NCBI GenBank assembly: GCA_019057795.1
Contig: JAHLWS010000024.1
Span: 33,497 to 97,496, forward strand
Length of the DNA: 64,000 bases
Direction of reading: 5' to 3'
Source of the DNA: Promethearchaeota archaeon
GTDB taxonomy: Archaea > Asgardarchaeota > Lokiarchaeia > Sigyniarchaeales > SOKP01
The position numbers and the translations under genes were made by a program. The notes below the pieces were generated by a model. That model ran no database searches and was not told where the DNA came from. It saw nothing but the letters and a program-made list of their open reading frames with translations. Shown piece by piece: positions 1 through 64,000 of the stretch (position 1 is the stretch's first letter; each line of letters begins with the position of its first letter).

Positions 1-677
1 TCACAATCAATTCTCTTTTTCCATTCATCTATTTTTTTTCTCCATTTTTCTTTAAACCTATCTGTAATTTCTGACGATAGCGTAATGAATTTTTCAATAG
101 AATCGGGATATGAACTGATTAATATAACTTCTATAGTTTTAATTAAACCTTCAAATTTTTGTTTGTACAGAGAAATAATAGCATTTCCTAAAAATTCGAA
201 CGAAAATCCTTTCTGCAAGGCTGATGTACTTAATCTACACCAAAACCTGCGAGGAATTGTTCGAATGGAAAACCCTTCTATGCCATTTGAGATAAAACTC
301 AATTGCCTTAACTCATTTATATCCTTCTCTGTGCTGTTTTCAACTCCAATTAAAATCATTATCCCAAAATCTATATTTTTATCCAAACATTTATCAATTT
401 CTGGACCTAATAAAGTTATTTTTCCAGATTCGATTAGTTGGGCCTCTTCAATTGGAAATGTTATTGAGAAGGATTTATTTTTCATCCCACCAAGTTCTAT
501 ACCCGTCTCTTCTTCAAGGATGATTTCTTTAAATTTATTTAATTCAACTTTAATACCAAAATTATCTAAAAAAGCAGTGTGATTCGAGTCTGAACGATAA
601 AATGCCAAGAGCTTTCCGTGCTTTCGTTCCTTTTCTAAGAAATCTTTTATCTTTTCTATAATAATTTTGTTTTGCAT
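1..677 (-). CDS. Stand-alone acetyl-CoA synthase beta (CdhC/AcsB)-like domain protein, runs off window edge
   Basis: Not in ORF track; manual translation from ATG 677: MQNKIIIEKIKDFLEKERKHG...IELGG...GKITLLGPEID...EGFSIRTIPRRFWCRLS...KGFSFEFLG...IEVILIS...KRIDC, resembling the ACS beta middle domain. Confidence 0.65.
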   Translation of the reverse strand, partial: MQNKIIIEKIKDFLEKERKHGKLLAFYRSDSNHTAFLDNFGIKVELNKFKEIILEEETGIELGGMKNKSFSITFPIEEAQLIESGKITLLGPEIDKCLDKNIDFGIMILIGVENSTEKDINELRQLSFISNGIEGFSIRTIPRRFWCRLSTSALQKGFSFEFLGNAIISLYKQKFEGLIKTIEVILISSYPDSIEKFITLSSEITDRFKEKWRKKIDEWKKRIDC

Positions 678-797
678 TAATTATAATAAACCTTCTTTAT
701 TTTTTAATTTACTAATTTCATTCTTATTCAAACTTATTCTATAGATTTAAAGTTAGTAAAATAAAGTAACAAAAAAAAAGATAATGAATTTAAACTA

Positions 798-2042
798 CTA
801 TAGAACTTTTCTAACCAATTCAGCGATATCAAAAGCTTTAATTTCTTCATTTTTGATATTAGACTTAAACTGATTTAAACAGAAAGGACAAGTTGAGACT
901 ATTGCATCGGCAGAAGTAGTTTTTGCTTCCTCAATACGTTCTTTTGCTGCAAACTCAGATAAATCTTTAAATGCTGATCTAACCCCTCCACCAGAACCAC
1001 AACACCAAGCATTTTCTCTATTTCGATTCATTTCCACTAATTTAATACCCGGTATTTTTTTTAAAAGCATTCTTGGTTGTTTATAAATTCCCATATGTCG
1101 TCCGATATGGCAAGGATCGTGGTAAGTCACCATCATATTAAGATCTTTATCAAATTTTATTTCTCCTTTATTAAATTTCTCTAATAAGAATTCTGGTAGA
1201 TGCATTACTTCAATTTCATGCTTAATGCCAAACTTATTTGGATATGTTTCTTTTAACATTCGATAACATCCAGCACAAGAAGTAATAATTTTCTCAATTC
1301 CAGCGTCATTAAAAATCTTCATATTTGTCTCAGCAATGTTTTTAGCTTTATCAGTTTGACCCGTCATGTATACTGGAGAACCACAACAGTGTTCATCTTT
1401 CAGAATTTTAAATTCAATTTTTAGGATATTTAATATCTCCGCTGTTGCAATCGCGACATTTTGCTCTCGATAACTTGAAGTACACCCAACAAAATATGCA
1501 ATTTTTGCGTTGGACGATTGATTCAGATGAGGGGGTAACCAATTCAATCTTTTATTATGTTCTTCCATATAAGGATTATTTTCCATTAGGATATGATCCG
1601 TATATCTAGAATGTTCTGGCATAGGTCCTAAACCTAGTTTAACAGCCTGCTCTCTCATGGCCATTAACCATTCTCCAGCATAATGGTGAATTTCTGGTAT
1701 TTGGCATTGTTGCGTACATGCCAAGCATACTGAACATTGATACAATATTTTAGAAAGATTTGCTGACCATTTAACCTTTCCAGATGATACACCCCAACTA
1801 AGAAGATTCTTCCCTCCAAGATAAAAAGCTTCAAATTTTCCAAACTCTCCTGAAGGACAAACACGAGACCAAAATTCTTCTTGATATGTTGTTCGGCAAG
1901 TACCGCATTTTCCACATTGATATAAAATATCCTTATAATGTTCTAAATCCTTGTATCTATCAAGTTTTTTTTGATTTGCCACCGTTGTAATCAGAGTTAT
2001 ACCTTTTCCTTCTATATACTTAACATTCTTTTCTTTTTCCAT
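798..2042 (-). CDS. CCG-domain Fe-S oxidoreductase (GlcF/HdrD-like)
   Basis: CxxCxxC ferredoxin motifs, VGC, CCG, SCAGC, YHDPCH, CCGSGGG, TCPFC. Confidence 0.9.
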   Translation of the reverse strand: MEKEKNVKYIEGKGITLITTVANQKKLDRYKDLEHYKDILYQCGKCGTCRTTYQEEFWSRVCPSGEFGKFEAFYLGGKNLLSWGVSSGKVKWSANLSKILYQCSVCLACTQQCQIPEIHHYAGEWLMAMREQAVKLGLGPMPEHSRYTDHILMENNPYMEEHNKRLNWLPPHLNQSSNAKIAYFVGCTSSYREQNVAIATAEILNILKIEFKILKDEHCCGSPVYMTGQTDKAKNIAETNMKIFNDAGIEKIITSCAGCYRMLKETYPNKFGIKHEIEVMHLPEFLLEKFNKGEIKFDKDLNMMVTYHDPCHIGRHMGIYKQPRMLLKKIPGIKLVEMNRNRENAWCCGSGGGVRSAFKDLSEFAAKERIEEAKTTSADAIVSTCPFCLNQFKSNIKNEEIKAFDIAELVRKVL

Positions 2043-2052
2043 AATAATTACC

Positions 2053-3519
2053 TCAAATTCCTTGTCCAGGGTTCATTATTTTATTAGGATCAAGTATTTT
2101 TCTAATCTTCTCAATTAATTTTGTTGTTGCTGGTAGGGTTTTATCCTTGTAGTACTGAACTGCCCATAGTGGAGGTTTATACATAACTACGCCATCTAAT
2201 TTTTGTACTGCTTTATGGATCTCTTTAAGAAGAATTCTTGTTTTTTTTATATCTTCAGGGTCATTTTTATTAAAACCTATATTCGTACGAGCAACGCAAT
2301 AATGACCACCCATCATAATTCTACTATAAAATTGGGGGGGTTTATCATATTTTAGACAGATTTCTCTTGATATATTGTAAAACTTTATGATATCTCTTGT
2401 GGAACAATAGGTTCCTATCCATTGTCCACCTCCACCTCTAGTAAAATTCCAACACCCCCAAAATTGAACCGGAGTTTGGCCTCCTGTGGATGGTGTTAAA
2501 TGTCCCATAATTCCTTGAAGATTTTCGGGAAAAGATTCTAATTGTTCTTTAATTGGAAGTGGGTCCATGTCGTATTCTTTACATATATTCATTATCCCCT
2601 CACACTGTGCTTCATGCTGTTTTTCTGTATATGCTTGAGTTGAGATTAGTCCAAAAAAATCTGGCAAACCAAATTCTAAAGGATCTTTAGCAACATGTTC
2701 TTCATCCAATCCCATAAGTGCTTGACACCAGCCTATATTTAGAGCGCATAGATCGATAATACCTAATCCTGCTTTCGAAAGTTTAAGGATCATTGGTATA
2801 CCATCATCTATTCTTGGAGCTATTGGCAAAAAATCAGCTCTATATGGTAATTTTGGCCATAATTTTATTGCTGCTTTAGTAACTATTCCAGTAGTCCCTT
2901 CCCAACCAATAAATAATCCAGCTAAGTCTGGTAATGGTTGCCTACCATACCAATAATTAGAAAGACTACATGAACCAACTCTTATTAATTCCCCAGAACC
3001 CAAGACTACTTCTAAGCCATTAATAAACTCTGCTCCTGTTCCCCCAAGCATACCAAGATCATACATTCCATAGCATAAGCAAGAAGGTATCACTCCCGTT
3101 CCTGGAGGAGACCATGTTATTCCGGCTTTTAAATCTGGGTGATTTCTGTCGAGATATCCTTTTAAATCAGCCCAAGTAATTCCTCCTTCAACTACAGCAT
3201 ACATATCGTCTTCATTTACTTCAAGAACGCGATTTAGTCTTCTTAAGTCAACTACAATCCCACCCTTTCGAGGTGTGGCTATTGAGCCAAAATTAATACC
3301 TGAAACCCATGGTATCACAGGGATTTTATATTTATTGGCAATCTTTACTATTTCTTGGACTTGTTCTGCAGTATCTGGCATTATAGCAATATCACATTTA
3401 CCTTCTGGTTCAGTTGTAATAAAGTCGTAATGATATAAAAATTGTATTTCAGGATCATCCGAAACATATCTTTCTCCTATTTTCTGCTTTAATTCAGAGA
3501 CTACATCGTTGATATTCAT
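2053..3519 (-). CDS. FAD-binding oxidoreductase (VAO/PCMH/GlcD superfamily)
   Basis: GGIVVDLRRLN, GLEVVLGSG, EGTTGIVTK, C-terminal DPNKIMNPG. Confidence 0.9.
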   Translation of the reverse strand: MNINDVVSELKQKIGERYVSDDPEIQFLYHYDFITTEPEGKCDIAIMPDTAEQVQEIVKIANKYKIPVIPWVSGINFGSIATPRKGGIVVDLRRLNRVLEVNEDDMYAVVEGGITWADLKGYLDRNHPDLKAGITWSPPGTGVIPSCLCYGMYDLGMLGGTGAEFINGLEVVLGSGELIRVGSCSLSNYWYGRQPLPDLAGLFIGWEGTTGIVTKAAIKLWPKLPYRADFLPIAPRIDDGIPMILKLSKAGLGIIDLCALNIGWCQALMGLDEEHVAKDPLEFGLPDFFGLISTQAYTEKQHEAQCEGIMNICKEYDMDPLPIKEQLESFPENLQGIMGHLTPSTGGQTPVQFWGCWNFTRGGGGQWIGTYCSTRDIIKFYNISREICLKYDKPPQFYSRIMMGGHYCVARTNIGFNKNDPEDIKKTRILLKEIHKAVQKLDGVVMYKPPLWAVQYYKDKTLPATTKLIEKIRKILDPNKIMNPGQGI

Positions 3520-3637
3520 TTTTTATTCACTTTTTTGAATTTTTTAATTAAAATTTTTACATAAAAATAATTATGTTATTGATATTAATTAATTATATTT
3601 ACTTTTATATGTTAAAATAATATTTAGGAAGATAAAG

Positions 3638-4060
3638 ATGATTTCGATTCAAAAAGGAGAAGATTTGACTACGATCACTTTGCAAAATATTTTAAGTTAT
3701 AGGAAAGACGATGAGGATTTCATAAATCTAGTATTAAACTGGAACAAAAAAGTCTTAATTGAGGTTGATGGTTTTTACCCAGTAGAAGTTATATTTGACC
3801 GCAACAAAATAAAATTTAAAACAAAGGATTTTGATAAAAAGATAAATCTGAAAGTGAAAATGGACATATATACGTTTTTAGATTTGGCCTTTGGTAGATT
3901 AAATCCTGTAAAAGCATTCCTTAAAGGGAAGCTTAAAATTAAAGGATTGTTAAAAATTGGAACTGTGTTAAAATTCATGAAAATCTTTTTAGAAACGATG
4001 AAAATGGTTGCTTCAGAGCCCAATAATAATTATTTTGAATTAAATAAGGAAACAAGATAA
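3638..4060 (+). CDS. SCP2 sterol/lipid-binding domain protein
   Basis: TFLDLAFGRLNPVKAFLKGKLKIKG signature. Confidence 0.85.
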   Translation: MISIQKGEDLTTITLQNILSYRKDDEDFINLVLNWNKKVLIEVDGFYPVEVIFDRNKIKFKTKDFDKKINLKVKMDIYTFLDLAFGRLNPVKAFLKGKLKIKGLLKIGTVLKFMKIFLETMKMVASEPNNNYFELNKETR

Positions 4061-4078
4061 TGAGGTGAAAACAAATAC

Positions 4079-4186
4079 ATGACCGAAACAAAAGAAATAA
4101 ATGTGTATGAGAAGATAAGTAAAGTTTATCCAATTGTTCCTTACAGAAAAATTACTTTTAAAAATTCTGTTAATTTATTCAAATAA
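4079..4186 (+). pseudogene. Deletion remnant of the 5292..6773 FAD oxidoreductase (35-aa ORF)
   Basis: 4079-4124 matches 5292-5337 at 45/46 nt; 4129-4145 matches 5522-5538 at 16/17 nt; MTETKEINVYEKISKVYPIVPY...; upstream GAGGTGA. Confidence 0.85.
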
Positions 4187-4200
4187 AAGTGAAACATTAA

Positions 4201-5232
4201 ATGATTGAAACAAATATAACAAAAATGTTCGGGATAAAACACCCGATTTTTAGTGCTCCAATGGGTCCTTTTTTTACCCGCGATTTAGCTCTGGCTGTCA
4301 GTGAAGCTGGTGGATTAGGAGTATTATCTAACGTTAATATCACTGGTACAGATCCTGTTGCAGAACATAAGGCAAGCATAGAGTATATGATTGAACATAC
4401 TGATAAACCGTTCGGTCTCAATATTCTTACATCTCGGAATAATCCGGGAGTCAGACAAATGGTCAGATCATTACCGAAAATTGTCATGAGTAATGTAAGA
4501 ATGAGAGATCAATGTAAGTATTGGTTGACCTCTGCAGGTTCTTCAAAAATTCTCGCAGGAGCGAAATATTTTAAAGAATTAAGAGAGAATTCAGAAGTTA
4601 AGCACTTTCACGTAGCCCCAGCTGTATGGTTGGCTCAAAAGTGTGTGGATTCAGGAGTAGATGGAATAGTGGTGACTGGAACTGAAGGTGGAGGGCACCA
4701 ATCATATGAGAGAGTCAGTACTCTTGTTCTGCTTCAACAGATTAATAATAAATTTCCTGATTTACCAAAGATTGCTTGTGGGGGTTTTGCTACTGGAGAA
4801 GCTTTAGCCGCTGGTCTTTCACTAGGTGCAGGAGCAGTAGCAATGGGTTCAAGATTTATTGCTTCTAAACAGAGTGAATTTCATGAGAAATATAAAGCAT
4901 TAATTCCCCCTGGAAAACCACAGGATACCGGACTTTATACAGGATCCTTCGGTCCTATTCGCTTATACAAAAACGAGTATGCATTATCGCATCCAGCGCC
5001 TAGCAGCAAAGAAGAAATGATCGCTTACGAAAATTCAATATCTCCAGAACAAAGAGCAAAAGATTTAGGTGCTTATGATAGAGTATATAACGGTGATATT
5101 GACACGGGAGCGGTTCTACTTGGTCAATCAATAGGTATTATCGATAGTATAGACGATGTCAATGACATTATTGAGAGAATAATGAATCAAGCTGAAAATA
5201 TAATTAGAAGGAATAATTCCATGCTGAGATAA
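4201..5232 (+). CDS. Nitronate monooxygenase / FabK-like FMN oxidoreductase
   Basis: HPIFSAPMG, AVSEAGGLG, GTEGGGH, ACGG, GAVAMGSRF. Confidence 0.88.
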   Translation: MIETNITKMFGIKHPIFSAPMGPFFTRDLALAVSEAGGLGVLSNVNITGTDPVAEHKASIEYMIEHTDKPFGLNILTSRNNPGVRQMVRSLPKIVMSNVRMRDQCKYWLTSAGSSKILAGAKYFKELRENSEVKHFHVAPAVWLAQKCVDSGVDGIVVTGTEGGGHQSYERVSTLVLLQQINNKFPDLPKIACGGFATGEALAAGLSLGAGAVAMGSRFIASKQSEFHEKYKALIPPGKPQDTGLYTGSFGPIRLYKNEYALSHPAPSSKEEMIAYENSISPEQRAKDLGAYDRVYNGDIDTGAVLLGQSIGIIDSIDDVNDIIERIMNQAENIIRRNNSMLR

Positions 5233-5291
5233 GACCGAAGCCCAATGTGAATTATATAAAATAAATAAGAATACAAGGTGATATAACTTTA

Positions 5292-6773
5292 ATGACCGAA
5301 ACAAAAGAAAGAAATGTGTATGAGAAGATAAGTAAAGAGGATGTGCTTAAAAAGCTAGTCGAAATATTTGGAGAAAAATATGTAACCAATAAGTCTGGAG
5401 ATTTATACCCCTATTCGTACGATATGACCGAATGTGAGCCTCACATGCCTGATTTCATAGTTATTCCTGAAAATACTTCGCAATTAATCGAACTTGTTAA
5501 GTTTTGTAATTCTAATTTAATTCCCATTGTTCCTTACATATCTGGAAATAATGTAGGGGGTTTAACGATTCCGGAAAACGGTGGGATTCTCGTTGATTTT
5601 GGTAAAAAGATGAATAAAATTCTGCATGTTGATGACAATATGATGTACGCTCTCCTAGAACCTGGAGTTACTTTTGGTCAATTGAAAAAACACTTAGACG
5701 AAAATTACCCACACTTAAGATATAGTTATCCTTATGCACCTCCATACGCAGGGGTTGTTGGAAACGTGATATTGAGTGGTATGAATAATCTCTCGTGTAA
5801 AATTGGATCAATGGGCGATTCAATTAACGGTTTAGAGGTAATTACTGCTGACGGCGAAATCGCTAGGATTGGCTCGTGTTTTTATGGAAAGGATGAAGCA
5901 GCCCCCGATAGTTGGTGGTGTAGATACCCTATGCCTGATTTAATGGGAATCTTTATCAACTGGCAAGGTATGACAGGTTTAGTAACCAAATGTGCCGTTC
6001 AACTATGGCCTAATCCATCCATCAAACAAACCTATATCGCCATTGCTTTTGAACTTACAGATGTAGCTTCAGTAATGAGGGAAGTCGGGAGAACAGATGT
6101 CATCGACGGTATTTCAGCAGTTAGCATCGAAGTAGTAAAGATGGCTATAGAAATTCCTGAGCCTAAAAAATTTCCAGGTGAACCCTACTTTGCAGTGATG
6201 TTTTCAATCTCGGCAAAAACAAAAAATCAATTCAATGCTAGATTGGAAATTTTATCCAATGTAATCGAGAATTTAAATAAACAAGGGAAAAAAGTAATTT
6301 TAGTTAATGCTGACGAGTACGTCAAATTATTTAACTTAAGACTTAGGTGTTACCTCGATTTACCGTCCGTAGTACTTCCACTAGTAGAGTATTCAGGATT
6401 AACTTGGTTTGGGTCGTATGCTCCAAGTCACAAGCTCGAAGAACTAATCGAAAATGTGTATAAATTATTTAATAAACACAATATCACTCCATTTATTTAC
6501 ATGAAAATGATGAAATCAAGTCATTACGCGATATTTCGTCCTATTATGCGATATAACAAGTTTAAAGAAGGCGAAGAAGAAAGATACCACAAGCTATTAG
6601 AAGAAATAACTGATGTTTCAGTCGATTTAGGCTGTATACCATACAAAACCCCTGCTTGGATGACGGAAAAAATGCGCAAGAAGATTAACCCAGGATGGAT
6701 TAACCTCTTTGAAAAAATAAAGAAATGTATGGACCCAAACAATATATTTAACCCAGGAAGGTGGAATACATAA
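5292..6773 (+). CDS. FAD-binding oxidoreductase (VAO/PCMH/GlcD superfamily)
   Basis: Paralogue of 2053..3519; GLEVITADG, QGMTGLVTK, DPNNIFNPG. Confidence 0.9.
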   Translation: MTETKERNVYEKISKEDVLKKLVEIFGEKYVTNKSGDLYPYSYDMTECEPHMPDFIVIPENTSQLIELVKFCNSNLIPIVPYISGNNVGGLTIPENGGILVDFGKKMNKILHVDDNMMYALLEPGVTFGQLKKHLDENYPHLRYSYPYAPPYAGVVGNVILSGMNNLSCKIGSMGDSINGLEVITADGEIARIGSCFYGKDEAAPDSWWCRYPMPDLMGIFINWQGMTGLVTKCAVQLWPNPSIKQTYIAIAFELTDVASVMREVGRTDVIDGISAVSIEVVKMAIEIPEPKKFPGEPYFAVMFSISAKTKNQFNARLEILSNVIENLNKQGKKVILVNADEYVKLFNLRLRCYLDLPSVVLPLVEYSGLTWFGSYAPSHKLEELIENVYKLFNKHNITPFIYMKMMKSSHYAIFRPIMRYNKFKEGEEERYHKLLEEITDVSVDLGCIPYKTPAWMTEKMRKKINPGWINLFEKIKKCMDPNNIFNPGRWNT

Positions 6774-7952
6774 ATGATAGAAATTGATAAAAGTCTCGTA
6801 GGAAAAGATGTTTTGGAATTAGCATTTGATAACTGTATCCGTTGTTCTACATGTAAATATTCTTATAAGGGTTTCGAACCTTCGTGTCCTTCAGGAGAAA
6901 AGTTTTTATTCGAATCGTATTGGGCATCTGGGAAAATAAGAATAATAAGAGGTGTCGTAACTGGCGAATTAGAATGGTCTGAGGATTTAAAAGATGCTAT
7001 TTTTGCTTGTCCAACTTGTGGAGCTTGTATGGACGCTTGTCAAGCGCCTCACGCCGATTATATCGTAGATATGATAGAAGCCCTAAGAGAATTAGCTGTA
7101 AAACATATCGGACCAGCTACAAACCAAGAGTTTCTGGTTTCTCGTTGCGAAGAGAATTGTAATCCTTATGGAGAGTCTAACTCTGATAATGAAGCGTTGA
7201 AAAAACAATTTGACTTACCAGATAAAGCAGATTGGGTTTACTATATTGGTTGTACTTCTAATTACCGCCAACAAAGTTTAAGGGATTCAACTTTAAGATT
7301 CTTAAAAAAAAGCGGTATAAATTTCACTTTAATAGATGAGCATTGTTGTACGAGTCCTATGATTCGAACTGGTCAACTTAGCATTGTTAAGGATTATATG
7401 AGCTATAATATCGCTCAAATTAAAAATATTGGGGCTACTAAAGTTATTACCTCATGTGCGGGTTGTTATAGAACATTTAAAAAAGATTTCGAAAAATTTG
7501 GCGAAGAATACGATTTTGAAGTGTTCCACACTTTAGAATTAGTAAAACAACTATTAGACGACGATAAATTAAAGTTTAAATCGAAGTATAATAAAACAGT
7601 GACTTATCACGACCCTTGTCATCTTGGAAGGCATATGGGCGTTTATGAACTTCCTAGAGCGATTTACAAGCAAATCCCGGGGTTAAAGCTAGTAGAAATG
7701 AAAAGAAATAGGAATTTTGCTTGGTGTTGCGGAGCTGGAGGTGGCGTAAAAATTGGATACCCTGAATGGTCTGTAGAAATATCAAAAGAACACCTTGAAG
7801 AGGCTAAGGAGACCGAAGCAACGGTAATATCGTCAGTATGCCCTTTTTGTAGGACGAACTTAAGCGATGCAAATGATAATTATAACTTTGAATTTGAAGT
7901 ACTTGACCTAATGGAAATCATAGATCAATTAGATATTAAAATTGAGAAATAA
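6774..7952 (+). CDS. CCG-domain Fe-S oxidoreductase (GlcF/HdrD-like)
   Basis: CIRCSTC, CPTCGACMDAC, YHDPCHLGR, CCGAGGG, CPFC; abuts upstream gene. Confidence 0.9.
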   Translation: MIEIDKSLVGKDVLELAFDNCIRCSTCKYSYKGFEPSCPSGEKFLFESYWASGKIRIIRGVVTGELEWSEDLKDAIFACPTCGACMDACQAPHADYIVDMIEALRELAVKHIGPATNQEFLVSRCEENCNPYGESNSDNEALKKQFDLPDKADWVYYIGCTSNYRQQSLRDSTLRFLKKSGINFTLIDEHCCTSPMIRTGQLSIVKDYMSYNIAQIKNIGATKVITSCAGCYRTFKKDFEKFGEEYDFEVFHTLELVKQLLDDDKLKFKSKYNKTVTYHDPCHLGRHMGVYELPRAIYKQIPGLKLVEMKRNRNFAWCCGAGGGVKIGYPEWSVEISKEHLEEAKETEATVISSVCPFCRTNLSDANDNYNFEFEVLDLMEIIDQLDIKIEK

Positions 7953-8137
7953 AAATAAATTGAATCGTCAATTTTCTTTAATTCTTTTTTAAACCACTCT
8001 TTAGCTGTCACCTTAATACCTTAAAATGAAAGATCTCACTCATTTTAAAACATTAGAAAATTATAATTATATACAAATTTATTATTATTATGTTAATCGT
8101 AGAATAAATTATAATATTTTTAAGAGGTTAAATTTAA

Positions 8138-8467
8138 ATGAAAGATATTGATCAGATGGAAGAAATGATCATGGCATTAACTCCAGCAGAACGAGCGCAA
8201 CTATTACAAAAAATTGTGCAACATTTAGGTGAAAATTTTCCTAATATTGAAAGTGATCCAACCATATGTGGTGGTGAACCAAGAATTGTAAGAACAAGAA
8301 TACCAATATGGCTTTTAGTACAGGCGCGGCGATTAGGAACAACTGAAGCGGACATCTTAAAAAGCTATCCTTCATTACGAGCCGAAGATATAGTAAGTGC
8401 TTGGGCATATTATCGAAGCCATAAAGAAGAAATTGAACAACAGATCAGAGAAAATGAGGAAGCATAA
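8138..8467 (+). CDS. DUF433-family antitoxin
   Basis: DPTICGGEPRIVRTRIP...ILKSYPSL...EEIE. Confidence 0.88.
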   Translation: MKDIDQMEEMIMALTPAERAQLLQKIVQHLGENFPNIESDPTICGGEPRIVRTRIPIWLLVQARRLGTTEADILKSYPSLRAEDIVSAWAYYRSHKEEIEQQIRENEEA

Positions 8468-8470
8468 AAT

Positions 8471-8812
8471 ATGATTCGTTTTTATGCAAATGAAAATTTT
8501 CCCCTTCCAGTCGTACAACATCTCAGAAAATTTGGATATGAATTTATAACTCTTCAAGAAACAGGTCTTGCAGGAAAGGCAATATCAGATGAAGAGGTTT
8601 TAAAATATTCAATAAAACAGAAGTGCGTCCTAATAACTTTCAATAGAAAACATTTCATTCATTTGCATAAAGAAAATCCCGACCATCATGGCATTATTGT
8701 TTGCACATTTGATCCCGATTTTAAGGATCTCGCAAATCATATTCATCAAGCTATCGCTAAAGAAGATAATTTATTTAAAAAATTAATTAGAATTAATCGC
8801 CCAATGAGATAA
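8471..8812 (+). CDS. DUF5615 / Mut7-C-like PIN toxin
   Basis: FYANENFP, SDEEVL, LITFNRKHF, HHGII; paired with DUF433. Confidence 0.85.
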   Translation: MIRFYANENFPLPVVQHLRKFGYEFITLQETGLAGKAISDEEVLKYSIKQKCVLITFNRKHFIHLHKENPDHHGIIVCTFDPDFKDLANHIHQAIAKEDNLFKKLIRINRPMR

Positions 8813-8880
8813 AACTAGGAAGGAATAAATATTACTTACTGATTGTTAGATTATTTTTAATAAATTTCCTATGACTTTTA

Positions 8881-8903
8881 ATGGAGGTTTGATTCCTTTT
8901 TTC
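8881..8903 (+). repeat. 23-bp direct repeat copy A (partner 12092-12114), T-arm-like hairpin + T run
   Basis: atggaggtttgattccttttttc vs atgggggttcgaatccttttttc, 20/23 identical. Confidence 0.5.
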
Positions 8904-8956
8904 TCAAAAAAAGTTGGATAATTACATCCCAAGCAGATAAGGGCTATTCTAAAGGT

Positions 8957-9022
8957 CTAGTAACATATAATTATTGATTCATAATCGACAGTCGCTATAG
9001 GGGACCATCTTATTTCAACCAT
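8957..9022 (-). pseudogene. Truncated RelE/ParE toxin (N-terminal 21 aa)
   Basis: MVEIRWSPIATVDYESII... resembles MVDIRWSIGALEDIESIS of 58341..58625, with the same 13-nt overlap with its antitoxin. Confidence 0.8.
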
Positions 9023-9204
9023 TCTTTAAACCTTTCTTTTACATCATCATGGGATATAAATTCTCCCTTATCCAACTGCTCAATACCTTTTGTAATCATT
9101 TGCTGAACATAAATTGATTCCATGATATCATCGTAATTAGCATCATTTGGAAGCTTTTTAATTGATTCAATTACCTTTTCTTTTATTGTTTGCATATTCT
9201 TCAA
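9010..9204 (-). CDS. Addiction-module antitoxin (orphaned)
   Basis: Paralogue of 58159..58353 (LPxD...G..I/LS/THD/EE.KER.K.WL). Confidence 0.82.
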   Translation of the reverse strand: MKNMQTIKEKVIESIKKLPNDANYDDIMESIYVQQMITKGIEQLDKGEFISHDDVKERFKEWLK

Positions 9205-9520
9205 TATTTATAATGTATTTATAATTTAAATTATTAATCTTAGGATTGATTAAATCTTAAAATAATTAAATAAATCAATTAAAAGTGAGTGAAAATGCTT
9301 AATATCTGCCCTATTTGGGTAGAATACTAAAAAATTTAAGAAAAAGGATCATTCTAACTAAGAAAATTTTAATTTTCCATTTAGGGAATATTCATGCAGA
9401 TTAATCCTTACAAGTAGTATTTTATAAACTTCCTATGTAATAATTGCATATACATTTAAATTGAGTGAAATTCTAATATACTTTAACACTTGATATGACA
9501 ACATTTAGCGTGAGAAAAGG

Positions 9521-10021
9521 ATGAAATATAAAAGAAATCAATATTCTGAAGGAGTTAGCGTTTGCTCTTTCATTATAGCTGGTATTTTAATTTATTGGGG
9601 AACTAATGATATCTTTGTACCCCTTTGGGCTGGTACATCAATTAATTGGTGGGGACTCTTCTGGTATGCAATTGCGGCAGCTATTATTGGCGGTCAGATC
9701 GCAGCGTGGGCTAACAGAAGTAAACTAAGAAACGCTGTTTTATACGAGTATGAGGAACATCCGGAAGCAACCATCGAAGAAATTAGCCAAAACACGGGAA
9801 TTACTATAAAAGATGTACAAGCCATAATTTTAGACTTAAAAGCAAGTGGCTTATTACGAGGTAAATTCTCTTCCACTACAGGACAATTGACTCATGCAGA
9901 AGTTATAAAAAAACCACAAGGAGAAGTTTCAGAAGGAAAAGTAACTTATTGTCCAAATTGTGGAACCGCAAAAGTAAAAGAATCGGCAGTATTTTGCTCA
10001 TATTGCGGTACAAAATTATAA
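9521..10021 (+). CDS. 2-TM protein with PCI-like winged helix and C-terminal zinc ribbon
   Basis: Two hydrophobic helices; TIEEISQNTGITIKDVQAIILDLKASGLLRGKF; CPNCG...CSYCG. Confidence 0.7.
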   Translation: MKYKRNQYSEGVSVCSFIIAGILIYWGTNDIFVPLWAGTSINWWGLFWYAIAAAIIGGQIAAWANRSKLRNAVLYEYEEHPEATIEEISQNTGITIKDVQAIILDLKASGLLRGKFSSTTGQLTHAEVIKKPQGEVSEGKVTYCPNCGTAKVKESAVFCSYCGTKL

Positions 10022-10227
10022 ATTATAACTTTTCTTATTTTTTTATTCTAAAATTACTTTTTAGTAAAAACTTTATAAACTAATTTAGCAAATTAATAGT
10101 AATAATTGATTTTGAAGAGAAATATCGTATAAGGGTGTAAAATATAGAATTAGAAGATGAAAGGTTTTCGAAAGACGAAAACCTATGGGAAGAACATAAG
10201 ATTCCATTAACTTATGATCAAGAGAGT

Positions 10228-11193
10228 ATGACAAAGTGGTTTGATGAAAAAAGAGGAGGTATTGAAGGAAGAGCAGATGTATTCTATCTTATGTTTGGTA
10301 TAACGTATAACTGTCAGCTTAAATGTCCACATTGTTGCGTGGGAAATTACAAAAATGAACCACGTCGAGAACTTACAACGGATGAAATTAAGGACATATT
10401 AGATCAATCTGCTAAAGCTTTTGTGGTCAACTTCTTTGGAGGTGAACCAACCATGAGAGCAGATATAATGGAATTAATAAAGTACGCTTCAGAAAGAGCT
10501 GTGTATGTATTTTGTGATACAAATGGATTAAAAATCACGAAGGATTTTGCAAGACAATTAAAGGATAGCGGTTTAGAAATGCTTTATGTTAGCATCGATA
10601 GTCCAATTCCAGAAAAACACGACCAATTGCGCGGAATGAAAGGAACATATAATAAAGCTGTTCAGGGTATAAAAAATGCGCTTGAAGTGAGATTAAAATG
10701 TGCTCTTTCTACTTATGTAACCAAAGAAACTCTAGCTAACGGTGAATTTGAAGATGTAATCGAATTAGCAAGAGAGTTAGGGGCAAATGGAGTAAGATAT
10801 TTATTACCTACCCCAGCTGGTAGATGGTTATATAATCCTGAGGTAAAATTGACGCTTAAAGAAGAGAGAAAAGTTAGAAAAATTGCGGAGTTTCCATTTG
10901 TATGTAGAGATTTTTATTTTCAAACTCAAAGTTCAAGTCAATGTAGGGGAATTGCAGATAACGTGTATTTCTACATTTCGCCTTATGGAGATGTCCAGCC
11001 TTGTTGCTTCATGCCACTTACTTTCGGAAATACCAGGGAAGAACCTCTGAAAACAATTTTAGAAAGAATGTGGGGCCATCCAATGATGTGCGAATCTTGG
11101 ACAAAAAAAGAATGCCCAATGTTAAACGAAGAATTCAGGAGCAAATATATAAATACAATTCCTCCTAAAACTAAGCTACCATTTAGAATGTAA
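10228..11193 (+). CDS. Radical SAM protein with SPASM/Twitch domain (frame open from 10141)
   Basis: CQLKCPHC, GGEP, DTNG, SIDS, YISPYGDVQPCCF. Confidence 0.9.
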   Translation: MTKWFDEKRGGIEGRADVFYLMFGITYNCQLKCPHCCVGNYKNEPRRELTTDEIKDILDQSAKAFVVNFFGGEPTMRADIMELIKYASERAVYVFCDTNGLKITKDFARQLKDSGLEMLYVSIDSPIPEKHDQLRGMKGTYNKAVQGIKNALEVRLKCALSTYVTKETLANGEFEDVIELARELGANGVRYLLPTPAGRWLYNPEVKLTLKEERKVRKIAEFPFVCRDFYFQTQSSSQCRGIADNVYFYISPYGDVQPCCFMPLTFGNTREEPLKTILERMWGHPMMCESWTKKECPMLNEEFRSKYINTIPPKTKLPFRM

Positions 11194-11478
11194 AAAAAAA
11201 TTTTATCCTTATTTTTTAATCTTCAAAAATTCAAGTAGATTACTCGTAGATTGTCTTACTGAACTCAAATAATTTCACTTAGAAGAGTAACGGTTTTAGA
11301 AGATATTTTCTCAATATTAACACGCACTTCTTTCTTCAACAATTTCTCGAAAAATTAGGAAACAGCATTACACGCAAAAAATTATGGAAATTGACAATTG
11401 TTTAATATTCAATAAATTTATTTCTTTAAATTTCTATTATTGTAATGAATAAAAATAAATTAAAAGCATAAAAATAAA

Positions 11479-11709
11479 ATGAAAGTATATCTTGAAAAAG
11501 AAGTAGCTGAGGATTTAATTGGTTATAAATTGAGAAATATTCAAGAAAATATTAAAAAAATATTAAAAAGATGGAATGAAATTGAATCGTCTACATTTTT
11601 AGAGAAGGCAAAAAATGGTACATATTCTGAAGCGGAAAACGATGCGATTGATTTAAAGCAATTATTACTTGAAGAAAATAAATTAAATAACCTAATGAAT
11701 TCCTTTTAG
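11479..11709 (+). CDS. Putative antitoxin partner of DUF6516 protein
   Basis: Small charged ORF abutting next gene. Confidence 0.6.
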   Translation: MKVYLEKEVAEDLIGYKLRNIQENIKKILKRWNEIESSTFLEKAKNGTYSEAENDAIDLKQLLLEENKLNNLMNSF

Positions 11710-12078
11710 ATGAAGAATATTTTGACAGGTCTTGACAAACTTATTGTTGCACGCAAAATTCTATTAGAAAATTTACTTCCAAAAATTAAAAATGAATATA
11801 TCGATGATGAACGCCCGTTTTTAGAAATTTCTTTTTTTAAAGGATTAATTCTCTATATCCGTTATAATGACTATGAAGAATATTCTTATCAATTAATCTA
11901 TTCACAGAATCCTCTTGATAGAATTCGTTATGATAATTATGATGATATGTGGAATGTTAAATCTAAACCTCATCATTATCATCCTAGAGGAGAAAAAGCT
12001 GCTATTGAAAGCTCGATGAATGGAGATCCCAAACATGATATGCTAATTCTTATAAAAGAGTTTTTAATTGTCTTATAA
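11710..12078 (+). CDS. DUF6516/TumE-like putative toxin
   Basis: YSYQ...RYDN...PHHYH motif. Confidence 0.72.
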   Translation: MKNILTGLDKLIVARKILLENLLPKIKNEYIDDERPFLEISFFKGLILYIRYNDYEEYSYQLIYSQNPLDRIRYDNYDDMWNVKSKPHHYHPRGEKAAIESSMNGDPKHDMLILIKEFLIVL

Positions 12079-12091
12079 TCTCCAATATTAT

Positions 12092-12114
12092 ATGGGGGTT
12101 CGAATCCTTTTTTC
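12092..12114 (+). repeat. 23-bp direct repeat copy B, contains GGTTCGAATCC
   Basis: See 8881-8903. Confidence 0.5.
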
Positions 12115-12186
12115 ATAAAAGATTAGAGTATATTCAGATTAGAATCATTTTGATCCAATTTTTCCTGAAATGGAGGGGTTTGTGCT

Positions 12187-12429
12187 AACGGAAAAAGAAA
12201 AAAAGTAGCAATAGCTCTAGGTCATGAACCATATGGGGCTATGGCTGGAATTACCGGCGTACCATTAGCCATAGGAGCAATTATGATGATCGACGGTAAA
12301 ATCAATAAAAAAGGAGTTTTAACTCCTGAAGAGGCAATAACTGAACCAATGGAATTTTTTAATAGACTTGCTCCTTATTGTGGTAAAAATCTTTCAGGTA
12401 AGGATATTTTGATAATTAGAGAAGATTAA
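12187..12429 (+). pseudogene. C-terminal remnant of a saccharopine dehydrogenase-like oxidoreductase
   Basis: GKRKKVAI...MAGITGVPLAIGAIMMIDGKINKKGVLTPEE; in-frame stop at 12166-12168, no Rossmann N-terminus. Confidence 0.72.
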
Positions 12430-12487
12430 TCTAAATTAATTTTTTTTTTATATATCTTTTTATAGAAAAACAAGTGCAATTATAATC

Positions 12488-13315
12488 ATGGAAAAGTTAA
12501 TCGTTTCATGTGTTCAATTTGCGTATAAGCAAATTGAAAGTTTCGATGATTTCGCTAAAAATGTGGAAAATTTAATGAACCAAGCCGATGGTTCGGATTT
12601 TGTCGTGTTTCCCGAGACTATTACTTTAGAACTTCAATATCTAATTCCAAACAACAATTTGAATAAAATCCCTGAATTCACTAAGAAATACAGAAACCTT
12701 TTCGCTCGCTTATCTAAAGAAAAAGGGCAATATATTATAGGGGGTTCACACTTAACAATTGAAAACGGAAAGGAGTATAATATAGGGCATATATTTTGCC
12801 CCGATGGAAAATTATTGATACATCGAAAAACACATCTTTTTCCATTAGAAGCAAGTATGGGGGTGACTCCTGGAAACACTTTAGAAATCTTCGAAACCGA
12901 AAAAGCGAACATTGGTCTGGCTATCTGTTACGAGATGGAGTTTCCAGAAGTAGCTCGAACATTAACTTTAAAAGGGGCTGATGTTATTTTTTGCCCCTCC
13001 TATACCATAGGCGAAGCTGGATTCTGGCGCGTTAGGCATTGTTGCCAAGCACGAGCCATAGAAAATCAGATTTACGTCCTCCATTCGTGTTTGGTAGGAG
13101 AGTCTCCGCATAAAGGAATGGAAGGATGGGGAAGATCGTCAATTTTAAGTCCGTGCGAAACTCCATGGAATCCTAATGGCATAATTGCTGAAGCTAAAAC
13201 AAATGAAGAAATGGTGATAACTGGTGAATTAGATCTTAAGGTTCTACACAAAAAAAGAAAACGTGGAGCGGCTACTACTCTTAAAGACCGACGTCCTGAA
13301 ATCTATAAAATTTAA
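12488..13315 (+). CDS. Carbon-nitrogen hydrolase (nitrilase superfamily)
   Basis: VFPE, RKTHL, ICYEMEFPE triad; ARAIENQ. Confidence 0.92.
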   Translation: MEKLIVSCVQFAYKQIESFDDFAKNVENLMNQADGSDFVVFPETITLELQYLIPNNNLNKIPEFTKKYRNLFARLSKEKGQYIIGGSHLTIENGKEYNIGHIFCPDGKLLIHRKTHLFPLEASMGVTPGNTLEIFETEKANIGLAICYEMEFPEVARTLTLKGADVIFCPSYTIGEAGFWRVRHCCQARAIENQIYVLHSCLVGESPHKGMEGWGRSSILSPCETPWNPNGIIAEAKTNEEMVITGELDLKVLHKKRKRGAATTLKDRRPEIYKI

Positions 13316-13402
13316 TTGTAAGATTTAAATTAAAAATAAAAACCTTTAATATTATAAGTCAATTTACTCTATCTTAACATTAATTCAATTTAATAAAAAA
13401 AT

Positions 13403-14684
13403 GTGAATAAAATGGCAATTAAATTAAAATCCGATTTCTCGTTGACAGAAATAGAAGAAAAATTAGGCACTAAAAGTTTTATTGGTCTTGCTTTTGTAAC
13501 TATTTATATTAACCTATTCTTTATACAAGCTTTGCGAGCTTTTATACCAGGTGTGTATGTCTCAATAACTCATGTCGTATTCGGAGAGGATGTTCTTGTG
13601 AATGGGATGATTCTTTTAGCTCTAATATTTTTCTTTATACCAGGGTTAACCAATACGATCTGCAAAAAAGTTGGGTTAAATAAGTTGATGAAATTTTCAA
13701 TACTTGCTATAGTAATATTTAGATTATTATTAGCTTTTCAATTACCGTCTAAGTTGGAAACAATATGTGTTGGTTTGATCATCACTTTCTACGGTTTTTA
13801 CCTAAGCACATTCAGTACATTATGGTTAAGAGAAAACGATGAGATTAAGTCGAATCATAAAATAATTTTCATAACCTTAACAATACTAATTGCGTTTCTT
13901 ATAGATTATTTTATTCGGGCATTAGGATTATCTCTCGATATCTCTCTTAGCTCCTGGCTTAATCTTAGATTGGAATTTGACGCAATATTTTTGGTTGATT
14001 TTTCAAATTCCTTTAAGCGGACTATGTATATATTTGACCTATAAACACTTTCCCCGCTTTTCTAGTAAGATTAAACCAGAAAAACCTGCAGACCCCGAGT
14101 ATAAAACTTTAAATTCGTTGATCTTCGTTGGAGTTGGAATGTTTTTCTTTTTACAATTTAGCCTTTTCTTATACCCAAATGTTATTGCTCAATATACCGC
14201 AACTAGTTATTACTTTAATAATATTCTAAATATTATTTGTTTAATGGTGGCGACTTGTTTGGTGCTATTCATAAAAATAGACTTCTTTTCAGATATTAGA
14301 TTATCGATTATTTTAAATGCATTTATGATCTTATCGCTGATATTGTTTTTCTTCTTTCCCAAAGATTTAACCTATGTTGCAAGTATTTTTATCTCAATAT
14401 CACTAATTATCATGTATTTAAATTTCTATATACTCTTTTCCCGAATGACGAAAATTAACTTTAAATGGGAGAAAGTAAAAACGATATCTAATGCACTGAC
14501 TATTGGATTTGCATTCATGGTTATTTTTGATGTACTCCATATCTTTACAACTGACTGGTCTGGAACAATAGAAGCTTTCAAAGGATTAGGCCCTATAATT
14601 ATGTTAACGGCAGGAATTCTATTTTCTATTTCAAGTTTTGGCGCAATCATGCTTAAATCAAAAAAGGAGGGATCAGAAAGATGA
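13403..14684 (+). pseudogene. Polytopic membrane protein split by a frameshift near 13946 (ORFs 13403..14044 and 13977..14684)
   Basis: Frame 1 ...GLSLDISL continues in frame 2 as LAPGLILDWNLTQYFWLIFQ; both halves hydrophobic; may be an assembly indel. Confidence 0.7.
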
Positions 14685-15529
14685 AAAAATTATATAGAAT
14701 AATAGCATTAGTATTATTTTTCACTCCTTTACTATCTGCTTTCCTCATGTTTGGTATATGTGAAAGTCCGGGAGAGGCACCGACAGCACAAACAGAATTC
14801 AAGATAATGACGTATAATATACATTTTGGGCAAGGCTACGATGATAAACTTAATCTAGAACGGATAGCGCAAAATATCTTAACAGAAGATCCTGATATTA
14901 TTGGACTACAAGAAGTAGATAACGGTAGAATTACAACTCAAGGGATAGATATGGCTCGCTGGTTATCAAATAGGTTAAACATGTATTTCTTTTATTATCC
15001 ATCTGAGAATGAACATCAAGGAGGGTGTGCTTTACTAAGTAAATATCCTATTAAATCCACGGTTGGTTATATGGTACCTAGTATTTCTTCTCAACGAGTT
15101 TTAATTCACGGAGTTGTTGAAATTGATTCCTCTCTTAACTTGGATGTGTTTGTGACTCATCTAGGCTTAATTAATTGGAGTGAAGATATGACTGCTCAGG
15201 TTGATTTTGTACTTTCTAAGACGAACGCAGTTATGTCAGGTAATCCTAAAATATTAATGGGAGATCTTAACTTAGAAAATGATACAACCCAAATTCAAAC
15301 TATCCGAACCTTTTTCAATGATACTATGGATGGTTATGATAAGCATCGTACTTTTCCAAGTTATCTTTTATATGACATTCCTGATGAGTGGATCGATTAC
15401 ATTTTTGCAACGGGATATAACGATGTAATAGATAGCTATGTTGTGACAGATTTCGTAGCTGGGATTGATACTCCCGCTGAATTTGGCTCAGATCACTTAC
15501 CTGTGGTAACTATTTTAACTTTCCCCTAA
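14681..15529 (+). CDS. Endonuclease/exonuclease/phosphatase (EEP) protein with N-terminal TM, Cwh43/PGAP2IP C-terminal-like
   Basis: MTYNIHFG, IGLQEVD, GCALLSKYPI, VTHLG, MGDLN, IDYIF, SDHLPV; ATGA overlap. Confidence 0.88.
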   Translation: MKKLYRIIALVLFFTPLLSAFLMFGICESPGEAPTAQTEFKIMTYNIHFGQGYDDKLNLERIAQNILTEDPDIIGLQEVDNGRITTQGIDMARWLSNRLNMYFFYYPSENEHQGGCALLSKYPIKSTVGYMVPSISSQRVLIHGVVEIDSSLNLDVFVTHLGLINWSEDMTAQVDFVLSKTNAVMSGNPKILMGDLNLENDTTQIQTIRTFFNDTMDGYDKHRTFPSYLLYDIPDEWIDYIFATGYNDVIDSYVVTDFVAGIDTPAEFGSDHLPVVTILTFP

Positions 15530-15668
15530 ATAAATAAAATAAATATTTTCTTCAATTTTTTTTTGTCTATTTTTTGTATAAAATAATTATTAGTCCTTTA
15601 AACTTAGTCTATGGCAATATTAAAAAAAAAATAATTAAAAAAAATTATATAACTTTTAAGCTGGTTTT

Positions 15669-16769
15669 TTACGACTGAGCACTTTGGCCATTAACATAGA
15701 CGCTACCAGTGGATGTTGCTAATGTGAATGTATATTTATACATCGCTATTCCATAATTATCTGAGAAAAAGACACTTCCTAATATTTCCATTGTAGCATG
15801 AGGTGTATAATTGATGGATCCTGTACTGGTTGAGCTTACAAATCGAAAGCCAGTATTGGCTAAATTATCTCTATAAAATACATTTATACTTCCTGTTGAT
15901 GTATGTACATTGCTAGTAACATTAGCCCCCATATCTATATATTGATAAAGTTCTGCATCAATATTGCCAGTTGAGGTTTGAAGTTTTAGATCAATATCCT
16001 TAAAATAGTACATATTATAGCTTTTGAATGTCACGCTCCCAGTTGAGACAATTCCAGTTAAATCATCTCCCATCCCACAATTTGTATAGTTTAATAGAAG
16101 TGACCCCGTTGCTGTAATTGCTTTAAACCCATGAGTAAAATTGGTGTTTTTGGCAAAAAGGTCAATGCTCCCGGTACTAGTCTGAAGTCCAACTTTCCCT
16201 TGGAATTCGTTGTTGCCTAATGTGGTTAATTTTACTGAACCTGTACTCGAAGTAAGGGAAGTGTCATTTAAGAGAACTTTATCTGGAACTGACATTTCTA
16301 TCGCACCAGTATCTGTTGTGGCGTCAATATCATATATTATGTCGGTTCTCAGTGTAACTGTTATTGTAATTTCATATGATTTAAACCAGTACGAAGGATC
16401 AAACCAAACATCTGGTAAAACCTCAAGATTGAATATACCAGCTGATTCAGCCCACCACTCAGTACTTGGACTAAAGAAGTCTAAGTAAGTTTTATCAGAC
16501 ATGAATAACCCCGCAATCTTTATATCAACATCGATTTCTGCGAAATAAGAAGTTGCTGTAGTATTATATTTAACGATAATTTTTCCGATATCGGCATTAA
16601 TACTCAATTCTTCAATAGGAGCGGGAGAGCTTGGTTCATATTGGAAACTAAATGAATCATCGATACTCATAGCTGTTGCAAAACCGGTAACAACAAAACC
16701 AATACTTCCTCCCACAATCAGAGCAGCTATAATGATTAAAGCTTTATTATAATTTCTCATTTTTTTCAC
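15669..16769 (-). CDS. Membrane-anchored DUF4097/adhesin-like beta-solenoid protein
   Basis: N-terminal TM; about nine repeats of (T/S)STGS(I/V). Confidence 0.72.
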   Translation of the reverse strand: MKKMRNYNKALIIIAALIVGGSIGFVVTGFATAMSIDDSFSFQYEPSSPAPIEELSINADIGKIIVKYNTTATSYFAEIDVDIKIAGLFMSDKTYLDFFSPSTEWWAESAGIFNLEVLPDVWFDPSYWFKSYEITITVTLRTDIIYDIDATTDTGAIEMSVPDKVLLNDTSLTSSTGSVKLTTLGNNEFQGKVGLQTSTGSIDLFAKNTNFTHGFKAITATGSLLLNYTNCGMGDDLTGIVSTGSVTFKSYNMYYFKDIDLKLQTSTGNIDAELYQYIDMGANVTSNVHTSTGSINVFYRDNLANTGFRFVSSTSTGSINYTPHATMEILGSVFFSDNYGIAMYKYTFTLATSTGSVYVNGQSAQS

Positions 16770-16914
16770 AGTCGTATTTTTATTTTTAATAGGTTTAATA
16801 GGTTAAGATTAGATTTTTTAGGTAATATTTAAATAAAATTTAGACCGATTTTTGTTATTATACTTGGAAGTATAAAGTTAGGCTTTATAATTCATAAATA
16901 AAATAAAGAAGAAT

Positions 16915-17442
16915 TTAGAGATTTTTCACTAAAGAAATAGCAAAATTCTTAGCGTTTTCGAGATCCATTTCATTGGGGCGACCTTTAATTTTCTCTCTAT
17001 CTTTTTTCGCTTTCTCTCTTTGATCCTCTGGCAAATTTTCTAACATAGCTAACTGAGTATCTAAAGGTATGCCTAAATTCTCGCCAACACAATCAAATTC
17101 ACCAATAATTTCGCAATTATGTTTTTTAATGACACCAGTTATCCGTTTAAATGGTTCTTGAAATAATTTTAAACTGGCATGCGTACAAAAATAAGCGAGT
17201 TTGACAGGGAATTCAGGAACAGCTTTTTTTATCATAGCTAAGATTGATTTATCAACTCTACTAGCATAAACTCCTGAACCTAAAAACACAATATCATATG
17301 AACTCAATGTTGTAGGGTCTACGTCTTTAGCATGAATTAAGTCTACATCGTAATCCAATAAGCCATCCTTCATACTTTTAGCTATTTTTTCTGTGTTTCC
17401 CGTATTGGAAAAATAAGTAATTAGAATTTTCAAATAATTCAC
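16915..17442 (-). CDS. Flavodoxin-family protein
   Basis: YFSNTGNTEKIA; GRPNEMDL. Confidence 0.88.
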   Translation of the reverse strand: MNYLKILITYFSNTGNTEKIAKSMKDGLLDYDVDLIHAKDVDPTTLSSYDIVFLGSGVYASRVDKSILAMIKKAVPEFPVKLAYFCTHASLKLFQEPFKRITGVIKKHNCEIIGEFDCVGENLGIPLDTQLAMLENLPEDQREKAKKDREKIKGRPNEMDLENAKNFAISLVKNL

Positions 17443-17540
17443 CTTAATATCTTATTATATTAATTATCGAATAAAAATAGTTAAGTCATTATTTAAAGCG
17501 TATTTTTTAAAAATAAAGAGACAAACTCCCTATTATTTTA

Positions 17541-18446
17541 TCAATCAATGTCTAGGGAGAAAAATTTAATTGCATTTTCTACTGTTCTTTCACTAACGAT
17601 ACTTTGGGGTACATTATGAGAAAAAGCAAGAGCAGCAATTGAATATTTAACATTTAACGGTACATTCACGGGTCCTCGTAAATACGGATGTTGGTAATAA
17701 CTATCCGTTTCCGTAATTAGAGAATTTAATGGAGTATTTTTTGTAACTCTCCGCCATTTATTAATACTATATGCCGAACTAGGAACGGAAAGTATATAAC
17801 CTTGCTTGGGTAAAGAAATTCCATACTCCTGTGGCCCAGAAAAGCAGTGCCACATAGCTTTTTTTGGATTAACATTAAACTCCTTAATAATATTAAGAAT
17901 TTCTTTTGTAGCTCCATCTCTTTTATTAAAGCGGTGTTTAGGGTTACCTCTATCAAACTCGTGTTCAGTAGCGTTTCTAACGTGAAGAACATAAGGTTTA
18001 TTATAACTAATAGTCAGTTCAAAAATTTTCTTTAGTTCGGTAACCTGTTTATTTCTCTTTTCAAGAGTCTTAGCATGATGAAAATCTAAACCAATTTCTC
18101 CAATTGCCAAATAATTCTCTTGGTTTCCTTCAATATAATCAACCCATTTTTTCCATTCTCTTTCGTATTGGAATTTAGGAGTATACGTAACGGTTTGAGG
18201 TGCCCAACCACACGTAAAACCCATTCTTTCTTTTCCTATAATAAATTTTAAAATTAAATCAAGAGTACTGTTATCGATCGAGCTCGTTATTATGTAAGCA
18301 CCACCGTTTTTAAAAAAGTCCTGATATTGTTGCTCATCAGAAGGTAACCGATCGTTTCTTTTAGGACGAGGAAATGGGAGGTGACAATGGGTATCTATGA
18401 ACTTAAGATTTTCTTCTGGTTCTGGGATATCGATTTTCTTAGGCAT
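17541..18446 (-). CDS. TatD-family metal-dependent hydrolase
   Basis: DTHCH, IGEIGLDF, LHVR, HCFS, ETDS. Confidence 0.9.
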   Translation of the reverse strand: MPKKIDIPEPEENLKFIDTHCHLPFPRPKRNDRLPSDEQQYQDFFKNGGAYIITSSIDNSTLDLILKFIIGKERMGFTCGWAPQTVTYTPKFQYEREWKKWVDYIEGNQENYLAIGEIGLDFHHAKTLEKRNKQVTELKKIFELTISYNKPYVLHVRNATEHEFDRGNPKHRFNKRDGATKEILNIIKEFNVNPKKAMWHCFSGPQEYGISLPKQGYILSVPSSAYSINKWRRVTKNTPLNSLITETDSYYQHPYLRGPVNVPLNVKYSIAALAFSHNVPQSIVSERTVENAIKFFSLDID

Positions 18447-18511
18447 GTTTAATCAATACTATATTATAGAAAGTCTTTTGTGAGAAAATTGTTTTAACAA
18501 TTTAATCTTTG

Positions 18512-18546
18512 TTTTAACACCAATAAAGATGCTTTAATTAAATTTT
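18512..18546 (+). repeat. 35-bp direct repeat copy A (partner 19763-19797)
   Basis: ttttaacaccaataaagatgctttaattaaatttt, 34/35 identical to partner. Confidence 0.9.
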
Positions 18547-18675
18547 AATTAAAGATTCATAATTATGTATAATAATTTAATACATTGGAATGGATATTCA
18601 TATTATTATAATTATAAATATTTTCAATAATTTTTACATCTAAATAATATTCAGTAATAATAGAGGCATAAAAAT

Positions 18676-19284
18676 TTGGATCTATTCTCAATCATAAATT
18701 TTATTTCATTACTATGCACCTTTTTTGTTATGGGCTATTTTTACACCCTCAGTATCCAACCCATAAAGCGTTCAGAAAAATATGGTGACAAAGCATGGAA
18801 AGATTGTAAAAAGTTCCGCTCAATTGGAGGATTAGCTGAATTTATTTCAATTGCAAATTTAATCCTTTGGATTTGGTTTCCTCTTCCCGTTGTAAATGAG
18901 TGGATCATCAGTTCAAATATCTGGATTGGGATAATCATAGGGATCTGTATATTGATACCAGGTATATATCTTCTGATAAGGGGGATGAAGGATGCTGGGA
19001 CTGAAACTCTAACTCCTTCTAAAGAAACAAAAATGTATAGTGGAATTTATAACTATATAAGACATCCTCAAACTCTTGGAGAGTTTCCTATGTTCATTGC
19101 TATGAGTTTTATGTTTAATTCATGGTTTTTAGTAATCCTTTCCTCATTGTTCATCATAATTTATACTCCCATAATGATTCACTATGAAGAAATAGATCTT
19201 GTTAAACGATTCGGTGAAAAATATACGGAATATCAGAAAAGAACGGGAGCATTATTTCCGAAATTAAAAAGGCATCAAAATTAA
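18676..19284 (+). CDS. ICMT/PEMT-family membrane methyltransferase
   Basis: GIYNYIRHPQ, EEIDLVKRFGEKYTEYQKRT. Confidence 0.88.
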   Translation: MDLFSIINFISLLCTFFVMGYFYTLSIQPIKRSEKYGDKAWKDCKKFRSIGGLAEFISIANLILWIWFPLPVVNEWIISSNIWIGIIIGICILIPGIYLLIRGMKDAGTETLTPSKETKMYSGIYNYIRHPQTLGEFPMFIAMSFMFNSWFLVILSSLFIIIYTPIMIHYEEIDLVKRFGEKYTEYQKRTGALFPKLKRHQN

Positions 19285-19305
19285 AATAAATAATAACAAA
19301 ATAAT

Positions 19306-19740
19306 GTGAATATATCTATGGAACAGCCCAAAAAAACCTATAAAATTAAAGAAAATAAGTGTTTATATGTAGCATCAATTTTAATGCTACTCTACTCCTT
19401 ACTAGAAATTGCAGATAGCATTGCGATTATCCTAATTGCATTTAATATCATTCCAAATCTTTATTTAGAATGGGGTATCCCTATAATACAACAACTTATG
19501 GAAACCCAACCTTTTTCTCTCGCACCCCTTTTCTGGGCTTTTACGATAATGAGAACTGTTTCTGCAATTGGGCTTATGAAAAATTTATTATGGGGATTTT
19601 GGATTGGAATTGCTAGTTTACTCATTACCATGATCCTTTCCATGTTATTTCTACCTATTGGTGCTTTTGAACTTCTTGGGTGTGCTATAATCTTCATTTT
19701 ATTAGTTATGGGATATTGTAAAGATAGACCAATAATATAA
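19306..19740 (+). CDS. Hypothetical 4-TM membrane protein
   Basis: Hydrophobic segments, co-oriented with ICMT gene. Confidence 0.7.
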   Translation: MNISMEQPKKTYKIKENKCLYVASILMLLYSLLEIADSIAIILIAFNIIPNLYLEWGIPIIQQLMETQPFSLAPLFWAFTIMRTVSAIGLMKNLLWGFWIGIASLLITMILSMLFLPIGAFELLGCAIIFILLVMGYCKDRPII

Positions 19741-19762
19741 ACCAAAAAGGTCAATTCTCAAA

Positions 19763-19797
19763 TTTTAACACCAATTAAGATGCTTTAATTAAATTTT
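19763..19797 (+). repeat. 35-bp direct repeat copy B, includes TATA-like box for 19827 gene
   Basis: ttttaacaccaattaagatgctttaattaaatttt ends 30 nt before ATG. Confidence 0.9.
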
Positions 19798-19826
19798 TAA
19801 ACAACCCATTTTATTTAGATGATATA

Positions 19827-20240
19827 ATGATCGAAGAATTAAAATCTAAACTTAAAGAATTAGAACTTAAAAAAAACGAACTTCAACCAAAAATTGACGA
19901 GATAGGAGCAAAAAGGGCTGAAGAACTTCAAGAAGTTAACAAAAAATTCGACCACATGGTTGCAGATGTCAATATAGAAGTTCAAGACTTTAAAAATAAA
20001 ATTATGAACGATATAATCGATTTATTTTCAAAGGTTGTGATGGACGAGTTTGACTCGAAAAGAAGTACAAGTGATTACATGGTTACAGATAACTTTAAAG
20101 ATTTTCGAGAAAGCGTTTTAGAACTCGAAATGTTTCCTAAGGAACTAATTGAGAGATTGGATAAAGTGATTGATGGAGATCCAATTGAAAATATTGCGTA
20201 TGACATTGAAAAAATCGAAGCTAAATATAAAAATAATTAA
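19827..20240 (+). CDS. Hypothetical coiled-coil protein
   Basis: Heptad E/K/L-rich N-terminus. Confidence 0.75.
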   Translation: MIEELKSKLKELELKKNELQPKIDEIGAKRAEELQEVNKKFDHMVADVNIEVQDFKNKIMNDIIDLFSKVVMDEFDSKRSTSDYMVTDNFKDFRESVLELEMFPKELIERLDKVIDGDPIENIAYDIEKIEAKYKNN

Positions 20241-20691
20241 ATAACTGAAATAAAAATTCCAACTTTCGATGATTTAGCAGATCAAGTTGAGCGATAATAT
20301 CTATATAATAGATCGTTAAATATGATAATGAGTCTGTAGATTGCATTATTAAAACAAATATTTAGGTTCTATTAGATGGAAATATTTGAAGAGGAATTAG
20401 AGATTTATAACGCAAAAATGAGATTACTAAGCTGGTTATACGACGAGATAAAAATCCAATCTGAGATATCCAAGGATTTAATTAATGGAAAAGGGCAAAA
20501 ATTACCGCTTAACCTTTAATTCAATCGAATTACTTAATTAGTTAACATATATTTAATGTATCTTCAATAATTCTCTTAATATAAGATATGTAATCCTCTG
20601 ATTTACCCATAAAATGTAAAAAAAGAATAAAAAACGGTTTAAAAAAATTACCAAAGAAAAAAAAATAAAAAAATAATAAATATAAAAAAAT

Positions 20692-21123
20692 TTAGTTGAC
20701 TTGTTCTTTTAATTGCTCAGCTTTTATTTGCTCAGCTTCTAATTTCTCTAATTGTTTCCTTATAGCTTTAATATCTGATTCGTACGATTTTATTTTGGTC
20801 TTCTTTTCTTTAAGAATATTATCCAGTTTTTTATTCAAAGCTTTTGATTTTCCCTTAACTAAATTTACATGTTTTTTCTTCAATGCTGCTACTTCAACAA
20901 TTAATTTTTTCATTTTCTTTGTCCATTCTTTGGATTTTTCCGTAGCTTCTTTTAAATCGACTTCTCCTACATCGAGCTTTGATTTGGTATCATTTATCTT
21001 ATCATCAAAATCGTCTTCAATTTCCTTTTCCGCAGAGGCTTCCTTTTTTGAAGCTTCTTCTTCGACCCTAGTAATCTCATCTTCTTTATCCGCTATTTGG
21101 CTCCTTAATTCTTGTTCTGACAT
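20692..21123 (-). CDS. Hypothetical coiled-coil protein, acidic N-half / basic C-half
   Basis: No Pro, E/D-rich then K-rich. Confidence 0.75.
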   Translation of the reverse strand: MSEQELRSQIADKEDEITRVEEEASKKEASAEKEIEDDFDDKINDTKSKLDVGEVDLKEATEKSKEWTKKMKKLIVEVAALKKKHVNLVKGKSKALNKKLDNILKEKKTKIKSYESDIKAIRKQLEKLEAEQIKAEQLKEQVN

Positions 21124-21292
21124 ATTAACATTTCCTAATTTTAATTTGTTTTTTCAATATATTTTGATATATTTGATGATATATATATATATATATTTGA
21201 TATATATTGATTTACAAATCGGTCTCAACGTAAAAAATAAAAAGAAATAAAAGGATTTTTAAAAGTTTGTTGCTCTAAAATCCAGAATAAAA

Positions 21293-22312
21293 CTATTCTA
21301 ACGATTCTCCAAGAGCTAATCTGCATAAATCACTAAGAATATAATTTTTTAATCCCTTCCGCGCTACTTTAGCACCCATAGCTTCCTTACACAAAGAACA
21401 ATTATAAACACAACCTTCGACACCATGTTCTAACATGTCGTTTATATTATCGTTTTGAGCTTTGCGCATTAAAGATTTTTTACCAAGAGTAGCGAATATT
21501 GCTGCACAGCACATAGCATTCTCGCGATCGTACTTTCTTGCGACCCTTTCAACACCTATCAACTCACAGATTTTATCTACCCACTCATCCGAGTCTGGAA
21601 TAAATCTATTTGAACAGGATCTTTGATAAGCAATTTTCATGTTAAGTTTATTAACATCAGATTCGTGCTCTTTTAAATATTTATAGAGATATTCGTAAAC
21701 GTGAATAGGTTTAAAACCGGGTGGAAGTTCTATATTATTCCGAGGACAAAAAGAAGCGTAGAATCCATAGCATTCGTCGTGATAACAAATCATTTCTTTA
21801 ATACCTTGATTCTTAATATTTTCTAAAATTATTGGAGCTCTCTTCTTAATTACAGAGTCTCTTGCGTAATGATGATATAGTAAATTACAAAAGAAATCAA
21901 GGCCGCTAACATATTGTAAATTTTCAAACAATTGCCCTTCCATATTTTTTGCGTTTATTTTACCTAATCCACATTTATTTAACACGGGTTTATCCGGATC
22001 AATTTCTTTAAATCTTACTTGATCGTGTGGAGCAAATCTATTTATCGTATTTTCTAGTATACTTGGATTAATATTTAACGAATTATACTTCTCCTGTAAT
22101 TCTGTTATTAAATCGAAAGGATGAGACTCGTAAGGACAATATTCGTCGCAGGCAAAGCAAGTTACACACTCAGTTAATACTCGAGACTCCTCTCCATTAA
22201 TCAATTTATTTTTTTCTGCTCGTGCTTCCTCAATGTCCTTAAATTCAATCCATTGACATCGAGTCAAACAATCAACTTTCACACAATCTGCACAATGTGA
22301 ACTATCAAACAT
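21293..22312 (-). CDS. Fe-S binding protein with degenerate CCG domains (start corrected to 22312)
   Basis: MFDSSHCADC aligns with MFDNSHCAEC of 24874..25902; CVTCFACDEYCP; CCAA; CSLC. Confidence 0.85.
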   Translation of the reverse strand: MFDSSHCADCVKVDCLTRCQWIEFKDIEEARAEKNKLINGEESRVLTECVTCFACDEYCPYESHPFDLITELQEKYNSLNINPSILENTINRFAPHDQVRFKEIDPDKPVLNKCGLGKINAKNMEGQLFENLQYVSGLDFFCNLLYHHYARDSVIKKRAPIILENIKNQGIKEMICYHDECYGFYASFCPRNNIELPPGFKPIHVYEYLYKYLKEHESDVNKLNMKIAYQRSCSNRFIPDSDEWVDKICELIGVERVARKYDRENAMCCAAIFATLGKKSLMRKAQNDNINDMLEHGVEGCVYNCSLCKEAMGAKVARKGLKNYILSDLCRLALGESLE

Positions 22313-22406
22313 TATTTTACACTCATTTACGATATGAATTTTATATGAATTATTATTTAAAATGGAATTTAAGTAATATAAATAAGTTTCCTTAAAATTT
22401 GTTATG

Positions 22407-22922
22407 TTAAATTTTAAGAGTAAATTCCCACGCACAATAGTAATTCTCCGGATGACTATCGGGAGGACAGCATATACATTTTGTTTCGATTCTAGGGTCG
22501 ATAGTTTTTGCGAAATCGCCGTATTCAATAACACCTACAGGTTTGCAAGGAAAATCGGGAAGGTCTCTACTTTTTCTAGCGAATTGAACTCGACAATTGT
22601 TCATACGGAATACGCAACGATTTTCAGAAACCTCCAAAATTTCTTGTACATTAATGTTTGCATACACTCTGAACTTTAAAGCTTTAATTAATGCGGGAAT
22701 ACCTCCATTTTTGGGAATATTAAAACTTTTCATGATGCGTTTTGCTTCTATTACAGTAAATCTTTTCCATTGTTCCACATCAAGTTCTATGGCCCTCTCT
22801 AGCCCATATTCTCTCTCCGCAACTTGAAACCAAGTTCCATCGATAGCTAACCAGTTTTTGCTTAGATCCTCAATATAATTAATTAATTCTTCTTTAGTAA
22901 GCTTTTCTAAATCTTCTCTCAT
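22407..22922 (-). CDS. DUF6125-family protein
   Basis: WLAIDGTWF...CRVQFARK...FPCK...CPPD...CAWEF. Confidence 0.8.
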   Translation of the reverse strand: MREDLEKLTKEELINYIEDLSKNWLAIDGTWFQVAEREYGLERAIELDVEQWKRFTVIEAKRIMKSFNIPKNGGIPALIKALKFRVYANINVQEILEVSENRCVFRMNNCRVQFARKSRDLPDFPCKPVGVIEYGDFAKTIDPRIETKCICCPPDSHPENYYCAWEFTLKI

Positions 22923-22956
22923 TTTCTAATCATACCAATTTAATTTTGTTTTTGTA

Positions 22957-24777
22957 TTACCTTTCTATCTCCCTATCTTCTCTACGGGATTGTTTAAATA
23001 TTTCTCGAGATTCTTCAATGGTTTGGGCTCGAATTCTTAAAGAATTAATATCCTCTATGGGAGAATCTTCCTTTTTATTCCAAACTCTGCGCAATAAATG
23101 TGCTGCCATTTTAGGCCTTCTATCTCGAGTAAAAACGCCTTTATAATTCATCGATCCCATTCGAGTTATTCCTTGAGAAGTTTTAAAGTCGCACATATTC
23201 CATACATGCTCACCTATTACATAAGGTTTACTCCGACACACTTCAATATATTTTTTTATGAATTTAGTTTGGTATTCTTCGCTAAACATTTCGGGCGGTT
23301 GAGAATGCCATCCAGGAATTGTGTCTGCTCCAAATTCACTAAGAATAATTGGTTTACGATGTTTTTCATATAGTTTATCCATTTCTTTTGAAAGAAGTTC
23401 GCTAGCTTCATCTAAATTTCCTGGTTGTAAATACCATCCATAATATCGATTGATACATAATACATCACAGAATTTGAAAGCTTTTTCTTTAACACCCATC
23501 ATATTTACTACAGTTATGGGTCGAGTACTATCTAATTCTTTTGTCCTGTCGTATAAAGTTCTAAAGAATTCCCCAGATTTCAAGCTGTTATACGGTTCGT
23601 TTGCCAAGCTCCACATTATAACGCTTGGATGGTTTTTATCTCTCTTTATCAATTCTTCAATGTATTGATTGCATAATTCTAGTTGTCTATCAATTACATC
23701 TTTAGTAAATGTAAGACCTACAGCAGGAATTTCGTCAATGACCAAAAAACCAAGACGATCTGCTAAATCCATCATTTGTTCTGAGTACGGATAATGCGAA
23801 GTTCGAAAAGAGTTAGCTCCGATCCAATTCATCAAAGAATAGTCTTTGATTATAATTGCAGGAACATATCCCCTCCCTGTAATAGGGAAATCCTCGTGGC
23901 GTCCAAATCCTGTCAGATAAATGGGCTTACCATTTAATAGCAACTTATCTCCTTTCACTTCTATAGTCCGAATTCCTACTTTTAGCGAATAAGAATCGAT
24001 TATAGAATCCTCTTTTACGATGTCAACTGTTAGAGAGTATAAATTAGGTGTTTCTGTATTCCAAAATTTTGCTTTTTTTACTTCTAATGTCATTTTTTGA
24101 ATATTTTGCTCAATTTTTGAGGTATTAGTTAATTCTGATCCAAATCCTTTTAGAGAGAGATTCACATAGACATCATTTAAGTTGACAGTTTCTATTGTAA
24201 CATCTAAAATTCCCGTGGTATCTTTTATAGATGTTCTGACAGTTATATCTTTTAATCCTTCTTTAGGAATAGCATATAGTAATACTGGTCTATGAATTCC
24301 GCAGAATGGATAAAAATCAAAGTTAGTTTTAGGATAGTTCATTGGACGCCCACTGGGTGGTACGTGATTATCTGATAATCTCCCGTCTACTCTAACTACA
24401 AGAAGATTGTCTTCCGGCTCGATCTTGTTAGATATATCGTATTCAAATGGTAGATGCCCCCCTTCGTGATGACCTACCATCTCTCCATTTAACCACACAT
24501 CAGATAGATAATTAACCGAACCAAATCTAATTATGATTTTTTTATTATCCCAATCCCAGGGTTTCATAAAACTACATTGATACCACGCAGGTCCTAAATT
24601 ATCGCGACCCTCCGCAAATTGATCGTTCCAGCTCGCAGGTACTGCTATTGGGCGGTTATTATTAAAACCATTCTTCCAATTCTCATCCAAGCCTTTATTG
24701 TTTGTGTCAAAACGAAAATCCCAAAAGCTAGACAATTCGATAAACTGACGATGCTTGTTTCTTTGTGGATAGAGCAT
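22957..24777 (-). CDS. uidA: GH2 beta-glucuronidase
   Basis: NSFRTSHYPY, WSLANEP, SEFGAD, NYKGVFTRDRRPK (GUS NxK motif). Confidence 0.9.
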   Translation of the reverse strand: MLYPQRNKHRQFIELSSFWDFRFDTNNKGLDENWKNGFNNNRPIAVPASWNDQFAEGRDNLGPAWYQCSFMKPWDWDNKKIIIRFGSVNYLSDVWLNGEMVGHHEGGHLPFEYDISNKIEPEDNLLVVRVDGRLSDNHVPPSGRPMNYPKTNFDFYPFCGIHRPVLLYAIPKEGLKDITVRTSIKDTTGILDVTIETVNLNDVYVNLSLKGFGSELTNTSKIEQNIQKMTLEVKKAKFWNTETPNLYSLTVDIVKEDSIIDSYSLKVGIRTIEVKGDKLLLNGKPIYLTGFGRHEDFPITGRGYVPAIIIKDYSLMNWIGANSFRTSHYPYSEQMMDLADRLGFLVIDEIPAVGLTFTKDVIDRQLELCNQYIEELIKRDKNHPSVIMWSLANEPYNSLKSGEFFRTLYDRTKELDSTRPITVVNMMGVKEKAFKFCDVLCINRYYGWYLQPGNLDEASELLSKEMDKLYEKHRKPIILSEFGADTIPGWHSQPPEMFSEEYQTKFIKKYIEVCRSKPYVIGEHVWNMCDFKTSQGITRMGSMNYKGVFTRDRRPKMAAHLLRRVWNKKEDSPIEDINSLRIRAQTIEESREIFKQSRREDREIER

Positions 24778-24873
24778 TATAATTCCTCTAATAAGGCTTA
24801 ATCTATGTATTTTTAGTGCTAAAAATTATTAATATTATTTATAATAATTGAAAAAAAATAAAAGATTCCTTCT

Positions 24874-25902
24874 TTAATAATCCAGCTTCTCTCCTAGAGC
24901 AAGTCTTGCTAAATCACTGATAAAATATGCCTTCATCCCTTTACCAGTTACCTTCCTTTCTAGCGTCTCTAAACACATTGGACAATTGAATATGCAAACT
25001 TGAGCACCATGATCTACCATATCTTGAACATTATCATTTTGTGTTTTGCGAACTTCTTTTTTATGGCCTCTCATTCCGAAAGGTGCAGCACAACATAGAC
25101 CATTTTCCCTATCGTATTTCCTTGCAACTCGTTCTACTCCTATTAATTCACAAATTTTATCAAGAATTTTGTCAGTTTCAGGCACATATCGATTTGAGCA
25201 ATTTCGTTGATATGCTGCTTTTAAATTTAGTTTTTTTATCTCAGACTCGTGCTCTTTTAAATAATTATAGACATATTCGAATATATGAACTGGTTTGAAA
25301 GGTACTTCAAGGTTATTCCTTTGACAATAAGAGGTATACAAGCCATAACATTCATCATGCCAACAGATCACTTCAGTGTCTTTTAAAACACCTGTCTTTT
25401 TGAAGTTTTCAAGAATAATTGGGACACGTTCTTTGATTATGGAAGGTTTTGCAACGTGTTGGTACATCAATTGGCAAAAAAAATGTAATCCCCCAACAGA
25501 TTGTAGATTATCAAACATTGGTCCTTTCATTTCTTTAGCATTCGTTTTAGGAAAAGCACATTTATTTAAAATCGGTTTTTCAGGATCAATCGGACGTGGT
25601 ACAAATTCTCCTTTTGCTTTAAATGTAATAATCGAATTTTGAACTATCGCAGGTAATATATCTTGAGATTGGTATTTTTCTTGTAATTCATTTATTTTAT
25701 CAAAAGGATGTGAATTGTAAGGACAATACTCATCACAAGAAAAACAAAGCATACAATCTTTCAAGATTCTACAATCTTCATCTTCATTAATTAGTTTAGT
25801 GATTTCTTGCTTAGCAGCTTCAATACTATCAAAATCGATCCACTGACATTTCATCATACAGTCAACCGTTTTACATTCCGCGCAATGCGAATTATCAAAC
25901 AT
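24874..25902 (-). CDS. Fe-S binding protein with degenerate CCG domains
   Basis: Paralogue of 21293..22312; CMLCFSCDEYCP, HDECY, CCAA, NCPMC. Confidence 0.85.
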   Translation of the reverse strand: MFDNSHCAECKTVDCMMKCQWIDFDSIEAAKQEITKLINEDEDCRILKDCMLCFSCDEYCPYNSHPFDKINELQEKYQSQDILPAIVQNSIITFKAKGEFVPRPIDPEKPILNKCAFPKTNAKEMKGPMFDNLQSVGGLHFFCQLMYQHVAKPSIIKERVPIILENFKKTGVLKDTEVICWHDECYGLYTSYCQRNNLEVPFKPVHIFEYVYNYLKEHESEIKKLNLKAAYQRNCSNRYVPETDKILDKICELIGVERVARKYDRENGLCCAAPFGMRGHKKEVRKTQNDNVQDMVDHGAQVCIFNCPMCLETLERKVTGKGMKAYFISDLARLALGEKLDY

Positions 25903-25991
25903 ATTTTTATACCTTTTTTATTTTTTGAATAATTATTATATATAGATTAGATTACGTTCTAGTAATTATTAATTTTAATATCTTTTTTTTT

Positions 25992-27299
25992 TCATAGAAG
26001 CGTTTGAGTAAACAGGTTAATTTTATCTTTAATGATTTTTTCAGACGTCATTCGTTTATCACCGACATCCAAATCGATTATAAGCATAGGAATGCCAACT
26101 TCATCCCTTAGAGCTTCCCTCAATATCTGTGGGACTGCTCCAAATTGTTTACAACCTAAGTGTGAAGTAAAAATATAGCAATCTGCAGAAAATTCTTTCG
26201 CTAATCTCACGCAATCGTCAATAAAGGGATAAAAGAATTCTGTTGATTGCTTAATCATTGGAAGACCCATCCCTTTTTTAGCCATTCCGTAAAACAATGT
26301 ATCCAAATCAGATTTTGTATTGATGGGGTCAGAAAAGTTGTAATTGAAAATATCGAATAAAATACTCATCCCCAATTCTCGATCTAAATATTCACATATC
26401 GCCAAATCGAAAAAAATGAGCATGTACGGCCATATACTCCGTATTTTTTCTTCACCACCATGATGGTCTTTATTCTTATAGCGTATTTTAGCAATCTCAA
26501 GCATGTCGCGGTAAAAGTCTAGTTTTTCTTCGCGGCCTGACATAAAAGTCGCGGCAACTGCGGACATAGGGTTAAACATGTTTTCTAACGGACATGGGGT
26601 CGCTTTTTTTAGTTCAAATATTTCAAGTTGGGTTTTGTTCGTTTCATTTTCTAGTTCAATATGTTTCTTCATTTTTTCATAATCGGGTTCTTGACCAATT
26701 ACTCTACCTAATTCCTCTAAACTTAGCCTTAATTGTTCTCCATAATAAGTATAGCTTTTTTCTTCCCAAAGGAACGGTAAATCTGGAGTAATTAATGGTA
26801 TATTTTTATGATACCTAAAAAAGGGATAAGATGCGTAAGTGTTGTCGCACGGAGCGGTTGGTGTGATAATTGCGTCAAATTTGAATAAATCGTCAAGTGT
26901 CATCCCCATTGTTCCTTTTTGTGAAGAACATGTATGGAATGGATGCCCCCAGCTAGTTATTAAATCATAATAGGGTTCAGAGCCATCAGGTAATAATGCT
27001 GATATGAAATATGATACTGCTTCTATGCACACTGGCACACAATCAAAACAATAAAGATAATCTGAGGGGAATGCGAAATGGTATCCAATTATAGGTAGTC
27101 CTTCTCCTGCTTTTTTTATAAAATCAGCCATTACTAAGTTGATATGTTTTAATCCTATCCTCAATGCCGGCATTCCATCCTCGGGAAGTATTCTCTCAAC
27201 CAACTCGAGTGTGGTGGACACGGACTGACTCAACATCTTATAGGGAATTATTCTATTTTCTAATTTTGATTGATTAACCATAGTTATACCATTTTTCAT
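25992..27299 (-). CDS. 2-hydroxyacyl-CoA dehydratase / benzoyl-CoA reductase family subunit
   Basis: TCSSQKG, APCD, GCKQ, GIPMLIIDLDVGD. Confidence 0.85.
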   Translation of the reverse strand: MKNGITMVNQSKLENRIIPYKMLSQSVSTTLELVERILPEDGMPALRIGLKHINLVMADFIKKAGEGLPIIGYHFAFPSDYLYCFDCVPVCIEAVSYFISALLPDGSEPYYDLITSWGHPFHTCSSQKGTMGMTLDDLFKFDAIITPTAPCDNTYASYPFFRYHKNIPLITPDLPFLWEEKSYTYYGEQLRLSLEELGRVIGQEPDYEKMKKHIELENETNKTQLEIFELKKATPCPLENMFNPMSAVAATFMSGREEKLDFYRDMLEIAKIRYKNKDHHGGEEKIRSIWPYMLIFFDLAICEYLDRELGMSILFDIFNYNFSDPINTKSDLDTLFYGMAKKGMGLPMIKQSTEFFYPFIDDCVRLAKEFSADCYIFTSHLGCKQFGAVPQILREALRDEVGIPMLIIDLDVGDKRMTSEKIIKDKINLFTQTLL

Positions 27300-27327
27300 T
27301 TAATTATAATAATATTTTTATTTTTTT

Positions 27328-28617
27328 TCATAGAAGTGTCTGAGTAAACATAGTTATTTTATTCTTAAACTCTTTTAGCGAAGTCATTCGAGCATCTCCT
27401 ACGTCGAAATCAATTGTTAACATAGGAATTCCTACTTCGTCTTTAAGAGCTTCTCTTAAAAGTTGTGGGACGGCTCCAAATTGCTTACACGCAATACTCT
27501 GAGTGTAAATGAAGCAGTCTGCGCTAAAATCTTTAGCCATTTTAATACAATCATCTAAGAAAGGATAGTAGAATTCTGAAGATTGCTTTACCATTGGCCA
27601 ACCCATAGCTTTCTTTGCCATTCCATAGAATAATTCATCTGAATCAGATTTAATATCGATAAAATCAGATAGATTATAGTTAAAAATATCGAATAAAATG
27701 CTCATACCCAATTCGCGATCTAACCATTCACACAAAGAAATATCAAAGAATGTTAGCATATAGGGCCATATGGATCTAATTCGTTCTTCACCTCCATAAT
27801 GCTCCTTGTTTTTGTACCTATTTTTTGCGCGTTCCAATATTCTCTGATAAAAAGAGAGGTTCTCAAGTGTTCCAGATATAAATATAGTTGTTGCAGCTGA
27901 AATGGGATTAAACATATTCTCGATTGGACTCGGAACAGCCTTAATTAAATCAAATAATTCCATCTTTAATTTTGTTACTTTGTTCTCTAATTCTAAAGCA
28001 TTCCTCAATTTTTCAAAATCGGGCTCTTGACCAATAATTTTTCCAAGCTTATTAAGACTTAGTTTTAATTGTTCACCATAATACTTGTAGCTTTTTTCCT
28101 CATGAAGAAAGGGCATATCAGCAATGATTAAAGGAAAGTTTTTTTTAAATTTGAAAAACGGGTAAGAAGCACAGGTGGAATCACAGGGTGCTGTTGGAGT
28201 GATTATTGCATCGAATTTAAATAAATCGTCTAAACTCATTCCCATTGTCCCCTTTTGAGCGGAACATGTGTGAAAAGGGTGTCCCCAGTTTCCTATTAAA
28301 TCATAGTAAGTCTCAACACCATCTAAAAGTAAAGCACCAAGAATAAAAGAAACTCCTTCGATACAAATTGGGACACATTCATAACATTTTAAGTATTCTG
28401 GCTGAAATGCAAAGTGGTATCCTACTACTGGCAATCCTTCTCTTGCTTTTTCGATATCTTTACGAACCACTGATATTATTTCTTCCAATCCAATTCTTAA
28501 CGAGGGAAGTCCGTTATCAGGTAATATCTTATCGATTAATTCATGCGTAGTTGACATTGAATTTAATAACATCTGATAAGGAATAATTCTGTTTCCCATC
28601 TCTGTTTTGCTATGCAT
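27328..28617 (-). CDS. 2-hydroxyacyl-CoA dehydratase / benzoyl-CoA reductase family subunit (paralogue of neighbour)
   Basis: TCSAQKG, APCD, ACKQ, GIPMLTIDFD. Confidence 0.85.
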   Translation of the reverse strand: MHSKTEMGNRIIPYQMLLNSMSTTHELIDKILPDNGLPSLRIGLEEIISVVRKDIEKAREGLPVVGYHFAFQPEYLKCYECVPICIEGVSFILGALLLDGVETYYDLIGNWGHPFHTCSAQKGTMGMSLDDLFKFDAIITPTAPCDSTCASYPFFKFKKNFPLIIADMPFLHEEKSYKYYGEQLKLSLNKLGKIIGQEPDFEKLRNALELENKVTKLKMELFDLIKAVPSPIENMFNPISAATTIFISGTLENLSFYQRILERAKNRYKNKEHYGGEERIRSIWPYMLTFFDISLCEWLDRELGMSILFDIFNYNLSDFIDIKSDSDELFYGMAKKAMGWPMVKQSSEFYYPFLDDCIKMAKDFSADCFIYTQSIACKQFGAVPQLLREALKDEVGIPMLTIDFDVGDARMTSLKEFKNKITMFTQTLL

Positions 28618-28663
28618 GTTTTATATCCAAATTTTTTCAAAGAGTTTTTTTCAAATTTTAATA

Positions 28664-29815
28664 CTATTTTATCATTTCTAAAAATGCTTCAATACGCGTT
28701 TGAAGTCTCGTTGTGTCTGCTTGGTAGAATTCGCGATCGAGCTCCAAAACGGGGATCTCCAAATCTTTTAGCCTATGTAAATTGAGCATATTATCACATC
28801 CAGCGAGATCACAGTTATTTATTCTCTGTAAGATAACACCATCAATTTTTGCTCTGTCAATTTCATTTCTTAGAAAATCGAATCGCCTTTCATAGTCATC
28901 CATCATTCTAGGGCAAGAAAGTCTGTAATACAAGCGCTTTGATATATCTTTTAATGGGTTATTTCCATTACCTATATGTACATCATCTAAAAAATTGCGA
29001 GTTCCAAAGCAAAAAGAATCAGACACTAATAAGGCTCCAGAATCTTCAATTAATCTGGTAAAATCAGTACTATCTACTTCGCTTCCAACGAGCATTATTC
29101 TTTTAACATTCGATTTAATTCCTTCAGACTCTCTCAAGATTTTGAGAATTCTTTCTAATTCTTGGTTTGCAAATTCTTTAGGGATTGAGCTATTTGACAT
29201 CGAAATTTGTAAAGCTTCGCTTCCCGTAATTTTTGGCGTATCAATAATTCTTAGTTCATGGATTTTTCGCAAAAGATCACGATTTTTATTGTATATTCTT
29301 ATCGAATTATGTAAATCTTGATCAGTAATAATTTGATGAGTATAGGTTTCTTCTATTTCTTCTTTAAATTCTTCTATTTCTTTATGGTACCATTCAAAAC
29401 CTTCATCTGTTATGATGTGAGGCATAGCAATATAAAAACGTGGAACTTTTTTTTCAAAACCTTTTCTTTTAAATACTACTAAATCGAAGAGCTCGTACAT
29501 TCGTCGAGTATGATCGCATGAATTACAAATATAAAGCCCATCTAAGAAATCGTAGCCTCCTCTTAAAGCCAAATCTAAAGTTGCTCTGACAAATGAACAC
29601 GTAAACCGTACCATATATATATCAGCTAAATCCGTGTCTTTATGTCCAGTTGCTCTAATTCTAAAAGGTAATAAATTTGCAGCGTGCAGTAATTCTTCGG
29701 GAATGTAAGTACAATAATGACCAACTACCTTTTTATTCTTTTCTTGCCATTCCTTAACATAGGAGTTCATAATTGAATTCGAAATGTTAAGAAAAGGATC
29801 GTTATTTAGACTCAT
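28664..29815 (-). CDS. 2-hydroxyacyl-CoA dehydratase beta-like subunit (HgdB/FldC/BcrC family)
   Basis: CTYIPEELLHAA, CSFVR, SCDH, NCD, TRIEAFLEMI. Confidence 0.88.
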   Translation of the reverse strand: MSLNNDPFLNISNSIMNSYVKEWQEKNKKVVGHYCTYIPEELLHAANLLPFRIRATGHKDTDLADIYMVRFTCSFVRATLDLALRGGYDFLDGLYICNSCDHTRRMYELFDLVVFKRKGFEKKVPRFYIAMPHIITDEGFEWYHKEIEEFKEEIEETYTHQIITDQDLHNSIRIYNKNRDLLRKIHELRIIDTPKITGSEALQISMSNSSIPKEFANQELERILKILRESEGIKSNVKRIMLVGSEVDSTDFTRLIEDSGALLVSDSFCFGTRNFLDDVHIGNGNNPLKDISKRLYYRLSCPRMMDDYERRFDFLRNEIDRAKIDGVILQRINNCDLAGCDNMLNLHRLKDLEIPVLELDREFYQADTTRLQTRIEAFLEMIK

Positions 29816-30312
29816 GGTAATAAACCCACTTTACTGTTTTTATAAACTTCATTCTTACCTATCATCAGACACTTTACCAGTTTTATGGCAGCTACATAGG
29901 ACCCTTTAATCTTTATTTTTCTGGGAATTAAATACTTTAGAAGTTTCATTAGTCCAAAGATATTACTTTTAGAGCGAATAATACTGCTTAACACGCTAGT
30001 TATTTTTTCTTCTTCTACATTTACTATAAGTCGTGCAACAGGATTATTAGCTTTCTCCACCCGGCAATCAAAATTCTTTCTATCAGATGTAAGCACAAAA
30101 GTAATATATCCGTCTAATTCGACTAAATACATTTCTATTTCTTCACCCTCCCATTTCCCTATTTTTTTAAAAGGCTCGTCGAGGCCAAATAAATCCACCA
30201 ACATCTTTGCCAATCGAGCGATATTAAGCACTTTTGTTTCCCTAACCAAATTTTCTGCTTTAATATCCCTACTTGTTTTCTTAAGGTTATCAATTTGATT
30301 AATTGTAGCCAC
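29812..30312 (-). CDS. SCP2-like protein
   Basis: KIKIKGSYVAAIKL resembles SCP2 C-terminus; 4-nt overlap with dehydratase gene. Confidence 0.55.
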   Translation of the reverse strand: MATINQIDNLKKTSRDIKAENLVRETKVLNIARLAKMLVDLFGLDEPFKKIGKWEGEEIEMYLVELDGYITFVLTSDRKNFDCRVEKANNPVARLIVNVEEEKITSVLSSIIRSKSNIFGLMKLLKYLIPRKIKIKGSYVAAIKLVKCLMIGKNEVYKNSKVGLLP

Positions 30313-30617
30313 CTAATTTTAATTATTTGAAGCAATTATATAAAGATCATATTAGTTAGATTAGTTAATAAAGTTAAAGCTTTTATTAATTAATTGAAAA
30401 GGTTTATGCTAATATTCTTATTAAACAACTGAATTTTGAACTTAGACTTAAAAGGGATTAAAGTGGGCAAACTGCTTTCCTTCTTATAGGAAAAGTTTAA
30501 TAACATTTTAATTTTCAATATCTTGTATCTATTTTGTTCATAAATAGATTAAATTAAGGTATTCAATGAAATAATAAATTAAATAATAAAAAATTAAAAA
30601 AATATTGGTTAAAAGTT

Positions 30618-32540
30618 ATGGGAAAAACTTTAACTGAAAAAATCTTAGAACAGCACTTGGTTGAAGGAAAATCAGAGCGAGGGTCGGATATTAGCATAAA
30701 AATAGATCAGACCTTAACTCAAGATGCTACTGGTACAATGGCATATTTACAATTTGAAGCGATTGGTATTCAACGCATTCAAACAGAATTGTCGGTTAGT
30801 TATGTAGATCACAATACTTTACAAACTGATTTTAAAAATCCTGACGATCATAGATATCTACAAAGTATCGCTGCGAAATACGGACTTTATTTTTCTAGAC
30901 CTGGTAATGGCATATGCCACCAACTTCATTTAGAAAGGTTTGCTCGACCTGGAAGAACTTTACTTGGTTCGGATAGTCACACTCCAACTGGTGGCGGTGT
31001 AGGAATGATAGCAATCGGAGCAGGAGGTCTCGACATAGCAGCGGCAATGGCAGGTGAGGCTTTTTACTTAAAGATGCCAAATGTTATTAAAGTACATCTT
31101 ACTGGGAAACTTCTTGACTTTGTATCTGCTAAAGACGTTATACTGGAAGTATTAAGACGAATTGGCGTTAAAGGGGCAGTTAATAAAGTATTGGAATACA
31201 CTGGTCCAGGTATTAAGACTCTAAGTGTACCTGAGCGAGGTACAATAACCAACATGGGAACTGAAACGGGAGCCACAACCTCAATATTTCCCTCTGACGA
31301 TATTACAAAAGAATTTTTGATTGCTCAAGAAAGAGGTGAACAATGGGTCGCCATTGCACCAGACGAAGATGCTGTATACGACGAAACCATAGAAATAAAT
31401 CTAAGCGAGCTCGTCCCTCTTGTGTCCCTACCCCACAGTCCAGGAAATGTAAAAACTGTAAAAGAAGTTGAAGGATTAAAAGTTGATCAAGTTTGCATTG
31501 GGAGTTGTACGAACTCAACTTTACGAGATCTTAAAATTTCTGCTAACATTTTAAAAGGAAAAACTATTAGCGAGCATACGGTCCTAACTATATCACCAGG
31601 TTCTCGTCAAGTTGTCAACCACATGATTAAGTCGGGGGAAATGGCTTATTTAATAGAAGCCGGAGCAAGAATACTCGAAAATGCATGCGGTCCTTGTATT
31701 GGTATGGGTTTGGCGCCAAAAAGCGATGCTGTTACGTTAAGAACATTTAATAGAAATTTTCTTGGAAGATCAGGCACAAAAAGCGCTCAAACTTATCTTG
31801 TAAGCCCCGAAACTGCTGCTGTATCTGCAATTAGCGGAATTATTACAGATCCAAGAACATTTGGAGCATTACCAGAAATAGATATGCCTAAAAAGTTTAT
31901 GGTCAATGATAATATGATTATTCCACCAATGGAAGGCAAAGAGTCCATTGAAATCGTTAGAGGACCGAATATCAAACCTTTACCAGAATTCAATCCTTTA
32001 CTAGACAAATTAGAAGGGGAGGTTCTTCTTAAAGTCGAAGATGATATTACTACCGACCATATAATGCCAGCAGGTGCTAAAATCTTACCTTTGCGGTCAA
32101 ATATTCCAGAAATAAGCAAATTTGTGTTTAACCTTGTTGATCCGACATTTCCAGATAGGTCCTTAGAAAAGCAAGGAGGATTTATAGTTGGAGGAGATAA
32201 CTACGGTCAAGGTTCTAGTAGAGAACACGCTGCCATCGCACCTAAATATCTTGGACTAAAAGCGGTTATAGTGAAATCTTTTGCTCGAATTCATCTTGCT
32301 AACCTCGTCAACTTTGGAATTGTTCCGTTAACATTTGAAAACAAAGAGGATTACGCTAAAGTTGAACAAGGAGATAAGTTTGAAATCGATCTAACCACAA
32401 TAGAATCGGGAAAAGTGGCGTTAAAAAACCTTACTAAAGGTATTGAGATATACTTGACTCATTCTTTGAGCGAAACTGAGCTCAAAGTTTTAAAAGCGGG
32501 AGGAAAACTTCCCTTTATCAAGCAAAAACACGTTAACTAG
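30618..32540 (+). CDS. acn: Aconitate hydratase (short single-chain type)
   Basis: QDATG, DHN, GSDSHT, GSCTNS, CGPCIG, NRNF, TTDHI, GSSREHA. Confidence 0.93.
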   Translation: MGKTLTEKILEQHLVEGKSERGSDISIKIDQTLTQDATGTMAYLQFEAIGIQRIQTELSVSYVDHNTLQTDFKNPDDHRYLQSIAAKYGLYFSRPGNGICHQLHLERFARPGRTLLGSDSHTPTGGGVGMIAIGAGGLDIAAAMAGEAFYLKMPNVIKVHLTGKLLDFVSAKDVILEVLRRIGVKGAVNKVLEYTGPGIKTLSVPERGTITNMGTETGATTSIFPSDDITKEFLIAQERGEQWVAIAPDEDAVYDETIEINLSELVPLVSLPHSPGNVKTVKEVEGLKVDQVCIGSCTNSTLRDLKISANILKGKTISEHTVLTISPGSRQVVNHMIKSGEMAYLIEAGARILENACGPCIGMGLAPKSDAVTLRTFNRNFLGRSGTKSAQTYLVSPETAAVSAISGIITDPRTFGALPEIDMPKKFMVNDNMIIPPMEGKESIEIVRGPNIKPLPEFNPLLDKLEGEVLLKVEDDITTDHIMPAGAKILPLRSNIPEISKFVFNLVDPTFPDRSLEKQGGFIVGGDNYGQGSSREHAAIAPKYLGLKAVIVKSFARIHLANLVNFGIVPLTFENKEDYAKVEQGDKFEIDLTTIESGKVALKNLTKGIEIYLTHSLSETELKVLKAGGKLPFIKQKHVN

Positions 32541-32544
32541 ATTA

Positions 32545-32560
32545 ATTTATTTTTTTTTTT
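32545..32560 (+). terminator. Archaeal-type poly-T terminator after aconitase
   Basis: Run of about 11 T shortly after the stop codon. Confidence 0.45.
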
Positions 32561-32592
32561 AATTTTAATTATTTAATTTTTAAGGTATTATT

Positions 32593-33255
32593 ATGAATAA
32601 TATTGAAGATGAATTTCATAAAATAATTGAATTTTATCCTAATGCAATTATTGAGAAAAACTGTATTTCTCAAGTGAGAATTCCATTAAAAGATAAATTT
32701 TTTTTGAAAATCAACTTTAAAAATTACCCAAAAAAACCAGTTGTTAATTTAATTAGTAAAGATGACCGCATTTATCGAAAAGTTGATAAAATTATTCCCT
32801 TATTAAATAGATGGGAAAAAAAAAATCCTCCTTCTATTGTTGATCTTATTAATGAAATTTTAGCTTTCATTAATAGTTTGGAATCTAAAGAAATAAAAAT
32901 TAAAAAAGAATTACTAAATGGAATTTTAGCGTTATGTAAAAATCAACATCCGAGAGAAATATTAGGACTTCTAAGAATCATCAATGGAATCGCGATAGAA
33001 TATATTTTACCCCCAGGAGCAATTACTTCTAACACTTCTGGGTTTTTAATTCCTAGTAGATTGGGTATTGATTTAACTCTCAATGGATCTATTCATTCAC
33101 ATCCTTCTGGAAATCCTAATCCTTCTCTTATTGATATTAATAGTGTTTTTAAAACAAAAAAATTCAATTTTATTATCGCTTATCCATATGATTTGAGCAG
33201 TATAAAATGCTTTAATAATCAAGGACGAGAGATTGAGTTCAGAATACTAGATTAA
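32593..33255 (+). CDS. UEV (inactive E2-like) domain fused to MPN+/JAMM metalloprotease
   Basis: INFKNYPKKP...IPLLNRW...SIVDLINEI; PREILG...HSHPSGNPNPSLID. Confidence 0.8.
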   Translation: MNNIEDEFHKIIEFYPNAIIEKNCISQVRIPLKDKFFLKINFKNYPKKPVVNLISKDDRIYRKVDKIIPLLNRWEKKNPPSIVDLINEILAFINSLESKEIKIKKELLNGILALCKNQHPREILGLLRIINGIAIEYILPPGAITSNTSGFLIPSRLGIDLTLNGSIHSHPSGNPNPSLIDINSVFKTKKFNFIIAYPYDLSSIKCFNNQGREIEFRILD

Positions 33256-33378
33256 ATAAATTAACAGTTTTATATCGTTTGCATCATAAACATTTTTGAT
33301 TAATTGCCCAAGATCTCATAAACCGGGAGATAATAGAAATATAATAGGAAAAAAATTAAAAGTAGCAAACTCTATTCA

Positions 33379-34146
33379 GTGTCAATGAATGAAAAAAAAT
33401 ACAAAATCGATCCAAAAAAAAGATTTTCTTCCAGAGTAGAAAACTATATCAAGTATCGACCAAGCTATCCTCTTAAAATTATTGATTTTTTGAAAGAGAA
33501 GAGGATTTTAGCAGAGGATACAGTAATTGCCGATATAGGTTCAGGTACAGGAATTTTAACAAAGTTTTTCTTGGATAATGGTAACCCCGTTTATGGGATT
33601 GAACCCAATAAAGATATGAGAGAAGCGGCTGAAAAACACCTACAAGTGTATACAAGATTTTCAAGTCTTGAAGGTTCTGCTGAATCCACGGGATTAGAGG
33701 AGAATTGTATAGATTTTATTACTGCTGGACAATCTTTTCATTGGTTCGATGTCGTGGAGGCTAAGAAAGAATTTAAAAGAATACTAAAACCGAATGGTAA
33801 TGTAGCATTAATCTGGAACAATCGTGGAAAAGCCGGAACAGATTTTAATAGTAGCTATGAAAATTTCATTTTAAAATTCGGCACAGATTATAAAGAGATA
33901 AAGAAAAATGATGGAAATGTGGATCTCTTTTTTAATTATCAAAAAGAAACATTTTATAATTTTCAAGAATTAGATTTTACCAGTTTTAAAGGTAGGGTCC
34001 TTTCTTCATCTTATATTCCTTTGGCTGATAATCCCATTTTCCCAAAAATGATATTGGAATTGGAAAATTTATTTAACAAACATCAACGGAATGGAATTAT
34101 TAGAATTGAATACGATACCGAAGTATACATTGGTAAATTAGAATAA
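33379..34146 (+). CDS. Class I SAM-dependent methyltransferase
   Basis: KYRPSYP, ADIGSGTG, AGQSFHWF. Confidence 0.92.
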   Translation: MSMNEKKYKIDPKKRFSSRVENYIKYRPSYPLKIIDFLKEKRILAEDTVIADIGSGTGILTKFFLDNGNPVYGIEPNKDMREAAEKHLQVYTRFSSLEGSAESTGLEENCIDFITAGQSFHWFDVVEAKKEFKRILKPNGNVALIWNNRGKAGTDFNSSYENFILKFGTDYKEIKKNDGNVDLFFNYQKETFYNFQELDFTSFKGRVLSSSYIPLADNPIFPKMILELENLFNKHQRNGIIRIEYDTEVYIGKLE

Positions 34147-34220
34147 TTTTTAATCGTAAAATCTCTACTATAAAATACTAACTTGTAATTGATAATTAAC
34201 AATTATAGAGGCAAAAAAAT

Positions 34221-34805
34221 ATGAAAGTAGTTGTTTTTAATGGAAGTCCAAGGAGTGAGGGTAATACTACCATATGTTTAAATATGGTAATGGACGAATT
34301 GAAGAGTGCCGGAATTGAGACTGAATACATTTGGATTGGTATGGATAAAATCCAAGGGTGTATCTCCTGTTATCAATGCGCTAAGAATAAAGATAAGAAA
34401 TGTGGAGTTAAAACTGACAAATTAAACTATTATTTGGAAAAAATGGTAGAAGCTGATGGCATAATATTAGGATCACCTACTTATTTTGCGGATACTACTA
34501 CAAGAATGAAAGCGCTTATTGAAAGAGCTGGTCTTGTAAGTAAAGTGAATGGAGATTTATTAAAACATAAAGTAGGTGCGGCGGTGGTGTCAGTAAGGCG
34601 AGCAGGAGCAACTCATGTTTTTTCTAGTATAAATTATTTTTTCCTAATTAACCAAATGTTTGTAGTTGGTTCAAGCTATTGGAATTTAGGCGTTAATCCA
34701 AATACCACAGATCCAGAAAGAATTAACGAAGACGAAGAAGGTATAGCTACTTTTCAAAATTTAGGTAAAAATATGGCTTATTTACTTCAAAAACTTAATA
34801 CCTAA
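34221..34805 (+). CDS. Iron-sulfur flavoprotein (NADPH-dependent FMN reductase family)
   Basis: GSPRSEGNT, CISCYQC...C, GSPTYF. Confidence 0.9.
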   Translation: MKVVVFNGSPRSEGNTTICLNMVMDELKSAGIETEYIWIGMDKIQGCISCYQCAKNKDKKCGVKTDKLNYYLEKMVEADGIILGSPTYFADTTTRMKALIERAGLVSKVNGDLLKHKVGAAVVSVRRAGATHVFSSINYFFLINQMFVVGSSYWNLGVNPNTTDPERINEDEEGIATFQNLGKNMAYLLQKLNT

Positions 34806-34941
34806 TCTATTTTTTTTTTCATTTAGGGCGATCTTTTGTTTAATAAAAATATACTTTTTAAACTAATATTTATTGTATTTATATTAGTGTTTTTTAATTA
34901 TTTATTTCTAAAAGCATCGATATTAGTAAAGCATAAAGCGC

Positions 34942-37317
34942 TTGAAGGAATCTAAAATGAATGAGCGAATAAAAAAACTACGCGCACAAAGTCGTAGAGC
35001 AATTCCGTATCTTTCATTGGAGCGTGCTTTATTAGTAACAGAATTTTATAAGAATGGAGCAGCTCATAAATATTCTGCTCCAGTTGCTAGAGCTAAAGTA
35101 TTTGAATATATCCTAAAAAATAAAAAAATTTGTTTTAATGACGATGAGCTTATAGTTGGAGAACGCGGTCCGGAGCCGAAAGCAACTCCTTCTTACCCGG
35201 AAGTTTGCTGTCATACGCTAAATGATTTAGAGATATTAGATTCACGTGAAAAAATATCTTTTAAAGTGCAAGACGAAGTGTGGCGAAAATCTAAAGATAT
35301 CGTCATTCCATTTTGGAAAGGAAAAACAATTAGAGAAAAGATCTTTTCTCAAGTAGATCAAGAATGGATAGACGCATATTCAGCAGGGATTTTTACCGAG
35401 TTCATGGAACAACGAGCTCCTGGACACACCGTAGCGGGTAAGAATATTTGGATCATGGGCTTTTTAGATTTTAAAAAACAAATCCAAAAATCTATTGAAA
35501 ATTTAGATTTTTTCAACGATCCTGACGCTTTCGCTAAAAGAGAGCAATTAAAAGCCATGGATATAGCTGCTGATAGTATAGTGACATACGCTAAGAGACA
35601 TTCTAAAAAGGCGTTAGATTTAGCTGAAAACGAATCTAATCCAATAAGAAAAAACGAATTAGAAAAAATAGCAGAAGTTTGCTCACATGTTCCAGCTCAG
35701 GCTCCAAGAACATTCTGGGAAGCTTTACAGCATTACTGGTTTATTCATTTAGGTGTTATTACGGAATATAATACTTGGGATGCCTTTAATCCTGGACGCC
35801 TTGATCAACATTTATACCCTTTTTACAAGAAAGATATTTCTGATGGCATTTTAACAAAAGAAAGTACCATCGAACTGCTCCAAGCTTTCTGGATCAAATT
35901 TAATAACCAACCAGCACCTCCAAAAGTGGGTGTAACGGCCGAGGAAAGTGGTACTTATACAGATTTTTGCAATATTAACCTTGGAGGGTTAAAAGAGGAT
36001 GGTTCTGACGGAGTAAATGAACTTTCTTACGTACTTTTAGATGTAGTTGAAGATATGAGAATACTACAGCCTAGTAGTAATGTTCAAATAAGTGAAAAAA
36101 CGCCAGACGATTTTATTAGAAGAGCCCTTAAGATTATTAAAACCGGTTTTGGTCAACCCTCGGTTTTTAATGCGGATGCTATTATTCAAGAACTTATACG
36201 CCAAGGAAAATCGTTAATAGATGCTCGAAATGGCGGCGCGAGTGGATGCATTGAAACAGGAGCTTTTGGAAAAGAAGCATATATATTAACAGGATACTTT
36301 AATCTTGTGAAAATTCTTGAAGTTACTTTATATAATGGAAACGATCCTTTAACGGGTAAACAAGTTGGATTAAAGACGGGAGATCCTACCTCTTTTAGAA
36401 CTTTTGATGAGTTATTAGAAGCGTATACAAAACAAATTAAGCATTTTGTTGACATTAAAATAAAAGGTAATCTAATAATAGAGCGGATTTGGGCGCAAAA
36501 TCCCTCCCCATTTTTATCAATTATTATTGACGATTGCATCATAAATGGAAAAGACTATAATGATGGTGGAGCAAAATACAATACATCCTATATTCAAATT
36601 GTTGGTATGGGAAGTATAACTGATTGCTTAACGTCTCTAAAATATAATGTCTATGACAATCAGATTTATACTATGGAGCAGATGCTCGAAGTGCTTAAAA
36701 ATGACTTCGAAGGTTTTGAGGAAATAAGGCAAAAACTGATTTCTAGAACGCCTAAATATGGGAATGATAAAGATTACGCCGATCTTATCACCCAACAAAT
36801 TTTCGAGATTGTTTATAATGCCATTGACGGGCGTCCAAATAATAGAGGAGGAGTCCATAGAATAAATTTACTTCCTACGACTGTCCACATCTATTTTGGA
36901 ATGGTAACTGGTGCCACACCAGATGGTAGAAAGGCGTTTACACCTTTATCTGAAGGAATTTCCCCAGTCCAAGGGATGGATATTAATGGTCCAACCTCAG
37001 TAATAAAATCTGCCAGCAAAATTGACCATCTTCGAACTGGAGGGACCTTATTAAATCAAAAATTTACTCCAGAATTCCTTTCAACGAAGACGGGAATCGA
37101 TAATATTGCATATTTGATTCGTTCTTATTTTAAAATGAATGGCCATCATATTCAATTTAATGTTGTTTCGGCTGATACATTGCGGGATGCTCAAAATAAC
37201 CCCTCTCTATATCAAAACCTAATAGTTCGGGTAGCAGGTTATAGCGATTATTATAATAATCTGGGAAAAGCCTTACAGGACGAAATAATTAGTAGGACTG
37301 AACATCTTTCAATCTAA
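34942..37317 (+). CDS. hypD: Glycyl radical enzyme, trans-4-hydroxy-L-proline dehydratase type
   Basis: FMEQRAPGH, NTWDAF, EESGTYTDF, SGCIE, LLPTT, RVAGYS match HypD active-site motifs. Confidence 0.85.
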   Translation: MKESKMNERIKKLRAQSRRAIPYLSLERALLVTEFYKNGAAHKYSAPVARAKVFEYILKNKKICFNDDELIVGERGPEPKATPSYPEVCCHTLNDLEILDSREKISFKVQDEVWRKSKDIVIPFWKGKTIREKIFSQVDQEWIDAYSAGIFTEFMEQRAPGHTVAGKNIWIMGFLDFKKQIQKSIENLDFFNDPDAFAKREQLKAMDIAADSIVTYAKRHSKKALDLAENESNPIRKNELEKIAEVCSHVPAQAPRTFWEALQHYWFIHLGVITEYNTWDAFNPGRLDQHLYPFYKKDISDGILTKESTIELLQAFWIKFNNQPAPPKVGVTAEESGTYTDFCNINLGGLKEDGSDGVNELSYVLLDVVEDMRILQPSSNVQISEKTPDDFIRRALKIIKTGFGQPSVFNADAIIQELIRQGKSLIDARNGGASGCIETGAFGKEAYILTGYFNLVKILEVTLYNGNDPLTGKQVGLKTGDPTSFRTFDELLEAYTKQIKHFVDIKIKGNLIIERIWAQNPSPFLSIIIDDCIINGKDYNDGGAKYNTSYIQIVGMGSITDCLTSLKYNVYDNQIYTMEQMLEVLKNDFEGFEEIRQKLISRTPKYGNDKDYADLITQQIFEIVYNAIDGRPNNRGGVHRINLLPTTVHIYFGMVTGATPDGRKAFTPLSEGISPVQGMDINGPTSVIKSASKIDHLRTGGTLLNQKFTPEFLSTKTGIDNIAYLIRSYFKMNGHHIQFNVVSADTLRDAQNNPSLYQNLIVRVAGYSDYYNNLGKALQDEIISRTEHLSI

Positions 37318-37474
37318 ATTTTTAAATAATCAAACAATTATCCCCTTTAATGTTCACTTGAAGACATTATTGTATAACCGCATTAGATAATTTAGTGTTT
37401 AAGAAAATCTTTTTTGAATTTGATTTAATAGCACCTTTGTTTTAAATATTATCTTAAATTTTTTAACTTTTAAG

Positions 37475-38323
37475 TTATGCATGTTTTTTAATCCATTCAA
37501 TAAGTTTCTTATTAAACTCATCTGGTTCTTCAAGTTGAGGAGTATGTCCACTTTTTTCGAATAGATAATAGGATAGTTTTGGTAATTTTTCTATCTCAGC
37601 ATCCCATTGGAAGTGAGGAACCATATAGTCGTGCTTACCCATCGCAACAAATATGGGTATATTATTCAGATTTGAATCTTTTGCTATATCGTAGGTTTTA
37701 AATAGCACTCCTTCTAATTTGCCAGCTATTTTTGCGTTTACCTTTACACCTTCCCAAATCCATGAGCAATCGTATTTAGGATCATACCAATAAAATGGAG
37801 CATTATTAATGTAATTCTGAATCATCATCTCGCCAGGAGACAGATCTCTAAGATCCTCCATTTTGTGAGTTTCTGATAATCGTTTATGAATATTTTTTCT
37901 TTCTTCGGATGCGTTGTTTGTCCAATGTTGTCTAGATGCTTTAAGGTTTTTGCGCATACCGTTTGGTGGTGCTCCTATCACGATCACATGTGATGTATTT
38001 TGAGGATATTTACGAGCATATTCAAGAGCCAGATTTCCATGTATAGAGTGTCCTAATAAACAAATTTTTGGAATATCTAGAGTTTTACGAATCTGTTCAG
38101 CATCATCCAAAAACATATCTATAGTTATTTGGTTCAAGTCAACTGGTTCATCAGTAGGAACAAAGCCTCTATTATCCGTAAAAATGAATTTGAAGTATTT
38201 TCTTAATTCTTGAGAGAACGTACGAGGATAATATATCGCTGAACCTATAACCAAACATGGAATTCCACTTCCCTCTATTACATACGATAATTTATAACCG
38301 TCTATAGTAACGAAATTTGACAT
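37475..38323 (-). CDS. Alpha/beta hydrolase (proline iminopeptidase-like)
   Basis: GHSIHG, GKHD, SGHTPQ. Confidence 0.85.
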   Translation of the reverse strand: MSNFVTIDGYKLSYVIEGSGIPCLVIGSAIYYPRTFSQELRKYFKFIFTDNRGFVPTDEPVDLNQITIDMFLDDAEQIRKTLDIPKICLLGHSIHGNLALEYARKYPQNTSHVIVIGAPPNGMRKNLKASRQHWTNNASEERKNIHKRLSETHKMEDLRDLSPGEMMIQNYINNAPFYWYDPKYDCSWIWEGVKVNAKIAGKLEGVLFKTYDIAKDSNLNNIPIFVAMGKHDYMVPHFQWDAEIEKLPKLSYYLFEKSGHTPQLEEPDEFNKKLIEWIKKHA

Positions 38324-38547
38324 TCTTATTTCACTTTTATACTTAATATTAATTTTAGTTTAAACTTAGAATTTATCTAATATAATTGCATGAACTATTA
38401 ATATTTATTTTAGATTTCTTTTTTATAATTCTTAATAGAATATCATTTTGCGTAAAACTCCTTTATTTTTATATTACGATTATTTTTTCGAGTATAGAAA
38501 TGTTTATATTTATGAAAATTAGATAGATTTTTAAAATAAAAAAAGTT

Positions 38548-39243
38548 TTGAGAATTATGGCGGATCCTCAAGTTATGATGGAGATGACATTCAGTGTTAT
38601 CTATTTAATTTATATCTGTGTTATTGTAATTCTAATGTCGAAAAACATGAAAAATGTAAATCAAAAAGAAATCGCTACAGCAAAAAGAATACGATTAGCA
38701 TTTTCAGCGCTACTTATAGGTGATTTAGGGCATGTAGGAGCTCGATTAATCGATTTTTTCTCTGTAGAGGTAGAAATGAATTATGTTATTTTAGGAATCG
38801 GATCTCTCTTTGAAATGGTTGGTTTAATCTTTCTTTTTATGCTTTTCACAGATGCTTGGCGGGTACAATTTGATCATCAGAAGAATTTACTGTTTAAAGT
38901 ATTAATTGGTATCGGAATAGTTGGATTGATTATATTTGTATTTCCTCAAAATCAATGGACAGCTCAATCAACTCCTTACGAATGGTTAGTAATCCGAAAC
39001 ATTCCATGGTTAATACAAGGAGTCGCGTTATCAATATTAATATATCGAGACGCAAAAGCGGTTGGTGATAAACAATTAGTTAGAATTGGAATTTACATCT
39101 TTATTTCGTATTTTTTCTACATGCCAGTGATCTTCTTCGGAGAGTTAGCCCCAATGCTTGGAATGCTCATGATAATAGGAACAATTGTTTTTATGTTGTG
39201 GCAATATACATCCTATAGTCGCTTTTTCAAGAAGAGAGAATAA
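38548..39243 (+). CDS. Hypothetical 7-TM membrane protein
   Basis: Multiple hydrophobic helices; GDLGHV, RNIPW. Confidence 0.75.
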   Translation: MRIMADPQVMMEMTFSVIYLIYICVIVILMSKNMKNVNQKEIATAKRIRLAFSALLIGDLGHVGARLIDFFSVEVEMNYVILGIGSLFEMVGLIFLFMLFTDAWRVQFDHQKNLLFKVLIGIGIVGLIIFVFPQNQWTAQSTPYEWLVIRNIPWLIQGVALSILIYRDAKAVGDKQLVRIGIYIFISYFFYMPVIFFGELAPMLGMLMIIGTIVFMLWQYTSYSRFFKKRE

Positions 39244-39287
39244 TAAATTAAAAATTTATTATCAAAGATTCCTAATATTTTTTTTCA

Positions 39288-40193
39288 TAAATTTTTTTCA
39301 GCTTTCAAATTAAAAAAAATGAAAAAGGCTTAAGAAGTTAAAGCGCTTACAATTTCTTCAAAATAATTGAAAATCGTGGAGTAATGCCCATCGTTTGGAT
39401 AAAATTTTCCTTCACAATTTGGAATTGCTTTACACATACCACGACCCATAGCAACAGGCACAGCTTCATCCACTTCTCCATGCCATAAATACACTTTAAG
39501 TTTTGGAGTTATATCTTCAAGGCTAAAACCCCAAGGTTTTGCGTATAATTTCCCTTCGTAAATTGCTCCTTTATTTCCTTGTCGGAATGCTTCTGCGCTT
39601 TCTTTAATAAAAAGAGGAAGTAATTTAGGATCTTCCATAACTTTCCTATCTGGTTCTGGAAACTTTTTAATAGTTTTCCTCATTCTACTTTCTGCTTTTT
39701 CTAAATCTTTCAACCCTCGAGATTGAAAAGATATCATCAATTTAAAAATCCATGGCATTCTTCGAATAACAAAAGATAATCTGCGAATACTTTTTATTTT
39801 TTCTTCTACTTCAAGATCCATTGGTCCTAAACCGCTAATAATACCACAAGTCGTTAAGCGATCAGGAATTTTATATGCACACGCTGCAGCATATGGACCT
39901 CCCCCCGATATTCCTTCAATAGCAAATTTCTCTATTCCTAAAGCGTTAGATAGCTCAACTACATCATCTGGCCAATCTAAAATAGTACGGTCTTTTTTGA
40001 AATCTGAAAGCCCCATGCCTGGTCTATCGATTCCAATAAGCCTAACATTATTTTGAACGACTATATCCGCAAAAATAACAACTTCTAAACGAGAACCTGG
40101 AAAACCATGGAAGTGAAATAATGGTTTTGCTTCTGGATTACCTAAATCCGCGTAACCAAGATTCCTTCCATCTTTTAATTTAATTGTCAGATT
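39288..40193. repeat. About 900-bp duplication copy A (partner ~44114-45018)
   Basis: Near-identical DNA covering the hydrolase CDS and ~40 nt of its 3' flank; 5' ends differ. Confidence 0.92.
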
Positions 40194-40223
40194 TACTTTA
40201 TCATTATTAACTATACAATTCAC
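39330..40223 (-). CDS. Alpha/beta hydrolase
   Basis: HGFPGSR, DRPG, GISGGG, D, GH triad. Confidence 0.9.
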   Translation of the reverse strand: MNCIVNNDKVNLTIKLKDGRNLGYADLGNPEAKPLFHFHGFPGSRLEVVIFADIVVQNNVRLIGIDRPGMGLSDFKKDRTILDWPDDVVELSNALGIEKFAIEGISGGGPYAAACAYKIPDRLTTCGIISGLGPMDLEVEEKIKSIRRLSFVIRRMPWIFKLMISFQSRGLKDLEKAESRMRKTIKKFPEPDRKVMEDPKLLPLFIKESAEAFRQGNKGAIYEGKLYAKPWGFSLEDITPKLKVYLWHGEVDEAVPVAMGRGMCKAIPNCEGKFYPNDGHYSTIFNYFEEIVSALTS

Positions 40224-40627
40224 CTTTTTTTTGCAGAAGTTATTAAAATAAAGAAAATCCTATGAAATATATATTTATCAATAAAATTTTGTATTTTTCC
40301 TACTTTTCTCTATGCTAAAATGAATCTGTTCATAGTAGAATTATTAGAATTTCTAAAAGAAAACTAAAAAATAAATATTATTAAACCTAATTGTTGATTT
40401 TATAATTTATATACTCAAACTTTATTTTTTCTTATTTCTGATTATAACAGAAGAGTAATTTTTATTATTAGATGAATGTGGAAATTATGGGCATAATAAT
40501 TCGATTAGGGTGTTGAGCAATAAGACCAGATTCTAATCTCGAAAAAGGCGTTTCCATACTTTCAATTCTCATCAAAAACGCGCTAAAATATTAAGATAAT
40601 TCTCCTATATCTCTAATTAATATGTTA

Positions 40628-40810
40628 CTATTGAACTGTTTCCAAATTCTTGGTAATTAATTTGATATACTCAAGATACTACAACCCTTTCTTTTCTGCT
40701 TCTTTAACAAGGATCTTTCGCGCAGCATGAACTTGTTGTAAAGCTAGATCATTAGGAAATTCACGCTCAATCTCTTTTCTGATAATTTCTATTTCATTTT
40801 CGTCCAACAA
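40628..40810 (-). pseudogene. Small antitoxin-like ORF with in-frame TAG at 40679-40681
   Basis: MLDENEIEIIRKEIEREFPNDLALQQVHAARKILVKEAEKKGL*YLEYIKLITKNLETVQ; upstream AGGTGA. Confidence 0.55.
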
Positions 40811-40825
40811 TATATTTCACCTTTA

Positions 40826-40984
40826 TTATAATAATTCTGCAGGAGTTATAATTTCTATTTGCCTTAAATTGTTTAAAGTACTTATCATTCTTACAATATC
40901 TTTAGTTTTTTTCCTGACTAAATGCCTGAAATTCCAACTTAATAAGAAGTCCATTTCATTTATTATTGCCACAGCATAAATCAT
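40826..40984 (-). pseudogene. C-terminal remnant of a PIN-domain toxin
   Basis: AVAIINEMDFLLSWNFRHLV...IEIITPAELL; N-terminal catalytic Asp region absent. Confidence 0.75.
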
Positions 40985-41056
40985 TAATTTTGAAAATAAA
41001 TAAGAGAAAGTATATAATAAAAGATGATTTATTACTTAAATTAAATTTACATCATT

Positions 41057-41296
41057 TTATGATGTATATTTCTCTGTTTTTGAAGTTTTATACGCTGTAA
41101 TGACTATTTTCGCATCTCCATCAGAGAAATAAAAAACACGTAAAAGTCGCCTTTCTATTATTTTTTGGGCTACAGAATTACCATAAAGATCTTTCTTTAA
41201 AAGATCGGGATTATTAATAGTATCAAGTATCTCATCTTTAGATATTTTCCGCTTTTTAATCCTATGCAAAGCATGTTTAGTGAATTTTATAGACAT
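41057..41296 (-). CDS. DUF4258 RelE-like toxin
   Basis: FTKHALHRIKKR...LRVFY...VITAY. Confidence 0.85.
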   Translation of the reverse strand: MSIKFTKHALHRIKKRKISKDEILDTINNPDLLKKDLYGNSVAQKIIERRLLRVFYFSDGDAKIVITAYKTSKTEKYTS

Positions 41297-41514
41297 TCTA
41301 CTATCATTGGTATTATTTCTTCAACATCTTTTTGGACGAGATCATTAAGATTAAGATTGCGATCTGTGAAATTTAATATTTCCACACCTACTAGCTGATC
41401 GTCTTTACCATAATCAACTATTATGCCTTTAGCAATTTCATCTGATTCTTGGATTTCTTCATTCGAGAACCGCAGATATAAAGCATTTGCTATTTTATCA
41501 AAAGAAAATTCCAT
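41287..41514 (-). CDS. DUF2283 antitoxin-like protein
   Basis: FDKIANALYLRF...IIVDY...VGVEIL. Confidence 0.88.
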   Translation of the reverse strand: MEFSFDKIANALYLRFSNEEIQESDEIAKGIIVDYGKDDQLVGVEILNFTDRNLNLNDLVQKDVEEIIPMIVECL

Positions 41515-41578
41515 ATTATTTTAAATGAGTATTTAATTTTATTCTTTTCTATAGAACCCCTAAAAACAAACAACTTCT

Positions 41579-42634
41579 TTAATATAAAATTTCAGAATCA
41601 ATATCCCTCAGATTGTTACAGTTAGTCATTTTCATCCCTTTCGCTAGAATTTTCTGTAAATATTCCATTTGAATTCGTACGCCCTCTATTCCAGCTCCAA
41701 CAGCCGCCCTAACGATATCTCGACCGATTAATACAGATTCAGCACCAAGGGCAAGCGCTTTTAAGATGTCATATCCCGTTCGAAATCCCCCGTCTATAAT
41801 TATTCGAATTTTTCCCTCAAGTTCAGCGACAATTTCAGGAAGCACTTCTGCCGTTCCAGGAGTATGATCTAAAACTCTTCCCCCATGATTAGAGACAACT
41901 ATAGCTGCTGCTCCTGCATCCTTTGCAGCAATAGCATCTTCTACACACATAATTCCCTTTACGATTACGGGTAGTTTTGTCGATGATACTAATTCTTTAA
42001 GGTCATCAATATTTTTCTTAAAAACATGTTTATTATGAGTAGTCATAGCGTAAGACCCACATCCATCAACATCTACGCCTACAGCTACACTCCCCGCTTT
42101 TTCAGCTTTCTTAAAGAATTCGATGATTACTTCTTGTTCTCTTGGTTTTACAATTTTAACCCCCAATCCCCCAGCTTCAGCAATAGCATCAATTCCATAA
42201 GAGTCATCGAGCGAATATGTATATGTGTCGCCCCGCCAGCCTAATGTTCTCGCAGCTTTACACCCCAGAACTACTGAACGGCAAAATTCTTTTTCTGAAA
42301 TTACCTTTTCTCCACCAAAACTATTTACTCCTGCTACACTCGCTCCCATTATCGGCATTGAAAGTTCAGTTCCAAAGAAATCGTATTTAGTGTCCGCTTC
42401 AAAATGATCTCCTATTACTTTCATTTTTAACTTCAATTCTTTTAGCACCAGAACATTGTTATTAAAAGAAGCTCCAGTACCTATTCCTCCAAAACCTAGG
42501 GGTCTTCCATAACTCTGACCTTGACAGATTCGCATTGCATCTCCATCGCATATTTTATATACGCCACACAATCCCATGAGCTTCTTCTGAGCTTCTTTTC
42601 GAACTTCAGTTAAAATTTTTTCTTCTGATGCCAT
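41579..42634 (-). CDS. FMN-dependent alpha-hydroxy-acid dehydrogenase/oxidase
   Basis: VKGI, VSNHGGR, DGGFR, GRD; N-terminal Cys cluster. Confidence 0.88.
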   Translation of the reverse strand: MASEEKILTEVRKEAQKKLMGLCGVYKICDGDAMRICQGQSYGRPLGFGGIGTGASFNNNVLVLKELKLKMKVIGDHFEADTKYDFFGTELSMPIMGASVAGVNSFGGEKVISEKEFCRSVVLGCKAARTLGWRGDTYTYSLDDSYGIDAIAEAGGLGVKIVKPREQEVIIEFFKKAEKAGSVAVGVDVDGCGSYAMTTHNKHVFKKNIDDLKELVSSTKLPVIVKGIMCVEDAIAAKDAGAAAIVVSNHGGRVLDHTPGTAEVLPEIVAELEGKIRIIIDGGFRTGYDILKALALGAESVLIGRDIVRAAVGAGIEGVRIQMEYLQKILAKGMKMTNCNNLRDIDSEILY

Positions 42635-42654
42635 ATCTCCACCTCAATTTTCTT

Positions 42655-44034
42655 TCATACCATTTTTTTAGGGTCTAAAAGTTCGTCCAAATTATCGATC
42701 TTTAAACCCATTTCTTTAATTACTTCTTTACAGGTTTTACCTTCCTTATGCGCCCTTTGGGCAATTTCAGAACATTTATCGTACCCTATTATTGGTGATA
42801 AATTAGTAACAATCATTAACATTTGGTCTAAATTCATATTGATTTGTTCAGTGTTCGCTTTTAAGCCGATTAAGCAATTATTAATAAAAGAATTAATACA
42901 CCCTATTAAAATTGCAATTGATTCAAGAACATTTACAATCATTACAGGTTTACTCATGTTCAAATCTAAAATGCTTCCATACATTTCTCCACTTGTAACA
43001 ACAGTGTCATTTCCAATCACTTGAAGACACACTTGAATTAAAGCTTCAGATTGAGTAGGATTAATTTTTCCAGGCATTATCGATGAACCTGGTTCGTTTT
43101 GGGGTAAAATTAATTCTGATAGACCCGCTCTTGGACCACTGCCCATCCAGCGAATGTCATTTGCCATTTTTAAAAGCGATAACGCTAAAAGTCTTAAGTT
43201 ACTACTGGCATTAGCTATAGTATTATGCGAAGATATTCCCTCCGCTTTTATAGGATTAATTTTAAAAGATAAGGAAGTTATTTTTAAAAGATGGTTTATG
43301 GTCAATTTATCAAAATCTTTATGAGCATTTAAACCAGTACCTAAAGCTGTGCCACCTATTGGGATGAATAATAATTCATCTATTACATGTCTTAATCGCT
43401 CAATATTAGTTTCGATTTGTTTTTTGTATACTTTGAATTCTAAAGATAGTGGTATTGGGACGGCATCTTGTAAGTGCGTTCTTCCTACTTTAACGATTTC
43501 TTCAAATTCTTCGATTTTAATAGTTAAGGTTTCTACTAATCTGTTTAAGACCGGAATTAACTTCTTTATCATATGTACAGTAGATATATGCATAGTAGTC
43601 GGGATTACATCGTTAGAAGATTGACTCTTATTTATGTGATCATTAGGATGGATCGGATGCTTCTTACCCATAGGAAATCCTAAGATTTGAGTGGCCCTAT
43701 TAGCTAATACTTCATTCATGTTCATGTTTGTTTGAGTGCCACTTCCTGTTTGATAGATGTCAATTGGGAACTGATCGAGATATTTCTCTTCTTCTAGAAT
43801 CTCGTTAACAGCTTGTAAGATCGCATCTCCTTTTTCTTTATCAATCAACCCTAATTCCATATTTGCTAATAAACAAGCTTTTTTAAGCTGTGCTAACGAC
43901 ATTATAAATACTTTAGGGAACATTTTTCCACTAATTTGAAAATTCTGGATTGCTCTTTGAGTATTTACACCCCAATACATGTCAATAGGAACTTCCACTT
44001 CTCCTAAAACATCTTTTTCAATGCGGTAATTCAA
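42655..44034 (-). CDS. fumC: Class II fumarate hydratase
   Basis: QTGSGTQTNMN, SSND, GRTHLQDA, GSSIMPGKINPTQSE. Confidence 0.9.
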   Translation of the reverse strand: MNYRIEKDVLGEVEVPIDMYWGVNTQRAIQNFQISGKMFPKVFIMSLAQLKKACLLANMELGLIDKEKGDAILQAVNEILEEEKYLDQFPIDIYQTGSGTQTNMNMNEVLANRATQILGFPMGKKHPIHPNDHINKSQSSNDVIPTTMHISTVHMIKKLIPVLNRLVETLTIKIEEFEEIVKVGRTHLQDAVPIPLSLEFKVYKKQIETNIERLRHVIDELLFIPIGGTALGTGLNAHKDFDKLTINHLLKITSLSFKINPIKAEGISSHNTIANASSNLRLLALSLLKMANDIRWMGSGPRAGLSELILPQNEPGSSIMPGKINPTQSEALIQVCLQVIGNDTVVTSGEMYGSILDLNMSKPVMIVNVLESIAILIGCINSFINNCLIGLKANTEQINMNLDQMLMIVTNLSPIIGYDKCSEIAQRAHKEGKTCKEVIKEMGLKIDNLDELLDPKKMV

Positions 44035-44113
44035 TATTTAAACCAACCATAAAATGTTTATTTATAAGCTTATTAGAAATAGGATAGTAAAAAAAGTTTA
44101 TATTAATATTCAG

Positions 44114-45018
44114 TAAATTTTTTTCAGCTTTTAAATTAAAAAAATGAAAAAGGCTTAAGAAGTTAAAGCGCTTACAATTTCTTCAAAATATTTGAAAATC
44201 GTGGAGTAATGCCCATCGTTTGGATAAAATTTTCCTTCACAATTTGGAATTGCTTTACACATACCACGACCCATCGCAACAGGTACAGCTTCGTCCTCTT
44301 CTCCATGCCATATATACACTTTAAGTTTTGGAGATATATCTTCAGGGCTAAAACCCCAAGGTTTCGCGTATAATTTCCCTTCGTAAAATACTCCTTTATT
44401 TCCTTGACGAAATGCTTCTGCGCTTTCTCTAATAAAAAGAGAAAGCAATTTAGGATCGTCCATAACTTCCCTATCTGGTTCTGGAAACTTTTTAATAGTT
44501 TCCCTCATTTTCCTTTCTGCTTTTTCTAAATCTTTCAAACCTCGAGATTGAAAAGATATCATCAATTTAAAAAGCCATGGCATTCTTCGAATAACAAAAG
44601 AAAATCTGCGAATACTTTTTATTTTTTCTTCTACTTCGAGATCCATTGGTCCTAAACCGCTAATAATACCACAAGTCGTTAAACGCTCAGGAGTTTTATA
44701 TGCACACGCTGCAGCATATGGACCACCCCCTGATATTCCTTCAATAGCAAATTTGTCTATTCCTAAAGCGTCAGCTAGCTCAACTACATCATCTGGCCAG
44801 TCTAAAATGGTACGGTCTTTTTTGAAATCTGAAAGCCCCTTTCCTGGTCTATCGATTCCAATAAGTCTAATATTATTTTGAACAACTCTATCCGCAAAAA
44901 TAGCAACTTCTAAACGAGAACCTGGGAAACCGTGGAAGTGAAATAATGGTTTTACTTCTGGATTACCTAAATCCGCGTAACCAAGTTTCCTTCCATCTTT
45001 TAATTCAAATGTTAGATT
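44114..45018. repeat. About 900-bp duplication copy B
   Basis: See 39288-40193. Confidence 0.92.
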
Positions 45019-45048
45019 AAGATTATCACTCTTAGGCATTTCATACAT
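44155..45048 (-). CDS. Alpha/beta hydrolase (start likely 45048 or 45039 rather than 45105)
   Basis: Near-identical to 39330..40223; later start avoids overlap with the GNAT gene. Confidence 0.88.
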   Translation of the reverse strand: MYEMPKSDNLNLTFELKDGRKLGYADLGNPEVKPLFHFHGFPGSRLEVAIFADRVVQNNIRLIGIDRPGKGLSDFKKDRTILDWPDDVVELADALGIDKFAIEGISGGGPYAAACAYKTPERLTTCGIISGLGPMDLEVEEKIKSIRRFSFVIRRMPWLFKLMISFQSRGLKDLEKAERKMRETIKKFPEPDREVMDDPKLLSLFIRESAEAFRQGNKGVFYEGKLYAKPWGFSPEDISPKLKVYIWHGEEDEAVPVAMGRGMCKAIPNCEGKFYPNDGHYSTIFKYFEEIVSALTS

Positions 45049-45071
45049 CACGGTAAAAAAATCTAATTTAA

Positions 45072-45599
45072 TCAATTTACTGATTTTATTTCCATATAAA
45101 TCCAATAAGGTTGAAGTCCTGGTGGAACTTCAGTTTCGGGGTATATCTCTCTCTCTTGAAACCCTGCTGAACGATAAACATGTTGTGCAGCAGTCATAAA
45201 TCGGCCAGTATCAAGTAGGATTCTTGAACATCCGAATTCTTTCCCTTTGTTTAAAAGATGTTTTAGTAGGCCTTTTCCAAAACCTTTCCCTCGATAATTT
45301 GGTCTGATATACATTCTTTTTATTACCCCTGTATTAACATTAAGTTTTATTAAAGCACCCATCCCAACTACATTTTTTTTTATTTTTAGTATATAGAAAA
45401 CTCCTTCAGGTGGCACATAGGATGTAAGTTCTTCAACACTAATTTTGGCATAATCTCGAATTGGTTGCCCCAGTAGGGAAACTACATCTATTTTGTAGTG
45501 CTTCATAACTTCATTGGTAATCCAAGACAAATATTCATCGTTTAAATCTATTAAAAGGGATTTATGAACTCTCAAATCAATAGGAATATACTCAATCAT
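45072..45599 (-). CDS. GNAT N-acetyltransferase
   Basis: KRMYIRPNYRGKGFGK, AQHVYRSAGF. Confidence 0.9.
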   Translation of the reverse strand: MIEYIPIDLRVHKSLLIDLNDEYLSWITNEVMKHYKIDVVSLLGQPIRDYAKISVEELTSYVPPEGVFYILKIKKNVVGMGALIKLNVNTGVIKRMYIRPNYRGKGFGKGLLKHLLNKGKEFGCSRILLDTGRFMTAAQHVYRSAGFQEREIYPETEVPPGLQPYWIYMEIKSVN

Positions 45600-45721
45600 A
45601 TGTAATCATATGTTTTTTTTTATTAAATAAGTTATACTAAAAAAAAGTAGAATAATAATTATTCTAATTAAAAGAAGGATTCAATTTCTTTTTCCATATA
45701 TTATAATTTTCCTTAATTGAT

Positions 45722-45811
45722 TTAACTACTAAATTTTCGCATTTCATAAATCGTTCTAATATCCAACCCTATATCAGTGTCAAGAATTACAGGAATTTTT
45801 TTGCTATGCAT
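45722..45811 (-). pseudogene. N-terminal remnant of an inosine/uridine nucleoside hydrolase
   Basis: MHSKKIPVILDTDIGLDI then unrelated sequence and stop; matches the DxDxGxDxD motif start. Confidence 0.7.
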
Positions 45812-45949
45812 TTTCGGTATCCTACTATGAAATAAATATTAAATAAATCTATCAGTTTTCAATTAATTTATCTTTTTCAATAAAAAAGAATTATATGGTT
45901 ACAATGATTATTATAGAAATGCAAATCATTTTCTAATAATTATTTTTTC

Positions 45950-47269
45950 TTGGTGCTATCAGAACAGATGAGTCGTAAACTAATTTTTAAAAAGGAGAAA
46001 TTTTCTGTCATTGTTTTAATATTTTTTATCGGGACTGTTATAATGGGTTTGGGGTATATGTCATATTCCACATCAAAAACCGTCAGTGGTTCTTATCAGA
46101 TTTCAGGCGCTGAATATGTTGCTTCTAAGATTGAAATATATAATAACGTAGAAATGGGAGAAATAAACATTACTAATCTTCCTGAAAATTCGGTAAACAT
46201 TTTAGAGGCAAATTGGAATTTTGATACACCTAATGGTTATGGTCCAACTACAAATATCATAACGCATAGTAAGATTGGAAATATTCTAAAAATCTTCATT
46301 AACCTTCCTTATCATGAAAATATCTCAAATGTAGAGTTCGACATTTCTATTAATCCCGGTTATGAACTATATGATTTCATTAGTGATACTAGAGAAGCAA
46401 ACATAAAAATAAAATTAATGAATATGAATTTTAATCGTTTTGAAGTTAGTGCGACTACAGGGGATGTTTATATCGATCTTACTTATATAGGTTTTCATAA
46501 TGATCACCTTGTGACTTCTACAACAGGGAGAATCTGGTTAGACTATTGGGAACTTGTATTCATTGGAGGAGGTAAATTTGATGTGTTAACTAGCGCAAGT
46601 AATATTGATATTAAATGGGCACAACATATTAAATGTTATCATGATATAAACATTACAATTACTACAGATGATTATGTAAGATTTAAATATTGGAGCCCGC
46701 TCGAAGTGAGTAGAATGAGAGTTGAATTAGAAGCAACTACCGGTACAAAAAGATTTTCTTCAGATGCTCAAGATTTCATTGAAGTTACCCCAGGTCACTA
46801 TCATTCAGTCAATATTAACGATACGAGTATAGATTTCTTAGATGTTGATTTGGTTACAACAGATGGTTATGTATGGGCTTATATAGTTGATTGTTTTAAA
46901 CCTCAAAGGTATTGTGAACAAACAATTACTCAAATTCCTTGGGAAGTACATACTAATGGCTCCTATGTTATTCCAAGAGCAGGACATGATGTTTCAACTA
47001 TTGAAGTCTATAATGATACAACAAACGCACCAATTACATATCTATTGTTAAATCAAAGTTCAGATAATATTTTGGAAGCAAATTGGGATTTAATTTACTT
47101 ACAGGGGCCTAAAAATGGATTAGGTACAATAGAAGTTGAATTTTCACATCAAATTGTTGGAGATGTTTTAAAGATATATATAGATTTAATCTACCAACCA
47201 GATCTAATCAGACCTGTATTCTATGGAGGATATTTAAATATTCATACTCCTCCAAATTATGGTATTTGA
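45950..47269 (+). CDS. Membrane-anchored beta-rich surface protein (DUF4097-like core, duplicated flanking domain)
   Basis: N-terminal TM; TTG repeats; NILEANW...G.I/VLKI.I.L occurs twice. Confidence 0.65.
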   Translation: MVLSEQMSRKLIFKKEKFSVIVLIFFIGTVIMGLGYMSYSTSKTVSGSYQISGAEYVASKIEIYNNVEMGEINITNLPENSVNILEANWNFDTPNGYGPTTNIITHSKIGNILKIFINLPYHENISNVEFDISINPGYELYDFISDTREANIKIKLMNMNFNRFEVSATTGDVYIDLTYIGFHNDHLVTSTTGRIWLDYWELVFIGGGKFDVLTSASNIDIKWAQHIKCYHDINITITTDDYVRFKYWSPLEVSRMRVELEATTGTKRFSSDAQDFIEVTPGHYHSVNINDTSIDFLDVDLVTTDGYVWAYIVDCFKPQRYCEQTITQIPWEVHTNGSYVIPRAGHDVSTIEVYNDTTNAPITYLLLNQSSDNILEANWDLIYLQGPKNGLGTIEVEFSHQIVGDVLKIYIDLIYQPDLIRPVFYGGYLNIHTPPNYGI

Positions 47270-47334
47270 ACTAAGATTAAAGGCTTAACAACTAATTAAA
47301 AAGAAATAGAAATAATCATTTCTCTTTTAATTAA

Positions 47335-47772
47335 TCATATTAAGTTAAATCCTACAAATTGATAAAATTCGGGAATCAAAGAAAAGATAAGATACAAAAC
47401 TGTTAACGTTAATAAAGATATCCATAAGGATTTTTCCCAGCTAATATCGATCAAGTATTTATTGAAGACAAGAATTAATAAAAATCCGGATATTGAAACA
47501 AGATTAATCAAAAAATTATTTCCTCCATTATCAAATCGCAATAATATTAATGAATCTCCAAGAATTTGAAGTAAAAATGCCATCACGCCAAAAAATAACG
47601 GAAGTAACATAACAAGAATAAAACTAGAAAGGATTATCATATATTTCTTCTCTAAAGCCTTTTGCTTTGATTCAAATCGCAGAACCAGAGCAAAAATAAT
47701 TAAGGACATAATTACTCCAATAATAACCAACCACATTATGTTATACAATAGATATTCAACTTGAAATAGCAT
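47335..47772 (-). CDS. Hypothetical 4-TM membrane protein
   Basis: Hydrophobic ORF. Confidence 0.7.
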   Translation of the reverse strand: MLFQVEYLLYNIMWLVIIGVIMSLIIFALVLRFESKQKALEKKYMIILSSFILVMLLPLFFGVMAFLLQILGDSLILLRFDNGGNNFLINLVSISGFLLILVFNKYLIDISWEKSLWISLLTLTVLYLIFSLIPEFYQFVGFNLI

Positions 47773-47926
47773 ATTTTCTAACCGTTTAAAAAATCATTAT
47801 TAGCTTTTAATTGCTATAAGGATAACTCCTTTTTATATCTATTAAAAGAATTTGTCAACTTTAAAATATTACTAAATAAAAAGAAATTCAGTTAATAAAA
47901 GATAAGAGAATGATTTAATCAGAATG

Positions 47927-48394
47927 TTAATTAATTTCAATTCCGCACGAAGGACAAATTAGTGTATCTTTATCGATTTTATTTCCGCAGTTGTGACAAT
48001 GCGATGCTTCACTTTTTTGTTTTGGGAGAGCTTTTGGAGGTGGGCTTTCTTCTATTCTTTCAAGTAAGGAAAAGAGGTTAGAAAATAAACCGTTATACCA
48101 AGAATTTTTAAGTTTATCGACTCTTAGTATTGTTCTTGAAAGAGGTGTAGCTTCTACTCGAATCAGGGTTTTGTTGTTTTTTAAATCGTAAAAATTAATT
48201 CGAATTCGCTTCTTCCAATTCGGATCATGGCCCGTATTGGTCATCATAGTCCCTTGTTTAGCTTCTATAAAAGTAGGAGGAGTATACTTTTTTATTTTGG
48301 CTTTATGTTGGCCGATTATCCATTGCATTGCGAGCTTAAAAGCTTTATCAATAGGAATTTGAAGAGTTTCCTCATAAATCACACTAACATTCAT
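47927..48394 (-). CDS. Zinc-ribbon domain protein
   Basis: C-terminal CHNCG...CPSCG. Confidence 0.78.
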   Translation of the reverse strand: MNVSVIYEETLQIPIDKAFKLAMQWIIGQHKAKIKKYTPPTFIEAKQGTMMTNTGHDPNWKKRIRINFYDLKNNKTLIRVEATPLSRTILRVDKLKNSWYNGLFSNLFSLLERIEESPPPKALPKQKSEASHCHNCGNKIDKDTLICPSCGIEIN

Positions 48395-48472
48395 AAGAAC
48401 TATATATATAAGTTCGTATCATCTATAATTTTTGCCATCGGATTATTTTCTCAAATACAATTTTGATAAAAG

Positions 48473-49897
48473 CTATAGACCTAATTCCCGTAACTTACGA
48501 GTAATTTCTTTTTTTTTGATACCTTTCAGATCAAACCATTTATAAAAGATTAACGCACCCACACTGCAAAAAATGAATGGAATTAATCCTTGAGTTATCC
48601 GAAGACCTACTAAGGCATTAACCTGATGAGAAACATCTAATGGGTCATAAATTGTGAGCGCGTGAATAATTGCTATAATAAAACTCTGAAACACTACAGA
48701 AGAGCGAATGAAAAAGTTTCTAATTCCAAGTAAAGTAGTCTCATGATGTTTTTTTAATTTCACAGCGATTTCGTCGTAACAATCAGCCAAAACGGGTGAT
48801 AACATAATTAAGAATAATGTTATTGATACTCCGTTTAGAATGCTTGTTAAATAGAACTGAAACGCGTTCACAATAAAGAGGTTTAATAATAGACTTACTC
48901 CATAGAAAGCTAAACCTATTGCATAAGTGTTCGAATGTCCTATTCTTTTAGCTAAGCGAGCCCATATAGGAATTGTTAGAAAAGAAGATAAGAGCATTAA
49001 AAGTGAACCTAAGCTTCTTATGTGTTGCCCCTCTTGTAGAACATCGTCAATAAAGTTGACTGTATTCATGCTCATAAGACCAAACGCAATCATGAATGTA
49101 AGGTAAGAAAATACAGCCAACATGAAATTCTTTTGTTTTATAGCCATTTTCATGGTTTTAAAAAAGGAAATTTTCTTCGAGTTGTCATACCCTAGGATAA
49201 ATCTCTCTTTTATTACATTAGATTCCTTGGATCCAGGTATAAACACCAAAAATGAGCACGAGAGTACAATAATGCTGATAAACGCAGCGATTGTGAACGA
49301 AGTTGGATTCCCGGGATCAATTACTTGTGACCAGATTGTGATTGCTACGAAATTTGCTATAAATACAAAAATTTGAGTCAATATCCCTCCTTTTCTACGC
49401 GTTGTATCTCCCCTAAAATGTGCGGCAAAAGCACCAAAAGAATGCGTTTGAAGAAGAGAAAACGATATATCGTATAGAAATACGATTATTATATAATATA
49501 TTAGAATGGGCAATACACTTTCAATCCCTGATACTTGAGGTGGTGTAAATAGGAAGAAAAACAGGATAATTGTAGGAATCCCTCCGATAATGATCCATGG
49601 CGTATGAAACCCTCGCTTTCTGGTCCATTTGAAAGGTTTATCTGTAAGATATCCTATAAACGGGTTAACCAACATACTCATTATTACAATTAGTGTATTT
49701 GCGAGTGCCATATATATTGGCCATAAAGGAACTATACTGATTAAACCGAGCTCTCCTTCGTAGAATGTCCAGACATAATTATTGAAAGCTATCATTAAAT
49801 AGGTATTCAAAAAATATCCGGTTGAAAACATTACCATCTTTATCATACTTGGTTCTTCAGGTTGAGTATGATTCACATCATTATTTGAGGTTTTCAT
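48473..49897 (-). CDS. MFS transporter, GPH/MelB family
   Basis: NPFIGYLTD, ~12 TMs, LADCYDE. Confidence 0.88.
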   Translation of the reverse strand: MKTSNNDVNHTQPEEPSMIKMVMFSTGYFLNTYLMIAFNNYVWTFYEGELGLISIVPLWPIYMALANTLIVIMSMLVNPFIGYLTDKPFKWTRKRGFHTPWIIIGGIPTIILFFFLFTPPQVSGIESVLPILIYYIIIVFLYDISFSLLQTHSFGAFAAHFRGDTTRRKGGILTQIFVFIANFVAITIWSQVIDPGNPTSFTIAAFISIIVLSCSFLVFIPGSKESNVIKERFILGYDNSKKISFFKTMKMAIKQKNFMLAVFSYLTFMIAFGLMSMNTVNFIDDVLQEGQHIRSLGSLLMLLSSFLTIPIWARLAKRIGHSNTYAIGLAFYGVSLLLNLFIVNAFQFYLTSILNGVSITLFLIMLSPVLADCYDEIAVKLKKHHETTLLGIRNFFIRSSVVFQSFIIAIIHALTIYDPLDVSHQVNALVGLRITQGLIPFIFCSVGALIFYKWFDLKGIKKKEITRKLRELGL

Positions 49898-50114
49898 CTT
49901 TTATTTCAGAGTTTATTCTTGATATTATTTTATTCGTTCTATTATTTATTAAAGTATACTCCTAAAAAGCAAAAAATAATGTATTGATTCAAATTATAGT
50001 TTATTAGAATAAATTTTAATAAATACTAAGCGATTTTTAATTTAAATCTTGTTTTAATCTTGTTCTCTATGAGATTCTACTAAATTTTATATAAAGGAGG
50101 TTTTTATCATAAGA

Positions 50115-51233
50115 TTGCTCGAATACGAGAGTAAAGAAATTTTTAGCAAGTTTGATATTCCATTAGTTAAGAATATGTTAATTCTAAGGGGTGAAGATAT
50201 TGAAGACAAAGTTAAAGGGTTTTCATTTCCAGCAATTGTTAAATCACAAATCGCTATTGGAAGCAGAAAAAAAGCAGGGTTAATAAAAATTGCTAAATCC
50301 ACAAATGAGGCAATTTCACTGTGTAATGAGTTTTTTAATAGAAATATAGCTGGGTTTCATGTTGAAGCAATTCTTATTGAAGAACTCGTAACAATAGAAC
50401 ATGAGTATTATTGTTCTATAGCTTTAGATGCCTCTGGGAGACAATTTTTTCTAATTGCTAGCAAAGAAGGGGGGATTGATATTGAAGAGGTTGCTAAAAC
50501 AGCTCCAGACGCAATATTAAAGGAGAGTTTTTCCTTTCAAGATGGGTTGTCTGAAGTGTTAGCAAGTGAAGTCGCTCGTCAATTGGGATTTAGTGGCAAA
50601 CAAATTGTAACAGCTTCAAAAATATTCATGAAATTATGGGATATAGCTTTGAAATTAGAGGCACAACTCGTAGAAATAAATCCTCTGGTAATGACTCCTT
50701 CTGGAATAATTGCCGTAGATGGGAAAATGATTCTAGATGATGATGCGGCGTTTCGTCAGCCAATCATTCAAAACTTACAGGAGAGGAAGTTAAGTGAACT
50801 AGAGAAGCTTGCGAAAAAAGCAGGCTTTTCGTTTGTTGAACTATCCGGAGAGATTGGTATCTTAGCAAATGGAGCAGGACTCACGATGGCTTTGTTAGAT
50901 GTATTGTCTGATTTAGGTTTACAACCAGCTAATTTTTTAGATGTTGGGGGCGGGGCTAGTAAGGAAAGGGTATATAAGGCGTTGGAATTGATTTTTAAAT
51001 TGCAGCCGAAAGTTATTTTGGTAAATATTTTTGGAGGTATCACGCGATGTGACATAGTTGCTCAAGCGATAATTCAAGCTCTCAAAGATTTTTCAGATGC
51101 TCCACCAATGGTTATTAGACTAACAGGGACTAATGAAAAAGAAGGGATTGCCTTGCTTAAAGAGGCAAACATGGTTGCTTTTCAAGACGTTATGGAGGCA
51201 GTTAAAAAAGTAAAAGAGGTGCTGAGTGAATAG
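50115..51233 (+). CDS. sucC: Succinyl-CoA synthetase beta subunit
   Basis: EGGIDIEE, EINPL, NGAGL, ANFLDVGGG, NIFGGITRCD. Confidence 0.9.
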   Translation: MLEYESKEIFSKFDIPLVKNMLILRGEDIEDKVKGFSFPAIVKSQIAIGSRKKAGLIKIAKSTNEAISLCNEFFNRNIAGFHVEAILIEELVTIEHEYYCSIALDASGRQFFLIASKEGGIDIEEVAKTAPDAILKESFSFQDGLSEVLASEVARQLGFSGKQIVTASKIFMKLWDIALKLEAQLVEINPLVMTPSGIIAVDGKMILDDDAAFRQPIIQNLQERKLSELEKLAKKAGFSFVELSGEIGILANGAGLTMALLDVLSDLGLQPANFLDVGGGASKERVYKALELIFKLQPKVILVNIFGGITRCDIVAQAIIQALKDFSDAPPMVIRLTGTNEKEGIALLKEANMVAFQDVMEAVKKVKEVLSE

Positions 51234-52095
51234 CATGTATATTAATGAAAACTCAAAAGTAATCGTTCAAGGCATTACGGGAAAACAGGGGATGTTTCAC
51301 ACTCAAATTATGCTTAATTATGGTACTAAAATTGTTGCTGGAGTTACACCCGGAAAGGGGGGTCAAGAAGTATACGGTGTTCCCGTTTTTAGTAAAGTAA
51401 ACGAAGCAATTCAAGAAACAAGCGCAGATACAAGTATAGTTTTTGTTCCAGCAAGATTCGCTTTAGGTGCAGTTATGGAAAGTCTAGATGCAGGAATCAA
51501 GATGACATGTATTATAACCGAAAATGTTCCCGTGTTTGATATGATTAGGCTTGTTGAGAAAGCTAAGGAAAAAGAACTATATTTAATCGGTCCGAATTGC
51601 CCTGGTATGTTAATCCCCGATAAAATCAAATTAGGTATAATGCCAAGTGATATGTGTCATTACGGTGATGTCGCAGTAATCTCTAAAAGTGGAACATTGT
51701 CTTACGAAATAACAAAAACAATTGGAAATAGTGGTATAGGAGTTTCAGTATATGTGGGAATTGGTGGAGATCCTGTGAGAGGAACAACTATGCAAGAAGC
51801 TGTAGCGTATTATTCAAAAGATCCTAAAACTAAAACAATCGTTCTAATCGGAGAAATTGGAAGTGACGAAGAGGAAAAAACTGCGGAATATATTAAGAAA
51901 AATGTTTCTAAACCAGTAATCGCTTATATAGCAGGAAAAAGTGCCCCAGAAGGAAAAAGAATGGGTCATGCCGGTGCAATAATTTCTGGCAATTTTGGGT
52001 CTGCTAAAGGGAAGATTCAAGCATTAGAAGCTGCTGGTGCATCAATAGCAAATTTACCCTGGGATATTCCAAAAATAATACAAGAATTAACTTAA
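51226..52095 (+). CDS. sucD: Succinyl-CoA synthetase alpha subunit
   Basis: QGITG, GVTPGKGG, GPNCPG, RMGHAGA. Confidence 0.92.
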   Translation: MNSMYINENSKVIVQGITGKQGMFHTQIMLNYGTKIVAGVTPGKGGQEVYGVPVFSKVNEAIQETSADTSIVFVPARFALGAVMESLDAGIKMTCIITENVPVFDMIRLVEKAKEKELYLIGPNCPGMLIPDKIKLGIMPSDMCHYGDVAVISKSGTLSYEITKTIGNSGIGVSVYVGIGGDPVRGTTMQEAVAYYSKDPKTKTIVLIGEIGSDEEEKTAEYIKKNVSKPVIAYIAGKSAPEGKRMGHAGAIISGNFGSAKGKIQALEAAGASIANLPWDIPKIIQELT

Positions 52096-52229
52096 ATAAA
52101 TACGCTGTAGGAATTAAAATAAGAGAAGCAATTTTATTTAATGCTTCTAGCTCGATTAAGAACTATTAAAAAAATTCTGATCCTTAGAAAAAGTTTTAAA
52201 TACTAAGTGTTTTTCTATTTTACTTAGGG

Positions 52230-52490
52230 ATGCATATGGAAGTAAAAAATATCATAAAAGAGAAATTAGTAACTATTACAAACCAAGGAATGATCACTAT
52301 ACCTGCGATCTTGAGAAAGATGCACAATTTAAAGGACGGTGACAAAATTTTAATTGTTGAAGATGAAGGTACTTTAAAGTTGATTCCAATTAAAGAATTA
52401 AAAGAAATCCAAAAAGACTCATATAATACTAAAGAAATGCTTGATCAAATGGAAAAAGCCAAAAAAGCAGAGATTCGAAGGGAAACATAA
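52230..52490 (+). CDS. AbrB/MazE-type antitoxin
   Basis: ITNQGMITIPAILRK...LKDGD. Confidence 0.88.
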   Translation: MHMEVKNIIKEKLVTITNQGMITIPAILRKMHNLKDGDKILIVEDEGTLKLIPIKELKEIQKDSYNTKEMLDQMEKAKKAEIRRET

Positions 52491-52904
52491 ATGAAAAAGC
52501 AAATATGTTTAGACACGGGAATTATTACTCTACTCTATTCAAAAGGTAAGCCAAGCCAAATTACAACGCTTTTCAATCAAATAAGAAAAGATGAACTTGA
52601 AGCACATATAGTTTCACCAATAATAACTGAAGCTTTTTTTCAGATATGTAAGTTAAGGGGAAAAGTAGATGCAGAAATAACAATTGCAACATTCTTAAAT
52701 ACTTATCCAATTAAACTAATCAATTTAAACCAGTCATTAATAATTAAAGCGGGATTATTAAAGTGTCAGCATTATGACGAGCTGTCTTATAACGATTGTT
52801 TTGCAGTTGCTTATGCTTTAAATAAAAAATTAACATTTCACACAACTGAGAAAAATCTTGGAAAAATACTCCCAAACTTAAGGATAAAATCATATATTTT
52901 CTAA
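52491..52904 (+). CDS. VapC PIN toxin
   Basis: LDTG, ITE, LSYND, HTTE. Confidence 0.85.
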   Translation: MKKQICLDTGIITLLYSKGKPSQITTLFNQIRKDELEAHIVSPIITEAFFQICKLRGKVDAEITIATFLNTYPIKLINLNQSLIIKAGLLKCQHYDELSYNDCFAVAYALNKKLTFHTTEKNLGKILPNLRIKSYIF

Positions 52905-53006
52905 AAAACACTCGTGAAAAAAGTAATATGAAGTATTCTTTCACTATTAATGCTAATTTTTTGGTTCAAATTAAAACATAATCTACCAGAAAAAAGAAAA
53001 ACTTTG

Positions 53007-53363
53007 ATGATAAATAAAGTAAAAGTGATTAAATCTCATCATTCAGATGTGTTGATTCCTTTTCAAGCTGAAAAGGGCGAAATTGTCAATGGTAAAGAAA
53101 AACCTACTCAATGGGAAGGATGGCTTTATTGTAAAAAAAAGGATGGAATTTACGGTTGGGTCCCTAAGGCGTTCGTTACTCCAATAAAGGATTCATCTGA
53201 AGAGTTCCAGTTCATCCGTACTTATAATGCATTTGAGATCTCAGCATCAAAGGGAGAATTTGTCAAAATAAAAGAAATAGAAAGTGGATGGGCAAGTATT
53301 GAAAATGAAAGTGGAAAAATGGGTTGGATTCCATTAGAAAATCTCGATATTACTGAACTTTAA
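53007..53363 (+). CDS. Tandem SH3-domain protein
   Basis: Two repeats: KGE...GW...GWVP / KGE...GW...GWIP. Confidence 0.82.
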   Translation: MINKVKVIKSHHSDVLIPFQAEKGEIVNGKEKPTQWEGWLYCKKKDGIYGWVPKAFVTPIKDSSEEFQFIRTYNAFEISASKGEFVKIKEIESGWASIENESGKMGWIPLENLDITEL

Positions 53364-53563
53364 AAGTGCTCAGTAGAGCTCAAAATCGAATCCCTTTTAA
53401 TTTAGATCTTACTAATCCTTGAACAATTTAATGCAATTGACATACAAAAGGGAAATGAATCCCATATTAATCAAGTAAGTAAAATTTTTATTAAAGTTGA
53501 GTTTATACTTAATCATAAATCTTTGACATAAATTTAAAAATAAAATAAGAGAAAGAGAGAAAA

Positions 53564-54859
53564 TTGGCTCAAAAAAATATTTATGAGTATGATGCTAAAA
53601 AGCTCTTAGCGAGCGAATTACCAAAATATTATCCAGAATTCAAATACCATAACAAGTTAGTGATTATTGACTGCGAAACTGACTTAGAGAAAGCAATCTC
53701 AGATAATCCTTGGATAAATACAGAAAAAGTAGTAGTTAAACCTGACCAACTTTTTGGAAAAAGAGGGAAGGCAAATCTACTCTTGTTAGATGCAAATTGT
53801 GATGAAATGAAAGAATTCTGTTCCAACAATTTGGATAGAGTCTGCGAGATTGGAAATGTGAGAGGTGCATTGAAACGCTTACTTGTAGAACCTTTCATTC
53901 CTCATGAAAAAGAATATTATGTTTCTATCACAACCGAAAGAGAGGGTGATGTGATCCATTTCAGTTTCGAGGGGGGCATTTATGTGGAAGAAAATTGGGA
54001 TAAAGTCATTCACATACCAATACCTATTGGAACTGATATTAAAACCTTTGATTTAGAGAGTAAACTGCCGGATTTAGGTGCCTCTAAAGGCGTTTTAATT
54101 CCGTTTATTAAGGGGCTTTATCAGGTGTTTATGGATCAAGATTTTACTTTTCTTGAAATCAATCCTTTCGCAATCACTCAAGATAACAAAGTTGTTCCAT
54201 TAGATGTTAAAGCTAGATTAGATGATACCGCTATGTTTCTTCACGCGGATACGTGGGGGGATCCTAACAACCCAATTGAGTTTCCTGCTGCTTTCGGACA
54301 AGTTATGTCTGAAAAAGAAGCGTATATACGGGAATTAGATGAAAAAACAGGGGCTTCTCTCAAATTAAAGGTTTTGAATCCAACTGGTCGAGTTTGGACC
54401 ATGGTAGCTGGAGGAGGGGCTTCAGTTATCTATACCGATACGATCGTGGACTTAGGATACGGAGAAGAATTGGGGAATTACGGAGAATATTCGGGGAATC
54501 CATCACGAGAATATACTGAAATTTACGCTCAAACCATCATAGATCTCATTACAGAAACTCCTGATATCGCAGGGAGATCAAAATATCTCATAATTGGTGG
54601 AGGAATTGCTAATTTCACAGATGTAAAAGCTACCTTTACTGGAATCGTTAGTGCCATCAAGAATTCAGTTGAAAAACTGAAAAAAGCTAAAGTTAAAATT
54701 TACGTACGAAGAGGTGGACCTAACGAAAAACAAGGACTTGAACTTATGAAGCAAGTTGGAGAAGAGACTGGTATCCCGATTGAAGTATACGATAGATACA
54801 CTCATATGACTAGGGTTGTCGATTTAATAAAACAAGCAGAAGAAGCAGGAGGGGCTTAA
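53564..54859 (+). CDS. aclB: ATP-citrate lyase beta subunit
   Basis: KPDQLFGKRGK, WTMVAGGGASV, NYGEYSG, GGGIANFT, RRGGPN. Confidence 0.93.
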   Translation: MAQKNIYEYDAKKLLASELPKYYPEFKYHNKLVIIDCETDLEKAISDNPWINTEKVVVKPDQLFGKRGKANLLLLDANCDEMKEFCSNNLDRVCEIGNVRGALKRLLVEPFIPHEKEYYVSITTEREGDVIHFSFEGGIYVEENWDKVIHIPIPIGTDIKTFDLESKLPDLGASKGVLIPFIKGLYQVFMDQDFTFLEINPFAITQDNKVVPLDVKARLDDTAMFLHADTWGDPNNPIEFPAAFGQVMSEKEAYIRELDEKTGASLKLKVLNPTGRVWTMVAGGGASVIYTDTIVDLGYGEELGNYGEYSGNPSREYTEIYAQTIIDLITETPDIAGRSKYLIIGGGIANFTDVKATFTGIVSAIKNSVEKLKKAKVKIYVRRGGPNEKQGLELMKQVGEETGIPIEVYDRYTHMTRVVDLIKQAEEAGGA

Positions 54860-54860
54860 A

Positions 54861-56696
54861 GTGGAAGATTATGAACTTTTTAATAGGAATACGCAAGCGA
54901 TTATCTACGGACTTCAAAGGAATCCTATCCAAAGAATGCTTGATTTTGATTTTGTGAGTAAAAGAGAAAAACAATCAGTAGCAGCAATAATTAGACCAAC
55001 TCAGAATGCTGCAATTAGTTATCACAAGGTTTTTTACGGGAATAAAGAAATAGTTATACCTATTTATAAAACGCTTGATTTAGCGATGAAAAAACACCCT
55101 AACGCTGATGTGATGATAAATTTTGCTTCCTTTAGATCCTCGTATGAAACTAGTAAAGAAGCTCTTGAATCTGACACAATTCGCACAGTTGTTATCATAG
55201 CTGAAGGTATTCCTGAAAGACAGAGTCGAGAATTAATAAAGGTTGCAGAAGAGAGGAAGAAGAATATTATTGGTCCAGCTACCGTAGGAGGAATTGTAGC
55301 GGGGGCTTTTAAAATTGGAAATACTGCGGGAACTTTAGAAAATATTAAACTTTCAAAATTATATCGACCAGGCTCAGTTGGCTTCGTCTCAAAATCAGGT
55401 GGCTTAAGCAACGAAATGAATTTTATGATAAGTCAAACAACCGATGGGGTATTTGAAGGTATTGCTATAGGCGGTGATAGATATCCTGGTTCAAGATTGA
55501 TTGATCATCTCATGCGATACGAAGCAAATCCTAATATTAAAATGCTAGTAACTTTAGGAGAAATAGGTGGAACTGACGAATATGCGATAGTAGACGCTTT
55601 GAAAGACGGAAAGATAACAAAACCTATTGTTGTGTGGGTAACAGGAACAGCAGCAAAACTACTGCCAAAGGGATTGCAGTTTGGTCACGCGGGGGCTATG
55701 GCAGATAGTGCTAGAGAAACTGCTGACGCTAAGAATCGCGCATTAAGAGAGGCTGGTGCTATCGTTCCAGATTCATACGAAGATTTTGACAAAGAAATTC
55801 GAAAAACATTTGAAAATTTAAAAAAGGAAGGTAAAATTGACCCCATTGAAGAATTCGTACCTCCAGAAGTTCCACTGGACTATAATACTGCGATTCGTTT
55901 AGGAAAAGTAAGAAGACCGACCGATGTAGTAGTGACTATTTCAGATGATAGAGGTGATGTGCCAACTTTTGCTGGTGTTGGATTAGACAAAATAATCAGA
56001 GAAAATAAATCAATTGGGTATGTGATTGGCCTTTTATGGTTTAAAAGAGAGTTACCAGAATTTGCTCAACAATTTATCGAGATGGTAATTAAATTGACAG
56101 CCGACCACGGTCCCGCGGTTTCAGGAGCTCACAACGCAATTATCACAGCACGCGCAGGTAAAGATTTAATGGCGTCGCTTGCTTCAGGAATACTCACGAT
56201 AGGTCCGAGGTTCGGTGGAGCAATTTCAAACGCAGCTAGATACTTCAGGGAAGCTTTACAAAAAGAGATGACGCCCTTAGAATTTATGGGTTATATGAAA
56301 GATGTCGTGAAGATTAACATCCCTGGAATCGGCCATAGAATAAAATCAGTTCAAAATCCTGATGTACGAGTTCAATTATTGAAAGAGTTTGTCTTCAAAA
56401 ACTTTGAAAAACATCCCCACATTGATTACGCTCTTGAAGTCGAGAAACTTACCACCTCCAAAAGGAATAATTTAATATTGAATGTAGATGGATGTATCGG
56501 TATAACCTTTCTGGATTTGTTAGAAAACTTAGATTTCACTAAAGAAGAAATTGAAGACGTAATATTCAGCGAAGCTCTAAACGGATTATTTGTACTTGGG
56601 CGCTCAATTGGAATGATGGGTCATGTATTTGATCAGAAACGCCAACGCGCAGGTCTTTATAGACAACCTTGGGACGAAATTCTATTTACGGATTAA
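54861..56696 (+). CDS. aclA: ATP-citrate lyase alpha subunit
   Basis: MLDFD, IIGPATVGG, QFGHAGA, ADHGPAVSGAHN, PGIGHR, NVDG. Confidence 0.93.
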   Translation: MEDYELFNRNTQAIIYGLQRNPIQRMLDFDFVSKREKQSVAAIIRPTQNAAISYHKVFYGNKEIVIPIYKTLDLAMKKHPNADVMINFASFRSSYETSKEALESDTIRTVVIIAEGIPERQSRELIKVAEERKKNIIGPATVGGIVAGAFKIGNTAGTLENIKLSKLYRPGSVGFVSKSGGLSNEMNFMISQTTDGVFEGIAIGGDRYPGSRLIDHLMRYEANPNIKMLVTLGEIGGTDEYAIVDALKDGKITKPIVVWVTGTAAKLLPKGLQFGHAGAMADSARETADAKNRALREAGAIVPDSYEDFDKEIRKTFENLKKEGKIDPIEEFVPPEVPLDYNTAIRLGKVRRPTDVVVTISDDRGDVPTFAGVGLDKIIRENKSIGYVIGLLWFKRELPEFAQQFIEMVIKLTADHGPAVSGAHNAIITARAGKDLMASLASGILTIGPRFGGAISNAARYFREALQKEMTPLEFMGYMKDVVKINIPGIGHRIKSVQNPDVRVQLLKEFVFKNFEKHPHIDYALEVEKLTTSKRNNLILNVDGCIGITFLDLLENLDFTKEEIEDVIFSEALNGLFVLGRSIGMMGHVFDQKRQRAGLYRQPWDEILFTD

Positions 56697-56750
56697 TAAT
56701 TTAATATTTTTTTACAATAATTATTCACAATAAGAAATCGGAAGGAATCA

Positions 56751-56775
56751 TTTGATTAACTTATAATTAATCAAA
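56751..56775. promoter_or_regulatory. 9-bp perfect inverted repeat upstream of IDH
   Basis: tttgattaa-N7-ttaatcaaa. Confidence 0.35.
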
Positions 56776-56844
56776 AAATTGTAATATCACGAGTACAAAA
56801 AAAAAAATAGAAAAGAAAAAGTAAAAGAAATAGGGAAAACAATA

Positions 56845-58044
56845 ATGGATGAGATTATTGAAAACGCGAAAAACCACTTTGGAAACCTTGTAAAAGAGCA
56901 ATTAGAAAGAGTAGAACAAATGAAAAAAGCCGGAGATTGGGTTGATTACACAACGATAAAACCTATTATCATCGGATTCGTTGGTGGCGATGGTATAGGA
57001 CCATTTATTACTAAACACGCTCAAGTCGTACTAGATTTCTTGTTAAAAGAAGAGATAGAGAATGGAAGAGTTGAGTTTCGAGTAATTGAAGGACTGACGA
57101 TTGAAAACAGAGCAAAAGTAATGAAGGCGATCCCAGACGATGTGTTAGTAGAAATAAAAAAGTGCCATGTATTATTAAAGGGGCCTACTACAACACCGCG
57201 AAAAGGGGATAAATGGCCAAACATCGAAAGTGCAAATGTAACCATGCGTCGTGAATTGGATCTATTTGCAAATGTTCGTCCAGTTAAAGTACCTGAAAAA
57301 AATATCGATTGGATGTTTTTCAGAGAAAATACTGAGGGAGCTTACGTATTAGGTTCTAAAGGTATAAATATCACTGATGATTTAGCCTTTGATTTTAAGG
57401 TCATTACTTCGCAAGGAGCAGATAGGATTATCAGATTAGCCTTTGATTACGCTAAAAAGAACAACATTAACAAGGTTACAGTGGTTACCAAAGCAAACGT
57501 TGTAAAAACTACTGATGGGAAATTCCTTGCTTTAGCAGAGGAAGTGGCAAAAGAATACCCCGAAGTAGAATGGGACGATTGGTATATCGACATTATGACG
57601 GCTAAGCTAGTAGATCCGGCAAGACAAAGCCAATTTAGAGTTTTTGTTGCTCCGAACCTCTATGGGGATATCATTACTGACGAAGCTGCTCAGATTCAAG
57701 GAGGCGTTGGAACTGCGGGCTCTGCGAACATTGGAAAACAATATTCTATGTTTGAAGCGATTCACGGTTCAGCCCCCCGTATGGTAGAAGAGGGAAGAGC
57801 ACAATACGCTGATCCTTCTAGTATTATCAAAGCAGCGGCTTTACTTATGAACCATATAGGATTTGCTGAAAAAGCGAAAAAGCTCGAAATGGCACTTGAT
57901 ATTTGTGCAACGCTAGAAAAGAAATTAACAATTACTGGCCGAGACAACGGAGCTACAGGCGAAGAGTTCGCAAAGTATATCATGGATACCCTTATAGACC
58001 CGCAATTAGAAAAACGTTTTAAAGAATACAGTATAATAATATGA
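56845..58044 (+). CDS. icd: Isocitrate dehydrogenase (ICDH/IPMDH family)
   Basis: GDGIG, KGPTTTP, SANVTMRR, RENTE, NLYGD, EAIHGSAP; next to aclBA. Confidence 0.82.
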   Translation: MDEIIENAKNHFGNLVKEQLERVEQMKKAGDWVDYTTIKPIIIGFVGGDGIGPFITKHAQVVLDFLLKEEIENGRVEFRVIEGLTIENRAKVMKAIPDDVLVEIKKCHVLLKGPTTTPRKGDKWPNIESANVTMRRELDLFANVRPVKVPEKNIDWMFFRENTEGAYVLGSKGINITDDLAFDFKVITSQGADRIIRLAFDYAKKNNINKVTVVTKANVVKTTDGKFLALAEEVAKEYPEVEWDDWYIDIMTAKLVDPARQSQFRVFVAPNLYGDIITDEAAQIQGGVGTAGSANIGKQYSMFEAIHGSAPRMVEEGRAQYADPSSIIKAAALLMNHIGFAEKAKKLEMALDICATLEKKLTITGRDNGATGEEFAKYIMDTLIDPQLEKRFKEYSIII

Positions 58045-58158
58045 AAAGATACTTTAAACAACAAACTTTTTTTAATTTTTTTTATTATATATCTATTTTT
58101 TTAGAAAAACAACTTATTTCTTCCATCAATAGTTAAATTTTAATTTATAAATAATCAT

Positions 58159-58353
58159 ATGAATATTATGCCATCTGTAAAAAACGCGGTAATTGATTTT
58201 ATTAAAAGTTTACCGGATGATCTAACCGTGGAAGAGATTGCGTATAAACTATATCTCGATGAAAGAATTAATAAAGCCCAAAAGCAAATGAAAGAAGGAA
58301 ATTATTTAACTCACGAAGAAGCTAAAGAACGGCTGAAAAAATGGTTGATATAA
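58159..58353 (+). CDS. Addiction-module antitoxin
   Basis: Small ORF overlapping RelE/ParE gene. Confidence 0.85.
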   Translation: MNIMPSVKNAVIDFIKSLPDDLTVEEIAYKLYLDERINKAQKQMKEGNYLTHEEAKERLKKWLI

Positions 58354-58625
58354 GATGGTCAATAGGAGCATTAGAAGATATAGAATCTATTTCTTCATAT
58401 ATTTCTCAGGATTTTCCAGAAAAAGCTAGTGAGATTGTTAGAGGAATTATCGAGAAGATTGAACAATTGAAACGATTTCCTAAGCTTGGTCGCAAATTTC
58501 CAGACAGAGATGATGAGAGAATTAGAGAGATTATTTTTAAAAAGTATAGAATTGTCTATGAAATTAAGGAAGAAATTGTAGAAATCCTTGTGATTGCTCA
58601 TGGGAGCAGATTACTAAAAATATAA
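58341..58625 (+). CDS. RelE/ParE toxin
   Basis: WS..A.ED...I..YI, FPKLGR, YRIVY, IAHG. Confidence 0.9.
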   Translation: MVDIRWSIGALEDIESISSYISQDFPEKASEIVRGIIEKIEQLKRFPKLGRKFPDRDDERIREIIFKKYRIVYEIKEEIVEILVIAHGSRLLKI

Positions 58626-58641
58626 CGATAAAGTTTAATTC

Positions 58642-58682
58642 TAATTATTATAATAATGTAAAGAATACTATTAGAATGGTTT
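58642..58682 (+). repeat. 41-bp direct repeat copy A (partner 61114-61154), 5' leader of MFS gene
   Basis: taattattataataatgtaaagaatactattagaatggttt, 39/41 identical to partner. Confidence 0.92.
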
Positions 58683-58684
58683 AA

Positions 58685-60270
<1,586 letters not shown>

Positions 60271-60290
60271 ACTTTTACAAAGAATTATAA

Positions 60291-60314
60291 ATATGTGTGT
60301 GTGTGTATACATAT
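60291..60314. promoter_or_regulatory. Candidate VapB operator: (TG)n tract within atatgt...acatat inverted repeat, after TATA-like ttataaat
   Basis: atatgtgtgtgtgtgtatacatat overlapping the vapB start. Confidence 0.4.
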
Positions 60315-60552
60315 GACTTCAAAAAATATTAGTATAACTAAAGATGTTTATAACAAATTACTCAAGATTAAGCTTGAAAATGAAAGCTTTTCAGAACTTT
60401 TCTTAAGGCTTTTAAAAATACAAAAGAATACACTTGAAAAATCTTTTGGCGCATGGGATCTTTCAGAGGAGGAAGAGAAAGAGATATGGGTAGAAATTTC
60501 TACTCGCAATGGAAGAAGTTGGAACAAATCAAATGTAGAGGATTTAAAATGA
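60313..60552 (+). CDS. VapB antitoxin (DUF217-like)
   Basis: KNISITKDVYNKL...ESFSELFLRL...FGAW. Confidence 0.88.
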   Translation: MTSKNISITKDVYNKLLKIKLENESFSELFLRLLKIQKNTLEKSFGAWDLSEEEEKEIWVEISTRNGRSWNKSNVEDLK

Positions 60553-60956
60553 TTCTTTTAGATACATCTGCTTGCATCGATTATTTAAATGGAAATAAAG
60601 AAATTAAAAAAGTAATTGAAGAACAAGATGATCTTATTCACATTACATCTATAACCATTTATGAAATGAATATAGGTTTTGAAAGAACCAAACGCAAAAT
60701 TTCTGAACAAAGATATAAGCAGCTTTATAAACCTTGGTTAGAATTTATAAGCAGTATGGAGATTTTTGCTTTAGGATTTAAGGAGGCTGAAAAAGCCGCT
60801 AAGATTTATGATGCCTTAGAGTCTCAAGGTAAAGCTATTGATGATAATGACATTTTAATAATTGGAATCATGTTAGCAAATGGGATTAAGAAATTAATCA
60901 CAAAGAATATAAGACATTTTGAAAGAATTGTAGATATAGAACTTATAACATATTAA
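60549..60956 (+). CDS. VapC PIN toxin (start corrected to 60549)
   Basis: MILLDTS, IYEM, DNDILI, TKNIRHF; ATGA overlap. Confidence 0.9.
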   Translation: MILLDTSACIDYLNGNKEIKKVIEEQDDLIHITSITIYEMNIGFERTKRKISEQRYKQLYKPWLEFISSMEIFALGFKEAEKAAKIYDALESQGKAIDDNDILIIGIMLANGIKKLITKNIRHFERIVDIELITY

Positions 60957-61113
60957 AGACTATTTATAGGAAATCTTCAACATTTAATTAAAAATTCTCT
61001 TTAAAACTATAGAAGTCGGTAGAGAGTTTATTCTTAGTTTTTTAACACTTGAACTTATAAACGGGTTGTCATTCCCATAATACTATCAATAAATATTATT
61101 ACAAATCCCAAAT

Positions 61114-61154
61114 TAATTATTATAATAATGTAAAAAACACTATTAGAATGGTTT
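61114..61154 (+). repeat. 41-bp direct repeat copy B, 5' leader of 61161 gene
   Basis: See 58642-58682. Confidence 0.92.
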
Positions 61155-61160
61155 GTATTT

Positions 61161-62501
61161 ATGAAGAAAAAGAGAGTTGTTATAATAGGGGCATTAGGCT
61201 TCGATTTCCATTTATTTAACACCGTCTTCCGAGATAATGAAGAATACGAGGTAATAGCTTTTACTATTGCTGGAGAGCAGAATGTAGGAACAATTGATGG
61301 GGCGGAAAGAAAATATCCCGCTGAACTTGCCGGAAAGCTCTATCCTAAGGGTATCCCTATGGTATCAGAAGATAGTCTAGAAGATTTTGTAAGAAAATAC
61401 GAGATAGATGAGGTCGTTTTTGCGTATTCCGACGTTTCGCACGAGGAAGTTATGCATAAAGCATCTAGAGCACTAGCTGCGGGGGCTAACTATCGTTTAA
61501 TATCGGGAAAATTCACCCAAATTAAATCTAAGAGACCTGTTGTTGCTATATGTGCTGTTAGAACTGGATGCGGTAAAAGCCAAGTTTCCCGAGCAACTTA
61601 TAGGTATTTAATGAGTAAAGGTTATAAAGTTGTAGCAGTGAGAGAACCAATGCCTTATGGAGATTTAATAAAGCAAAATGTCATGCGTTTCGAGAAGTAC
61701 GAGGATTTAGATAAATACGAGTGCACGATCGAGGAACGGGAAGAATACGAACCTTACATTGAGCAGGGACTTGTGATTTATTCTGGAGTAGATTACGAAA
61801 AAATCGTTAGAGAAGCAGAAAAAGAAGCGGATGTAATCATATTTGACGGTGGAAATAACGAGCTATCGTTTTATGTTCCAGATTTACTTTTCATCGTAGT
61901 AGACCCATTGAGACCAGGACACGAAATGAAATATCATCCCGGTGAAGTAAATGCTCGATCAGCTGATGCATTTGTGATCAATAAAATGAATAACGCTAAA
62001 CCAGAAGACATTAAAATCGTTGAGGATAATTTAAACGAATTAAATCCTAACGCAACAAAAATATATACGAATTCAGTTGTTACCATAGAAGGTAATCCTG
62101 ATTTAAAGGGCAAAAGAGTAATTGTTGTAGAAGATGGGCCAACTTTAACTCATGGTAATATGTCGTATGGCGCGGGATTTGTTGCGGCAACCAATAGTGG
62201 AGCTATAATTATAGATCCAAAACCTTATGTAACGGGTACTATGAAAAAAGTATTTGAAGAATTTCCACAGATCACACAGATAGTTCCAGCTATGGGGTAC
62301 AACGACCAACAAATTAAAGACATGGAAGAAACACTAAATAAAGCCGAATGTGAACTCATAATTGATGGTAGCCCGATTGATCTTGAAAAATTAATTAATA
62401 GCAATAAACCTATTATTAGAGTTTCGTACGATATAGAAGCTGTTAAAAGCCCAACAATTGAAGAAACTCTAGACAAATTTATTGAGAAATTTTTAAAATA
62501 A
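61161..62501 (+). CDS. COG2403 P-loop protein (cDPG synthetase / arginine synthetase ArcE family)
   Basis: DFH.FN, AVRTGCGKS, PMPYG, TIEEREEYE, DGGNN, EDGPTLTHG. Confidence 0.8.
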   Translation: MKKKRVVIIGALGFDFHLFNTVFRDNEEYEVIAFTIAGEQNVGTIDGAERKYPAELAGKLYPKGIPMVSEDSLEDFVRKYEIDEVVFAYSDVSHEEVMHKASRALAAGANYRLISGKFTQIKSKRPVVAICAVRTGCGKSQVSRATYRYLMSKGYKVVAVREPMPYGDLIKQNVMRFEKYEDLDKYECTIEEREEYEPYIEQGLVIYSGVDYEKIVREAEKEADVIIFDGGNNELSFYVPDLLFIVVDPLRPGHEMKYHPGEVNARSADAFVINKMNNAKPEDIKIVEDNLNELNPNATKIYTNSVVTIEGNPDLKGKRVIVVEDGPTLTHGNMSYGAGFVAATNSGAIIIDPKPYVTGTMKKVFEEFPQITQIVPAMGYNDQQIKDMEETLNKAECELIIDGSPIDLEKLINSNKPIIRVSYDIEAVKSPTIEETLDKFIEKFLK

Positions 62502-62709
62502 TCATTTTTTATTTTTAAGAATTCTGAAGATATGGAATCACTTGAGATATTATACTTTATTTTCTCTAAAGTAAAGTTAGCAACACAAAATTCAAATGAT
62601 CTTGGAAATGTATGGCATGACAACAAAAGAATATCTGCAACACTCAACAAATTTATTATTACAAGGCATAGCTGGAGAAAAAAATATTGTTTAAAAAGAG
62701 GGAACAAAA

Positions 62710-63273
62710 ATGGAAAAAACCAAAATATTAATTGCGTATGGTACTCGTTATGGAGCGACAACTAGTACCGCAGAAGAAATTTCCAAAGTTCTTCAAGGCG
62801 AAGGATTTGAGGTAAGGGTTGTAAATCTCAAAGAAGAGAAGGTCAAGGATATCTCAAAATTTGAACTTGTTATAATTGGAAGTGGAATGAAAATGGAAAT
62901 GTGGACGAGTAAAGCTAAAGCATTTTTAAACAAGTTTAGCGGTGAGCTCAAGAAAAAGAAAGTGGCAATCTTCGTGTCTTCAGGAGCGCGGGCACTCATG
63001 GAATATAAAGGAGAACATGATGAAATTATTAGAATTACTAAAAAATATCTTGAAGATAAAGCTTCTAAATATGATTTGAATCCAATCTCGATGACTATGT
63101 TTGGAGGTATCTGGGATTATAATCAAATTGGTAAAATTTATAGAAAGTTCTTAAACGCAGAAAGAGAAAATTTCATCCCGGCAGGAATTAAAGAAACAGA
63201 GCCAGGAGTTTACGATTCAAGAAATTGGGATGAGATTCGTAAATGGGCTAAAGAGTTAGCTCAAATGATTTAA
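62710..63273 (+). CDS. Flavodoxin-domain (HemG-like) protein
   Basis: YGTRYGAT, DSRNWDEIRKWA. Confidence 0.85.
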   Translation: MEKTKILIAYGTRYGATTSTAEEISKVLQGEGFEVRVVNLKEEKVKDISKFELVIIGSGMKMEMWTSKAKAFLNKFSGELKKKKVAIFVSSGARALMEYKGEHDEIIRITKKYLEDKASKYDLNPISMTMFGGIWDYNQIGKIYRKFLNAERENFIPAGIKETEPGVYDSRNWDEIRKWAKELAQMI

Positions 63274-63363
63274 AATAAATCTATTCAGATTAAAAAAATT
63301 GTGTTAAAATTTCATGCAAAAACTTCTTTAAACTTTTAATATTAAATTAAAATGGTGAAAGAA

Positions 63364-64000
63364 ATGGAAAATAAAATGAAAGCGATTATATGCACGAAAT
63401 ACGGACCTCCGGATGTTCTTCAGCTCAAAGAGGTAGAAAAACCTGTTCCCAAGGACAATGAGGTATTGATAAGAATACATGCGACCACAGTAACAGCGGG
63501 GGACACTGAACTTCGAGATCTCAAATTCTCTTTCGGGTTACGTCTCCTCATGCGAATAGGATTTGGTTTCAGAGGACCAAGAAAAAAAATACTAGGACAA
63601 GAGTTAGCCGGGGAAATTGAAGCAGTAGGCAAAGATATAAAATTATTTAGGAAAGGTGACCATGTTTTTGGAACTACCGGGACGAGTTTTGGCGCTTATG
63701 CCGAGTACGTATGTCTGCCTGAAGAACGTAAGATGGGGGTGCTGGCAATAAAACCGGCCAATATGACTAATGAAGACGCCGCCGCCGTGCCTACTGGGGG
63801 ACTTGAGTCGTTGTATTATCTTAGAAAAGCAAACATCCAGAGTGGACAAAAAGTTCTTATCCGTGGAGCTTCTGGAACTATAGGTACTTTTGCGATACAG
63901 CTTGCCAAGTACTATGAGGCAGAAGTTACCGGGGTAGGCAATCCCACGAGCTTAGAATTGATGAAATCTCTGGGGGCCGATAAGGTAATTGATTACACTA
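63364..64000 (+). CDS. MDR-family NAD(P)H quinone oxidoreductase / alcohol dehydrogenase, partial
   Basis: Not in ORF track; [31 protein letters not shown]...GQELAG...GAYAEY...GASGTIG. Confidence 0.88.

Follow-up and report, generated by a model that had tools for sequence, protein, structure and literature searches.

The DNA analyzed here, referred to as the window, is a 64,000-nt stretch of contig JAHLWS010000024.1 (assembly GCA_019057795.1) from a Promethearchaeota archaeon, a Loki-type member of the Asgard group. The genome (G000) is a bin of 4.95 Mb in 87 contigs with 7.5% contamination, and it and all the relatives of the same genus with which it was compared are metagenome bins. A preliminary description of the window had listed five pairs of direct repeats, each said to bracket one block of genes, and all five were found where it had placed them. 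As it had also stated, the pairs were unrelated to each other in sequence, and in three of them (pairs 1, 3 and 5) the promoter, leader, or first codons of the downstream gene were duplicated. Four pairs (all but pair 2) lay far beyond chance expectation in a Markov-3 simulation. The five pairs are not one phenomenon; pairs 1 and 3 are true insertions.

Pair 1 lies at the start of an FAD-oxidase gene. The right copy (5292-5337, forward strand) is the beginning of the intact gene (5292-6773), and the left copy (4079-4124, forward strand), identical to it at 45 of 46 positions, consists of the stranded first 46 nt of the same gene and opens a remnant ORF of 35 codons. The left copy tracked the empty-site sequence of G042, G020, and G005 to its last base and then diverged. 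Immediately beyond it, a second remnant of the target gene was observed (4125-4146, forward strand), corresponding to approximately nt 225-247 of the FAD-oxidase gene and of recipient type. The sole other near match to its 16-mer core in the 4.95-Mb genome was at 5523-5538 of the window, inside the duplicated gene. This core agreed at 16 of 16 positions with the same gene position in G042, G005, and G020, whereas the donor-type genes differed. Thus, the duplication at pair 1 originally spanned at least 247 nt, of which nt 47-224 were deleted later.

The pair 1 insert (4138-5239, forward strand) comprises a gene of the nitronate monooxygenase (NMO) family (4201-5232; Pfam NMO, E = 1e-39) and its own upstream spacer. 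The best DNA matches, at 87-89% identity, were to another clade of the genus (G008, G056, G049, G002, G048, and G052), whereas the flanks of pair 1 were only 73-79% identical to these same genomes. There, the NMO gene sits between two SCP2/FAD-oxidase modules. The right end of the inserted DNA (5240-5291, forward strand) contained the tail of a second SCP2 gene and the leader of a paralogous (B-type) oxidase, both imported with the insert, and alignment with the B-type junctions of G008 and G002 placed the switch from insert to recipient sequence exactly at ATGAC. A single-copy empty site, with the SCP2 gene followed by the oxidase gene, was present in G042, G020, G005, G050, and G051. Both repeat copies, like the extra remnant at 4125-4146, were of recipient type.

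Pair 3 lies in the divergent promoter region between tatD and a gene for a coiled-coil protein. Here, a 35-nt stretch of the target is duplicated. The right copy (19763-19797) precedes the start of the coiled-coil gene (19827) by 30-64 nt and is identical to the left copy (18512-18546) at 34 of 35 positions. The insert between them (18547-19762; all on the forward strand) encodes an ICMT/PEMT-like methyltransferase (18676-19284) and a membrane protein (19306-19740). Elsewhere in the genus, G005 and over 15 further genomes have tatD and the coiled-coil gene as immediate neighbors, with a single 35-mer at the junction. The insert was found between two copies of it in G000 and G020 and was absent from G005. 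The G020 version retains the 3′ end of an upstream ICMT paralogue. The insert was 80-83% identical to loci in G022 and G016, where tatD was only 70% identical, and these donor-like loci contained no copy of the 35-mer. Decay was evident in both carriers, the right copy in G020 having lost 27 nt and the insert in G000 181 nt. A shared mobile ICMT module was considered and rejected, since the ICMT-like inserts of pair 3 and of an event on contig C79 were unrelated. The exact one-copy empty sites at pairs 1 and 3 imply that in each case a block of 1.2 kb entered and the target was duplicated.

Pair 5 was situated in a heavily reshuffled region. Copy A (58642-58701, forward strand) contains 41 nt of the leader of a COG2403-type gene; it joins a ParDE block on its left at a TAATTA microhomology and the start of an MFS gene on its right. 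Copy B (61114-61173, forward strand) comprises the leader and first codons of a gene for a 446-residue protein. The copies were 87% identical over 60 nt, with a core of 39 matches in 41 nt. The block (58685-61113, forward strand) carries an MFS transporter, the tail of a GH1 gene, and VapBC, pieces that recur in G042 in a different order. In G042, G020, and G051, the same leader (115-139 nt) was duplicated around a different block of 2.8 kb that is absent from G000, and no clean empty site was found among the relatives. By analogy with pairs 1 and 3, pair 5 fits an insertion with long target duplication.

The remaining pairs did not conform to this pattern. The two 23-mers of pair 2, at 8881 and 12092, were identical at 20 positions, were found only at these two places, and belong to a class of which, given the base composition, we estimate that approximately 3-4 pairs within 10 kb would occur by chance in every 64 kb. 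Repeats of 20-24 nt in the genome census numbered only 48 direct versus 26 inverted. The claim of one bracketed block failed here, as comparison with G042 and G051 revealed two separate insertions. One (8005-10020, forward strand) contains the 8881 23-mer, a DUF433/DUF5615 toxin-antitoxin pair, and a zinc-ribbon gene, with an imperfect, T-rich duplication of only about 18 nt. The other (11195-12508, forward strand) contains the 12092 23-mer, a small gene, a TumE toxin, and a gene remnant, and no clear duplication was detected in the same comparison. Pair 2 is therefore a chance similarity beside two independent insertions. A tRNA-derived att site was rejected, there being no tRNA in the window, a match no better than chance, and two separate insertions in the comparison with relatives. 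Pair 4 consists of two α/β-hydrolase genes on the reverse strand (Pfam Abhydrolase_1), 93.6% identical over 936 nt. Copy 1 (39275-40209) covers the gene at 39330-40223 with 55 nt of 3′ flank, and copy 2 (44100-45034; gene 44155-45105) follows fumarase, its common position in the genus, where the order is FMN-dehydrogenase, fumarase, and hydrolase. Relatives retain either the first hydrolase copy or the second. Lying within a mosaic region, pair 4 is a duplicate of gene length and largely represents gene-length paralogy.

A genome-wide census of direct repeats, with attention to gene starts, and a search for single-copy sites in relatives had been suggested in the preliminary description. Isolated direct repeats of at least 25 nt within 10 kb numbered 107, compared with 14 inverted repeats and about 7 expected by chance; their median spacing was 1.5 kb, and 59 pairs were exactly two-copy genome-wide. 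Markov-3 simulation returned 3 direct repeats of 25-29 nt per 2 Mb and none of 30 nt or more. Both arms lay at gene starts or in intergenic sequence for 45 of 105 pairs, against 7.5 expected. The lengths of the 31 cleanest pairs were spread evenly over 25-132 nt, and a periodic duplication length in histone- or Okazaki-sized steps was rejected.

Exact empty sites were identified in relatives for 8 of 12 tested pairs, and insertion with long target duplication thus extends genome-wide. In the empty genomes, the two BLAST pieces overlapped by the repeat length, and the alignments held base for base. The duplications at these eight loci (pairs 1 and 3 and six more) measured 35, 42, 46, 51, 53, 82, 108, and 111 nt. 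No clean empty site was found for the other four pairs tested (C76, C63, and two on C65). At the C79 event, all five closest relatives were empty, and the insert had no match in them at E = 1e-20 or better and at most 75% identity across the genus. Independent assemblies of relatives contained the same insertion in two cases: G020 has that of pair 3, and G005 has an event on contig C56. Pair 3 is shared with G020 and not G005, and the C56 event with G005 and not G020; given this incongruence, later loss or allele exchange must be assumed.

The cargo of the inserts was ordinary, comprising by Pfam the NMO gene, PEMT/ICMT-like genes, a membrane protein, a gluconolactonase, and a PAS histidine kinase; none of the inserts examined carried a restriction-modification system. 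The claim that insertion sequences, terminal inverted repeats, and integrases are lacking was upheld for the blocks by Pfam scans, a terminal-repeat check, and a map of PF00589. The best terminal inverted matches, at 9-11 nt, equaled those of shuffled sequences, and six inserts shared neither an end motif nor inverted ends, features that also bear on integron gene cassettes, which end in an attC-type imperfect inverted repeat and rely on an IntI integrase with attI. Pfam scans of the inserts detected no transposase, integrase, prophage, other mobile element, or Cas1, and no recognizable nuclease was found in the inserts of pairs 1 and 3 and four further events. The genome contains two Cas1 genes and four tyrosine recombinases, the latter on other contigs or far away, with no PF00589 match on the contig of the window. 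Insert ends sometimes fell inside gene remnants of another chromosome, and those inserts that could be traced came from chromosomal settings in other lineages of this genus. A search for Ku found none, leaving classical end joining without a candidate enzyme, and Ku-type end joining was accordingly set aside.

These observations are best explained by the joining of 1-3 kb of foreign or ectopic chromosomal DNA into a gene boundary, with tens to hundreds of target bases copied to both sides, a reading to which we assign a probability of roughly 0.8. The polarity is that of insertion and not deletion, it is the recipient's sequence that is duplicated, the insert ends are arbitrary, sometimes within gene remnants, with neither inverted termini nor a recombinase, and the redundant copy decays afterward by deletion. 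The incoming stretch would usually be an ordinary gene, or a pair of them, that originated in a different lineage of the genus, and the target would be copied in the same event as the joining, leaving one copy on each side. Such joining would probably be illegitimate break repair or replication restart, in which a captured fragment, with scant homology or none, bridges two chromosome ends that overlap. Such ends might arise where a break is long and staggered, where a collapsed fork restarts behind the break, or where two sister copies have broken at points a little apart. Selection would then let insertions survive only at gene boundaries, where the duplication keeps the promoter, start, or end of the neighboring gene, and the flanking repeats could later permit precise loss or exchange of the block, leading to turnover and insertion hot spots. 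That Loki-type archaea possess a habitual or dedicated repair route by which stray DNA is taken up between overlapping chromosome ends, at promoters and at the ends of genes, seems unlikely. Such a route could take the form of primase/polymerase fill-in of long single-stranded tails or of fork restart behind the break and would possibly be fed by free-standing nucleases.

The preliminary description had offered two accounts: entry at gene starts with long target duplication and tandem duplication followed by deletion. The former held for pairs 1 and 3, with their exact single-copy sites in close relatives, and is compatible with pair 5 despite the lack of a clean empty site; it did not hold for pairs 2 and 4. 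The latter, a multi-gene tandem duplication with random loss, after which a short stretch from the beginning of the first copy remains, could draw on the deletional decay of the copies, on pair 4 and the at least 247 nt of pair 1 as examples of long duplicated stretches, and on the presence of the inserted genes near the target in more distant genomes (G002 and G008 have the NMO gene 1.5 kb downstream, and G016 has the ICMT block 3.5 kb downstream). However, the closest relatives lack such genes near the locus: G005 has no ICMT block at all, and in G020 and G005 the NMO gene closest to the site shows 75-77% identity and lies at a distance of 18 kb. Moreover, the inserts are closer to other clades than their flanks are, the C79 insert is unmatched in the five closest relatives, and several events per locus would be required every time. 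Tandem duplication and loss is therefore very unlikely. A reading with no process at all (chance matches, shared regulatory motifs, ordinary paralogy, or assembly artifacts) describes pair 2, largely describes pair 4, and might be entertained for a contaminated bin in many contigs. It is scarcely credible for the set, given the direct-repeat excess, the base-for-base empty sites, and the same insertions in the independent assemblies of G020 and G005, and for pairs 1 and 3 it has already been refuted. Point mutations distinguish the copies, which are thus not k-mer overlaps.

Site-specific, enzyme-driven entry would account for the direct repeats of 35-50 nt that frame the inserts and resemble att sites. 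Small non-autonomous circles whose attP matches the host site would be integrated by a tyrosine recombinase in trans, an integron-like system, or Cas1; the four recombinases and two Cas1 genes could serve, and the COG2403 leader and a C77 site were hit repeatedly with differing content. Against this, the repeats are unrelated in sequence and range from 35 to at least 247 nt, none lies within a tRNA gene, the insert ends fall in gene remnants of another chromosome, the donor-like loci of G022 and G016 lack the 35-mer, and Pfam scans and the PF00589 map placed no recombinase within or next to any insert. A single crossover with a site borne by the donor would also give hybrid copies, whereas both copies of pair 1 are of recipient type; because the extra remnant is as well, a single crossover with a donor circle was rejected for this pair. 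Site-specific integration is as improbable as duplication and loss. Homing cassettes, in which a selfish nuclease cuts the end of a host gene and repair spreads a cassette carrying a replacement end, likewise leave a duplicated gene end beside an insert, and homing nucleases could supply breaks. They are a highly improbable source here, as no recognizable nuclease gene was present in the pair 1 and pair 3 inserts or in those of four other events, the copies are 97-98% identical and of recipient type instead of diverged replacement ends, and several duplications span promoters and not gene ends.

The footprint ascribed above to joining of captured DNA was already known. Under the name insertion with long target duplication, it is said to have been described for bacterial restriction-modification genes by Nobusato, Uchiyama, Ohashi, and Kobayashi in 2000 (Gene 259:99). 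The same footprint was reported in bacteria by Furuta, Abe, and Kobayashi (2010, NAR 38:2428; PMC2853133), with duplications of over 30 bp (45 to about 420 bp in the tables) that were unique in the genome and no other mobile element involved. Restriction-modification genes were the cargo in all published cases but lie outside the definition of the footprint. The present insertions agree in that a related genome aligns on both flanks without the insert, the target is single when empty and a direct repeat around the insert when filled, the duplications exceed 30 bp and vary (35-111 nt, and at least 247 nt originally at pair 1), and the insert contains no transposase, integrase, prophage, or mobile element. 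They differ in the Asgard host, in their metabolic, membrane, and signaling cargo, and in the tens of scars per genome. The literature search found nothing direct on this process in Asgard or other archaea.

DNA transposons and casposons also duplicate their target directly, presumably by stagger fill-in. Their duplications are short and fixed in length, at 2-15 bp, or 19-26 bp for IS1630 according to PMC2853133; the earlier assertion that the present repeats are far longer stands, their lengths all being different. Transposons and casposons further have defined, usually inverted ends and their own transposase or Cas1, which are absent here. Integrase-mediated elements resemble the inserts in their 30-60-nt direct repeats (attL/attR), but their repeat pre-exists on the element and often lies in tRNA genes, whereas here it is the recipient's own and of varied length, with no integrase and no tRNA target. 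Aloposons, large tRNA-targeted elements with giant genes, were dismissed as unlike these inserts. Template-switch or microhomology-mediated break-induced replication and filler-DNA end joining, known mainly from eukaryotes and Escherichia coli, resemble the present events in the arbitrary DNA, the target duplication, the slight homology at junctions (here the ATGAC and TAATTA microhomologies), and the possibility of multi-segment events; such events are usually rare pathological rearrangements and not routine gene gain. In the minimal mobile elements of Neisseria, homologous recombination in the flanking genes swaps existing cassettes with no target duplication. Their one inter-gene site with cassettes differing by strain and no mobility genes is compatible with the hot spots and with the mosaic surroundings of pairs 2, 4, and 5, and cassette exchange may act here after a first insertion. 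Fungal mitochondrial mORFs and yeast WHO elements reportedly pair a nuclease with a diverged, cleavage-resistant replacement end; the duplicated gene end beside a recombinase-free insert is similar, but here the inserts carry no nuclease and the copies are near-identical.

The published footprint had been read as a property of selfish restriction-modification nuclease genes. The occurrence of many scars around ordinary genes in an archaeon indicates that it is separable from insert-borne restriction enzymes and points to host break repair or replication restart. It provides a concrete, countable route by which Asgard archaea would gain genes without mobile-element enzymes, in which a new gene may arrive with a ready-made promoter while its neighbor keeps its own, and in which flanking repeats make the gain reversible. 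If a habitual capture route did exist, it would make the footprint a main driver, independent of recombinases, of gene gain, gene turnover, and the duplication of promoters in the prokaryotes most closely related to eukaryotes. The genus offers at least 40 genomes, and junction statistics across them could make the mechanism testable. What is new here is the archaeal host, the everyday cargo, and the frequency of the footprint in one genome, which is high relative to chance; samples of three relatives gave similar repeat densities.

The studied Promethearchaeota genome (G000) is a metagenome bin of 4.95 Mb in 87 contigs with 32% G+C; the window is positions 33497-97496 of contig C24, and the genome was compared with 41 other genomes of the same genus. 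The closest of these are G042, G005, G020, G050, G051 and G009, with ∼90-97% DNA identity in shared genes. All five direct-repeat pairs named in the preliminary description are present in the window: pair 1 at 4079/5292 (45 of 46 nt identical), pair 2 at 8881/12092 (20 of 23), pair 3 at 18512/19763 (34 of 35), pair 4 at 39288/44114 (93.6% identity over 936 nt) and pair 5 at 58642/61114 (87% identity over 60 nt). A Markov-3 simulation of the genome, counting direct repeats within 10 kb, gave only three in the 25-29-nt class per 2 Mb and none longer. Given this low expectation, pairs 1, 3, 4 and 5 lie far beyond chance, and a chance repeat frequency is contradicted for these four. Pair 2 is at chance level, a few 20/23 matches within 10 kb being expected per 64 kb by our estimate, and the 20-24-nt class is barely enriched genome-wide (48 direct versus 26 inverted). 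The proposal that the pairs bracket blocks inserted with target duplication holds for pairs 1 and 3, for which relatives have empty sites carrying one copy; it is plausible for pair 5 and fails for pair 2, and pair 4 does bracket its block, which may or may not be the same kind of scar.

Pair 3 is the cleanest of the five cases. When window positions 17541-20240 were searched against the relatives, the tatD piece and the coiled-coil-gene piece were found to abut in G005 with a 34-nt overlap, and tatD is joined directly to the coiled-coil gene also in G002, G008, G012, G018, G006, G016 and others. The G005 sequence contains the 35-mer once; in the alignment, G000 matches it through the last base of the left copy and resumes exactly where the right copy begins. 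The insert in G000 is 1216 nt long and carries two genes, one for an ICMT/PEMT-like methyltransferase and one for a small membrane protein. No copy of this insert is present in G005. Blocks in G022 and G016 match it at 80-83% identity, against only 70% for tatD of the same two genomes, and donor-like loci hold no copy of the 35-mer. The same insertion occurs in G020, with 27 nt deleted from the right repeat copy and with 181 nt that are gone from G000. Given that these 181 nt read as the C terminus of an ICMT paralogue lying upstream, the left end of the insert lies inside a gene. The duplicated 35 nt are located 30-64 nt upstream of the coiled-coil gene ATG, the expected position of an archaeal promoter, so that the insert and the old gene would each retain a copy.

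At the pair 1 site, an SCP2 gene is followed directly by a FAD-oxidase gene in G042, G020, G005, G050 and G051; the BLAST pieces of these five relatives overlap by the repeat length, and the alignments show a single copy. Only in G000 do the first 46 nt of the oxidase gene occur twice, with 1167 nt in between. The cargo, a nitronate-monooxygenase-family gene, is 87-89% identical to its counterpart in G008, G056, G049, G002, G048 and G052, whereas the flanks are only 73-79% identical to those genomes. In this donor clade, the gene lies between an SCP2/oxidase-A and an SCP2/oxidase-B module. The right end of the insert (5240-5291) consists of the second SCP2 gene tail and the B-type leader, and the change to recipient A-type sequence, like that of the close relatives of G000, occurs exactly at ATGAC. 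A single crossover with a homologous site borne by donor DNA would be expected to leave hybrid copies; both 46-nt copies are instead of recipient type, with 1-2 differences from G042 versus 7-9 from the donor clade, and this route was rejected. The 22 nt after the left copy resemble filler at first sight but contain a 16-nt core that closely matches just one other site in the genome, located 232 nt into the duplicated oxidase gene. At this oxidase position, G042, G005 and G020 have the identical sequence, and the donor genes differ. When it formed, the duplication therefore spanned at least 247 nt of the target gene; nt 47-224 were deleted from the stranded copy afterwards.

No clean empty site for pair 5 was found among the relatives. 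Between G000 and G042 the region is rearranged, even though its blocks remain 92-98% identical. G000 has, in order, an isocitrate-dehydrogenase-family gene, ParDE, MFS, a GH1 tail, VapBC and then the leader with a 446-aa gene; in G042, the isocitrate-dehydrogenase-family gene is followed by VapBC, MFS stands behind a 20-codon copy of a GH1 gene start, and ParDE adjoins the leader. In G042, G020 and G051, the leader and first codons (115-139 nt) are duplicated around a 2.8-kb block, missing from G000, that holds an acyltransferase gene and an unknown gene without a recombinase. The upstream part of copy B in G000 resembles the first of these copies and the downstream part the second, as expected of either an ancestral empty site or precise loss between the repeats. 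Copy A is joined to the ParDE block at a TAATTA microhomology. By analogy, pair 5 plausibly reflects the same process as pairs 1 and 3, at a site hit more than once.

Two further repeats were observed in the corresponding piece of G042 (contig C48, 38500-53500; positions counted within the piece). A 34-nt sequence from the start of the ParDE block (window 58114-58147) is found at ∼9080-9113 and recurs after the block at ∼9893-9926, so that ParDE and one small gene lie between the copies; this pair is a further scar of the type described. A GH1 glycosidase gene has its first 20 codons repeated (49/60) at 4514-4573 and 7628-7687; the copy lies 3.1 kb upstream, ahead of MFS and GH63-like genes, and the gene is itself divided into two ORFs. 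This repeat looks like an older, diverged 5′-end duplication around a sugar-uptake block.

The reference order at pair 2 in G042 and G051 is a CCG protein gene, a radical-SAM gene and a CN-hydrolase gene. By comparison, G000 carries two separate insertions, at window 8005-10020, with only an imperfect T-rich duplication of ∼18 nt, and at 11195-12508, around which no duplication was found relative to these two genomes. The 23-mers sit inside the two insertions and bracket nothing, contrary to the single block originally described. Within the second insertion, the TumE toxin gene and the second 23-mer are followed closely on the downstream side by an ∼85-codon gene remnant without a proper start (12170-12430). 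Pair 4 consists of two alpha/beta-hydrolase genes, of which copy 1 is kept in G042, G005, G020 and G009 and copy 2 in G051 and G050; the genus-wide order nearby is FMN-dehydrogenase, fumarase, hydrolase. A very long target duplication or the merging of two gene orders may account for this arrangement.

All variable blocks of the window contain a toxin-antitoxin pair: DUF433/DUF5615 (8138-8812), TumE with a small partner (11479-12078), DUF4258/DUF2283 (41057-41514), ParDE (58104-58625) and VapBC (60295-60956). These modules are 95-98% identical in G042 yet differently placed there.

A genome-wide census was performed by k-mer matching and extension; it accepted two-armed repeats 100-10,000 nt apart that were isolated and not of low complexity. 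It yielded 107 direct pairs of at least 25 nt versus 14 inverted, with a median spacing of 1.5 kb, and for 59 direct pairs the repeat occurs exactly twice in the genome. In the suggested check for enrichment at gene starts, both arms lie at gene starts or in intergenic sequence for 45 of 105 pairs versus 7.5 expected under random placement. Sequence sampled from three further genomes (400, 260 and 140 kb) gave direct and inverted pairs at 5:1, 4:1 and 3:0; given these similar densities, the habit is not peculiar to G000.

Ten further pairs were compared with the closest relatives, and exact single-copy empty sites were found at six, with no clean one at the other four. The six are C56 2430/4074 (51 nt; empty in G020, filled in G005), C65 92509/93711 (108 nt), C79 87565/88930 (53 nt; empty in all five relatives), C65 61928/65202 (42 nt), C11 44910/48481 (111 nt) and C77 169629/170613 (82 nt; the site is empty in two relatives and holds other content in two more), where C denotes a contig of G000. 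The cargo comprises a gluconolactonase gene, two PEMT-like genes, a PAS histidine kinase gene and unknowns, among them unannotated genes for proteins of 235 and 162 aa on C65. These inserts have no inverted termini, no common end motif and no tyrosine recombinase nearby, and nothing in the genus matches the C79 insert at more than 75% identity. PEMT/ICMT-like membrane methyltransferases occur in two of eight verified inserts (C79:87633-88839 and window 18676-19284). Those of C79 form a tandem pair, 69% identical to each other, and the C79 and pair 3 inserts are not closely related.

These events resemble insertion with long target duplication, a class that Nobusato and co-workers reportedly helped to define in 2000. 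It is recognized by an empty site in a relative, a long and variable duplication (45 to about 420 bp in published tables) and the lack of any other mobile element (Furuta, Abe and Kobayashi 2010, PMC2853133). The G000 events display every one of these features. They differ in carrying no restriction-modification genes, whereas the published cases are all bacterial restriction-modification genes; those authors proposed that DNA breakage by such systems is involved, and by their account no archaeal case was left after their screen (PMC2853133). The scar is thus of a known kind; the host and the cargo are new, and the frequency is notable.

DNA from the chromosome of another lineage enters at a gene boundary, and sequence of the recipient itself is duplicated in the same event, over a variable length of tens to hundreds of bases. 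Insertion involves neither an element-encoded enzyme nor a defined end, and the redundant target copy decays. A captured fragment would bridge two overlapping chromosome ends with little or no homology; the overlap could stem from a long stagger, a collapsed fork restarting behind the break, or two sister chromosomes broken at nearby points. Ku was not found in G000. The ATGAC and TAATTA microhomologies and the multi-segment pair 1 insert incline us towards microhomology-mediated joining or template switching. The genome is 84% coding, and survivorship can account for the concentration of insertions at gene starts, inserts persisting only where the duplication spares the promoter, start or end of the neighboring gene. 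Given that filled sites are incongruent among relatives and that some sites are reused, blocks may later have been lost precisely between the repeats, or alleles may have been exchanged through homologous recombination in flanking sequence.

Several other regions of G000 were noted. At C80:24901-27797, a stretch of less than 3 kb contains three direct-repeat pairs that interleave (36, 56 and 49 nt; 94-98% identical), and another pair, of 99 nt, follows 5 kb beyond; scars are densely clustered here. At C86:7346/12006, a direct repeat of 129 nt (98% identical), its core G+C-rich and hairpin-like, surrounds 4.5 kb with three to four genes; ARAGORN found no tRNA at this repeat. A 32-nt direct repeat at C38:86732/87288 (GGTTCGATTCCCGG), its copies 556 nt apart, resembles a tRNA T-arm and acceptor end and could represent two tRNA genes or an att-type scar. 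Finally, the closest relatives lack 2.4-4.6-kb segments of C65:91000-102600, with breakpoints that do not coincide with the repeat pairs 94038/99013 and 97565/101093, and the right-hand part of this region lies on other contigs in all relatives.
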